A stretch of 64,000 bases of DNA from Moniliella sp. 'wahieum' (taxonomy: Eukaryota), in the NCBI GenBank assembly GCA_003971905.1, contig RSEE01000123.1, forward strand, positions 62,001-126,000. Reading direction: 5' to 3'. Made by a program: the position numbers and the translations under genes. The notes beneath the pieces are model-generated. The model ran no database searches and was not told where the DNA came from. It was given only the letters and a program-made list of their open reading frames with translations. Shown here in pieces: positions 1-64,000 of this stretch; the stretch's first letter is position 1, and each line of letters starts with the position of its first letter.

Positions 1-3000
1 CACTCGAGTTGATGGAGTCTTTGCATGTGCGCCAAAACGTGCGTTGTTGTGTGATGGCGGCAAAGGCTTATCTGGAAAATGGTCAATCATAGTGATCTCT
101 TTTCGGCTCCACCGCCTTCTCGTCTTGTTCGCATCCACACTCGACAGCCCCAAACAGCCCAGGCTTTTCGCAGGCCGGTTGGAACGGAGTAACACACCTC
201 GGGTCATTCATGCAAACGAGACCTGTGCGCACTATGCAAATCGTTGGTTCTCATGCACGAAGAAAAAAGAGCTTTTGTAGGCGGACCCACTGCACGCTAT
301 GCACTGCAGTACAGAGAAGCCAGAAATGAGGCAAAAGATGGCTGCGCTTCGTGCCGATAACCTTTCCTATTGATAGGTTGATACGAGATACGTGCTGCGA
401 TCGCGCTCTTCGCACTGCATTTCAGCGTCTCCAGCCGACTCCGAGACGCCAACAGGACACGTATACCCTTGGATGAAGCCGTGTCGTATGCATTTTTGGG
501 AACAAGGTGTGTGGGTATGGGTGTGAGTGTGCACGTTCTTGAATCTGGCGACCGGGTTTTGCCCATGCGAGAGAGAGTGTTAAACGTCGGAAGAGTATAC
601 GCATGATTTTCATTCAGATCCGATTGGTCTCATCCGTCAAACGGCCTCTGCCACTTCACACGGTAGTCGGCATCGTACGCTTGAACTTGCTCCCCATTGC
701 GGTTCCTTGCCTGTCACCAGGATCGATCCATGGAAACGACTGCACATTCCTACCACGAAGTAATGGGGTGCCCCACAGCTGGACCATCGATTGTGGAATA
801 TTGCCGCGAAAAGCGCGTGTGAATTGGCTGGCTCCTCATGTGAATGCATGCGATCAAGATGGACTACGTAAGGGGATAGGTGGAAGCACTTGACTCGGGA
901 ACGGTTAGCGAAAAAGATTGGAATCGAGGGCAGGGTTGGAGCCCAAATTGAATTGATTCGCCCGGGAGCTCTTCGAGACACGTATCCGTTCTGTGATAGA
1001 GACGAGAATCATGTAGTAGCCAGCGCCAACGTACCAGCCAATCTCTGGCACCTGTCTTGGACGCTCACAGTTATATGCTCAACCGCATTGGGATCCGTCA
1101 TACTCGATAGATAGCTTATACGTCCCCAAGGATAACTATACAAAACTGTGAGGCGAGAACCTACCCCCCGACACCCTTCGAATATATTTCGCGCCACAAA
1201 CGCTCTCGCGTTGAGTCGTATGTGGTTTTCTCTCCAGGTGTGGGGGTGGTTTGTGTGTAGCGACGCAAGTAATCGCTGCGAGGAGGCTGGCTCCGGGGAG
1301 GCAGCAGGAACCGAGGGCGTGCTTGTAAGGGGAACGGGGGCTCCGCCTGGAGCCAGGATCAGCGCCTCGAGCGGGCGATCGGTAGGCCATTGTTGAAGCG
1401 CAATCTTGGATTCGCCATTCTCGGCGGCGAATTGCTCACCGCCCCGTTGAGACGGACGAGGTCCCTGAGCTGGTTGATTGTGAGGAAGTCGAGGAGCGAG
1501 GGTCGGTTGGGGCATAGCGATTCTTTTTTGTTGTTGGAGGGAGCGATGGGGTCGATGGTGCGAGACCTCTGAGGGGGCTTATACTCGATAACTCTCTGTA
1601 GCTACGCAAGTATACCAGAACGCAAGCGAGACACAACAGTCTCTACGATGCAGACAGCGAATACAGCGGAGAGAGAGAGAGAGGAGTATCGAGTATAAGC
1701 GGGAGCGGGATACCGGTGGTGGTAGGGCAAATACAGGAGTTGCTACTATAAGAAGAAAAGAAACCTTCTGAGTAGGTAAGCTAACTGAAGAAGATCGAAG
1801 ACCTAACCAGCCACGGGGCAACATGGGGATCAATAGCAGTGTTTGCGAAGTTATAGTACTTGACCTCAATCGACGCACAAGAGTGATACCCATTGCATCT
1901 ACGAGTAGCATGGGGTTGCAGTACCCCGTCTCACTGTAATATTTGGCTTGGCATTGGAGAGAGAAACATAGGATCAAACGTGGGCATATGCCCTGCTTTC
2001 GTCAATGGCCGCTACCAGAGGTCCGCTCATCAGGACTCTTCTCCCTTTTGATAGTTTTTGGTGGCAATCCTCATGTTTGCCATACATGGTGCCCCATGCC
2101 AAACCTATATCAAACCCATACTAAACCATACCAAACCGTACCAAAATCACCAGATCTCTCAAGAAACCCTCATAGAGAACCCCTCCTCTTCAAGAAACAT
2201 AATCAACAACATATCTACGAGAAACCGTCATCACTTACCAAATCCAGTCTCGGGGATCCCGTGTGATGCTCGTCGATACAGGTTAAGGGTAATACCCAAA
2301 GCCAGTGTGCTGTTCGTCCATGTTTGAAAAAACTGCACGAGAGTGGTGTCATCCTTCATGGTTAGGACCTACATCGTCGTACCACCCTGTGCAATTCGAT
2401 TCGAGGAGACCTTCCCGACCCTCTTTCGTAACCCGCAGTGGGCGTTGATATCCAAGCCCTGGCCCGGCATTGACAACTGTGCACATCTTGGTCGATATAT
2501 TCCTGGTCAAAGACAACAACACACTCTGATGGTCATTGTTGATGCTTCACATCAAAACTGGGGAGACGGCTAAAAACGGACCGTGTAACATAGGTTGTAC
2601 TTGTTGGGTCTTCTACGCCCCAAAAACGCAACGTTATTTGATTGGTTTAATCGGCAACAAGAAGTGACATGGTCATGACAGTACACACGCCAGAAGGAAG
2701 AACTTGATGGTAGACGCAGCGTTTTTTTGTTGATCGATCTCTTCTGTGGAGCGTTGGAGAGGGTATAGTGCTAGCGTTCCCCTGCACGGCCCTCGAGTTG
2801 ATCGTGAAGGCTGTTTTGGAGCGGATCCCGTAGGATCCCCACGTGCTCCGAGTCGGATATGCTAGTCTCAATATACGGGTCTTTGGGTATGTGGAAAATA
2901 GTATCAGTGCAGTGTCCTTTCGGTCATGGCAGGGTGTTGTATGCAATGGGTCTTGTCCAATACGGTCCTCTTATAGGTAACCAGACAAACCTTCTGCTTC

Positions 3001-5708
3001 CCCTGTCGTACTTCATGCCACTCGCAACTCGCCTGACCCTTACATTTGCACTGTAGTACTAGAGAGAGAAGAAAAGAACAGGATCCGCGATCTCTCTTTC
3101 TTCTCTCGTAGAGCAACTGCGAGCTGCTATTAGCAACTTCTCCTAAGGCACTTTTCCGACGTGCACAATCATCTTTGATCACTTAGAAGGGGATGAAGGT
3201 ATAATGACACCGAGGACGGTTACCCTGGTTATGCCTTCTGTTGAGCCACCGGGTGGTTCGTTCGTTTAGTCAACGTCCCTTCCGTCCTCCTCAGGGCTTC
3301 TCAGCCTGAGCCTCAGGCCCCAGGTAGGGTTAGGACGTTCCTTGTTTGCTCGCTTCTGTTTCCTTTTGTTCCGCAGTTATGGGCCCCCCCGGTGGCAAAG
3401 TAGCTGCTCAATTCCCCTCTCTGTTTGTAGTTACTCTAATACTATAGGCGCGTTGTTCCTGGCCTAGACGACGACCACCGCCTTCACCCCACTAGTGCAA
3501 TTGCATCCTCCTCAAAAGGACCATCAGGTACATCACGTCTCTGGGCCTCAAGACTCCAACGGCTCAGCGCTCATCGACATCATCTTCGTTTCCTGTTCTC
3601 AGATCTCAACGTTCAACTTATTATGTTAATGCTTTCAACGTCATCACGTCATCATGTCGTTCATAGTATCACACAACTCTTCAATGCGTATGGATGGCCA
3701 AAGAGCCGCATTCTCTATGAAAGGGAGCAGGGATGATCGATGATGGTGGATGTATTCCAGAAGAGGAGCCCGTCAGGGGCAGAACATAAGGAGAGTCGGA
3801 TAACAGAGTGTGGAAGGAATGTGATTGTCAGATCTGCTTACGCGCTGAATCCTCGCCATCTTCCTATCGGGAAAACCAACTCCGGGTGGCAAACTGTCTC
3901 ACTCTCATCATTATGCTCGGTATGGTGTAAGCGACGCCTATGATGTATGAAGAAAGCGGCCGACAGTGGTCGAGGCTACGGCCTGAACAAGCTGGAAGTT
4001 TGAGTTTTAACCTGAAGCGTGCAGGGCGGATACGTCCAAGTGTCGATGTGGGGATACTGATTTGTGCTATGCGCACATGTATGTCCAGGTTGAGCCGTTG
4101 TTAGTTGGTAGGGCCCGCACGTTAGATAGGATGGTGGGTGGAGGTGCGGGGGTAGGGGTGGGGGGTGGAGGGGGGCTCGTGTGTGGCATGGAGATCCAGG
4201 TGTCATTCATGTCATTGAAGCGGAGGCCTGAACAGAGGTTTTCCGTATGTATGGTGCGGGATTACGGATGGTTGATGACCTGGAGGCGCGATCCGCTGCA
4301 CATATTGATGCAGTTGGGACGTTGGACGTTTTGGACGTTGAGCGAGTGGGCGCTAAGCGGCTGAGCCATTTGAAGGTTAAGTACGTTGAACCTGGACAGA
4401 GCGGTGTGGAGAGAAGGCGAGAAGACGTTCCATCTGTGGAATGGGGGTTTGTGATTAGGCAGGCACGTTATACCTCTCGGCCGGAGGGTGTGGGAGAAGC
4501 TTTGTTTAAAGCTGACATGTGGACAGACCTTGCAGCGGCACTGCTCTGTGGCCAAGAGGTCTCTGAGTCGTCGCCATGACGTCACGGTGCCGGGTCCGTG
4601 CCTTGTGGGGGGGGAGCCCTGGGGAGCTTGGTTTTTGGTTTTTGTTTCGGGCGCACGCCGCGCAAGGGGAAGAGGAGGGTAAGAGAAGACTACGAAGAGA
4701 AGAGGATAGCTGAGCGGGGGATTAGACCCTAGACGGGACACTTGACGGGACTGCGGCGAAGAAAAGAAGAAGGGAAAGGGACGCGCTGCTCAGCCTGAGC
4801 GCTGAGCCGCTCATGCACTCATGTTTATGCATGTTTTCGGACCGATATTATGGACACAAACAAGAGCCGAGAGGCCTTGTCTGTTCCACGTACCAGCCGC
4901 GATCTCAGGCTCAGACAGGATGCCTGAGACAGAGAAAAGCCCTGGCCAAAGGGGCGGCCGAGTCCGTTGGGTACGTTGCGGGATGAGGCTGGCCTGACGC
5001 CTGCGGCTTGATGAGCCCTGGGGCCTGGGATAATCTAACGATCGAGAGAAAAGTGAGATCATCAACCATGGTGACCGGTGACCTGGACTGGCCGGTCCCA
5101 GTTCGTGGGGCGACGAGAGAGAGAACGGGAACTGGGGACGGGCCCCGCGAGCAGTGCTTTGCTGTGCGGGTGCGGTGCGGTGCGGTGCGATGCAGTGCAT
5201 GCCCCGTAGCGCGTAGGGTGGCGTAACGCGACCGGGCCCCGGTAATCCGCCTGAAGCTTTAAACCTCGGCCGGACCGGGGGAGAGTGGGCAGGTGCGTAT
5301 CACGTGCGTCACAGCATCCGCAAAAAGAACGCCCGCCCGCGGCGTTGTTTACATGTTGCAGCCAGACACACTCTAGGCGGTCGGAGCTGGTAGGCGGCAG
5401 CAGTACGCCGTGGGCGGGATGTGGGCACGGTATGGACTGGGTGCGGGCACGCTGCTCTGCTTTGGGGCGATATGATACACATGGGACAGGCGGTGGTGTG
5501 GATAGAACGAGCACATTGCCCGGGTGCTGTGGGCGTCGCGAGAGGGTTACATCACCGTAGACTACTAACCGGGAAGATGGGGCGGCAGATATCTTTTCAA
5601 ACCGACCACTGCCTCCGCTTCCCATTCTCCCCTCCTCTCCTCCTACTTCTTGCCTCCATTGGCAGATAACACACCCACCACATAAACATCATTACGGTTA
5701 TCCACCCA

Positions 5709-7214
5709 TGGATGCCATGCCCCCTGCTGCCCCTGCCTGCGACTTGGTCCTGTCGCCCTTCTGGTCGGATCCTGCCCAACTCGCTCCTTCCTTAATTCTA
5801 GCCCCCCCGCCCCCCACATCGGCTGCCCCTGTCCACGGCGTCCATCCCATCAGTCACTCCATCCGTCACCCCATCCGCCCCCTCCTCCCGGCCTCTTCAC
5901 CCGGCGATCGTCCTCCCTTCCAATGATCTACCCACGGTGCCCCACCTTCCCAACCTTCATGGTCCGCCCACATTTTCCACGAGCCTTGCACCTTTCAAGG
6001 CCGTCGCCGCCGAGACAGCTGTATCTGCCCCACCGCTCTGGGCCATCGCCATGCCCTGCTTCCCACGCCACCGCCATATGGGATGATGGGTAGCCCGCCC
6101 CCTGTCTTTCCGTCGACAGTCGATACGTCCTTACCGCCGAAAAACGCCCCGCAGGGCAACCTGACTTCCGCTTTCCGTACCCCTTCTTCGGCCAGCACTG
6201 CGCGCTTCCCATCAACTGGTGTCACGGCCCCGCTTCAACCAGGTTCCCTTGTTGGGTGCCGATTGAATTGGTGTGATATGATCTGCCAGACAATCGCCGA
6301 AGTGGCAGATGCCAAGTTGGTCGTCCAGGATCTCTTCCTCCGCATGTGCAACAACTTTCCCGAGATTTACCAATGGGCTCATGGGAAAAGCTGGGAGGTA
6401 GGTCTTCTTTCATTTCCATTCTAGTCCCTTGTGTTGCTTTGGTTTCCATCATGTGTACAAGTTTTGGCCTTTTGCCTCTAACTCCATCCCTGTGTGTTTG
6501 TTTTTATATCTCTCTGCAGGGAAAAGTAAAGAACCGTATCAAGTCTACCCTCTCAATCAAAACCCATATTTTCATCAAGATTGCTCGTCCCGCTGCCATG
6601 CCGGGTAAGGGCTCTTGGTGGGGCCTCACGCCCGAGGTGTTGGCGAAATGGAGGACAGGGAAAAAGGCTACCGTCATCCGCACCGTGCCCGCTCCATCGC
6701 ACTCTCGCACCTCCTCCCGTTCATCCGTGACGAGCCATACAGCTGGCGCTGGCGGTCACTCTCGTCGCCCTGCCAAATCCTTACCCAACGTTTACTCGGA
6801 TGCTAGCCCTACCGTGCCAGAGAATGCTTATATGGGCCTCGGATTCCAGCCAATTTTGCGCCCCATTCCACCGTTGGCGTACCGCCGGCCAAGCCCGCAC
6901 CCCTTCGACATACTTCTTTGCCTGGCAATAACATCTACTCCAGCAACGGATCCGTTTCGCTCGGTCCTTCTACCCCTCTCACCCCACTCACCGGGCTCAG
7001 CTCGGCCTCCTCGCCTTCCCTCAAGATCAGTCTATGTTCCTCTCCCAGCCTTCTCTCCCCGGCGTTGGGCCCGACCAGCTTGTCTCCCCAGACTGAACAC
7101 TCGCCGTTGTCCACGCCCACGACTCCAGCGGAAACCGAGCTGGGAACGGTCACAGTAGGAGCGTCACGGGACCTGTGGACCCACCTGGCTCGACAATTCA
7201 ACTGGATGGCCTAG
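5709..7214 (+). CDS. Forkhead (winged-helix) transcription factor, divergent; boundaries approximate, frameshifted
   Basis: Splicing intron 6398-6519 (GTAGGT...CTAAC...CTGCAG) joins ORF 6083-6424 to ORF 6346-7158 in frame, giving WCDMICQTIAEVADAKLVVQDLFLRMCNNFPEIYQWAHGKSWE|GKVKNRIKSTLSIKTHIFIKIARPAAMPGKGSWWGL. This aligns with the forkhead consensus (...I..AI....L.L.EIY..I...FPY...W.NSIRHNLSL...F.KV.R....PGKGS.W.L). Flanks are Pro/Ser-rich. Confidence 0.85.
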
Positions 7215-8230
7215 CTCAACCTTGGTCAAAGCCTATGTGAGCACTCCCACCTCCTCCCTTCTCCTTCCCTTTGTTCCCGTCACCAACAGGCGCTGATGCT
7301 CTCTGGCTGGATCTTTGTGGTTCTGTCCTCCTGCAGGGACGATGATGCATTGGGACAATTCGTAGGATTCCCCCGCCACCTCCCTTGACCTAGAGCTCAA
7401 ACCTGCTCCCTTTGCCTTGACTGAGAGCGGCGGGGAGGGCCTGGCTGCCCCCTTCACTTTTAATAGGCCATTCGACCTGAGCATGACTGTGATTCGTCAT
7501 CGACCATCCTTATTCGCCGCATCCTTTCTCTCACGGTAAAAGTTATCCACTGCGGGTCTCCCGACCCGCTCTCCCCCTTTCTACTATTGGTACCGTATGG
7601 AGCAGACGCTCCCGGGGCCTTGGCCTTCTCTCTTCTGTCTGCTACGCTGGGGTTCCTTTCTTTATGGAATGCTGCAATGACCCACTCCAACTGCATTCTG
7701 CTCCCTCCCTCGTGGTGCGTCTTACATCGGAGCACGTTTGTTCGCCTTTCCAGTTTTCCGCAAAGCCCCTCCCCCCCTCCTGTTTCCCCCGCTGCCCGTA
7801 CAGTTCCACTGCGCGTTTATATTTCCATTTCTTCCTTTGCTTCACTACCTGTGTACACATGTTCACATGTCACGTCGCGTCTCTGTCCTCTGTTGAACTC
7901 GCCGGCCCTACCGCCCTCTTACCTCCTGTCCATGTGCCCGATGTTTCTTTTTATCTACTGCGTTCTCCCTATGTGCGCAATTGGGAAGATACGTTGGATT
8001 CGCTATGCCACACGTACCCGAGTGGGTACTGAGTGGTGCCACATGTCACACCGGAAAACATGGGGGTAGGGGCGTGTGGTTGCACCGGTACCCCCCCATC
8101 CCCGTTTTCATTGGTGTATTCCTTGTTGCCATCATTATTCCTTTCTTCCTATAACTGCGAGAGGCCTGCAATATTATGTAGCCTCTGTCGCCTTGCGTTA
8201 GTAGCTTGAAGCTCAAAATCTTTCGCTCGA

Positions 8231-8345
8231 TCATCGATCACATATCATAGGTCACCGGTCACCGGCCAGCGGTCGTGTGTCACATGTCGCATGTCACATG
8301 CAATGGTCACACGTCACAAGTCACATGTCACACGGTCACACGTCG
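8231..8345. repeat. Period-7 TCA-NNNN array
   Basis: TCA TCGA TCA CATA TCA TAGG TCA CCGG TCA CCGG CCA GCGG TCG TGTG TCA CATG TCG CATG TCA CATG ... TCA CACG TCA CAAG TCA CATG TCA, read directly. Confidence 0.9.
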
Positions 8346-8434
8346 CCCCCTAACACTGTTCGCCGAAGATAGCCGAGGACTGCAGTGGCACTCGGTTCTG
8401 AGCCACTGATCCAATTAATCCAATGTACATTGCG

Positions 8435-8490
8435 CGGTGGCCCCGTTCCGGTGGCCCCGTTCCGGTGGCCCCGTTCCGGTGGCCCCGTTC
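8435..8490. repeat. Minisatellite, 4 x CGGTGGCCCCGTTC
   Basis: Four perfect 14-bp tandem copies. Confidence 0.95.
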
Positions 8491-10931
8491 CGCCTCTGTT
8501 CCGCCCCTCCTTGTTGCGCCTCCGGGCTGCCTTCCTCTGATTGCATCCCCACCACTTCTGTCCCTGCCTTGCTCGCCTCCCACGTGGGGACGAGAGCGGC
8601 ATTCGAGCCCACGCCACGGAGGACTGCGAAGACGGGAGAGGGCCAGGAGAGCTGGTCGCGGTGATGAAGCAGTGAACGATTGATCACGGACTGGCCGTTG
8701 TCCATTAGATCTTAGACCTTTTCGATGTGGATTATACCTGAGAGCTTTTTTCGCGCGCAAAGTGTAGGGCGAGAAGAGGGATATTATTGGGGTGCAAAAC
8801 CTATTTACTTCAATTTATATACCTAGCGGATAGCCTGAGCCCCCTCCATTCTCCCCTATCTCCCCTTTGGGAGATGCCCGTCATGATGGGTACATCAATA
8901 TGGCTGCTTTCACCACCGCGCTTGTCGACTATTGTGCGAGAATTAAGTGGAGGTGGGGATCCTATTGAACCCACAGCAGGCAACTATAGACATAGTATGT
9001 CGTTAGTATGTAGGCCATAGGAAAACGGCTGATGGAGGGCCTGTGGTCTAACAAAACAGGGCGGTAAGCAGAGCCTACGGAGGGGCATCCAACTCAATTC
9101 GTGCTTTAGTTATAGGGGTTGGTGGAACGGAGAGGATTAGCAATGGAGGCGAGCCACAGCCTGAAGGACTCGGACACAAAAAGGAGGCTATGTGTGGTTG
9201 CGTCCCAGAAAGTGTTATACATGAGACCTGAGAAGACAACGCCTGTGGAATGTCGGGTAATGAAGCTGCATCAACTCTGTTGGAGCAAGTGCACTGCTTC
9301 AAAAACACCACAACACGATCACAGGAGAGCACTCAAGAAACCTTTCCTCCTCTTTTGGTCATGACAACGCGCGGGCACCATCTCACCAAGACGGTCAGCA
9401 AGACCTTTCAGCAATGGAAGCGATTTACTGAAGAACCCATTGGAGAAACGGTTCAACGTTCATCGCTCACGCATGTCTGCCACATCTCTCCTTCGTATAT
9501 CAGCTTTGCTGCTAACAACCCGTTTTTAGAGGAATTGGGGAGGGGGGGAGCCACAGGGTGTTGTGAAACGACCTGCTGGCAACTCTAATGGGCATGAGCA
9601 AACAGCACACGCTGATGAATGCACGAGCTTCTGATAGACCCAGCATTTCTTTGTGCCGGCCTTGCGCTCTGCAAATGCTATTGAATACAGATTTGAGGGT
9701 GACATTGGTGGCGGATGTGTAGGCTTTGAGGATGAGGTAGATGAGGGAGAGTTTTATGAAACGGTGCGTGGACAGAAAAAACTATAGTTTGCATAATATG
9801 GCGCCGAGAATTGTCACGGGCCTATAACTAGTGGTGTTGATGAGATAGGCTGGCATAGTGATGCTATTCTAGTGATAAAAGGGAAGTTAGGCGTGTGTTG
9901 TGAGAGGCCCGCGGAAGCAGGAAGTTGATGGGAAAGAGGCCTCTGGAATTCGACGACCCGATTCACTCTGGGTGTCCTCTCGAACGACACATGCCACTGA
10001 AGACTGATCAGATGTGTGGGGCTCTGGGCCGCGGGTGGTCATCAAAACAATGGTATAGTCGTTTTGGTGATGAATGGTCACGATGCCGCTCTCCGTCCCT
10101 TCAGATGGCGGGTTAGTTCACCTTCTCACAGATGAACTTGGTTTTGCGTCAATAATATAGCACGGGTATACTCTTCTATTCGTAGTGTTTTGCCCTCTCT
10201 CTCACCGGCGATGTGAAGTGTTGGTGATTGTTTCCTCGTCGGAAACAAGCGCGTATATGGGCGATGCTGAAAGGGCGGGGGGTACCAGAGTCTGCTACTC
10301 AGCTCACCATGGATGGCAGTCGGCCACTGGGCAGAGCAGCAACAGAATAACCGTCTAATAACCGCAGCCTTTTGTAGTTTTGGCACAGAAGGGCATCAGC
10401 ACCGCGTCGGTGCACACGCCACTTTGGCGGGGCGAGATGTGCCGGCAGGAGGCCAGTGTAGCCACGCTGGGCAAAGCGCCTGTCGAGGCAGCACACAGGT
10501 GCCATGCGTGCCGTATGGGGAGTGCCCCACGCTGCGCAGCACAGCGCCACTGAGCTCATCCCTGGGCCCAAGCAGGCACAACGCACGGCCCCCGTAGTCT
10601 ATATCTCTGGTGTTGGCAGCCTCGATGTTGGCACGCTCACAAGCGCTATTTTGCCATGGCTGCTTCTACGATGAACCTGCTCTGCCCTCCTGCCTCTACG
10701 CCACCGGCCCCCAGTCTTGGCTATACCTGAATAAATACCCTTCTCGTTTATTGGCCCATCTCTTCCTCGTCCTCTTCGGCTCTATACCTCCACCTCATAT
10801 CTGTTGTGCTCTGCTACTTCCCGCCCACAATCCACCCACACTTGGTGATTATACTCATCTCGCTGTACGTTTCTCCCCCTCCGCCCCTGCCGCTCCTCCT
10901 ATAACTCACCCCTCCCCTCCCCCTCCGGCAG

Positions 10932-11704
10932 ATGTCTTTTGCACCCGAGAGGGCTGCCAACCCCGCGGCACCCATCGCCACCGAGGGTATGGGCCTCACT
11001 GAACCGACTTCCGAGGTGGCTGCCGCCCCGAAACAGTTACTGCCGGCTTTGCTCCTCCCGAGACCCCCAATATGACGTCAAAGGGCGATGCAGCTACCAA
11101 AGAAGAAACTCCCAGTCGTCCGAAGAGTCCCCAAAGAAGGAAGGTACGCCAGCCAAGGAGTCGACGGAGAAAAACCCGACCACGTGCAGAACAGACGCTC
11201 TTCCTTCCTCCACCATCTGCTTTCCCCCCTTTCCCAGAAGAAAAAGGCCGAGTCACCGCTGCCCAAGAAGGAGGAGGCTCCCGACAGAGGAGGCAGTGGC
11301 GCCTGTCTCCAGTGTGGAGACTCCTGCTGCGGACGCACCCAAGGGGGGGAGGCACCCAAAGCCGACGAGTCGTCCACAGAGGAAAAGCCCCCCGAGAAGG
11401 GAGCCACGGTTTCGGAGGAGGCAAAGGGTGATGCGCCCCCTCCTGAAAAGGAGAAGGTAGGTCGACGCCTGAGCATCAAGGGAACAAGGTGCGCACCTCG
11501 TTTTTTGAGCGCACCAAGAAAGCCATTGAAGAGACAGCAGACAAGCTCGAGCCGCACCCGAAAAGACTCATGTGCCCGCTACTGCCAATGTGCATGGCGA
11601 GAAGGCGGCTGAGACGAAACCTGTACAACAGCTGAGGCTCCCGCTCAGGTTTCGCCGGAGCCTGCCAAGTCGACCGAGGTTGCCGCCCTATGGCAACGGT
11701 CTAA
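10932..11704 (+). CDS. Hypothetical low-complexity (Glu/Lys/Pro/Ala-rich) protein, frameshifted
   Basis: ATG follows a CT-rich leader. Overlapping ORF pieces share composition (KEETPSRPKSP, RRSSFLHHLLSPLSQKKKAESP, KVGRRLSIKG). TAA at 11702-11704. No recognisable domain. Confidence 0.4.
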
Positions 11705-13856
11705 CGCAGTTGGAATGGGCCCTACCCCGCGCTCCCGTATATAACCCGTCGGCTCTTTTTACACTCTTGGCCCCACGTTGGAAGCAATGCCATACCGCCG
11801 ACAAGTCGCTTTTGCCTGGACGTTTGGGTGAACGTTCCCTTCCCCACGGCTCTTAGGTCCGTATCCCGACTTTGCCTGGATCTCCCCCTTTCTTGTTCCT
11901 CCCCCCTGGTACCCCTCTATTTCCAGGGCGGTGTATGCACCCTACAATAACCCAAGACGTCTGTTGATGCACTGAGGTATCCAACACCGTCTAATCCCTG
12001 TTCCCAGTGCTCCCAGTCCCCCCCCCCCTGTTTTGTTTGTAGTCTGGCCTGCTGGTGTGGCCATGACGGTCGTGTTCTGTTTTGCGTCTCGATTGTTGTT
12101 TCCCCCGTTGTTTTTGTGCCTGGTGATTGGCAAACGGTATGTGTATCTACGCCAATATTTCTAGTACTTGTACGATAAGCCGAGACGATTCTGGGCTGAA
12201 GCAGTGTGCATGGGCAAACACTGTGTATGATGGGGAGTGTTTATAGCTGATGAGCCCTGTTTGGCCCTCATTCTCACCGGTTAACGGGCGGACCCCAACC
12301 CGAGGCCCCCATACCCCGGGGTTTTAGGGGTACACGGTACAGCCCGTTTGAGGTCCGAAGCGTCGACTCGCGACAGTTTCGTGCTTGCGGCGATTGAGAA
12401 TCATCCGAGAGCATAACCGGGACATATGGAGAGGCCTCTCGGCGTATAGAAGAGAGGCGGCACCTTGTGTGGCTAGGCTGCGTAGGCCCCGGAGGATTGA
12501 GTATAGTAGTGAGACGTGTCTCGAGCCGTCCGTATACTCGGGGACGGGAAAGAGACAGTGGAGAGCAATGCTAACCTGGCAGTGGCTTGGCACAGGGACC
12601 GGGACCGGTGCTAAAACGAGAATGAAGCGATTTTTGGACTTATGAAAGGCAGAGAGAAGAGGAGGTAGCCACCATAAAAGGAGGAGGTTCCTGTAGTAAC
12701 GCATATGAATTGACGAAGACATGAGGCAAATATATGCTGGTGGATAATGTAAGGGAAACCTACGATCCATTGCTTTTACAGACGGAGACGAAAGGGAAAT
12801 AATGCACTAGAGGCAGAAGACAGGGGGATAGACAAGCAGTGGACATCAGTCACCATCAGGGAGAGATCATTTCCATCAGGCGGGACTGAGGAACAAAAGG
12901 AAAAAAGTAGATTCGCAGCGCTCCGTCCCCAAAAGTAATGACAAACATGGGTAAGAACAAGTAAGAAAACAGGTACGAACAGGTACGAACAGAACATATA
13001 ACAAACGAAACCACGTTCCTCCGTCCACACGCGCTTCCTAGGGTACGGACCGGATGGCGAGAGCCGGAGGGTCCTGATAGTATCCTGGCAATCCCCCTGG
13101 TTCCTTGACCTTAGTGGCGCTTGCAAACAACCCCCGCAAGATGAACGGTTCGGTTTTAGACGTAGCGTTCCCCCTGTCCCAGCCTTAAGCTCTGTCAATG
13201 GAATGCACACAACAAACGAAGGGGGGGCGACGGTCGTCGCCAAGGATATGTAGGTCGATGACCACTCGGGCCACCGGACAGAATTGACCACTTCACCACG
13301 GGGCTTGGTGGGGCTTGAGAGCAAGCTCTGGTAAGACTGGATAAAGATCGATCCGCAGAGGCGCGAGTAACAAAAGGACAGAAACACGAAATAAGGACGG
13401 TAGGAGGAAGGGTGTCCCGGCGGCAGTTGCTGTCACGGGAACTCTGACGAGAAAGATGAGAAAAAGAGGGGGCGCACAACATTCCGACCGACGGCGAACC
13501 GTGCGTCACTTGATCCAGATCCGTTTCAGATATCAAAAGAGAAGACATAGTATACTCTGGTAGGACATGCGCCTGCGTATATAATAGGTGTTTTTGAGCT
13601 GCGTTGAACATGACAGAGAAGGTTGAAAAAGGGGGGCTATTCATGCCATGTGAGTTTGCTCTGCTGGACCTGTTGGGTGGCATTGAATATTGATCGCATG
13701 GGATGCGATGGCCGCAACACATGGCACCGAATGTTGTTGGGCGGCGATGGTGGATCAGATATAGATATCCAAGGGCCACTATGGATGCTGTGAGAATAGG
13801 GAGACTTCGGTTTGCGCATTTGGGCGGTTCCGCGGAGCGCTTCCCTGGGATCGTTC

Positions 13857-13880
13857 TTAGATCTTAGATCTTAGATCTTA
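13857..13880. repeat. Period-7 array (TTA GATC)3 TTA
   Basis: Perfect tandem heptamer. Confidence 0.9.
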
Positions 13881-14410
13881 TCTGTGCAACGTCCAACCCG
13901 CATGTGAATATTGAATGGGCCGAAGCAAATTTGCAATGGTGCGATGCGCATATGACATGTGACATGTGGCATGTGATGGGTGTGGGACGCGTCACAGACA
14001 GCGCACACTCGAGCAGCGCCGCTGCTGGCATGCTACGCGCTTCTGCTTACGCGCAGGACAGGATGCGATGCATGATGCAACGCAGAGCCGAATGCGTGGC
14101 TTGCTTACAAGCTTGATGCATCATGCATGATGCACTGCGGAGGTACGTGGGAGCAGACGCGGCCCGTGCAGCGGTGTGGCCTACTAAGTGCGCGGGGCCG
14201 GGGGAGGCGCTGCGCTGAACATTTGAATGCCTACTTGGTGAGAGCGATACGGCCCTGAGCGCCTGAGCTCAGCCTGAGCTGAGCGCAGCGAGCAGCAGGG
14301 CGGCCAGAGCTTGCGCCTGCGCCAGTCCTGCGCCACGGCGTCTGTCCAAGCCGTCTGCTGCCGGCCCGTGCCCCACCACTGCCCCGCTGCCCAGCCACTG
14401 CGCTAGCCAC

Positions 14411-14455
14411 TAAGGACTAAGGGCTAAGTGCTAAGTGCTAAGGGCTAAGTACTAA
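14411..14455. repeat. Period-7 TAA-GNNC array
   Basis: TAA GGAC TAA GGGC TAA GTGC TAA GTGC TAA GGGC TAA GTAC TAA. Confidence 0.9.
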
Positions 14456-14769
14456 CCATCGGGATCGGGGGGGGGGGGGAGCCAGTGTGCGCCCGCCCTG
14501 CTCTGCAGTGCTGCGCCCCTGGTGCATGCGCAGCCCCAGCAACATGCCCAGGAGGGTACAACAGGGTACCACGTACCATCGACCATCGACTACGATCGCC
14601 TGCGATGCGCCAGGGCTTGCCAGGGCCCAGCGCGACCTCCGTGCCAGCTGCATGCGGCGCAAAGCGCCCTGCTCGATGCTCCCGGCTCCAGCGCACCAGC
14701 TTCCAGAATGCGAGTTGCGTGCTGCTGTTTCCTGCCTGGCACAGCCTGGCGCTGCTGCCTGCGACGGAG

Positions 14770-14818
14770 TGACCGGCGACGCGTGACGCGTGACAAGTGA
14801 CTAGTGACTAGTGATGCA
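14770..14818. repeat. Period-7 TGA-NNNN array with palindromic spacers
   Basis: TGA CCGG CGA CGCG TGA CGCG TGA CAAG TGA CTAG TGA CTAG TGA TGCA. Confidence 0.9.
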
Positions 14819-15399
14819 TCTGGCCAGACAGTCTGCACGGCGCCCGTGTGGGAAAAACTCGGCTGCGACGACAGCAGCCGAGCGGTGGCATGGCGTGATG
14901 GCGGATGCATGATGTGCCCGGCAAGGTGCGGCAGGCGCAGGCAGATAGGCAGGGCAGCGCAGGGCAGGGCGAGGCGAGGTAGCTGCCCCGGCGGAGGTGT
15001 GCGCGCGTGCTGCGGCAGGGCTAGTGCTGCCTGCAAGGGTGGTATCTAGTAGGCGGTGATGCATGATGTGGGATGGATGATTTGTGAGTGCTAGTTAGTA
15101 CTTCGTGCTGCGACTGAGTCGTGAGGCGTGAGGCGTGATCGATGATTGATGCATGGGATGAGTGGGACGCGTGAGGCGATGCGTGAGACGATGCATGAGG
15201 CGGCAGCGCTGTGGCGGCTGTGGCTGGCGGCTGCTGCAGCTATCGACTATCGATTCGACACCTATCGATCACCCATGCTCCAGGCTCCATCCGCAATCAC
15301 CCATCTCTGCCCATCCGCCCCGGCCAGCCGTCGACCGCCATCCATCTTCCAGCCTCGACGGCCACCGTCCACGCGTCATCTCCGCCGACGCACCAGCAG

Positions 15400-18300
15400 C
15401 GGCCCATGCCGATGCCGCTGCCGCTGCCGGCGTCTCTTTTGCCCTCGCCCTCGCCCTCGCCCTCGCCCTCCCCTTCGCCCTCCCCTTCGCCCCCTCCCAC
15501 TTTCTCCCCCCGCCCCTCCGTCATCGCTCGTCAATTACGCTTGGCCTCCTCTCTTCCCACGCCCGCAACCGCGCCCTGGCCAACATCACCTCCCGTGCCC
15601 CGCCCACCTCTCTCCTCCTCGCCCCCCGCCCACCTCTCTCCCTCCTCGCCCCCCCTCCCTCACCCCGTCCCCATCCATCAACAGCAACGGCGACACCCCC
15701 ACCCCCATCGCCTGGGCCCCTCCCTTGCCCTCCGTGTCGCCCACCACCCTGGCCCCTAGTCCAGCCACCACCTCCATCCGCACCCTGCGCGTCCCCTCTC
15801 CTGCTGCTGCCGGTCTGGAGGATAACGAGGACTCCTTTGCACAACACCTGCGTCGTAGCTGTGCCCGCCCTTCTTCATCCCTCAGCACTCCCCTCCTGCC
15901 TCCTCCGTGGCCCCGGCATGACGCGCATCCTGGCCCCCTGACGCCTCCCTCGGGGCTACTAGGCGGGTTCGCTAGCCTTGGTCTCGATTCGGACCGCGAC
16001 ATTGCCTCGCTTGACTCGGACTTGATCGCCGAGGCTCTGCGATGCGTCGGCGTTTCCACCCAAAATAAGGCTCGCCCTCGAACATCGAGCTGTCTATGTG
16101 CCTCCTTGGCGCGTCCCATTGTATCTGATACCGAGGAGTCGTCGGCCGACCGAGCGCTCCTGTTTACTTCCCAACTGGACCGCTCCGACACTGATTTGGA
16201 GGGGGATGGGGATGAGGATGAGGATGACCTGGCCCACTCCGTCCGTTGCGGCAGTATATCTCTCCATCCGTCCTCTCTCTGTGGACCACACGGATGTGGT
16301 CGATGCGCTGACCGAGTACCGTGATGCGCTCTCTTCCATCGGCTTTTTCGCCTCCCCACTACAGGCATCATTGAATGCCTCCACGTTGTCCCTCCACTCA
16401 AGCCGGGGTCCGGGAACGCTTCTTGACATTGGCCCACTGCACCCAAAACCCTCTCTGGACGGTGAGCATCCCCAGTTTCTTCCGCAGCGCTCCCCGCACT
16501 GCCCAGCAGTCTATGCTTATCCTTGTCTCGCGTTTGCACGGCACCACCGACCCCCCTTCCCAGGGCCGTGCCCATGACGGACAAGAAACCTTCAAGTCCG
16601 TGGCCCGTTTCCGCTCGCCCCACGGTCCACACCGTCTTTACTCTTACCCCTACCACCTTCCATCTCTTCCTCTTCTCTGGATCGCACCATGGTCTTACCC
16701 CAATTCGTTTGGCCAACCATGATCTGGAGACACCTCGCGAATCTACTTCATCCGAATCCTCCAACCCATCCACCACGCCTTCGTCTCCCCTTCGACCACT
16801 CCAACAAGTTCTACGTCAACGCTACCTCGGTCGCGGACGCGGACGCTTACGCCTCTTCACTGTGAGCACCGGAAAATCCATGGGTGGCACTCATACCAAA
16901 CCACATTTGCTGCATACGCCCCGCTCGCCCAGTTCCTCCGAACCGCATGTGCGTGCTCATGGGCGCACTCTCCTTCCTTCCCTCGCCACTGCACCTCCCA
17001 AGCGCAACAGCGGTCCCGATCCGCTTTCTACCGTGCCAACGACTGGCTTGCCCATGGCCCGTTCAACCCCAGGTTCTCGCTCCTGCTCGCCTCTCCCTGG
17101 TACGCGGCGTACGTCCCGCATGCACCGGGCCCGCTCCTTCACGCGCCTAACGGAGTGCCAATCATCTGTTCCTCCATCCCAACCACAGACCGATCTAGGG
17201 TCTCCTCAGCGCGTGCTTCACAGGACGGTACCGCATGGCTCCCGTCGTCGGACCTGGATACGCACGGGTACTCACCTGGCTCATCAGGGGCATGGTCTTG
17301 GCTTCTCTCCTCCAGCAGTTGGGCGCAACCTTCCTTGCTGACGACCTCAGAGGCTAGGACGCCAGTGGGTCCCAATGCGGACGAGCGCCGCGCATCCCTC
17401 TCCAGGTGGGACCGTGCCCTCATGTCTCGTTTTAACCTTAAGCGTCCCAGCCTCACCCGGCTGCATCCTTGGAACAAGATGGTATGTTTCCTTCTCGCCA
17501 ATCCCCCCCTCGCACCCTCTTTCTCTCTACGGTATGGTGATATTGACTCTTACTCGATTCCACGGATCAGTCTTGCAACACGGTTCATCTCTGCATGAAG
17601 AGGGCCCAGACCGTTCCTACAGTTCCACCTTGCGTGGCACTTCTGCCCTCTCTTCTTCGGGCCCCTCCCCTTTAGGTTGGTCGGCGCCGGCTGGTGCCAC
17701 GGCGGCCGAAAACGAGCGCCTGAGCCGGTCGCTTCAAATGGAAACACCAGTTTCAGGTCGTAGAGGCGGCAAGGCACGAGAGCCACCACTCATCTCTCCC
17801 GGCTCGGCCTCTCCCCCTCGTGCTCACCCCGCACACGAGAACAATCCCCCTCCCGCCCACGGGGGTTGACAACCAGCATCCTTGCCGGCGGCTCAACTTC
17901 GCACCCAAGTTTGCCCAATTGGGTCTGGTCCGCCGGGGCCACCGGGAAGGCCAAAGAGAGCAAAGAGACCAAAGTGCATTCCCCTCCTTCTGGCCCACCG
18001 CCACTGGGCGAGACAGAGGTAGTGCCCAAACGGCGCACGGCGCGCATGTTGCCCACCTCACTTTCTTCCACCGCTCGTGCTTTGCATTTGCATCCCCACT
18101 CGAACCATGTCCCGCTTCTCGGGCGGGCGAGAGCGGTCACGCCGCAGGCCCCACCTCGCCCGAACCCCTTCTCCTTCTCCTCCGGCCTAGCTTCACGGGC
18201 GGCTCGTCTTGCGCGCCCTGCCGTGGCGCGCGACGCGCGCGAAGACCCTTCCCTCGCCCCCGCACACACATTGGTGCCACGGAATCACCGTTCCCACCTC

Positions 18301-19212
18301 TCGGGAGAGCGAGCGGCAGGCGTCGCCCCAGGCCATGCGTTCGAGCAAGTCACTGGCCGTGGGCACACGGATGGCGCCACCGTCGATCAGCAGACCTCGA
18401 GCTGCATCCAGTCGTCCGACTGTGGCTGTGGCTGGGGCTGCGGGCAGGACTGGGCCACCCCGCATCTGCCCGCCCCGGCCTTGGTTCCCGAGAAGAACGG
18501 TGGAGCCGGCACTGGCCCAGTTCGTTGGCCATGAGCTTCGCTCTGCCGCGTGGAGCGCGGTCGGATGAAGAAAAAGACCGAGAGGCGCCAAGTGACCACG
18601 CACGCTCGGCACGCGCCGTGCCGCGCACCGAGGTGTCTCCTTCCCCCGCCAAGGAAGGACCGGTGCATGTTACCACGCTTTCCATGCCTGCCCCGTACGG
18701 TTCCGGTACGCATGCTACGTCAACGCCAAAGCCGACCTCAAGTGCTCCCTCTTTGCCTCCCTGCCTCGTTGGCGGCTCAGCACGCTCCACCCAGCCGGCC
18801 CCCTTCGCCCCTCCCTGGCTGGATTCAAGACGACGAGGAAGCGTGCGCGAAAATGCTTCGGTTCCGCTTCGGTCGAAGTCCTGGACTGGCACACGATCCC
18901 GCCTCCCTGCCTGACGCGCTGACCCAGCCCGAAGCTCAACCCAAGACCCAGACCAAGACCAGACCACGACCCTCAGACCAAGATCGAGACCAAGACCACG
19001 GCCACGGCCAAGCCTCAGCCTCAGACTCAGACTCAGGTGAAGAATCCGCTTCCCTCGCCCTCTGCGTCTTCGCGTGTCTCTACGACCGTCACGCCATTGC
19101 GCCCTGGGCTACGCTCGATCCCCATCCCATCCACGTTCACGTCCACATCCACATCACATGCCACGCGTCGACGCTTGCCCCGCCCTCGCCCCGCTGGTGT
19201 GTGCGCCCGTAG
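15400..19212 (+). CDS. Long hypothetical Ser/Pro-rich protein, heavily frameshifted; boundaries uncertain
   Basis: Chain of overlapping Ser/Pro-rich + strand ORFs over ~3.8 kb with a canonical intron 17482-17570 (GTATGT...CAG). No domain recognised. Confidence 0.4.
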
Positions 19213-19424
19213 CCGTCAATCCGTACCAGTTGGACCTGCCTGTCCCCTCACCTCGGCGCAACCGCTGCGGTGGTGCGGATCCAGTTCACAGCGTTTAACG
19301 ATTGCCTCGATCGCGAGGTTTTACGCCCACCTTCCGCATCACGGCCTGCTCACCCTGCCACCGGAACGGGAGTTGGGCACAGACCAACGACCGGACGCAT
19401 CTTTGTCCAATGGTTCTTCAGCTT

Positions 19425-19510
19425 TGTCTTCCTCTTCCTCTTCCTCTTCGTCTTCCTCTTCGGCTTCGTCTCCTTCGTCCTCCTCTTCCTCTTCGCCTTC
19501 CTCTTCGGCT
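19425..19510. repeat. Polypyrimidine low-complexity tract (TTCCTC/TTCGTC units)
   Basis: Degenerate tri/hexanucleotide repeat read directly. Confidence 0.8.
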
Positions 19511-20444
19511 TTGCCGTTACCGCGCCGGTTGCGGTTGTCCTTGTCGTCTGCCCTCCCCCCAATGACGTTCCCCGTCGTACTGGGCGTGTGCCACGCCGGG
19601 CTCAAACTGGAACTCTTGCCGGACGGATGGACGGCGATGGGGTGCCCGCTCCTCTCCCCGTCCCGTCCCGTACCACGGCAATGCAAACCGTGTGGAGAGA
19701 CATTCCCCAGGTCATCTCACTGCGGCGGGGGTGCTGAGGGCGTATGATGCATGATGCGCATATGATGCGCGGGTAGTGTGGACGGGGTGGACACTCTCCC
19801 CCTCCCTTCCAACCTTACCCTTGTGTCTCTTGATCTCTCTCTCTCCTCATCTCCCTCCCTCTTTCCTCCCCCCCCCCCCCTCCCCCATCTCCCGGACTTG
19901 TTTGTGGTTCTGGTTGCGGTTTACGGCTCCTTTGGCTGGCGGACTGCACGGTGCACCTGCCTGGGCTTTAGGCCCGGGGGTGGGCATCGTGTGGCGGAGA
20001 GTCCGGCCTGGGGCTGTGCGTGTATCATTGTTGCGTGCGTGCTGATCGATGATTGTATTACTACTTGCTTGAAGCTTGAAGCTTGAAGCCGAGTCTCATC
20101 CTCTGGACGAAGACGAGGCGAGGTGGGAGATAGTCGAGTCTTGCCTAGTACGCTGGATGAAGTCGATGAAGGGTCAGTGATTGTGCACTGACCCAGGGGT
20201 CATACATCTGATGACAAGGTCACAACCAATGGATCTTCAGTAGCTAGCTTCAGTCTTCTGCTTCAGCGTTCGGCGCGTTCAGCCCAACGGACCCTTGGAT
20301 CTTAGAGCCTGGGGATCCGGTCCTCCTTATTTGAAAGAGGCGTGTCTATTGCTCCCCGATCATCGGTCACCCTTCCAGTTTCGAGAGCTTCACCGGTGAG
20401 GTCACCGGCCACCGAGCTGCCGATGAGGTCACCACTGCAATTCA

Positions 20445-22660
20445 ATGTTTAATTCGATGATCAGCGGGGCCACCCACTCTCACAATCGCGCTTCAAAGGG
20501 CAGCGACGACGTCGACGACGACGACGACGGCGGCGACGATGGCAGACAGCTCGGGGACCCCGTACGAGTGGCACATGCGCTAGTTGCGCAGTACCTGGAG
20601 CAACTTGGATACACCCGCACCCTCGCCGCCTTTGAGCAGGACGCCGCTCAGGCTGGCATCGCACTGACTCTGCCCCCCCGCGGTGGTGCCGGAGGGGCTG
20701 ACGCTGCCCTCGCTTGCTGAGCGCTACCTCTCTCGCGCGCGTGCCCAGGCGATGCGTGCCCAGAAACGAGCAGCGCGTCATCCGCTGCGTGCACTGCTTC
20801 CCTCGGGCTCCACCGTCCATCCTGGCCGGCCGTGGAGCTTGTGTCCCGGTCCGGTCTGGGGCCACATCCATGGTGCCAACATCCTCTCGCTTCAGACGGT
20901 CTTCATCCCGCGCTATTCGTTTGATTTGGCCTCTGCCACTCTGTGCACCACATTCTCGTACACGCTAGCCTCGACCGCAGCGGACCGTAGGGTGGCATTC
21001 ACCCAGATTGAGGGCCTGCCTGCGCCCCACACCACCCTTCCCCTCACCAGCTCGCCCAGGTCCAGGCGGAGGTGGTGGATTCACTCGAGGGGTACCACGG
21101 CGGGGCGATCTTGTCGGTTGCCCAACCTCTTCCGGCCGGGGTGAGCGCGTCGACGCCTAGCGCGCTCGCTTGGCGCACCAACCAACTCCCCGGTCGTCTT
21201 CTCGCCACAGGCGGTATGGACGGTCGCGTCGTCTTGACCGATTTGCTGCATTCGGCGCAAACTCCTGCCGACGCGCGAAAAGTACAGATCCTCTCGGATC
21301 ACACTAAATTTGTCGTTCGGGTTGCCTTTACCCCCGATGGCCGTTTCTTTGCCTCGGCCGGCTACGACAAACAGATTCACCTCTACGCCCTGGATGCTCA
21401 CGCCCAACCTGTGTTTGACCCCGACGCCCAGCCGTCCGAGGCGGAACACGAAGCTGATCCGGACGCACCGGTGGACGCGGACGAGCCAGTGCCCATGACA
21501 GGCGTGAGGTACACAAAAATCCACACGATTCACACTGGTACCTCCAATCCTGAGACGATCTTGTTTGTCCCGGCGCAGACTGGAGTGGGGGCGGAGGATG
21601 GCGCCGAATCGGAGGAGGAGGAGGAGGAAGAGCAAGAGCAAGGAACGCAGAAGATTTCCCACGGCGTGGAGAAGCCGACTTTTACACAGGACGTGGGACA
21701 GTGGGTGGGGAACGGGTGGTCGGTCGTCGTCGGCGCGCCTGGCTCGTCTATACGGTTCGAGGCGACTCGGATGTACACTACGTTGCGTTGCCCCGTTCGG
21801 TCGCGGTGGAAGACCAGTTGGGCGCGATGAACGTGGCAGACGAGACTGACAACACTGCCCGTCCCGTCCGCGACTTTGAACATATCGCCTACAACACCAA
21901 TGCGCACCGGCTCGACCGCCATTCGTCGTATAGCATCGTACGTCTCTTGCCTCCTCGTTGGAATGGGTGGGTTGGGATGGGTAGGGTCCAGGGCCGGTGC
22001 TGACGCACGGGATGTCGGGGGTAGGTGGAAACGTCGTTGCACCCCAGTGGGGCATACTTGACATTACAAACTGGTCCATCGGAATCGACGGCCCTGGGGC
22101 TGGTCGGATCGGAAGGCGCAGGCGGCCATTCCAGCCGGTTAATCTTGCTCCCGCTGCATGCCGATGGGACCTCGCGGGCGGCGGATTTGTGGACCGGGGT
22201 GGCGGTGTCCTCACTCGGCGTCACTCGGCACGCTTGGACGCCATCCGGCACGGCCGTCGTGGTAGGAGGCGAAGATGGGTGGGTACGGTGCTTGGACTTG
22301 CAAGGCCGGATCCGTGCCTCGGTTCCCATCCATGGTACTGCCTCGTCCTCAGCGCGACCGGACACGAGCTCGACGACCGCGCCAGTCCGCTACGCTTCCA
22401 CTCTCACCGACGCACGTCAAACTATCCTCTCGGACGCCCGAGGGAGGCACGCGAGCGCAGCGCGGCGCTTATGCGCCAGTCGCTCGCTTGGAGCCGAGGC
22501 GCGATCCCCAATGGATCCCCTTCTTCTTCCGCGGCTTCGTCGGGTGGAAACACTGCGATTCGTGGGGGTTGCCTTGACGGATGAGTACGTTCTCAGTGCT
22601 GGGTTTGACAGGACGGTGCGTCTGTCGTTCCTGGACACTGGGTCGGAACCAGGCAAATGA
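20445..22660 (+). CDS. LisH-motif + WD40-repeat protein (frameshifted)
   Basis: N-terminal AHALVAQYLEQLGYTRTLAAFEQDA (LisH). WD40 repeats: YHGGAILSV...LLATGGMDGRVVLTD, DHTKFVVRVAFTPDGRFFASAGYDKQIHLY, WTPSGTAVVVGGEDGWVRCLD, VLSAGFDRTVRL. Confidence 0.85.
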
Positions 22661-23117
22661 AGCGTATTGTCGGATATCATCAGAGGGGCAGCCAACACCT
22701 CACTAGTCCCGAGGGCGGAGAGTGGGCATGCCGTGTACTCCCCATACCTTGTTCCTTTTGCCTCTGGAGAAGGGGTGGCTGCCATGCTATGGACCGGTCC
22801 CGGGACAGTCGGGTGCAGGTGCGCGCCTTAGGGCTCATGCTATGGCGAAAGAAGATGGATTCTTATCTTGTCTTGTTTTGTCTTGTCTTACGTCGGAGCC
22901 ATACAGAGGGGTCATCGTTGAGGAGGGGGGTTTGTATCTGCCCAGTTAGTATGAGAAAAGGTATGGTGAAAACACGGGGTCTCTGAGCAAAGCAGGGGTG
23001 TCCTGCGAGCGCTGGGGACCAGGGAATAGGACACGTTCCAACCCGAATGTGCTGCCTACTCAGGCGAGACACAGGCGACCAACAAAAACTGGAAAGAGAG
23101 ATGGGTTTGGAAGTATG

Positions 23118-24958
23118 TTATACGGCCGTCACGCAGAGGATCTTGGGATGGGAGGCGTTAACTTCCGCCTCTAGCGTTAGGAGCGCAGGAGAAGTAGCAA
23201 GAGTGTCATCCGCACTTGCTGCCGCCCGTGCCTTTTCCTTTCTCTTCCGCACTGGTGCAGGCCGTGCCTCCAATGCGGCGGGGGGGGACGGGTGGAAGAG
23301 TGTGGTGTTAGCGCGACTAGGGAGACTCGGTGTGGTACCGTGGTTCCTGTCCCCGTCTGGACAGACGAGTTGGAACGAGACCGAAGCAGGTCGGCACCCG
23401 ACGAACTTGAACCTGATTGGGCATCTTTTCCCTTGGATGCAAGGGCAGGAGTACGCGATGGGTTGGCCCGCTCCACAGGACCCTAACTTGGTCGACCACG
23501 ATTCCTGGGGCTGATGGCGTGGCGGCGGGAGACAGCACGCGACCTCATCCCCGGCTCCAACTCGCCTGTCGAGTCGACGGGGAGAGGAGGCAACCGTAGT
23601 CCGTCCGGAAGGGGTGGGGAGGAAGTGTTGGCGACCGAAGTCGGGGCGGTGCCGGGCTCGGTTGGATCGACGGCACCTTGCTCGGGCGGCAGGGAAGCAA
23701 CGTCCCCGCAACGCTTGGAGACACAGTTCCGACGCCGCTCGCGCTTCGCGAGCATCGTCCAACTCGTCCCGAATCCGCCGCATCTCCTGTCTCAGACGAT
23801 CCACCTCCACCCCGCGAGCTGCCAATTGGGCAGTCAGTCGCTCCGACGTGGCTGCTGCCAGGTTCGACCAGGCAGACCATCGGATGAGGGACCCCGGTTC
23901 CAGCATGCGAGACCGACGCCGATTCGCATCGGCTGTCTCTTCTGCATCCGCTGCTGCGGCTGCATGGCCGAGGGGCGGAAGGGGGGTCTGGGACTAGGCG
24001 CACGAGATGAAGTGGCGCTCTGGCCGGAAGGAGACATAGGGCGGAGGGAGGAGCTGAAGCGCTAATCCCACTTATACTGCTTGACGTTCGATGATGGTGT
24101 GCACGACGATTTTCGTTGCCTGAATGGCGAGCGAGCGCACTGGAAATCGCGCAGGAGGTTGGTTGGCCTGGCCGGCAAGGGACTCCTCGGCTCCGATCTG
24201 AGATGAGGGCGGTGCATATGCCATCCACGAGGGGGGGTTAGATGACGAGGGTGTGCCACCCAACAGGGACAAGCCGCGCAACTTGCGATCAGCGGAAGAT
24301 GGAGCAGCTGTCGAGGGGGGTGGAGCGACCTAAGTTGCGTGCAGCGGCCATGTTGATGGTGCCATTGGGGCCGAAAGCGAGCGAGGCGCGCTTGGAGGCG
24401 CGTTTGGCTTTGGCCTCCTCCTCCTCGGCGGCGCAGCCTTGTCGGGGGTAGGGGAGGTGCCGCGGGCGGCAAGAGCCAGCCCGACAGCTGAGGGCGCACC
24501 GGATGGGTTGGACCGGCGCCGGTCAGCAATCGCCTTACGCACATTCTCACCCTCGGACTGTAACCGCATAAACGCCTTGCGCGAGTCCTCAAGACGCAAG
24601 CGCAGGTCCCGCACTGTCCCCGCCTGCTCGTCCCGCTCGCTACGTGCTTCGTCGCGCTCGGTGCGAGCTTGGGCGAGCTGTGCGCGGAGGAGCTCAATGA
24701 CAGCGGCAGCGTCCTGGTCGCCATTGGCTGCTGCGCGAGCACGGTCGTGGCTGTCCTCGTCGGCGGCAGCGCGCTGGGCGAGCGCATCGTGGGCAGCTTG
24801 GATGGCGGCGAGGGTGGAGGCGTGCCAGGCCAGGCTGGCGCGCAGGGTGGTGACCGTGTGGCGCAGAGCGGCGGCGTCGCCGGTCTCGTCCAGCTCGGCG
24901 GAGGGAACGGGGGGGGGAGGCTGGCGTCGAACATGCCTGTGGGGGGATGTTCGGGCAT
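23118..24958 (-). CDS. Hypothetical coiled-coil protein (frameshifted)
   Basis: Heptad-rich segments LLRAQLAQARTERDEARSERDEQAGTVRDLRLRLEDSRKAFMRLQSE and EVDRLRQEMRRIRDELDDAREARAASELCLQALR in consecutive minus-strand ORFs. Confidence 0.55.
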
Positions 24959-26033
24959 GGGTGGTGTGGATGGGATGGAGGGATGGAGGGATGGAGGGAT
25001 GGAGGGATGGCCGAGGGCGGCAGGCTCCTAGGATTCCCGCGCACTTCCAACCCGCCCAAACACCTGGTCCTTGGCCCCCTTGCAACGAATACGCGTGTGG
25101 CTGGCACTGCCCCCGTGCAGCGCCTGCGCCACCCCCGCTGCGCGCTGTACTCTAATCAAAGCGAGCCACGTCGCCCGCATCCATGCGCGGCCAAGCGTGT
25201 TTCTTGTGTTTATCAGCCGCAGGGCAGCCGTCGCACGCCAATCGACCGCCTGTCCTCTCCTTCCCCGACGGCAGGAGCAGCGGTTACTTGTCAGTGCCAG
25301 CATCGCCAAAAGGGAGAGCATCATCCACTCCGCACTCCCTGTCGGCGGCCACAGTTGTGCATTGCCAAATCTTCTCTTCGTCGTCGTCTGTCTCGTCAGT
25401 CGCCTTTCGCCTCTGGCATCATCCATCATCGGTGAATGGACGTTGTTCGGGATGGAAGAGGCGATTGCTTGGTACCCTCAAGTCGGACGTCGGCTGGCAA
25501 TGGCACCCTGCCAATGCCACCATGCACAACATGCTGAACTGCAGGCAGTCATAGGGCCCGCCAAGGGCTGAAACCGCAGATATCGCGTCGCTGACGCTGG
25601 CCCAGCCAGCTGTGGAGATGGGAAGTGCAGCAACATGATGCATGACAAAAGCCTGTACTACTTACACCCTCTGGCTCCCTTGGTGACAAAGCGAGATGGA
25701 TGCGGGCAACGTCGAACAATGTCCTGCTAATATAAAGTTTCCAGGGGTGGAAGCGGGGGGAATGGGGACACTTTCCGCAGGCCCAGCGCCCAATGAACAG
25801 CAGCGTGCCACCACCGTCTCAGCCAATGCACAGCGGCCCACACATGCTGCGATCAATTGTGCAGCCATCACTTCGACATCACCAAAGAAGGTCAAACGGA
25901 ATCAACTCCACCCGTTCATTCCTACCTTGAGTGGCTGATTAGTCCAACTCCTGGCACTGTTGTGGTCGTGCAAACTAACTTTCTTGGCGCAAAAAGCGAT
26001 CCATTACCGACATGGTCTCTACATGAAGATCTA

Positions 26034-26892
26034 TGTCACGGGCGGGGCCCGCCAGGGGCCCGCCCTGGGTGTTTTTGGGGTACAATCCCTTAGGAGACGG
26101 AAGGACGACTCACGGTAGTTTCGGGCTTGGGCTGGTTGGTGTATCCGAGCGGAGCTAGGGACGAGGAGAGGCCTTTGGTGGGGCGGCTGCACGTGTGGCA
26201 AGGCTGCGTCTGCACCGGCTTGGGCCGTAGTAACGTGTCTGAAGCCTCCGGGACTTAGGGACGGGAGGAGGCAGCGGCGGACAAACACTGCCTTAACTGA
26301 GACTGGGAATCGCCGCGGCCAAAGGAGGGCTCGCGCGATGGGGTTGACGAAGGGCTGGAGGACGAGGTCGGAGGAGAAGTCGGACGCTAACAAGAAGAGC
26401 TGCCTGTACTGGATCAATTGGCTGGAAACGGGCAGGAGTCGGACAGGGTAGGCGGGAAAGGGACGAAGGTGGAGACGAGAGATGACGAGAGTGGGGACGA
26501 GAATGGAAGGTGGGGGAAAAGATCCCCATCAACCAGGGGTACAGGCAGGATCAAAAGGGAAACGGATACAAGAGGGGGTGTAGAAAGGAAGACATGTCAA
26601 AAGCGGGGTTGGTCGCCGCAGGCGCGACAGAGAAAGGAAACGGAAACGTGGACGGGACGGCAGATGCCGCCACGGCACTGGAAGCTCGGTGGCCTTATTT
26701 AGGCCGGCCGACTTGGACTTGGGCGGGGGGCGACTATTGTCGCGCGGAGCATGGCCCTTCGGCCACGATACTTGATTTAGCCAACCATCATCACACTTGG
26801 TTGGCCTGCGGAGCACGCTCTACTGGGCATGTGCGGAGCAGGCGGGCCTTAGCTTGGGTCGGACCATCTCGTGTCCGCCGCAGCCCGTGACA
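26034..26892 (-). repeat. 3' LTR (859 bp)
   Basis: TG...CA termini with 10-bp terminal inverted repeat; direct repeat of 28394-29250. Confidence 0.95.
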
Positions 26893-27131
26893 TTACGCTC
26901 CTCTTCACAAGGCGTGTCCGCACGCCTTCCATGGATGGGCTTCCCTCTCTCCTAATAGCAACGGGGAGGGGGTGAAGGAGTGTCGCTTACCCATGCGCAC
27001 ATCTCTCCTTTCCATGGTAAAGCAATCGCGAGGTATGCCCTTCGCTCCCTCGGTCTTTGGGCATACGATCGGCGTCAAACTCCTTTCGCGCCGACCAACT
27101 TTGAACGGGGATTGGGTACTTGGATACTTGG

Positions 27132-27266
27132 CACGCCCCTCCTTCCTTCGAGCGTCGGGGGTGCGGTTCAGGCTCTTGCTCCCACGCCCCTCCTTCCTTC
27201 GAGCGTCGGGGGTGTCAAGCTCTCTTCTCATTCGCACGCCCCTCCTTCCTTCGAGCATCGGGGGTG
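27132..27266. repeat. Three 32-bp repeats CACGCCCCTCCTTCCTTCGAGCGTCGGGGGTG with 19-20 bp spacers, inside the LTR element
   Basis: Copies at 27132-27163, 27183-27214 and 27235-27266 (third has one G>A). Confidence 0.95.
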
Positions 27267-28393
27267 CGAGTCAAAGCCATCTTGAGAGCAGAGAACCAGA
27301 GGTAGAGGCGCTGTTGGCCCGCCGGCTAATGCTCGCCTCCTTTGAGACTTGGGGGAGAGTACAAGCTCCGCTGGCCCGCCTGCCAACGTTCGCTCGCACG
27401 AATACCAGGGCTTGATGTGGACTAGAAGGGGATCGGCGCGCTCCGCTGGCCTGCCTGCCAGCGTTCGTCCGTCGCATCACGCTCCCCTTCACAAGGCATG
27501 CCCACATGCCTACTTGGTAGGATAAACACGGTAATTGGGCTTGCAGCCGTCGCCTCGCCTTATGGCGACCGGCGCTCCCACGCCCCATCCTCCTTATGCG
27601 CGTCCGCGCGCATCTCCTGGGCCTCCTCCCTCTCCGAGGGGGGACAGGAGTTAACCATCGAGAAAGAAGGAATAGAGCAACCGAAATTGACGTCACGGGC
27701 GAAGATCCTGAAAAAAAATTCGCCTTGAGCTGTTGAAAACCGTCGCGAGCGTCCGAGGGTCTTGAGTGGTCGAGGGTTGGACCTCACTTGGAGACGATGA
27801 GCTGGGGTCGAAACCGGTTGGCCATCAGGCCAGGCTCGAGTCGTCCATCGGGGAAGGGAATGAAATCACCTCGCGCGGGACTTGGAGGTAGAGCAGCCGG
27901 GTGAACGCGAGCGTCTTGAATCGTACGCCGACTGGTACTGCTTGATGCGCGAGTGGTGGTGATGGAAAGCAACCAATCCGGGCGCGCTATTGGACGCGAC
28001 CCAGAAACAAAAACAAACGAACCGAGGATAAAGTTTCAAGGCTGATCGAATTTGAAGCGGCAACGAGGGCAAGAAGCTGGCCAAGCCTCAGAGTCATCGG
28101 GAGCCGGGGAAACCATCGGGGGTGCAACGATTGGGGAGGGCCATCCAGGGCCTCGTCGCAACGGAGGGGAGAAAGCGGGAAAAGGGAAGAGCGCCTTGGC
28201 ATCGGGGACGACGAACGGGGGATGCGCTCAAGGACTGAGGGTGAAAAACGGGGAGGGCACGTCTGCCCAACGGGAGGGGAAACGGGAACGGGATGGGGAA
28301 ACGGGCCGACGACTTGCGCAGGCTTGAAAAGGGACCAGCCCAAAATAACGACGAACCTTGAGGACCTGCCTTGGGAACCCGGACCTTCCATTA

Positions 28394-29250
28394 TGTCACG
28401 GGCGGGCGCCGCCAGGGGCCCGCCCTGGGGTTTTTGGGGTACAATCCCTTAGGAGACGGAAGGACGACTCACGGTAGTTTCGGGCTTGGGCTGGTTGGTG
28501 TATCCGAGCGGAGCTAGGGACGAGGAGAGGCCTTTGGTGGGGCGGCTGCACGTGTGGCAAGGCTGCGTCTGCACCGGCTTGGGCCGTAGTAACGTGTCTG
28601 AAGCCTCCGGGACTTAGGGACGGGAGGAGGCAGCGGCGGACAAAACTGCCTTAACTGAGACTGGGAATCGCCGCGGCCAAAGGAGGGCTCGCGCGATGGG
28701 GTTGACGAAGGGCTGGAGGACGAGGTCGGAGGAGAAGTCGGACGCTAACAAGAAGAGCTGCCTGTACTGGATCAATTGGCTGGAAACGGGCAGGAGTCGG
28801 ACAGGGTAGGCGGGAAAGGGACGAAGGTGGAGACGAGAGATGACGAGAGTGGGGACGAGAATGGAAGGTGGGGGAAAAGATCCCCATCAACCAGGGGTAC
28901 AGGCAGGATCAAAAGGGAAACGGATACAAGAGGGGGTGTAGAAAGGAAGACATGTCAAAAGCGGGGTTGGTCGCCGCAGGCGCGACAGAGAAAGGAAACG
29001 GAAACGTGGACGGGACGGCAGATGCCGCCACGGCACTGGAAGCTCGGTGGCCTTATTTAGGCCGGCCGACTTGGACTTGGGCGGGGGGCGACTATTGTCG
29101 CGCGGAGCATGGCCCTTCGGCCACGATACTTGATTTAGCCAACCATCATCACACTTGGTTGGCCTGCGGAGCACGCTCTACTGGGCATGTGCGGAGCAGG
29201 CGGGCCTTAGCTTGGGTCGGACCATCTCGTGTCCGCCGCAGCCCGTGACA
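28394..29250 (-). repeat. 5' LTR (857 bp)
   Basis: Direct repeat of 26034-26892. The few differences I could see are mostly 1-bp indels in or near homopolymers. Confidence 0.95.
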
Positions 29251-29585
29251 GTAGGATCGGGTACCGCGGTTGCCGGTTGCCGGTTGCCGGTTACCGTGCA
29301 ACTATTACTGATTTGAACACAATCAGTCCACTTCCATTGCGCAAGTGGGGGGATTGCTACTATTGACACAGCTCTGCTCAGCAATGGTTACCGGTTAATG
29401 ATTAACGATTGAAAGTGTACGCTTGCTCGTTCCCACCGCACACCGACGGCAGAGGTCTTGTTGGAGCAGTACGGCGGTGCGGCGATGCGGCGTCCGCTCC
29501 TGCATCTGATTACCCGCCCCCATTGTACCGGACCTATCTGCATGATCAATGTGGTATGACCAATGCTCAACACCATCCGGCTTCC

Positions 29586-32431
29586 TCACTCTTGGAGGAA
29601 ACGGTGGGTACGCAGCCAAGTCTGGACATCGTGCCTACACGCACTGAGCCAGCGTTCCGAGCTGCGTACCATCTCCACCGCCCGGTCCCCGGGGGTTCCA
29701 GCAGGGTGGCGTTGGAGGAAGACCATGAGGCGAGGGAGGTGGGAAGGGCCAAGGGAGGCAAATGCAGTGGTGACCAGACGGGGCCAGAGGAAGCCAGTGC
29801 CCAAGCGTGCGTGCAGGCCGGGCCAATGCGCCTGCACCGCGTGCGCCAATAACGTGCGCAGCGCAGTGGGTTGCAACGCCATATACCCACACGCTCCCAA
29901 GACCTCGGTATCGGTCAAGCTCGGCAGCGGCGCCTCGGTCCCTCCTGCCTCCCCTAATGGCGCCGACGGAGCCGCAAACGAGGGTTCCTGGAACCGGCCA
30001 AAGACGAGATTGATGGTGCGTTGCATGCACCCAGCGTCGCGCGTCGCGGTGATTCCCGCCATGGCCGCATCGCGATGCGCCGGCGTGGGCGGAGCCAAGA
30101 AAATGCGCAGGACTTGGTCCCATTCAGCTGGACCGCCATACCGTACCGAAGCCATGTAAATCGTGCTTAGCAACACATCTGGTACACCACACTTCCCTCC
30201 CTCGGCCGCTGGGCCCTGCACTTGCACAAACAACTGCTTCATCTGCTGCACCGTACTGGCTTCCCCGGCCATCGCAGCTCCGGCGATACACTGGGCCCGA
30301 AATGCACATATAGAGGGTATCGGTTAGCTACCATCCGGACCAACAAGCACGCTTGCCCCATCCACACGTACCATGAACCGCATCTGAAGTGTTTCCTGCG
30401 AATCGTGTGCACGGGGCCACATCCCCAGCGAGGCCAACTTGCGCTGATAAAACGTCGCGGCGGCCGCATGCAGTGCGGATTGGACCGAATCTGGTTCTTC
30501 GTAAAACAAGCTGGCCAGTTGGGTGAACACTGAGGTGGCCTGCACCAGCACGGGCATCGAATCGTCCTGCACCAATGCCATCAGAAGAGAGAGCAGTGCC
30601 GACGTTTCTCCCACCCCGGCCTGAGCCAGGGCAAAGCAGTCGTCCAGCATCCGTGCGCGATCGAGCGTGTCCAGCGCCCCGGTTTGCAGATGCGGAAGCA
30701 GCTCTTGCAGCAGAGGCGTGGCGTACCGCACCCGGTAAAACCCGCTGGACGACGCATTGAGAATCCACGATGTTGAGCTGGACACCTCGGGCAAATCAAA
30801 GGTCTGCTCGGCCTTCCACTCCAGCGCAAGAGTACGCGAGAGCGATGAGGGAGGAAGCCCCTGCCCCTCGGCAGAAACGGCCTTTAGGAAGAGCGGCACA
30901 AACCAGGTCGGGGATGGGTCGGCGGTAGTGCCATCGGAAAAGAACCGTTGTTGCCGAACGGTGAGATGGCGGCGACTCGGGTCCAAGGTAACCAATAGGA
31001 CTGGGTACCCTTCTTGATCTGTCCACCCTTCCACCATCTTTGCCACGTCAACGTGCGCTGCCTCCCCCAGAGCAGCCCACAGCTCTTTGGAACTGGCTGT
31101 ACCAAGTGCATGGCGGCGAAGGAACAGCGTCGCGCCCTTGAGAAACACGGGGAGGGTGATCATCTGGGCTACCATGCGGAGAAGACAGGCGCCTTTACTG
31201 TAACTGATAGCGTCAAAGGTTTGGTGCACTTCGAGAGGCGAGACGGTATGCAGGGCTCGGTGGACAACAGGATGGGTGGTGTGGAGTGCATCCAACTCCG
31301 CGCGGGAGCGGTGGTGTGACACAAACGTTTCCTCTGCCTTGCTCTCTGGTATCAAAGCCGAGAGAGCCAGCACTTCCCGAGGTAGGTAGCGCTGCCCTCG
31401 TTGCACCACAACTCGCTAAAATCCTTCATGGTCACCAAGTTGCCCCATCCACATTCGTGAGCGCACTCGTGCACGATGGTGCGTGCGCGGCCGGAGAGGT
31501 CAGGGCCAAGCCGGTCAGGGTCAAGCAGAAGAACTTGTTCCTGTGCCACCACCAGACCCCAATTCTCCATCCCCCTCACTTCCAGGTTGCTACAGGCCAA
31601 CAGGTCCAGTTTGGGAAGAAGGTACGCCACACCTACCATCTTTTCCAACTGAGCCATACTGCGCGCAGCCAGCTGCGCAGCCCACTGCCCGTGTCGCCCC
31701 ACATTGGCCGTCTTGGGGCCTAATACGCGGATGGGCACAGTGTTACCAGAGAGGGACGTGTAGCTGCTCTCGGCCTGGTCCAACGCGCCCACGGCCCAGG
31801 CCACAAGGTAGGTTGGCATACGTGGCGTGGGGAGAAAGGCGTGTGAGACCCAGGCCCCCCGTGTGAGAAATTCCAGCCCATCAAAGTCGAGCTGGTGGGC
31901 CAACTGGAGTGCAGGATCCTCCCCCTCGGTGCTAGAGGAGACATCGTGTTGTTCGTCCAAGGGCATGTTGGATACGGCGTTGACCGCTTGACTATGCACA
32001 ATCCGCACGGCGAAGATGGCCTTGGCATCGGGCCGGTCGATGCAAGGAAAGGCACGCCGAGCTCCGAAGGGCTGGAATTGCGTTACTGCAATGTGGTCAG
32101 GGTACGCACCGATGTCAGAACCAGAGCTAGTGGCCGCCTCAGCGCTTATTGTGCTGGAAAGGTAGAAACCTTCTGGGAGCGTGGTGAGGGCCGAGCAGAA
32201 GGCGAGAGACCCACACTTTGCCCACCATGGGTGTGGGGAACGTGATGGCCACGCCACCGTCGAGCGCATGCGTAGGAACACGGTACGAAGATGTCTGTTC
32301 TTGGCCCTCAGCACGGTACACGGCGGTGCTGCTAGTGCGCAAATTGGACCCGACGTCCAACACCAGCTTCTCCCTCCCTCAGCCAGCTCGACGAAGAGGT
32401 GGAGGGTGCCGCCAAACTGCGGCTGCGCGCC
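29586..32431 (-). CDS. M1 family zinc aminopeptidase (Ape2/Aap1/puromycin-sensitive-like), frameshifted
   Basis: P.RYEL N-terminus, VTQFQPFGARRAFPCIDRPDAKAIF, TPRMPTYLVAWAVG, YLLPKLDL, (R)GMENWGL, HECAH...GNLVTM...LWCNEG, FDAISYSKGACLLRM, W..QEGYPVL, and an ERAP1_C-like tail (SGFYRVRY, LDRARMLDDCFALAQAG). Confidence 0.93.
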
Positions 32432-33400
32432 GAGAGCCGCGCAGATCGTCAGCTCGTACCGCAGCGGCAGGATGGATGGTGGTGTGGCCATGGCGAGGAG
32501 GTGGCTAGAGGGGCGGGTGGTTGGCCGTCGTCGGTGGGTCTCAAGAGGTGTGGCTGGATGGGGCTGGAGGACTGGCATGGATATGCTGCTGCTATTCAGT
32601 GGATGCAGTGGGGTGGCACTGGCCCTGCCTCGCTCGGCGCCGCCGCGGCCCGCAAGGCACTGCCGGACTGTTTCGGGAGGGGGCACGGCGGCAGTGTTGG
32701 CTTGCCTTTTATGTCTTTTCGACTCTCGCCACGCATATGGCCACAACGCTCTTATACGGGGGGGCGACGAGGCCGGAGATGAACACGGTAAGGGCGTGAA
32801 GGAAGCGCCGTGGCGTGTACCTCGTATGCTCGTATGAACGTCCCGCTGGACGCTGAACCCCATAGCTGCCCCAGCAGAGTATCAGTTTGGTGAATTCATC
32901 GTCCCCACCATCACAGCCCTACATCATGCATGATTTGCATTATCAATGGCAATGTTTTTCGTCATCACATACGTGTGATGAGATCTGCTCTGAGATCTGA
33001 ACAGAGAACATTGCTAAGATGCCCATTCAAAGTCAGCCCTGGCCCTGGCAACAAAAAGTTGAACCATCGCTTCGCTAATGGCGACATGTGTTTGGCTCTG
33101 AACATTGGGAAGAAGAAACATGGCGCTCGTAAACGTTAGCACCATGCCAACATGAGAGCTGTGTGCGAAAGTCATTTTGGGTAATTATAGACGTATCGAG
33201 GAGAGAGATAGCCAGAAACAGGGGACATGATCGGGCTGTCCATGTGAGAGACGCTTGGGGTGTTGAATGGCAGAAGACATGAACGTTGTGAATCTTTTGG
33301 TTGACTAGGGTCACAGTATAAGGGACAGGATGATATGATCAGCACAGCAGGTGTTTTGTTTTGACGAGAGAAGCTGAGGGTTGTAGGCATATACACTTCT

Positions 33401-34567
33401 TCATCGCAACAGGATACAACACATTGAACATGTATAATGCTTAAAATCGTGACGTTGAAGTCTCCAAGGTGACCCCCGCTTCATAAGTGGGAGGAGTGAA
33501 CCAGCGCTCCCAGGTCTCGAGAGCAGCCACAGCACCTTTGAGAACTGTTCTCCCTGTTGGACCGAACAACCCCCAGGGGGGTGGAGGCAGCTGAGTGGGG
33601 AGACGGGGCTGCTTTCGAGGAGCTTCCTCTGAGGAAGTTTGGGGAGATGAGCAGGAAAATACATTGTTTGGAGTGGACGAAGAAGAGGGGGTATTGGTTC
33701 CCGTCTCGTGCCCCTGACCCCATTCGTCCTACTGGCCTCTTCTGGTGATCTGTACTCGCTCCCAGCCTCTCCACCGACCATGGCCAGATCAATAGACAAT
33801 GGGATACCCAGCCCGATGCGAGTCAGTTGAAGGCAAAGACGAAACCGGCCACAAATGTCAAAGTAGGGCAGCTGGCGCAAGACAGCCTGGATCTCGTAAG
33901 CCCGCGCCAGCTGGACTGGCACAATCGAAATGTACTTTTGTCCCGAAAGAAGGAGATCACGGAGATGATGCAAGTAACTTTCGATCTGCTCCGCTACTTC
34001 ATCCTCCAGCTCCAGCCCCATACTTTCATTCAGGGACTGGATCACGGCTCGAACCAGCTCAAACTCCCCCTGCATGAAATGTCTCCAAGCGTTGCGTATT
34101 GCCTCATGGACTGTCGTGTTGTCCACCCCGCTCGGACGACTGTACCCTCCATCCTGCTCTCGTGCGTTCGCGACCACGTCGCTGTACCCAAGCATGTCAT
34201 ACAGCATCCTTGATTCGGGCAAGGACAAGGTCTGGTACGCGCAAGACACCTTTTGGAATGCTAGCGTCGAGGACGGGTAGTCGGGGAACTTGCTGTGGAT
34301 ATAGAGTGAACAAAAGCAAAGTGAGCTCATTTGTCAAGAGAAGGGGGGGGGGGGGTACAGGTGTACCCCATCAGGGTATGGAGAGAATTTTGGCGACGAG
34401 AGGAAATACACGTACTCGGGATGACAGCACCGACTTCGAACCAAAAACCCACGCCGGATCTCCTCCATGGCCGCGTTCCGCCCCACCCCTAGCAATGCGT
34501 ACAGGTTCGTTTCGGCCAGCAAGGACTCCATCTCGGCTGCCTTGGCTCTCCGAACGTCGTCCTCCAT
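33401..34567 (-). CDS. J-domain (DnaJ/Hsp40 class C) protein
   Basis: NLYALLGVGRNAAMEEIRRGFLVRSRCCHPD|KFPDYPSSTLAFQKVSCAYQTLSLPESRMLYD. The HPD motif is restored by splicing intron 34415-34293 (GTACGT...CACAG). The 3' end is uncertain (33401 or 33481). Confidence 0.9.
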
Positions 34568-36585
34568 GGTGAGAGAGGAAGGAGAGAGAGGGAATAAAGG
34601 TGACGGCGAAGCCAGGGTGCGGCCTGGGTGGTGCACAATTCAATGCGCCACTGGCAGTAAGGCCTCTATGGAGGAGGAAGCGTGGGCGGTTGTCGCTGAT
34701 TGGGATTCAGGCAGGGGCAAGGGTCAGTGGCTGACGTGCTTTGCAGCTATGCCACTCCTCGGCGAGGGGCCCATAATGGCAGGCCCGCCGCAGGTTGTAG
34801 GGGGATGGAAGACGTACAGATATCTTTTTTTGCGGGTAGTTGGCGGTTGTGCGGACTGTGAGCGAAATGCAAGGATGGCGGTGGGCCATCGACGGCCCCC
34901 TTGAGCTGCCTTAAGCTGACGACGAGGGAGGGGGTCTCTTCCACGCAAGCCCACCCACTACAAGCAATCGTTAATCTTCGACCTGTCAACAAGGCGTTTG
35001 CGGTGCTTGGTGTGCGCCCCCGCAGCAAATCCATTGTTTCTCCTGGTACGTGATCTTTCCGGTTCACTGTCGAATGTGTTCATCGTTGTTGAAGTTCAAC
35101 GTTTATCACGTTCATCGACCATCCCCGTCCTGCCTCTGGCCCCGGTGCTAGGGTTTTCCTGCGCGCTCCAAGAGGTAGGGTTAACCCTAGGTTAGGCTAA
35201 GTTGGCCCGCCCATACCGTTACGCCACACACCCTCTCACAGCAGCGCTTTTTGGCCTCCTATTCTCGGTGGCTGCGATCGCGAGCTTGCTTGCCTTGAAT
35301 CCCGTCTTTCCTGGCAGCTTTCGATCTCATTGCAGACCACGAGGTCCACGACAAGCAAGTGTATTCCTTCAGGATGCCACCGAAAACAAGCATCCCAAAC
35401 GTTTTGATTATGTTGAAGGAAGAGAGAGCTGTGTGTGAAGCGTGGGTGAGGGAGAGTTCGCTGTCATCGATGAAGACTGTGGGCCAAGTTGGGGAAACAG
35501 TAGACACGGATGAATTCGACTGCGCATCAAAGCCAGAACGGACTCGACAGACATGATGAATGCGCACGGCCGCTCCTACGCCGCATAGCCCCTTTGCATA
35601 TATGCATCCTACCAACGCCTTCGGTTGTAGTACCCAGGCTCTGGCACCACACAGTAAGGCCGGTTCCCGGATGACACTGGACTACACTGGCTGTCCTTTC
35701 ACCCCAACAATCATTCCATCCACCCAGAGAGCAAGCACTACGTCGTAAGAACACCTACTGCGCCAGAGAGGCCCGCCTAGGGGGCCCGTGGAGGGAGAAC
35801 CCATGCCATCACAGTATGCGCGTACCAGTAATAACAGTGCATACTAACCCTTTTGCGGGGGAATGGATACGAATACCTTCCAACATGGCTGGGTGAACCT
35901 AGCGACCCCTTTTCGGCAGAGCGATGAGGTTACTTTGCGCCTATTTTCTTCATTGTCCGTCACGATCAAAACACCGGCGAAAAGGAGGTCAACCGGTGAC
36001 GCACACGCCAAGAGGAGACCCACGCTTTGGGCGGGCAACCACCGGGTTATTGTTGGATGGGCTCGGTTGGGTCCCATCCCTGCTGCTGCTGAGGCTCATG
36101 GCATGGGTGGTTGGCACCTGAAGGGCTGTCAGACGCTCTGACGAGCGGGCCGCAATCGGACTGTGTCCGAGGAAAGGGTGGAGAGAGGGAGGGGAGACCG
36201 GCACACATGCAACCCTAGCACGCCCAGCCGCACGGCGCCAGTGTCGCTGCTCCAACCCTGGCCGAGGCTGGCTGGGCGATGCGTGCACCGCCTCGGTTGG
36301 GCGCACCGTCGCTCTTTCCCACCACCACCACCACCTTTCTCCACCTTCTTCCGCTGTCCCCAGTGTCACGCTGGCGCGGGCCCATTTGCGTCTTCTATAA
36401 CCCCTCCTTCGCTCCGCGCCTGCCTTCTACCCAGCCCTCCCACCGCCACCGCCACTCCCATCGTCCCGTTCTCCCGTCGACGCGCCCACACCGCGTCCCC
36501 TCCTCGACGCGTCGTGGCTGGCGCGTTAGCCCCGTGACCTCCGCGCCAACCCGCTTCTTACCGCCTTCCACCCTTCTGTACATCC

Positions 36586-39312
36586 ATGACAGATCACTCT
36601 CCACCCCTTCCACCACTATCACCAGCATATCTTTGCCCGACGGCCGTCCGGTTCGTGTCAATGGTAAGTCCATGCTGAGCGCCTATATAGCGCGTGCAGT
36701 GAGCAATGCGTTGCGGCCAGGTTTCCGTTATTCGTCTATGATTGCTATGTGCTTTTCCACTGCTTCGTAAATCGTTTTCAAACTCAGCAGGGAGGATACT
36801 AACGTACTGCCTCTCATCAGATTACGTCTACCTCACCTCCCCTTGGAACGCAGGGGACCCCTATGTGATTGGCCGTGTCATTGAGTTTACCCAGTTACCA
36901 GATCGGGTGGTGAACTACAAATCGCTTTCACTTGCAGACGTCTCAGGAACACCGAAGGAGAGTTCACTCTATGCCCGCGTTAACACCTTCCTCCGCCCGC
37001 GGGACATTGGGGTTCGGTGTTCTCAGGACCCCCGTCTGCTCATTGCTACAATGACCGCCGACCTGTACACGGTCGATAGCATTCGTGGACTGTGCCAGGT
37101 CTCCCATCGCGACTGGATCATTACCCGCGCCTCGGTTGCAAACCCAACGACGAAGAAGTATTCGGTCGACTATGATCCATCGCTCACGGCCTGGCGCAAC
37201 CAGGAACATCATTTCTTCTTTTTCCAACTCTATGAGCGCTACGCCCACAAACTCTTTGACATTCTCCCCACGGAGAGTGTCACAAATGCCCCGCCTTCCG
37301 TGCTGGACGCTCTACGGACACGGTATTCATTTGTCATCACGGAGGCCAATGGCGTAGCTGGGCTGACCAACCCGGTCCGCATGTGTGACGAGTGCGCCGA
37401 CTGGATCCCAACCAATGATGCGGTCCAGTGTGATGCGTGCAAAAAGCATTGGCACCTCGACTGCATCACCCCGCGGCTGACTTTTCATCCGATGAAGGTG
37501 CGCGGCTATCGCTGGACCTGCGCCCATGCAATCGCATACATGAAGAGCAGGTCCACACCGAAATGGTCAGCGATACGCCCATTGCCGACCTGGGACGCTC
37601 TTCCCGCTCGCGCCAGAGTAAACCTGGTATGTTCTCTTTCATTAACAACATGAACTGCTAGACTCACCTTCTCTCTCTTTCCATCGCAGTCGTTCTTTTT
37701 GGCAGCGCACAGGACAAACTTGCTATGAGCTCCCATAGCCACAAGAACGAGAAACGCTCGTCGCTGAGTAAATCGAGAAAAAACAAGGAGGTCCCTCCTC
37801 CTATCGAACCTGCCCCTCCTCCGACTCATGTACTGCACACTTGGGAGGACTTCCCCTTCGCTATTTTGGCCTCAACTCATCCATTGACTCCGTCACTGAT
37901 GAGATGGACTGGCCTTACCCCGTCTCCGACCACCGCATCGGGCCCAAGTTTCAGCACACTGTACCTAGCTGGGAAGATCAGGTCCATGGGGGCTGGGCCA
38001 GCTTGAGCCTGAGGGGGGTCGGCTGAGCTCCGAGGAGCGGACAGGGGAAGCAACAAGTGTTACGACAACATCTAATTCACTCCCTCATTCTTTGCGTGGT
38101 TCTCCGCCATCCAGCAAACGGAGGTCTACCCCTCCTTCGGATGGCGAGGGGCGCATCGCGAAACGGAACAAGGTCAAACCTTTGGCGGAGGAAGAGGCCC
38201 CAATTCCGTCAGGCTTGCCTGCCGTGACATTGGAGCCCATGGAGCCCCCACCCGTTACATACGCATCTGTGCTTCAACTTCTCCATGAGGCATCCGAGGC
38301 AATCAAGGCCATCGATGGGGAGACCATTCAGGCATCCGATGAGGAGGCTATTCTTCCCTGAACCTAAGCCTAGGCCATTCTCGAAGCGGTCAGGTGCAAG
38401 CAACTCTCCTCTTCCCGACCTCTTACCCGACCAATCCGATTTGCCAGTGCGGGGTGGCGATGAGACGGTGGAGCGGATCTTTTCCCCCTCATTGCAAATC
38501 CCTGATGCCACAGTCGACGCCTACCTTGATAAAGTGCGTCGCCACACTTACTCCTGGAAGACAGGGTCGTATGATGTGGATGTGATGGATCTAGCCTTGG
38601 CTCAGCTAGCCCCACCCCGACTCGCCGCAACATGCATTTAAGCAGTTCTGCCTTCTCAAGCCGTCGGACATGCGAATTGTTGCCTGGTCTAACCAAGGAC
38701 AAGACTGCTTTGGAGCGGGCGGCACAAACGTCGCTCAATCTCGAACTTCTAAAGAACACCTTCCCCTCTCGCTCAACGGGATCCATTGTGCGCGCCTTCT
38801 ACCTTGCCCGCAACGCGAAATACCACACTGTGTGGTCTGCGTTACGAGACGGCGACGCTACCGTTGCCGACATTATCGATCGTCCAAGCACGCTTCTTCG
38901 CAGCCTACCCATCTCCCTCTCCCTTTACCCGACGGACCCGAAGGGGATCGAATGCAGCAACTGCCATGTCGCTCGCTCAGTCTATTGGTTAAAGGGACCA
39001 CTGGAGGGCAATCTCCCCCTCTGTGCGGTCTGTGGGCTGCTCTGGCGCTGCTATGCCGACAAGCCCACAGAGAGTGAGGCTGCTAGTCGGCGCGTACCCA
39101 TGTCCCATGTCCTGCTGATCGAAGGCGGGCTGGGGCCGATGCCACACACCTTTAAGCCACCACGGGAGAAGGGACGCAAGTCGGGCGGGTCCAAGTCCAA
39201 GTCGTTGGGCAGTCGAGAGCGTAAGAACGCTCGGTCCACTGGGCGTAACAGCAGCTCTTCCCGCTCTCCCCTGAACCAACAACCAGTACCGAGGCCGAAC
39301 GCGCAGCTCTAG
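36586..39312 (+). CDS. SNT2: Snt2-like chromatin protein (BAH, PHD, ELM2, SANT, GATA-like Zn finger), frameshifted
   Basis: BAH: VRVN|DYVYLTSPWNAGDPYVIGRVIEF...FLRPRDI...DPRLLIATM...IRGLCQVSH...FFFFQLYERY (intron 36664-36820). PHD: CDECADW...VQCDACKKHWHLDC...YRWTC. ELM2-like: YFG...RIGPKFQHTVP. Zn finger: CSNC...W.KGP...LCAVCGLLWRCYA. Confidence 0.8.
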
Positions 39313-39679
39313 TCCCTGCCTGCCCCTTGCCGTGGCGACCCACCTCGTATACCTGACCCTTCTCCTGTTCGTCCCGCTCACCATCTGCTCCCTTTTCCTC
39401 CAACCCCGTCTAAATTCCCCGCACTCCAGGGCCCACGGCGCACGCCCTTCTACACCTCCACGCCTGCTTCCACCACATGGCCTGCTACATTGGGGTTTGG
39501 CGGGGGCGCTGCCTCCCGTTACAACAATCTCTCTCAACACCTATGGGCCCTTGTGTCAGACTGGCATGTCGCGTATCTGCTGAACATTCTATTCCTGAAA
39601 GGAGCACCTGAGTAGGAACGGCTCGTAGTGAGCATAGAAACGAAAAGATCATCGAGGAAAGTGCGTTGGTGATTGGGGC

Positions 39680-42600
39680 CTAAGTGAGCCGCGAAACGAG
39701 GTAGCCCATCAAGGCCTGTTGCTCATCCGAAGAGACCTTGAGCAAGATCTGGACCAGTTGCCGACGAACCGTGGGCGAGTCGTCCTCCAGTCGCGCGAGC
39801 GAAGCGGCGTCCAAGCGCCACAGCACCGACTCCTCCACCGCCGTCACAGTCGCGTTCCGAGGCTGGTGGGACAAGAACGACGCCTCGCCCGCCACCGTGC
39901 CCGGCATCATTGTCTCGGACAAATCGAAGCCCTCCTGAGCAAAGGCAAACGACGCCTTGAGCACCCCGCGCTCAATCACGTACAGCCCATCCGCCTCGTC
40001 CCCAGGCTGCCACAACTGCGCCCCAGCACGCAACGAAATGCGTACAAAGTACGGTGCGATGGTGGCAAAGAAAGAAGAAGGTAGCGTGCCGTCTGCATAG
40101 CCACGGAAAGTGGTCAAGAGGAGTTGGTAGGGACCCTCCTTGGCACGGGCAAGATGCCGCTCGGCAGGAGGCGTGATCTTGGTCTCGGGAGCGACCAAAG
40201 GTTGCGTCTGGAGAGCAGTACGGGCAGCTTCGTGCAGCTGTCTGTTGCGAGGGGAGGTGGCCAGCTGGTCCGTCGGCACGGGCGAGGCGTGCGCATGGGC
40301 CGGGATGGGTTTGGGACTGGCTTCGAGTTCTCGCGTGTGGTGGAGAGGAATGGGGCATTGGCGGCACTTAAAATTGAGTTGTTGCCCACCGCGACCGAGG
40401 AGCGGTCAGCAAAGCCAGGTTGGTACAGTTGCAGTAGGTACTCGTTTTCCGTCCACTCGCGCGCCGAGTTGAGGTTGGCAAACACTTCTACCCTCGATTC
40501 TTGTTCGGCCCACATGCCAACACTCTGCAGTGCCACCCCCACTCACTATCCGGGGCAGCACCACAAAAGATCAGCACCACGTCTTTGGCCTCGAGCAGCC
40601 GCTGGATGCGGGTGAACGCCTCGGCCGCAGAAAAGTCGACGCCGCTGACAAGAGAGAACTGCACGGGAGAGGTGAGTCCTCTGTGGGATGCAAAGAAGAG
40701 TAAGAAGAGAGACTTACATCGACAATCAAGAACCGAATTGGGTTCTCGTCCCAGGCCGCAATGTCGAGCGCGCGACGGATTAGTTGCTCGACACCATTGA
40801 TTGTGCCAAAGAAGAGGAAGCCCTGCAGCTTCAGCACCTGCGTTTGTGACCCACCACATCGAGGAACCGGCGTTGGGTCATATGCCTCCGCACTGTCGAC
40901 CGCGCAATCGAGCCATCAAACACGGCCCGTACCGTGGTCCGACGCGAGTTTTGCACCACAAAGAAGCAACAGGCCAAAATGATACCTACCACCAGACCGT
41001 CCACAAAGTCACGCAGAGTCATAACAAAGATAATAACCAGGATGGTAAGGTACTCGCTTCGGTTGACCCGACCAATCGTGTCCCAAAGCGCCTCCTTGAC
41101 CAAATCGATGCCCAGCACAAAGATGAGCGCTGCAACGACCATGATTGGCAGATACCCAATCGCCGATGGTCCGGCCAAGAGAATTGCAAACGTGGCTGCG
41201 GCGAGCATGAACCCACTCAAACGGCTTCCGCCACCGACGCGGTAAAACAACAGACTGTTGACGTAGGTAATGTAGTTGGGCGGAGAAAAGAGGGCGCCAG
41301 CAGCCAGATTGCTAATTCCATGCCCAATCAACTCACGGTCCGTGTCCACATTGTCCTCGCCCGTGCTGATCGCGAGGGCGGGGATGTTGAGGGGCACGTG
41401 AAGGATGCCAAAGAAGGTCAAGGCAGCTTGGGTGGGCATGGTCGCCATCAGTGCCTTGCCGCTGACCTTACGGAAATCGATAAACGTGTAAAACCGATAA
41501 AACGGAGCATCGGCCGCCGACCCAATGTCAAACACCCATTGTTGCGCTTTGAGCGTGTCCATCGAGTAGCCAAGGCAGACCATGGTGACAAAGTAGAACA
41601 CGATAGGAATGGTAAAAAAGTAGATCGGGAAGATAAGAGGGCCATCGAACTTGTGCGTGATCACACGCAGGAGGACGGCTAAGCCCAATGGAATGCTCCA
41701 GAGAGCAACCACATGGCCCGACTGAAAGAAGAACCGAAGCGTCTAGGTTCCACTGGAACCCATCCTCACTTTTCAGTTGTCCGGCCACCTCAAACCCAGT
41801 CACCATCAGGAACACGCCCACCCCGCCAATCGCACCGACAAGCAAGTGACGAGGGATAAACTGGAGCAGCCGGCTCGTATGCAACCATCCCAAGAGCAGG
41901 AACGTGATTCCAATAAACACACTGGCCAAAGCAAATGCAACGATCACTGTGCTGATCACCGCTGCCTCGTCGTTGCCCAGCTCATTCATAATCGTCTTGC
42001 TCATAATCGCATAGAACGGTACCACTTCAATCATCATCGACCCATTTCCTCCGCCAAACGTGGATCCGCCCGCCGAATAGACAAGTTGGGAGGCAATGCA
42101 CGTGATGAAGAACATGGATACTCCGTCGCCACCAAAACTGCTAAAGATGGGGTAGGACGTAGGGAAGGTAATCATACCGTAACTGACACCATCCAGCACG
42201 TTCATCAGTACCCCAAGCAACACAGCAGGCAAGAGATGGATGGGCTCAGCGGCCGCGTGGCGGACATCGGACCAGGTTAGGTTGTGGGCCGAAGCCAGTG
42301 CCTTTTCCACCTTGGTCCGACCCGCATCGAGCCACGTCGGCACAGTTTCCGCCTCGGCCGTACTGGGGGGGGGGAAGGTTTCTGCATGGGGAGGCAGGAG
42401 AGAAGTGCGTTCTGCGCCTCGGTCGGGCGCATGCTCTTGCGGGGCCGAGACAGGATCCCCGATTCGTGCGCCCCCACCTCTTCCGGGAGATAAATCCCAC
42501 TGCTAGCCACCTCAATCTCTTCTTGCGCTTGGGCCAACGCACCAGCACCAAGAGCATGCGTGTTGATCCCTGACGCACCGCCATGGGCCGCATGAAGCGA

Positions 42601-43230
42601 GGCGATCGAAGCGCGCATCCGGCTCATGGATGCCCGAGGGGCCAAGTGCGGCTCGAATGCGGCCTTGGACGTAGCCCGCCGCTCGGGCACAAAGGGCGAG
42701 GCAGGGTCCAACGTTCCATATGAGACGGTTTCGGAGCGGCAAGATCAGGGGGGTTTCCTTCTCCCCGTCGGATTCGGTGTGGGAGCCTGTCGCACTGGGC
42801 GGAATGCCAGCCGGGAGGGATTGTTGGGCCTCCTGAGCAAGGCGAAGGGACAGGTTGCTGACGGGGGCGGCGGAAGCACTTGGATGGGAGGCGCAGAGAT
42901 CTGCGAGTCGCTGGACTCGTCCAGCTCGGCCTCTTCGTCCTCAATGGCCATGCCGGCCAGCTGGGAGGTGCGTTGGCGAATGTAGCTGTCGTCGGCGGTG
43001 TAGGATGCACCAAGATAGGCGGAGGGTGAGTTGGGGCGCACATGGAAGCTATCGCCGGGAACGGAGATGGCCGAGTAGCCGGCCGCCGAGGCGACCGCGT
43101 TGCGTGGCAGGGCTTCTACGTCCCTCGTCCGACGCACCGGGCGAGGTGCTGGAGCAAAGCGATAGGACCGGCCCTCGAGCTGCTCGGCGCGCAGAGGCGC
43201 AGGGGAGCGACCGCTCGCGGGAGACGCCAT
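39680..43230 (-). CDS. VSB1: SulP/SLC26 transporter with STAS and C-terminal cNMP-binding domain (Vsb1/YGR125W-like)
   Basis: LPAVLLGVLMNVLDGVSYGMITFP, GGNGSMMIEVVPF, FIPRHLLVGAIGGVGVFL, ALTFFGILHVPLNIPAL, DRELIGHGISN, NYITYVNSLLFYRVGG, STVRR, LKLQGFLFFGT, IRFLIVD|FSLVSGVDFSAAEAF, LNSAREWTENEYL, and cNMP domain LWQPGDEADGLYVIERGVL...PGTVAGE...PRNATV. Confidence 0.9.
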
Positions 43231-43751
43231 TGTGACGGTGCTGGGGCAGAGCAAGCCAGAAGGGTACCGGCGGGACCAGAAAGCAACCGCGAGAGGCAAC
43301 AAAGGTGGGGGTGGGAGTGATGGATAACGCCCGAATGGCCCCAGGAAACAGAGGCAGACCCAGGCAGTTAATTATTGAATTCTCGCTTCTCGTTCACACA
43401 TTATCGATCCCGCGCGCAGCCGAGCACTGCCCCCGTGGCTTGCCTTGCCGGGCTTGCAAATCCAAGATTTTTCTCAGACAAGTCGCATCAGGTCCAGCGC
43501 ACAGCTTCCCGCTCATCAGACAACCTCCACTGGACCAGCCGAACTGTCTCTGGACGCCGTTGCCCTGCCCTGCCCTACCCTCTTCACTATAGGGCCATGC
43601 AGGCCCACCAAAGCTAGTCCGCGGATGAGATAGACATTGAATACAGATGTTGGTAATCGAGAATCCAAGTTGCTCGTCGTGCCGTTGTATCATTTCCACA
43701 CCTCGGCGCGAGAACCGAGGCCCCGGGGGCGCGCCGACATGCCTCGTTTGC

Positions 43752-45081
43752 CTAATCTCTCTCGCGGCTGAAGACGAGCCAACGCGTATCGGGCCACCAT
43801 TCACGCTGGACATTGTCAACTGGCAGGACACCGTCGTCGGTCAGTCCTTCGTCGTCGCTTACACGCGGGTCCCAAGGTAGCGTGCGAGGGTAGATGCCTT
43901 GCAGCCCGACGCCACCGGCAGGACACCAATCCAGCAGTTCGGCGATCTCTGGGGCGGAACCAAGATAGGCCGATTGCCTTGCAGGGCTGCGGGCTTGTCG
44001 GTGGGCCTGGACAGAGAGACAAGGAAGGCATTGATGAGCGGATTTGAACTGATGGTAAAAGGAGGTGGGCGGACGTACCAGAAGAACACCATGACAGCCG
44101 TACATGTCTTTATCGAACAGGGATATTCGTCATCCACCTCGTGATGAGACTGTGAATTGCGACGGGGAGCTATCCCGACAAAGACAAACTGTTTCATCGC
44201 GCCCCCCACATGACGCAGGGGCCACCGGATCGCTTTGGTATGCAGCTTCTCGAACCGGTCCTTGAGCACCGCGCGAGCGACGACTGTGATCGGGGGTAGT
44301 GATTGGTCATCTGGCGGAAGCGGACAATCGAGTAGAGCAGATTCTCGTACGTGTCCAAGGCGTATGGCTCGGTTGTCATTCGCAACGAGGCAAGATGCGT
44401 CCTGTTTTGGGCGGCGGGCTCCGTGGCACGGGGACCGGCACGAGCGGGAAGCGCGTTGTCGAGGCTGGGGAGCACGGCGGTGCTCTGCAAGGCCAATTGT
44501 AAGAACCCTCTGCTTCGGTCGTGGGATGGGCATGAGGCCGGAAGCGGCCGCCGCTAAAAACGAGCAGCGCGTTGGGGTCCTGATTGGCAATGTCGATCCC
44601 GCGTTCAATATGGTCCCAGTACTGGGCGGGGTCGCCGCCGGCCTGGTCTGTGATCCAGTTGTGGCGCAAGCGGTGGCCGGAAAACGCGGGGCCGGTCCAC
44701 AGCGCTTCGCTTACGACGACCACAGGTGGTCCAGGCCGGCTGTGCCGGGGGTGGGTGGGGGCGCGTGCGCCACGGCACTCGGCCGGGCGCGGGCAGAAGC
44801 GGTTAGGGACGGAGGGGCGGAGGGGGGCGTGGGGAGCGGGGCCAGGTAGGCGTGCCAGGCCAGGGAGAGCACAGCGAGCACGGCGACGAGCAGAAGCGCC
44901 AGGGCGGCTCTGGCCAGGGGGGGCGGCCGAGGCGGGCACGCCATCCGCGCTGGGGCCGGGAGGGTGGAAGACGGAGGCGTGGCGCGGGGGGCGCGGGCGG
45001 GGCGGCCGAGGAGGCGGACGAGGGGGCGGACGCGGGGGCGGTGACGGCGCGGCGGCTGGTGCGCTCAAAGGGAAGCGCCAT
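43752..45081 (-). CDS. YOR238W/DUF218-like protein with N-terminal TM anchor, frameshifted
   Basis: TM LALLLVAVLAVLSLAW, then LDHL..., HIERGIDIANQDPNALLVFSGG, TTEAE, EPYALDTYENLLYSIVRFRQMTNHYP, RFEKLHTKAIRWP, DMYGCHG.L, APEIAELLDWCP...YP..LPW. Confidence 0.75.
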
Positions 45082-45466
45082 GGCGGCGGCGGCGCTGTCG
45101 GCGGCCGGCAGAGGCAGGCGGAGCGTTGAGACTCAGCCCGGCGGCCTCGTCGGTCTGCTGGGCGGCCGCACGTGACGTCCCCGCAGTGCGTCACGCGTCA
45201 GTGCGGCGCTGCGCGGAGAGCATTTGAGTCCGCCGCCGCGGAACGCCGCGGAGCTGAGCACCGGATGACGTAACGGGCTGGGTGCGACCTCGACCTCGAG
45301 CCGGTCGATGGTCGGTGCAAAGCACGTCACCCAGCCATCGACCGGCGGAATTCGGCCCGCCTGGGCGGAGTTGGTGGGATGGGGGGCTGGAAGTGTAGCT
45401 GCAGAGACAAAGGTCCCACCACCGATCCACCTACACCTCCTCCGCCAGCCAGCAAGCCCCGCCCCC

Positions 45467-46386
45467 ATGTCTGTCAATCATTTCGGACGAGACATCCCCA
45501 TCTCTCCGTCCCCCTCCCCGCCCCCACCGCAGGGTGCGCCCGCGCCCGCCCCGCCCCACCATCCCTCGGCTCCTCCCCCGCCCCCGTCGCCCATGAGCCT
45601 CCACCCGATGCGGACGAGGTGGTGCGGGCCCAACTCGAGTCGAATGTTCGCAAGGTACTCGGCCAGTTATTTGACATTGCTTCCTATGTCACAGACGTGC
45701 CCCAAGGCGGGACGAGGACGGGTGGAACGGCGTGTGTACGTGATTTGGCTGTCTTGCTTGTGCTCCCTTAGGGGTCCAAAGACGATCCCGCTACTGACGT
45801 TCGTTCTCTGCTATGCCATGCGATGCCATACCATACCATTCCATACCTTATCGCACCGTACCATACTATTCGCACTTGTTCTTGGACTCTATCGCCTGCT
45901 CTCCCACTTCCAGACAAGATACCATTCGTTCGCTCGATGCGATGATGAACTTGGCGCCCCGTGTCACCCACCAAATTCCCGAGGACGTGGTCGAGTACGT
46001 TGTTGGCCTGCCGACCGGACATGCCATCCCAACCCTCTAGCCTTCCCTTAGACTGACCGTTTCCTTTTTCCTCTCTGCCCAGACTCATCGACACGGGTAG
46101 GAACCCTGACCAACATACCCGGCAAAACCTCACTCGCTTGGCCAATGACAACCAACAGATGCTAGGCCAAAACATGGCGCTGGGAGTACGTACCGGGTGC
46201 CTCCTTTACCTTGCTCTCTCCTCTCTCCCCACTAACCCCACTACGTTCCTCCTTGTCTTGTGTGCAGGAGTACGCGAACAACTGCAGGCGGCGTTGGAGC
46301 GCAGCTTCCCCGAGCTGGATGCGTTGCTGGACCCTGGGCACGGCTCGGAACAGGGAGGTGTGGAGCTGAGGCATCCTGACGCCTGA
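45467..46386 (+). CDS. MED10: Mediator subunit Med10 (Nut2), 3 introns
   Basis: LESNVRKVLGQLFDIASYVTD, QIPEDVVE|LIDTGRNPDQHTRQNLTRLANDNQQMLGQ, EQLQAALERSFPEL match the Med10 pattern IP.E.I.YID.GRNPD.YTR.......NQ...G. Confidence 0.88.
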
Positions 46387-47172
46387 AGCCATAAGCCTGA
46401 AGCCCGAGTCTGTATGTCCATGCATCGGACCAATAAACCACACCAATATACCCGCCGTCCACGATGATGATTTTCTAGTTTTGTTCTCTGTCGCGTATGG
46501 CCTGTACATGCCCCTGTCCACTACGTTGCTTTTCCCCAGTTGCATGGCTCTGTAGAATGCACCTCGTTTTCAGATGCCTACTGAATGGCAAGAGGGTTGA
46601 GAGTTGAGGCGTTGAGGATGCGAGCGCGGACTCCAAACCGTAGGTGAGGGAGGTTCTGTCGTGAGCTGGCGCTACTGGAAGGACCATCTATCTGAGATCT
46701 GATCGATCGATCAAAGGCCTTTGAAATCTCATCTTCCCAAAGAACGGATGGGGGATGGATGATGGTGATGATGGATGATGGATGATGCACGTGCCTCGTC
46801 TCGGGGCTGCACAAGTTGAAATGTTTTCTTGGGAATGTCCGCGCTGGGCTGCTGGACCCCCCAGCAGGACCGACCTTCCCCTTCACTCATCCTCCTCCTT
46901 ATCGTCCTGGGTTCAACGGCTCATCCTTCATCCTTCAGCCCCTTCATCGTTCCTCTCTTCCTGCTTCATCTTCCAGCCTTCATCCTCTCCATCCCTCCCT
47001 CCATAACCCCCCCTCACCAGCAGCGACCCGCTCCATCCTCATCCACCACTCCTTTTGCACCCACGCTGCTGATGCTTATTGCGTCACTTCTGCATCTGCC
47101 TCTGCCTCCGCCTCCTTTGTCCTGACTCCAGCACTCTCTCCGTCTTCGCCTCCTTTCTGTTGACTTGGGACC

Positions 47173-50100
47173 ATGAATAACACCAACTATCCCCCCAGCT
47201 TTGCCGGCCTTTCGGGTTTCCCGGTGCCTCTCGCGTTCCGGCGTTCCCGGTCTTGCTGGTGGTTCCGGGCTGCTCCGGGTGGGTACGGTGGACTAGGAGC
47301 GCAAGGTTTAGCCTCGCACCCGTACCCTCAACCGCTGCCCCAGCCCCGCTTCCTCTTCGGATGCCACCGCTTCCAATCTCGGACCGATGACGCCCATTGT
47401 CTTCCCGCCGGGTCATCTCCCGCACGCCTGGCCGCCACTCGACCTCGCACCTCACTCTGCCGCCCTCCGCCCCATGGGACCTGGTCTTTGGCCCCCGCCC
47501 CCTTGGATCAATTCTCCGTTTGCGTCCACGGCCGGTAACCTCCCAGTAGCCTTCCCACTCAGGGGAGTGCGAACCAGGCAGGCGCGATCCCGCCTGAGCG
47601 CCCTTTGGTCGAACCTGTCCATCCATCCTCTCACACGCACCCCTTTTCCTCGTCCTGTTGCCTCCAGACGTGGACAGACAAAGGGGAGTGCCCCATCTGA
47701 CACCACACAGGTACAAGCGCAGCCATATCCACCTTCACTTCTCCACGCACCCCCACAAAATCCCCTTGCCTTCCCATTAACGGGAACCCTTTCTGATCCC
47801 TCGCCTACGTGGAATCCTTTCCTGGCGACGGGCCCCTCCTCACTCCAGGGTGCTGCGCCCCCGTTGTTCCCACCCACTCAGATTGCTCAGCCCACCCAGC
47901 CCACCCAATCTCACCCACCGCAACAGGGGACGTACGCACCCACGTTCCAGCTCCCTCAGGGCAGATCGCCAGTCCCTTTGCGTTTGCACCGCAGACTACT
48001 GGGTCACTTGCCAGCGCTGCACCAGCGCCATCACCGGCACTAGCGCCAGGACCAGTGCCAGCCCTGCCACCGACGCCTGGACCAGGACCAGCCTTACCAC
48101 CGGCGCCAGGGCCAGCACCAGCCCTACCACCGGCGCCTCTCCCACTTGGCACCAACCGGGAGTGCAGACTGGATGGCTACCACATGGGGCTCAACAGCGC
48201 GCAGACGTGCGGCCGATGTTGGCCCGGCGAGCATGCGCCCTGGTGAAGGGGCAAGTCGCCTGGTCCGCCGGTGCCGCCGTCCTCGGCTGGCTTGGCGGGC
48301 GTAGCTGTGGATGGGACGGCGATTGGGACCAACACCATGGTAGTCGTGCATCACGTGACAGAAGCGAGGGGGTGCTTACTTTTGCTGACCGACAGACGCG
48401 CTGACCGTGGCGGAGCCTCTCCAGACCCCCGCCCGCCGCATCCAGCTCGCCGCCCCGCCTGCAGGCCATCCCACGACCGCACCACCACCCCCGTTCCCCC
48501 AATCACGTCTCCGCGCCTCCCGTGCCCACCCCCACCCCCGCCCCCGCATGCCTCCCGCGCCAAGCGTCCCAAAACACAGCCCCCCGCTGCCTCCCCCGCC
48601 TTCCTCTTCTGCGCCGCCGCAGCACAGCACACCCGTCGCCGGCGTTCCCACCCCCCCCCCCCCCCCGCAAGATCATCCTCAAGCTGCCCTCGCGCCCACG
48701 CCCCCTGCCCCAGCAGCCCCCTCTGCCGCCCCCTCCACTGCACCTTCCGCACCTCCCGCTCTCCCGGCGGCAGCATCGCCTGTCCACGCCATATCTTCCG
48801 ACTCAACCGCAGTCGACGCTATTTCCAGCTCCTTCCGCCCAGACTCAGACCGTCTCTCCTCTGCTCCGCACCCGGGCAGCACGGCGCAGCCCTTACCTCC
48901 GCTGCCGCTTCTGCTCGAATCGGTATTTGAGGCAGAGGATGAGATGCCCGTCCTTGATGGAACGACAGCAGTGGATGCCGGTTGGCGGAACGAGTATTTC
49001 CAAGTGGATCAAGGCGACCGTGTTGTTCTCAATGAGGGCACTTTGAGCCGCCTCTTGCAGCTCATCCCGCTACAAACACCGCCCATCCTGCTTCTCCTGT
49101 CCACCAAGGTCACGCCAAGTGGCATGAATGCTCCTTCGTCCAAGTATGACCTGGACCACCAACAGCTCACTCGTCTGCTCCGCATCCTCGCGCAAACTGC
49201 TTCTGCCTCCGAGGGGGTGACGCCCATCCCATCCTCTCCTCAACCGCCCAAGTCGGCGTCCAAGAAGAAGCGCAAGGCCTCCGACCGCGACGCGGAACGA
49301 GACGAGGAAGGTACACTGGAAGACCAATCCAGTTCGCTCAGCTAGCTCAATTGTTCGAGCCACCCTGGCAGCTCAGTGCATCTTTGCGATCCTGAGCACC
49401 GCCGATGCTCCCAAGGCACTCCTCAGTGAAGATGCCGTCCAGGCTGGCTTGACTGCCTTAAAGGCCTGTGCCGATGGCATCCTGGTGCCCTTTGTCGAGG
49501 CCATCTCGGACCGGGTGAGACACACCAGGGCATCCTAACCTCCATTGCCCTTGCTCCCCTGGGAAAAAAGCCGTCAAGAACGGTTGTGTCTCTTGGGCCG
49601 GAGGCGACGGCCGCGTGGAAGTGGTCTCTCTCCTAGCCAAGTCGTTCGTGCGTGCACGGCGGCCCTCATCGCTTTGAGTGCTTGTGTGCAACGGGGAACG
49701 TTGCTCTGTCCGAGACAATCATCATCTCACTCTTCTATCTCTTGCTCAAGCTGCTCTTTCTCTCGGAACCCGAGGGATTGGCTGTCTCAAACGCTGGCCC
49801 TGGCCGCCTTGTTGCCTTATGGCATGCAGTCGACGAGATACCGGCCAAGGCCCGTATTATCCCCACCATGCGCACGCCTGCATCGCACTCATATGCTTCT
49901 TGTACGCCCACAATCCCGACCAGCGTACCTGGATCTTAGAGGAGATCCTCTCCAATTTGATCCACTTGCCCGACATGCGCGCCCGACGTAAGCCCACGCT
50001 CTTTCGAATGGATCCAAGGCACATCCTATCAGTGTGCTATTGGTGCCCTCCTCCAATGTGCCGAAGTGCCTTTGAAAAAGAACCCTCCTCTCCCGCCGCC

Positions 50101-53100
50101 CGCCGCTCAAACCGACCTCGACCACAACATCGATCTCGACATGGATGATGCCTGTCGGACACCTGCAGCAGTCTTAGTGACCTCCCACAGGACTTCCCGG
50201 ACATGCTCGATTCCAAGTCGAAACCAAAGCATTCCCATGTAAATGAAGGATCGGGGATCGAAGGTGCGATTGCGGCGGCGGGAATCATCGTCTCGTTCTT
50301 AATCAACAAGTGCGTCTCTTGGTTGCTATTTTGTGTGAGTGTGCCGAAACGAACTAACCCTCCATTCGCTTGGGTCCGCTCTCTAGATTGGTGAGTCAAC
50401 CTAAGATCAACAAGAGTGCCCACGAGTTTGGTTACAGCATGATCATCGAGACTTTGGTGGCGGATTGGGTGCCATGCTCTTCCTCCCTGAATGGCCTGCG
50501 GTCATATCCTCCTCACGCGCTTGGTCGCTGGTATCCTCAAGCTTTTGGACGGGGGCGCCCCCACGGATGTGCGCGGGGCGGATGCAGCGGAACACCTTGG
50601 TGCGATTGCTACGGCACTGCGTTGGCCGAATTGGAAGTCAAGGCGGTCAAGTTACCCCATGCACGGTTCACTGCATCTTGGACGGCAGAGCAGGTAGCCA
50701 CTGTTTGGATGGGTACATCCAAACCTCCCAATCCCTCCAAGGCAAAAACAATAGGGTTGATGACGCTAATGCTCAAGCCATCGCACTCCAGCTGGCTTTT
50801 GGAAGGAGCGGGCGCTGAGCGAACTGGCGCACATGCGTAAGGTGGTTTCTGAGTCGTCGATGGATTTGGATGTGGTCAATGACGTAGAGGCGGCAAGCGG
50901 CACTTGATACGGCACAACAGCGTCCTGGGCGGGGTGAACGTTGATCCCGCCCCTATGAACAGCGGGGGACAACCTCACGATCAAGATGTCACCCTCACAA
51001 GTCCTACCTTTGCCACGTTTGCTGCTATTAAGCTTGGTCTCCTCCGTGCCTTGGATGACAAGAGCATACCCGCCAACGGGCGCTCCGGGTGATCAACTCT
51101 ATTCGCTGTAGACCCTTCCTTGTTGGACGATTCGACGGTGCGGACGACGGTGGAGGTACGAATGGTGATGGAAGTGCATAGGTGCGTGAACAGGCCATCA
51201 AAATCCTGGGCGACTACCTTTGCAAGACCTCAGCACATCCTCAGTACCTCGACTCGATCTCTCCGCTTGTCGGACAGTGCGGTGAGCGTGCGCAAGCGCG
51301 TGGTGCGCATCCTTACTGGATTTTACGCGTGCTTGACCGATGCGCGACCAAGGCACAGTGTGCGTCACAGTCGTTCGTGCCATTGCGTACGATAGTCCGT
51401 TCATGAACTGTACTCGACGCTCTGGGCGAAATGTGGTTCGGCATGTCCCTTGTTCGTGAGAAGACTTGCCTCCCTCAGTCGGTAGCGGCCCAGTCACCTT
51501 CCACCCTCCGTCGCCCACACGGCCTGCTCTCCTCCCTTCGTCCGCACAGGCAAGTATTGAGCCAGGTCCCTTCTCAGCTCCTGATTCGCACCCGCTACAA
51601 CGCGTCTCTTGCCCACCATGCTCCCATCATTTGCTCGTCGCACATGAGCTGCGGGAACGACCATCACCATTAGAAGAGGTGTTCAAAGCTGTCCGTCGAC
51701 GAGCCAGCCCGTCAAATCGTGTTCTGCTCGATGTCAAATTACGCGGATTGGTGGAGGCGTTGTTCGGATGCTCCCCTCATCACGGGCGACGCTGCGCCCG
51801 CGACGGATGAGGTGCAGGATACACTCGATTGCTAAAGGTGATCCATGCTGTTTGTCTGGCGTATCCCGGCGCAGTCTCAGTGGCGACTGCCCAGACGCTA
51901 TTGCCTTTCTTGACCAGTTGCAAACCACCTGATGATCTGTTCCGGATGGAGATGGTGCTGCGGATTTTATCGATCTGCATCCCCTGCCTTCCCGCACTTT
52001 GACTGGGTTCAATGAGCAACTGCAAAAGCTGCTTACTGGGCTCGTCAACCGCCCCCCACCCATTTCACCAGCTTCAGCAGTAATTCAAGAATTGATCGCT
52101 TGCTTCTGTGCTTCCTCCCTCCACCTCTCGCTTGACTACAAAATTGTGGTGCGCACACTTGTGGCTTGTGTCCTGCGTATGCGCGATGTGGTGGCCAAAA
52201 TGACGGCCCCGCGGCCTGCGACGCCCCTGCGCTCACCAATGAAGAACAACTCGGTGTGGCCGATCGCCCTAAACGCTGGTGGTGGCGATGAGCTCCCTGT
52301 TGTGCGAGCACACCGATTTTGACCAGCTTCGCAACGAGCATGCCGACTTGGCTCCCTTGTTCGACAAAATAGGAGGCACCTCGATCCTAGGCACGTGTAC
52401 AGCCTGCTGTTGCGCTTGTACCGTTCGCCCTGGCCTGTGTGGCAATTGGCTGCACTCCAAAACATGGGGCTGTTGTTGCGCACGTATGCTTCCCTCTGGA
52501 CCCAAGCTCCGACCGAGGCCGTCATGGACCACATTTTCGCAAGTGACAATGCGCGGCAAAAGGAGTATCTCCTTCGCATTCTCGCCGAGTTTTTGGGAAA
52601 GAGCACCGTCGGCAGGCGGATGCGAACGATGAGCAGCGCGCCGTCGACTCGACCGTCGATGCGGAAGGCAAAGTGGACATGGCTCAGTTTGGTGGGGAAC
52701 ACCGAGTCCTTTGCCGAATCGAGCATTAGTACCCAGATCGTCCAGCGCTACCTCGATCCCATTCTGGAGGCGGCCGTGATTGTTTCGGCTCCGTTGCTGC
52801 AACGCTTTGCGATGGACATTTTGGATCATACGTCAAACGCGGTCTGTCCCATCCGCTGCACTGCGTCGTCACCCTCATTGCCGTTGAGACGTCCCCAGAT
52901 CGCCGCCTGGCCGCAAAGGCGCTCGAGCTCCACACGCTCCTTGCCACCAAACACGCATCGATCATGGCGGTGCGGTACCTTGAGAACGCCCGGGCTGCGT
53001 TCGAGTATCAGCGCAAGATCCACCCATCCGAGCGGGCCGTACGTGGCCACGTGGTGCAGGGAACGGGAGGCGGCGGGTTTGTAGGGGATGGATGTGTGAC

Positions 53101-54130
53101 GGCGCTGTTGGGACCATGGTACGGCCTGTTAGGGGACAAACGGCAACGTTTGGACTTTGTCCGTGCCTTGGTCAAGGCCATGGACCATGATCCTTCCCCT
53201 GATGCCGAATGTGTGACTGGCACTGATGTGCTCTTGGCCCAGTTTGTCGCGGACAACCTCGCCGTTTTACCTACCGCTCCTTGGACGAGGTGCTTACGTG
53301 CTGGCCGAACTCAAAGTGATCGTTTCTACCACAGGCATGCAGGCCCTGCATCTCGCTCAACAAGATGTGCCTGTCGATGTCGGGCTCACTATCTCGCCCT
53401 CCAAGCCACGGCGCTCTGCAGGGAGCAAGGAGTCTGTACGTTCCCCCTCCCGCGCGCACGCACGCCCTGGCGCTTCGCGCTTCGCTCCCCTAGTGGTCTT
53501 CCATCGTGTCGTTGACTGACCTCTTGAAAAGAAATTGGACGAATCGCACCCTCCCCATCTCGCCGAGCCCAGCCCAGTGCCTTGCGCGACGCCCACACAA
53601 CATCGCCCACCGCCACCGCTGGAAGTGTGAAGCAGCGCCGCTCCACTTGCCCAGCCTGACTCGAGTCGCGAGCCTACCTGGGCGCCCCATGCGCGCTTGT
53701 GCCAACTCGTAGGACTGGGCCTGACCCGCTCGCAACCACCTCAAGTGGCTGTACAGTTTACCGGAGAGCAAGTGCGTCGAACCCAAAGCGGCCGCCTCAC
53801 GGCGTAAGGTAGTGGGACAAGAGAACGCGCCCTCGCACCGCATGTTGGCTGATCGGGCATGGCTGCTTTCCCCGCCGACCCTCTGCCACACTTGGTCGAC
53901 CGCCAGCTTAGTTCGGCCGAGGCCGTGAGGTGCTCGTGGCGTACCAAACCCTCGTCGCGCAGGAAGGAACGACGCTCGAGCCAGAGGACATATCCTTGTC
54001 CTTAGACTTACCTTTGGACTTGGAGGAGACTGTGAGCACAGACGATCGCACCCCTTCCGCCGTCGGCTACGCCCTTCCCCGAGGCCCTTCCACTTTGGGC
54101 ACGCCGACGCCTAGCTTACCGCCCCGCTAA
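47173..54130 (+). CDS. SCC2: Cohesin loader Scc2/NIPBL (HEAT repeats), heavily frameshifted; start uncertain
   Basis: DQRTWILEEILSNLIHLP, FLPEWPA, VREQAIKILGDYL, DSAVSVRKRVVRIL, ALQNMGLLLRTYASL, LVGNTESFAESSISTQIVQRYLDPILEAA, PWYGLLGDKRQRLDFVRALVK, FVADNLAVLP. Long Pro-rich N-terminus. Confidence 0.9.
48058..48138 (+). repeat. 30-bp coding minisatellite (PALPP(T/A)PGP(G/A) x ~2.7) in the Scc2 N-terminal region
   Basis: Units at 48058-48087, 48088-48117 and 48118-48138. Confidence 0.8.
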
Positions 54131-54585
54131 GGGTGGGGGGACTGTCAACCCCCCCCCCTCTCCTCCTCCGACCCCCTTCCTCGCTGTTGTTATATACCCG
54201 CAATGGGACCAGACTTTCGTACTTGTCAGTGCAGTGGCTTGCAGGGCCTGACGGAAACCGAGACGGATTTCACTTGGCAGCACGCCATGTAGCGAGGCAG
54301 CTGGAAAGGGACAGTATTGCGTCCAGTTCAGCCCAGCCGCGTGGTTAGAGCCTGACGGTCCATATCTATTGGCAGTGTTGCGCGGCGAACCGCGCCGACA
54401 AGATTGCCCAGCCCAGAGCCTCGCGCTGCTGGCCCGACATACCTGCTGTTAGAATCGCAATGCTGAGTTTTTGGGTTGGTACAGCGAGCGCAGGAAGTTG
54501 GGAGCATGGGGAAGTCACGCTGCATTGACGTTGAGGCTTGCCACAGCCATGGGAGTTCTCCGCCGTCCCGTGCAAACGAACACAA

Positions 54586-54666
54586 GGACGGCTGGCGCAA
54601 TGGTAGCGCGTCTGACTACGACTGGTTGTAATCAGGAGGTTTCAGGTTCGACCCCTGCGTCGTTCG
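54586..54666 (+). tRNA. tRNA-Arg(ACG) with 9-nt intron (54622-54630)
   Basis: Acceptor stem GGACGGC/GTCGTTC+G. A box TGGCGCAATGG. Anticodon arm TCTGA-CT-ACG-A-[CTGGTTGTA]-A-TCAGG. T arm CAGG-TTCGAC-CCCTG. Confidence 0.95.
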
Positions 54667-54687
54667 ACCCGACAAGGGCGTCCTTCC

Positions 54688-54697
54688 TTTTTTTTTT
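54688..54697 (+). terminator. RNA Pol III terminator (T10)
   Basis: Oligo-T run ~20 nt downstream of the tRNA. Confidence 0.8.
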
Positions 54698-55609
54698 CTT
54701 TGCCTGGGCGCGTTCATTCCTCGCAGTGCCAGGCTCCCTCAATGTATTCTTCCCTTAACCTGCTCAAATCGAAGCGAGCGGGGCCACACTATTGGCGTCC
54801 AAGGAAGAGCTGTATAGCGCCAGTATGGCTGGCTGGTGCTACGTCCATGTGCATATGTGCTAGTGTCGACCTAGAGACCCGGCGAACGGGGGGCCACCGC
54901 CCTGCCCTGGCTGCCGAGGGAGTGATGTTGGACGGACATGGTGCAGTGGATGCTGTAGTGCGTCCCGTCCATCCGTATTCAACCCAAGACCAGGGGGGAG
55001 GGCGGGGTGGTAGGCTGTAAGGTGTGGCCGCCATCCTTGGTCCGTCCCGCTCCTGCTTAACGCCGGGATGGAAGGGGGGGCGGCCCACGCATGCGTGGCG
55101 TGTACTTGCGTTTGGCCGCGGTGCCGCGGCGGCGCGCGTAGATGGAGGAGCGGGGGTGCCGAGTGGGAGGTCTTTCCGGTTGCCGAGCAGATCGGGGTTG
55201 GTGTAGGAGGATGCTGGTGGGGGCGGGGTCAGCAGCTATCACCCATTTGTGGTGTGGAGGACGCATGAGGCCGCATGCGTGCTGACCGGGCGCGAACCCA
55301 GTCGATGGGGTGGGTGGCGATCATGCGTGCCTGCTGGGCATGATGCATGATCCCCATCATCAATCATCGAGGGGGGACGGATGCGTGAAGGGCGCGTGCT
55401 GACGCGCTGGTGGATGATGAGATGGGTGACATGGTCGATCTGTTTCAATGTTGCAGCACCGCCCCGGGCTGCGCTGTGGGTAGGCTTCCAGCGTAGGGTG
55501 CGGATGTATTGGCTACCGCTCGTCAGCAAATCCATGCTCGATTATCTCCATTGTCGATTACCACTGCGCTCCTCGCCGCCGCACCCGTCTTTCTTCCCAT
55601 CCACCAGCC

Positions 55610-55616
55610 TATAAAG
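55610..55616 (+). promoter_or_regulatory. Putative TATA box (TATAAAG) of the AKR gene
   Basis: TATAAAG followed by a CT-rich tract, ~100 bp upstream of ATG 55708. Confidence 0.5.
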
Positions 55617-55707
55617 AGCCCTTTGTGCCTGTCCTCCCCACACTCGCCACCACCCCTCGCCCTCCCACTCCCTTCTCCCCTCCACCACCCTTTTTACCCG
55701 CATCACC

Positions 55708-56864
55708 ATGGCCACCATCACACTCTCCGGCGATGCTCAGGGCGTCCAAGTCGGCGCTGGTGCGTACTCTGCTCCCCCCCCCCCCTCCCTCCTCATCTTC
55801 TGACTGTATCTACGCAGTTGGCCTTGGCCTCATGAACCTTTCCTGGCGTCCGACTCCTGTTCCGGATGAGCAGGCCTTTGCTACGCTCAATGCCGCGCTC
55901 GACAACGGAAGCAACTTCTGGAATGCCGGCACCTTCTACTCGGGCTCGCAAGAGGAGATGTGGAACTTGAGTCTGCTCAAGCGTTACTTTACCAAGTACC
56001 CCGCCGCCGCCGAGAAAGTGGTTCTGAGTGTCAAGGGCGGCATGAACCCTTGGTACAAGCTTGGCGCCATTGACTTCTGTCGCCTCTCTCCGCGCCGAGC
56101 TTGAGATTGCCAACAAGACACTGGCTGGGACCAAGACGATTGACATTTTCGAGCCTGCCCGTCGGGACCCAAGGTGCGTACCTCTCATCCCCTCTACGCC
56201 CACCTCCCTGAATATCTGAATACTAACGTATACCGTGCTATTTTTTTCTCGCCCCGCAGCTTTCTCCCGAGCAAATTGCGCCAACCTCAAGACGCTCCAG
56301 CAGGAAGGCCACTTTAAGTACATTGGCTTGTCGGAGGTTAGCGCGGCAACCATCCGTGCCACAGCCAGTGTTGTCCCGATTGCCGCGGTAGAGGCTGAGT
56401 CTCTCCCTTCTCACTCGATGTAGTAGAGAAGGAAGTGCTGCAGACATGCAACGAGCTCGGCATTGCCCTTGTGGCCTATTCGCCGCTGTCGCGCGGCTTC
56501 TTGGTGGGCAAATCAAGTCGGTCAAGGACATCCCGAGGGAGACGTTCGCCTCCACATGCCACGCTACCACCCGGACAACTTTGATCTGAACCTCAAGCTG
56601 GCCGACTCGATTCACAAGATTGCCGATCGCGAGGGCATCTCCACCCCGCGCTCGTGTATGCATGGCTGCGTCGGCAGGGGCGCGTGTGCTCGCCTTGCCT
56701 GGCTGTACCCGCCCGGAAACGGCAGCGAGCAATGCGCAGGCAGTGCCAAGGTGTCCATCTCGGACAAGGTCTATGAGGAGCTCAACGAGCAGATCCAGCA
56801 GCTGAGCAAGCAAGTCTCGGGGCTGCGCTACCCCGAGGCAGCCATGGGCGGTGTGTTGGCGTAA
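55708..56864 (+). CDS. Aldo-keto reductase, pyridoxal reductase (AKR8)-like; 2 introns, frameshifted
   Basis: [43 protein letters not shown]...[59 protein letters not shown]. Confidence 0.9.
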
Positions 56865-57405
56865 GAGAGGGGCCTGGATCTTGCATGTCCCTTCCCGTTC
56901 CCATCGACCGACTGGGGAGGAGGACGCAGACTATGACTATGGCGGTGTACCACGCAGGCAATTGATTCTACCGGAGATTAGATCGCAGTGTTGTATAGTT
57001 GCTACAGCAGAGCGAAAGAAGCAGAGCGGTTGGTTATATTCGCTCCCAGTCGCAATAGGCTGGCGTGAGATCGAGAGAGCTCGGGGCATTTTCATGGTGG
57101 TCTGCTCAAACCTTCTGCCACGATCATGCATCGCATCATGCATCATGCATCTCACTGCTTCCACGTGGGCACCATGGACGCTGCCACGCAGGACGCGCCG
57201 CCGACTGCCACCACCTCTCCCCTGCTGCCTCCACCATGCGTCGTTGGCGTGCGGGCACGCTGGTGCGGCTGCGTTATGTGCCAGCCTTGTCTCCGCCGCC
57301 GCGCGCCCACCACGCGTCCCCACGCCGTCCGTGTCGGCGTCGACGCACCCTGACCGAGCCCCCGCTGGCGCCGCGAGCTGCTCGAGGCGTGGGCCTACGT
57401 CGCCT

Positions 57406-60400
57406 ATGGCCTGGCCCAGCCCGCGTCGGCAGCGGGCGTGGCGCTAGGCCCATCCGCCTCCCTCTCTGTGCTGGACGATGATGCCGGCCGCCATCGGCCT
57501 GTTCGACGTGCTCGGACGCGGCCCACAACGCGCTGCGCGCCCAGGGGGTGCCAGAACAGCTTCGGACGCGGACCAGCTTGCCTGCTCGACAAGGCACTGC
57601 AATCGCTCGGAGCGCCTGCCTCGCACCGTGCCTGGTGGCACACCGCCGTTGCTGCCCCGCTCCACCACCCCTCGCTTCGCTGCCCAATGGCCACCCTCGC
57701 TCCGCCCTCTCCCCCACCGGTGACTGTCCGTCCTGGATCACCTGCCGCGCTCGACGTCACGCTGTGTGATGACTCGCAGCTTCTGGATGCGGTGGAGCGT
57801 GAGCGTGAGCTCTCCTTTTCAGCTGCCGCTCCGTTCTCCTGAAGGCCTGGCACACATCGTATCTCATGGCGAGCCAACGCAACTGCCATCCTGTACGCTG
57901 ATGGCCAGACTTTCCTTTCCCCTGCTGGCCTTGCTCTTCATTCTGCCCTGCATGGCGGCACAAGAGGGGAAGATCAAATGTTTTACGCTGGGCCCGACCT
58001 TGGACACGGGCAGCGACGTGTCAAGTTGAGCGGATACGGCGCCAGCCTCGATCTCAAGAAGTCGACTATCTCGTCCTGGACGATCGCGCTATTGAGGAGG
58101 ATGCACCGCTTTCGTCTGAAGAACAAGTCGTGCTTTCCAGCGATGAGGACCCCACAAACGACGATGGGGCCTGGCTCCGTGCTCAGTTACCGACTTGGGG
58201 TCGGCGAGAGCAAGGCGGACAGGTTCACTCCGCTGGGACACAAGGTCAGCTGGCTCATCTCGGCTTCTTCCGATCCGCTGCGGGCATTGCGGACATTGGT
58301 TTCGGACCTTCCCAACCATGTGGGATGGATCCAATCTCTCTTTCCTCGAAGGCGCTCGTGCCGCTGAGTACGCCAACTTCTCCATGACTGTCGGTAGTAG
58401 TAACCAACAAAGCTTGTTGCCAGCGGGCACCAACCTGCTCTGGCTCAATGGTGCTAGCGTGCCCCTGACGGAGTCCGAGTCGGCGGGAACACCGCCAGCG
58501 CACCAGGACGTACAAGCTCTCCTGCGCACCCTGAGCAACGAGGAGCACAAGTTGTCTTACATCCTCAACCGAATCAATTCGTCTCTTCCCACAGAGGAAG
58601 GGCAGCGCCAAGTCGCTCAGTTGCTCAATGACGATCGAGTTCTCGGGCAAGGCTCGACTACACTGTTGCGTATTGACGCCTCGGACGATCACGAGGGCGA
58701 GAAAGGTGCCATTGTGCGTGTGACCGACGTGCGCAGGGCTCCTACTGAAGAACAGCGTGACTGGGACTCGTCCCTCGCCCCACTTCTCGAAACCGTATCG
58801 GGCGGAGGAAGGGTGGCCCCGGCTCTGGTGCAGCGCAACCTTTTTGAGATTGTCTGGGCGTTTGACTTGCGTGCGAGGGGGAACATTGCATTCCTTGCGG
58901 AGGCTCTGCCTTACATTACGGCTAGCGTACCTATGACCTGGGCCGTTGTTCCCCTCAGCCCAGCCCTTCCAAAGCTGGGGCAGTGGCGGAAGAGCTAGCT
59001 AGAATTTGCACTACGTTTCCCGCTCGGCTGGGCCAGAGGGTGTGCTTCTGTGGGCCGAGGCGGTTGCCTCGGACGTGCCTAGGGACAAGGACAAGCAGCA
59101 CCTGGTCAGTGTTTCCACCGCACGACGCGCCGCCACATGGTCCTGGACGGTCCCCTTGGTGGCGCCCATGCCGTTACCGAACAACTCAACCTCCTGCATC
59201 GTGCCTCGCAGGGCAAGACGAGTGGGACCGAAGATGACCTGGTGGGTACGCAGGCTTTGCAAGCTTCTCGCCTTTGGGCCAAACGTCTGGGTGTGCCCCC
59301 GGCCAGCGAGGCTGTGCCTCTCCCGCGTCCCGTACCCGTCTTGGCCCGGAATGCGCCCTCCCCCTCCTCCCTCGGGTGTGGCGTTCCTGAATGGCGAACG
59401 GGTTACGGTGGACGAACGATGGATGAACCGCCTGAGCGCTAGCTTGGGTCGCGATTTGGAGTTGCTGATGAAGCCGTTCGGACTGGCGAGATACAAGATG
59501 ATGTGGTGGATGAGATGGATCCGGTTGAAGGCTATTTCTACCGTCTTCCCGGGACTCTGTCTCATTTCTCGCCTCTGGTGGACCGGTTGGGATCCAAGGG
59601 CCCACTCGAGATCGTTGACGTTTCTACCGCCCTATCGTTCGAGCCAACCAGCTGCCAACGTGTCCCTTCTTGTGGTGGCTGATTTGGACCGACCGGCCAC
59701 ACAGAGCGTGCTCCGTGCTGCCCTGGCCGCCGCTGACGTTCCAATCGATCTTGCCGTTTCCCACCAAGCTTCTTCCGCTGGGCGGGAGCCGTATCGAGCT
59801 GTCTGTATACCCTTTTGTCCCGTCCTGGTCTTCTATACCGACGTGGGAGACGAGGTACTTGCTTGCCTCGACGCGCCTGGACAGGTATTGCCCGATTCGG
59901 AACTGTGGTGGACCCAGCATACCCCTCTTCTCTCCTCTCGATCAGAAGGTCGCTCTGGTGCTCAACGGCCGAGTCTTGTGGGTGGATCCGGAGGAAGCCA
60001 GCAGCTCAGATCTAGTGGCTGTCCTCAAGCTCGAGAGCACCCATCGCGCTGCGGGACTGAGGGAGGCGGTCGGTTCGATTGCTGGCTCTGTCTCGGCGAC
60101 TCGCCTAGCAGAGGTGCGCCATGCTGTGTTTCAAGCCAGAAGGGATCCTTTTTACTCGTCGGGAGTGGCTCCGCGTTTGGGCCAGGCATTGGCCAAAGTG
60201 GTTGCGGACCATGGTTCGGCTGTTTCCTTTGGCTCTGAACGTTCGCCTTTAAGCTTTACCCTCGCTTTGGATCCCACCTCGGATGAGGCCCCGCAATGGG
60301 CAGCCACACTGGCTGTTCTTCAGCGTTTCCCCAACGTGCAAGTCCAACTGGTATGGAACCCACCCCGTACGGAGGAGGAGGAGGTATTGGATCCGCGTCT

Positions 60401-62174
60401 GGCCATGGCGGGGGTGGAGCCCAAGGTGCCCGAGCCACCAGAGCTACCGGCGTTGGCCAAGCGGTTCACTCGCCACCTTGTACCGCAGTTGACGTTTGAC
60501 GCCCATGGCCAGCGGGTTGTGCCTCCTCTCCTATTTGGGGGTGAGAGCGTACCGCAAGATGAGGTGTTGACCCTGGCTCTTGTCCCACCTCCGGCATGGC
60601 ACACCATGCCCACCAAGGCGCTGTACGATTTGGACAACTTACGTCTCTCTGCCCTTCCAGATGGACAGGAGGCCGGGGTAGAAGCAACGTACTCTCTTGA
60701 GGGTCTTCTTGTCCAAGGCCATGCTGTGGACCTTTCCTCTCGTCAGAGGGAATCTCCCAGTGGCATGCAGCTCCTCCTGCAACGCCCCTCCCCCTCTGGT
60801 TCCGACGCCAGCGCCAGCGTCGACGTCCCAGTCGAGTCACACGACACGATCGTCATGGACAACCTCGCTTATTTCCAGTTCCGTGCTCAACCGGGCGAGT
60901 GGGACTTGTCTCTCCGTCCGGGTCGGACGGCCGAGGTGTATAGGTTAGCGTCGGACCTCAAGACATTTTCGGTGCAGCTTGCCTCGCTCGAAGGCATCAC
61001 CATCCAACCCAAATTTGTCAAGCAGCCAGGTATGCTCAATGCTCGTCTTGTTGAGGATCCCGAGGCTCCAGTGTCGGTTGTGGATGAGGATGGGTATGTT
61101 TCCATGGTCCCCTCCACCACTGGTGGGGCAGGCTCAGTATGGTCCTCCCTCAGCTCGCGGATCAAGGCTTGGGTCCCAGGCAAAGCCCCTAACCGGCACG
61201 CCGACATTAACATTTTCACCATTGCCTCGGGCCATCTTTATGAGCGATTCTTGTCCATCATGATCCTCAGGTACGTCTTTACGTCTTTACTCTTCTATCT
61301 TTGAACCGCTGTATGACTAACCCCACTTTGTTCTTAGTGTTTTGCGTCAAACGGAACACAGCGTCAAGTTTTGGTTTGTCGAAGATTTCCTGTCGCCGTC
61401 GTTCAAGCACCTTCTACCTGCCCTCTCGTCCCACTATGGCTTCCAATACGAGCTCGTCTCGTACGCCTGGCCTCACTGGCTCCGCTCGCAAACAGAGAAA
61501 CAGCGTACCATTTGGGGGTACAAGATTCTCTTCCTGGACGTGCTGTTTCCACTTGACTTGGACCGGATCTTGTTTGTTGATGCGGACCAGATTGTGCGGA
61601 CGGACTGTACGAGTTGACAACGATGGACCTGCATGGCAAGCCATACGCCTACCCCCCCATGGGCGACGACAGCTACGATATGGATGGGTTCCGGTTCTGG
61701 AAGACGGGGTACTGGAAAAACTTTCTGCGCGGCAAGCCCTATCACATTTCGGCGCTCTACGCCGTTGATCTCGTTCGGTTCCGCCAACTGGCCGCGGGCG
61801 ATCGGCTTCGAGCGCATTACCAAGCCCTCTCGGCCGACCGGGGCAGTTTGGCCAACTTGGACCAAGACTTGCCCAACAGTCTGCAATTTTCCCTCCCCAT
61901 CCACACCTTGCCCAAAGAATGGCTCTGGTGCGAAACCTGGTGCTCCTCCGACTGGCTCCCCCAGGCCAAAACCATCGACCTCTGCTCCAATCCCAAGACC
62001 AAGGAACCCAAGTTGGACCGCGCTCGGCGTCAAATGCCCGAATGGAGCGTGTACGATCAAGAAATCGCCAACTTTGTCGCTTCCCTCAAGACGAACCGGA
62101 CCGAATCCGAGTCCGAGGCGGACACCCACACCCCTGGCCCACACTCAGAGCCAGAGAGACATGAGGACTTGTAG
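57406..62174 (+). CDS. UGGT: UDP-glucose:glycoprotein glucosyltransferase (UGGT/Gpt1/Kre5 family); start approximate, frameshifted
   Basis: [93 protein letters not shown] (intron 61271-61337), GT24 motifs [51 protein letters not shown], and C-terminal HEDL. Confidence 0.95.
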
Positions 62175-62404
62175 TGGCTTTTTTGCTCGCTTCTTGCGCC
62201 TCTTCCCCTCTTCTCCTCCCCCCCTAACCCGCCTCATTTTGCATCTCGTGCCCTCATTTTATTCATCGCATGAACGTGAACCTTGGCTGTGTGCGCGGAC
62301 GACGGTTGGGTCGACCGAGACGGGCGGGGGTCTAGCGTTCGGGTTGTCGCAGTGGGATGGACGTTGTGCTGGTTAGAAAGATATTGGTCCGAGTCTTCAA
62401 AGCA

Positions 62405-62439
62405 TTAAGCCTGAAGCTTGAAGTTTGAAGCTTGAAGCT
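62405..62439. repeat. Period-7 array TTA AGCC TGA AGCT TGA AGTT TGA AGCT TGA AGCT
   Basis: Read directly. Confidence 0.9.
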
Positions 62440-62520
62440 GGTCACGAGAATCCTACCCGTCCCGCAATCGCACCGAGTTCACTCTATACTAGCCGTCGCT
62501 TCCAGTCGAGTCCTTCGTAG

Positions 62521-62558
62521 TCAACAATCATTAATCAACGTTGAACATTGAGTATTGA
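62521..62558. repeat. Period-7 array TCA ACAA TCA TTAA TCA ACGT TGA ACAT TGA GTAT TGA
   Basis: Read directly; six TNA triplets in perfect 7-bp phase. Confidence 0.9.
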
Positions 62559-62798
62559 GTCCAGCTCAACCGAGTGGTCCCTAAGTACACAGTGCACGCG
62601 GCCAACGCTTAGCACTCAGTCTGAGTGCCAAGACAGACAGCGTGGGTAACACATGTATGGGGTGGGGGATGGGGTACGGAGGACGGGGTGGGATGGAGGG
62701 TGGCGGGCTGGGCGGATAAATACGCAAAAATCTTGTCTTTGGTCTTCGGCTGGCGGCCAAATATTACAAGAACGGTGAACTGAACGGTGACTACCAGC

Positions 62799-62876
62799 TG
62801 ATGAATGATGAATGATGATCGATGATCGATAACGTGTGATGCATGTGATGCATGATCGATTAATATTTAATGATTA
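62799..62876. repeat. Period-7 TNA-NNNN array
   Basis: TGA TGAA TGA TGAA TGA / TGA TCGA TGA TCGA TAA CGTG TGA TGCA / TGA TGCA TGA TCGA TTA ATAT TTA ATGA TTA. Confidence 0.88.
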
Positions 62877-64000
62877 AATCGATTAAATGACCCGCTGATA
62901 CCCGAGATGGTAGGCGATCATCGAGATCATCGATCGCCGGGCACCGGTCACCACGAGTGTACAGATGCATTCGGGTCTTGTTGCCTACTCGACACTTGAT
63001 GAACTCGATAAACAATCGCATAATTCCCGCCACCACCACCTACCCCGGCACGGATCGCCATCGCGGCTCATATACCATCCCTGTTCATCTTCTGTCCTAT
63101 ACTGGGAAGGAGAACGTTGAATGTACTGTGACGGTTGAAGACGTTGAAGCATCGACCAACATGTTCCTATGGCTAGGACATGCGCATACATTTTTGGTGC
63201 AATGGGCGTCCATGACGACGCGATTTCAAGCTCCGTGAGAACCACAGCGTCCAGGCCGATATAGTGCAAATCGTGTCAAAACAACCTGTGTCGGGTCGAA
63301 AAAACGATGTGGTTTTGATGTAAATGATTAATGAGAGCTCACGGATCGCTGGGATAAGAACATTATCCTGGTTACGGGGCGAAAAACTCTTATATTGGGA
63401 TGGGCCATACGGTAATGCCTGGCAAGTGCCATCGCTATACTAGCTGGTAGCTGTGTGCACACTATATGTTCGAGAGGCGAGCGTGCCCACACGCACAATC
63501 AATCGGCCGTGATGATGATCGTCACGGCAAGCGAGTTTCCGAGTGTCAATCGATTGCGCCACGCGTTCGTTTGCTTCAACAGTGCTCCCAGCGCGCGCGA
63601 CGATGAATAGTTGAGCCTCCTCGGCCCCCAAAAGTGCCTAGAGCATTTCATGCCGCTATCCCCCCTTGCGACAACTCAGCTGGGCTGCGCCCGGTCCTAG
63701 CCGGGCATGCTGTTCGCTCCGCCGGCTGGCTTGTCGTGGTGCAGGGAAGGTGCGATGCTGTGGCGGGTGTATGAAGGGACCGACATGGGCCAGGGAGGGG
63801 GGGAGAGGCGGAATACCATCACCCGCACAGGATTTGAACCGGCGGCAAATAGCGGGCGCGGGCATCGGCGCGGGGCGGCACACAGCCCCCGTGCGGGACG
63901 CAGAGTTTCTGCAGGTCACGCACGGGCCACACCAGCCACACCCGCTTCCCACCGATAGCAGCGCGGGGGCCTTGAAATTGCACGCCGCCACACTCGCCCT

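Follow-up and report, generated by a model that had tools for sequence, protein, structure and literature searches.

Subterminal repeats are a feature of EnSpm/CACTA transposons. For the CMCT clade of these elements, the excerpts cited here describe termini that are mostly CA..TG and target site duplications (TSDs) of 2–5 bp (PMC12730594), with the terminal inverted repeats (TIRs) of the clade member CNIRT6 from Cryptococcus neoformans starting with CACTG and TSDs of 3 bp for CNIRT6 and 2 bp for CNEST of the same species (PMC12810828). hAT elements usually duplicate 8 bp according to the cited part of PMC12730594, and the excerpt on Ac/Ds in Candida albicans describes two dominant footprints, short P tracts and P-nucleotide footprints (PMC5873905). 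The cited part of PMC5499845 reports that hairpins form on the flanking DNA of hAT, Transib, RAG and MULE, and no direct literature report of hairpin chemistry was found for EnSpm.

The window analysed here is a stretch of 64,000 nucleotides from Moniliella sp. 'wahieum', a smut-related fungus. The short palindromic units found in its intergenic DNA were probably left behind by the excision of EnSpm/CACTA-like (CMCT-clade) transposons from a lineage whose target duplication, at 7 bp, is atypical.

Palindromic units in the window and the genome

The original prediction described intergenic TNA triplets spaced exactly 7 bp apart and separated by often self-complementary spacers, citing 17 stretches of the window. 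TNA-N4-TNA units are present at all of them (58 units, 32 with palindromic spacers), though two are weaker than the prediction suggests: the TAA array at 14411–14455, which is shorter in the other copy of the region, has one palindromic spacer among six units, and the partly decayed TGA-CATG array at 13953–13976 holds just one strict unit. Compared with 30 local dinucleotide shuffles, the window contains 160 TNA-N4-TNA (shuffle mean 118.2, maximum 141), 56 of them with a palindromic spacer (mean 7.3, maximum 13), while neither TNA-N3-TNA (111) nor TNA-N5-TNA (95) exceeds the shuffles, so that the predicted excesses of 7-bp spacing and of palindromic spacers both held. Four TNA in phase occur 22 times, as opposed to 0.4 times in the shuffles (maximum 2).

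The pattern is real and genome-wide, with the strict units very abundant in intergenic DNA. A 200-kb stretch of contig C1 holds 327 palindromic units (27.5 in shuffles), and the whole assembly contains 10,714 four-TNA runs, compared with 2,844 for the reversed pattern. Across 484 kb, all 16 palindromic 4-mers were present as spacers among 547 palindromic units, with CTAG accounting for only 32. Both TNA had the same N in 454 of the 547; N was G or C in 378 of these same-N units, and the spacer agreed with the flank in 377. The density of same-N units, about 0.9 per kb, would correspond to roughly 30,000 in a haploid set, most of them close to promoters. At 80 UGGT loci from metagenomes (694 kb, 63–73% identical to the query and assumed to come mostly from other fungi), same-N units occurred at 0.45 per 10 kb, whereas the corresponding densities for the window and C1 were 6.9 and 9.8. 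A PIF/Harbinger-like 3-bp TWA target, which had been offered as a precedent, is not supported, given the frequency of G or C at N and the 7-bp nnTNAnn register of the duplications.

The intergenic location was confirmed with a rough self-trained coding model, which placed 538 of the 547 palindromic units outside coding-called segments. By a similarly rough gene model, unit density was 2.2 per kb within 500 bp of gene 5' ends and 0.6–1.1 per kb near 3' ends, and intergenic density was 2.18 between divergent and 0.78 between convergent genes. This bias favours the prediction's second reading, in which the units form phased arrays bound by an oligomeric protein, here taken to be under selection in promoters. 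Insertion into open chromatin would also give promoter bias. The fixed positions of the motif are unconstrained, as divergence between copies is 0.026–0.043 at motif positions and 0.031 in other non-coding DNA, where neutral decay of units alone predicts about half the background value. Moreover, all 16 palindromes are used, the spacer tracks the flank, and single units were found arising within retroelement and transposon copies. Selected binding arrays are thus a most improbable origin, and some scars may have been used later as binding sites.

Length differences between two copies of the region

The region is present twice in the assembly at about 3% divergence, and the haplotype-like comparison covers 297,194 aligned bases. 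Clean indel lengths peak at 7 bp (59, compared with 39 at 6 bp and 18 at 8 bp), in line with the expected 7-bp polymorphism, and units appear as +7-bp gains with the spacer copied from the flank. Among the 7-bp indels that are not tandem copies and contain a 5-bp duplication, 25 of 31 show a 2-nt inverted filler (binomial p 9e-18 against an expectation of 1/8), and 22 of 28 targets in this class had a T-N-A core. Fourteen motif sites lie within repeats, and at the four that are informative on direction most sister repeats are shorter than the one with the motif (7/9, 10/14, 2/2 and 2/2); at these sites the 7-bp differences are gains, not losses. The roughly 36 excess events per 297 kb would extrapolate to about 4,000 differences per 35 Mb.

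A model in which a 7-bp nnTNAnn sequence is duplicated, and the hairpins capping both copies are cut 2 nt away from the tip before the ends are joined again, fits 32 of the 65 clean 7-bp indels, leaving 33 unexplained, compared with fits of 3, 4 and 5 for ANT, CNG and GNC cores. The same model fits +8 (3/18), +9 (3/16) and +11 (2/13) indels, for which each core control gave 0; for +5 and +6 indels it did no better than the control cores. Of 70 exact 7-bp duplications, 27 match the nnTNAnn register, where other registers reach 3–7.

These products can be read at individual sites. Empty nnTNAnn sites in the window correspond in the other copy to a left-type +7 scar (3192–3198), to right-type +7 scars (20172–20178 and 39627–39633) and to an exact 7-bp duplication (63083–63089). 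At the TGA-GATC-TGA unit at 32991–33002, the other copy has an extra exact duplication of 32996–33002 in the nnTNAnn register, and within the mixed array at 62521–62558 it carries a +11 event at 62526–62532 with both 4-nt hairpin overhangs retained. A +9 footprint at 62916–62931, found only in the window copy, keeps both copies of the 7-bp duplication entire and separates them by 2 palindromic nucleotides. The two-unit array TCA-GATC-TCA-ACGT-TCA at 3599–3615 may derive from an ancestral TC-TCA-AC site that was hit once by a left-type and once by a right-type event.

Several arrays also differ between the copies. The long decayed array at 8231–8345 (seven strict units, three palindromic) is shorter by 21 bp (three units) in the other copy, which also lacks a 53-bp stretch at 14770–14818, where the window has a TGA array whose spacers include CGCG and CTAG; the first N of the TGA-GATC-TGA unit at 46693–46706 is G/C-variable, and the (TTA-GATC)x3-TTA array at 13857–13880 is identical in both. 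The remaining stretches comprise a TGCA array (14114–14134), a TGA array directly 5' of a coding-like segment (15115–15145), TGA-AGCT arrays at 20070–20086 and, 3' of UGGT, at 62405–62439, a TTA-CCGG-TTA unit with a neighbour (29388–29404), a single TCA-TGCA-TGA unit in which N differs (32924–32933), a TCA-TGCA unit upstream of the segment coding for UGGT (57136–57149) and a long mixed array with five palindromic spacers (62799–62876).

A replication or repair template switch, in which the nascent strand folds back over 2–3 nt and re-primes 5 nt upstream by T/A microhomology before slippage expands the unit, could also produce some of these differences. Exact tandem copies make up 18 of the 65 clean 7-bp indels, and in 74 of 115 neighbouring palindromic pairs the two members are identical and N does not change, which makes it probable that units are also gained by slippage. 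An excess of C<->G changes at N, 14 of 38 counts (events double-counted) against a 13% background, also agrees with a template switch. Such a zero-loop fold-back would, however, lack primer pairing, and it explains neither the register of the exact duplications nor the +9 and +11 products with added bases from both ends. It also leaves out the resident elements that share the 7-bp target, and it is already disfavoured by the core specificity, since a preference for TNA over ANT, CNG and GNC is not accounted for. We consider this route very unlikely.

A resident EnSpm/CACTA-like family and Tnp2 genes

A family of elements with ends CTCACTGA(G/T)CCGAG, TIRs of 66–84 bp and 11-bp subterminal repeats resides in the genome, and its termini, CT-CACTG...CAGTG-AG, are fixed in position by abutting duplications. 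The 4,968-bp copy on contig C23 is decayed and carries a remnant of the C-terminal Tnp2 half with an H(3)H motif, which matches Tilletia Tnp2 (tblastn E 7e-10; profile E 1.3e-13); three of the ORFs in this copy gave no Pfam match. The copy on C20 is a 378-bp derivative, and both copies contain 11-bp and 10-bp subterminal arrays. Identical 7-bp nnTNAnn target duplications flank four of the five paired copies (C23, C20, C35 and C34), the flanks of the fifth (C11) not being identical, and nnTNAnn precedes 10 of 11 family ends, or 9 of 10 without the end used for pattern design. From its sequence, the family appears to be a decayed EnSpm/CACTA-like (CMCT-clade) lineage with an atypical 7-bp target duplication. 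The proposed search for TIR elements with TNA duplications thus succeeded, but the suggestion that each element end supplies 2 nt of the spacer was not supported, as the fixed CT...AG ends are at odds with the 16 palindromes, the few CTAG spacers and the match to the flank.

Exact-pattern searching yielded at least 11 family ends and 5 related ends, and scars outnumber detected ends by hundreds to one. Some copies appear common to both haplotype-like contigs (C35/C29 and C4/C16), which suggests that they are old and immobile; no active copy was found, and the single full copy read is decayed. Among 19 alignment breaks and 944 kb of sequence (<2% of the assembly), none paired an element with a scar in the other copy, and neither these 944 kb nor the window contained a TIR element with a 7-bp nnTNAnn duplication.

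Two better-kept Tnp2 genes, on C34 and C17, share no DNA similarity with the C23 copy. The C34 gene is single-copy, has no TIRs within 2–2.5 kb, and lies about 8 kb from a CTCACTGA-family copy; in an alignment with Rhizoctonia EnSpm its two aspartates, C(2)C and the H motif are all retained, with uncertain placement of the catalytic glutamate; the C17 gene has His at the first aspartate position. A structure model of a Tnp2 relative from Tilletia, rather than from the Moniliella genome, matches RAG1 (E 5e-9), BbRAGL and HzTransib.

Most scars could have been made by the same chemistry but by another agent, either a Tnp2/RAG1-like gene that lacks TIRs and may be domesticated (C34 or C17) or another family with 7-bp TSDs (hAT7, Kyakuja), acting in trans or via short-lived insertions, with the CTCACTGA copies as bystanders or relics. 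The ratio of scars to ends, the kept motifs and location of the C34 gene, and the 7-bp TSDs given for basidiomycete hAT7 and Kyakuja in the cited part of PMC12730594 all speak for such an agent. An enzyme without an element would probably not suffice by itself, since a 7-bp duplication needs strand transfer with DNA ends, and the uncertain glutamate (C34) and the His (C17) further weaken the case. Searches for hAT dimerisation (PF05699), KDZ and MULE domains gave no matches, with the controls for two of them, including PF05699, silent too; hAT footprints, as described in the excerpt of PMC5873905, centre on an extra complementary base, whereas the palindromes here are even-centred. Overall, another agent seems unlikely.

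Probable excision footprints and related systems

In the preferred reading, as excision footprints, insertion at uv-TNA-ab would duplicate 7 bp, as seen for the resident copies. A transposase that is RAG1-like, judging by fold and family, would then leave hairpins on both flanks and nick exactly at the border, and host enzymes would open each hairpin about 2 nt beyond the tip, giving the 3' overhangs ab-b'a' and v'u'-uv. End joining that retains one overhang would yield the observed +7 products, TNA-abb'a'-TNA or TNA-v'u'uv-TNA; keeping neither set of added bases would give the exact 7-bp duplications, and keeping parts of both the +8, +9 and +11 products. We infer that the transposase acts through flank hairpins, and the original suggestion of an opened flanking hairpin is supported by the inverted filler and the longer products. 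Each scar contains two new nnTNAnn targets, as had been anticipated, so repeated hits may give rise to arrays in which N stays the same and the spacers are mixed; slippage would help growth once a symmetric unit exists, consistent with the in-phase clustering. The notion of stacked scars of a TNA-targeting cut-and-paste element gains support from this clustering, the +7 gains and the nnTNAnn family. That scars persist in non-coding DNA is probably explained by the frameshift which +7 would cause in a gene; they lie more densely at 5' ends, and their decay shows no visible constraint.

A more far-reaching and rather doubtful version is that a transposase of RAG1 type derived from EnSpm, which might be a gene without TIRs kept by the host, such as the single-copy C34 locus, wrote stereotyped, self-regenerating 7-bp promoter scars tens of thousands of times via short-lived insert-excise cycles, as a heritable V(D)J-like junction process and a major source of non-coding short insertions and tandem repeats.

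If the excision reading is right, this EnSpm-like lineage, with its extended ends and TNA-centred 7-bp target, lies outside the described TSD range, and the scars form a genome-scale natural record of donor-site exit by a CACTA-type enzyme, supporting RAG-like flank hairpins for EnSpm/CACTA. It would also mean that tandem repeats can originate from transposon scars rather than slippage, and that past cut-and-paste activity is readable where few elements remain.

The closest likeness is to the EnSpm/CACTA CMCT clade (Tnp2, PF02992), with which the family shares a Tnp2-like remnant, CACTG-bearing TIRs, subterminal repeats and a short non-autonomous derivative, but its ends have two extra bases (CT-CACTG) and its TSD is 7 bp with a TNA core instead of 2–5 bp. 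TSDs of 7 bp are also given, in the excerpts cited, for hAT7 and Kyakuja of basidiomycetes (PMC12730594) and for Galileo of the P superfamily, whose consensus GTANTAC is a symmetric 7-mer (PMC4168063); these have other transposases, whereas the Moniliella element carries an EnSpm-type remnant, Kyakuja is without TIRs, and the excerpts yielded no report of array building by any of the three. Ac/Ds (hAT) in plants, Saccharomyces cerevisiae and C. albicans likewise leaves short palindromes through hairpin opening and end joining, but these centre on the complement of the element-bordering base (PMC5873905, in the cited part), unlike the even-centred ones here. Even-centred palindromic additions copied from the flank are shared with the P-nucleotide joints of RAG1/V(D)J, Transib and ProtoRAG, and the modelled fold of the Tilletia Tnp2 relative resembles RAG1, BbRAGL and HzTransib. 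In contrast to those joints, the scars described here show an unusual uniformity (+7) and a link to a TNA-centred target of 7 bp, and they have built up across the whole genome in DNA that is inherited.

Heptamer arrays and the two copies of the region

The DNA read amounted to 944 kb of four contigs (C123, which holds the window, C72, C1 and C25) together with small loci, less than 2% of an assembly of 69.5 Mb in 223 contigs. All 17 examples cited in the original prediction, in which TNA triplets lie 7 bp apart around often palindromic 4-nt spacers, were present in the window, with a palindromic spacer in 32 of 58 units. The predicted excess was confirmed against shuffled sequence both for TNA-N4-TNA (160 in the window vs 118.2) and for palindromic spacers (56 vs 7.3), and the 7-bp spacing was specific, as N3 and N5 spacings were not enriched. 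Across the whole assembly, runs of four TNA triplets numbered 10,714, compared to 2,844 for the reversed pattern. Within 484 kb, 547 palindromic units representing all 16 palindromes were counted; 454 had the same N on both sides, which was G or C in 378. According to a rough self-trained coding model, 538 units lay outside and 9 inside coding segments. UGGT loci from metagenomes (n = 80) contained 0.45 units per 10 kb, compared to 6.9-9.8 in this genome. The heptamer arrays are a real mutational signature.

Collinear second copies were found for the window region (on C72) and for C1 (on C25), with 3.0% substitutions between copies (6,387/212,237). Both copies of the region were treated as two haplotypes, though they may alternatively be homeologs of a hybrid. 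Indels of 1 bp (2,960) and 2 bp (962) in 297 kb dominated the indel differences, and their abundance in the assembly adds noise to every divergence figure. Together with the frame-splitting of many window genes, this dominance suggests uncorrected assembly errors. Genes recognized in the window encode an M1 aminopeptidase, an aldo-keto reductase, a sulfate transporter with a cNMP domain, WD40, BAH-PHD and GATA proteins, forkhead-like and DnaJ-like proteins (the latter two with matches below the Pfam cut-off), and UGGT, the C-terminus of which (window 61623-62075) shares 77-81% identity with proteins from Tilletiaria, Testicularia, Ustilago and Tilletia; the source is therefore probably an Ustilaginomycotina-like fungus. 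Two insertions are missing from the other copy: a 3.2-kb element (window 26032-29253) with two 864-bp LTR-like repeats that are 99.4% identical (TGTCACGG...CCGTGACA) and no evident target duplication, and a 228-bp dispersed repeat fragment (window 12983-13210) flanked by a short direct repeat, with dozens of genome matches, which probably represents the truncated insertion of a non-LTR element. At window ~54587-54667, a tRNA-Arg(ACG)-like gene interrupted by a short intron, with a run of T behind it, was recognized by eye, while ARAGORN in bacterial mode called no tRNA, this candidate included.

The arrays had alternatively been proposed to be phased binding sites. By a rough gene model, there were 2.2 units per kb close to 5' ends, compared to 0.6-1.1 close to 3' ends; divergent intervals (n = 19) had a density of 2.18 and convergent ones (n = 22) of 0.78. 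Motif positions differed between copies at 0.026-0.043, similar to the non-coding background of 0.031, and thus displayed no sign of constraint; conserved binding sites were rejected. We read the density at 5' ends as an insertion bias toward open promoter DNA rather than as a mark of binding arrays. The N of TNA differed between the aligned copies at 0.058 in non-coding DNA, about twice the background, with an excess of C<->G changes. Conversion inside the arrays or palindromic tracts of greater length may account for this.

Origin of the units

The original prediction had called for a search for 7-bp indels, and over 297,194 aligned bases of the two copies the clean indels indeed peaked at this length (59, compared to 39 of 6 bp and 18 of 8 bp). 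With a slightly different flank filter, 65 clean 7-bp indels were obtained, of which 18 were exact tandem copies and 47 were not. A 5-bp duplication was contained in 31 of these 47, and in 25 of the 31 the 2-nt filler was the reverse complement of the adjoining two bases; of 28 such targets, 22 were T-N-A. In the static units, the spacer dinucleotide was similarly repeated in the flank of 377 of the 454 same-N units, vs 8/53 for CNG and 3/7 for ANT. Since the filler or spacer in both sets mostly matches the flank, the predicted composition of each scar, a 3-bp target-site duplication (TSD) plus a spacer derived from the element ends, was rejected, and four of five paired element copies show a 7-bp TSD. 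The broader proposal that the arrays are stacked excision scars is retained as the most likely one.

The direction of change was assessed in multi-copy repeats (comparators including allelic pairs). In a strict rule test, flank mismatches left all 18 events unclassified, and a motif-centred version then gave 4 informative sites of 14. At these four, the motif-bearing copy was the longer and rare state and the flank in the other copies predicted its spacer; at least those four events are therefore gains. A sequencing artefact was rejected as explanation, as assembly errors are mainly 1-2-bp indels, from which flank-templated +7 events at one core are not expected.

RAG places its nicks precisely at the border, and hairpin opening often takes place about 2 nt away from the tip. 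In the mechanism proposed here, a symmetric 7-bp target uv-TNA-ab would be duplicated at insertion, after which hairpins would cap both target copies and open 2 nt past the tip, yielding the ends ab-b'a' and v'u'-uv. Retention of one overhang at joining would add 7 bp with a palindromic spacer templated by the right or left flank, retention of no added bases would leave an exact 7-bp duplication, and retention of parts of both overhangs would give +8 to +11. Repeated hits would build arrays of mixed spacers such as the one at window 3599-3615, and slippage probably adds to the uniform arrays.

This model fitted 32 of the 65 +7 indels, compared to 3, 4 and 5 for controls, leaving about half of the clean 7-bp indels outside it. 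It also fitted 3/18 of the +8, 3/16 of the +9 and 2/13 of the +11 indels (controls 0 at each length), while for +5 and +6 the fit was no better than in controls and no +10 or +12 event fitted. Of 70 exact 7-bp duplications in non-coding DNA, 27 had the nnTNAnn register, compared to 3-7 for the remaining registers. Fitting 5-nt spacers numbered 40/303 vs 1/222 for ANT, and fitting 6-nt spacers 34/386 vs 2/264. The fitted events were in phase with an existing TNA in 20 of 45 cases, and among 115 adjacent palindromic pairs, 74 were identical and 19 had a different spacer with the same N.

Candidate source elements and transposase genes

TIR and TSD scans of the 944 kb yielded only LTR-like ends and array-to-array coincidences, and neither they nor the window contained an element of the CT-CACTG family, the EnSpm/CACTA-like TIR elements considered here. 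The 19 alignment breaks between copies included no TIR element flanked by a 7-bp duplication; where recognizable, they were LTR- or LINE-like insertions. Genome-wide, a TNA-anchored end pattern revealed two facing ends on C11 among the matches listed (100 of 334). A second pattern, in which TNA was not required, matched at 23 sites. Of these, 11 carried the family tail, 5 were related variants and the other 7 were unrelated. Family ends were preceded by nnTNAnn in 10 of 11 cases, or 9 of 10 when the C11 end was left out because it had shaped the pattern.

The predicted TIR elements flanked by TNA duplications were found in modified form, with identical duplications flanking four of five paired copies, though of 7 bp. 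The copy on C23 (GATCATG) spans 4,968 bp; its inverted arms are 84 bp long, its subterminal repeats measure 11 bp, and Tnp2, the transposase type of these elements, survives in it as a decayed remnant. C20 holds a 378-bp derivative (GATGATG), and paired ends lie on C35 (CATCAAC) and C34 (GTTGATG). At the fifth (G000:C11:228241-233085; L121/L122), both flanks are nnTNAnn and non-identical, which suggests that two copies recombined or that the element is a hybrid. A lone left end of the short element inside an array (G000:C8:478671-478950; L208:1-280) is preceded by TGA-AG-CT; this single case looks as if a flank with an opened hairpin had been joined again to the element end following one-ended excision.

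Two further Tnp2-like genes, C17:555595-559041 (L117) and C34:513408-516695 (L118), are mutually unrelated and have no DNA-level relation to the C23 copy. The C34 gene occurs as a single copy; the assembly yielded no partner for it, and no TIRs were detectable in its vicinity. Among named proteins, its closest relatives come from Tilletia. Heptamer arrays lie just upstream of both genes. A Tilletia Tnp2 query matched these two loci only; the decayed C23 copy escaped it, which makes negative protein searches weak here. PF05699, PF18758 and PF10551 (hAT, KDZ and MULE domains) had no genome match, with positive controls only for PF10551. A profile sequence search found no solved structures. A structure model of a Tilletia Tnp2 relative (pLDDT 69.9) matched RAG1 (E 5e-9), BbRAGL and HzTransib.

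Several observations weigh against the excision reading. No element-occupied site paired with a scar in the other copy was found. Scaled up, the roughly 36 events in excess over 297 kb correspond to about 4,000 differences per 35 Mb, while the exact pattern gave only 16 family or related ends. The only copy read at full length is decayed, and some family copies look common to both haplotypes. A few dozen elements making about 100 jumps each since the split could yield this number of scars, and such copies should be young. On balance, we consider it fairly probable that the units are scars left when elements of an atypical EnSpm-like lineage were excised.

Relation to known systems

No description of genome-wide arrays of this kind or of an EnSpm element with a 7-bp TSD was found in the titles and opening abstracts of the open-access literature searched. 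TSDs of 7 bp are given for hAT7 and Kyakuja (PMC12730594) and for Galileo (PMC4168063), and hAT entries with such a TSD receive a mention only (PMC4455052). Other papers describe Muta1 excision as mostly precise (PMC5225508), and report CACTA footprints and one-ended excisions while giving no rule (PMC6379663).

CNIRT6 (EnSpm/CACTA) has CACTG ends like the family found here but a 3-bp TSD (PMC12810828), and EnSpm/CACTA elements are described with mostly CA.. termini and with TSDs of 2-5 bp (PMC12730594), in contrast to CT-CACTG and 7 bp. As the family departs from these two defining features, it is called EnSpm-like and not a member. RAG1/Transib-type enzymes leave the flanking DNA capped by hairpins (PMC5499845), and the scars work like the P-nucleotide footprints of RAG, Transib, hAT and MULE enzymes. 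The footprints of Ac/Ds in Candida are likewise short and stereotyped, but have the complement of the bordering base at their centre (PMC5873905).
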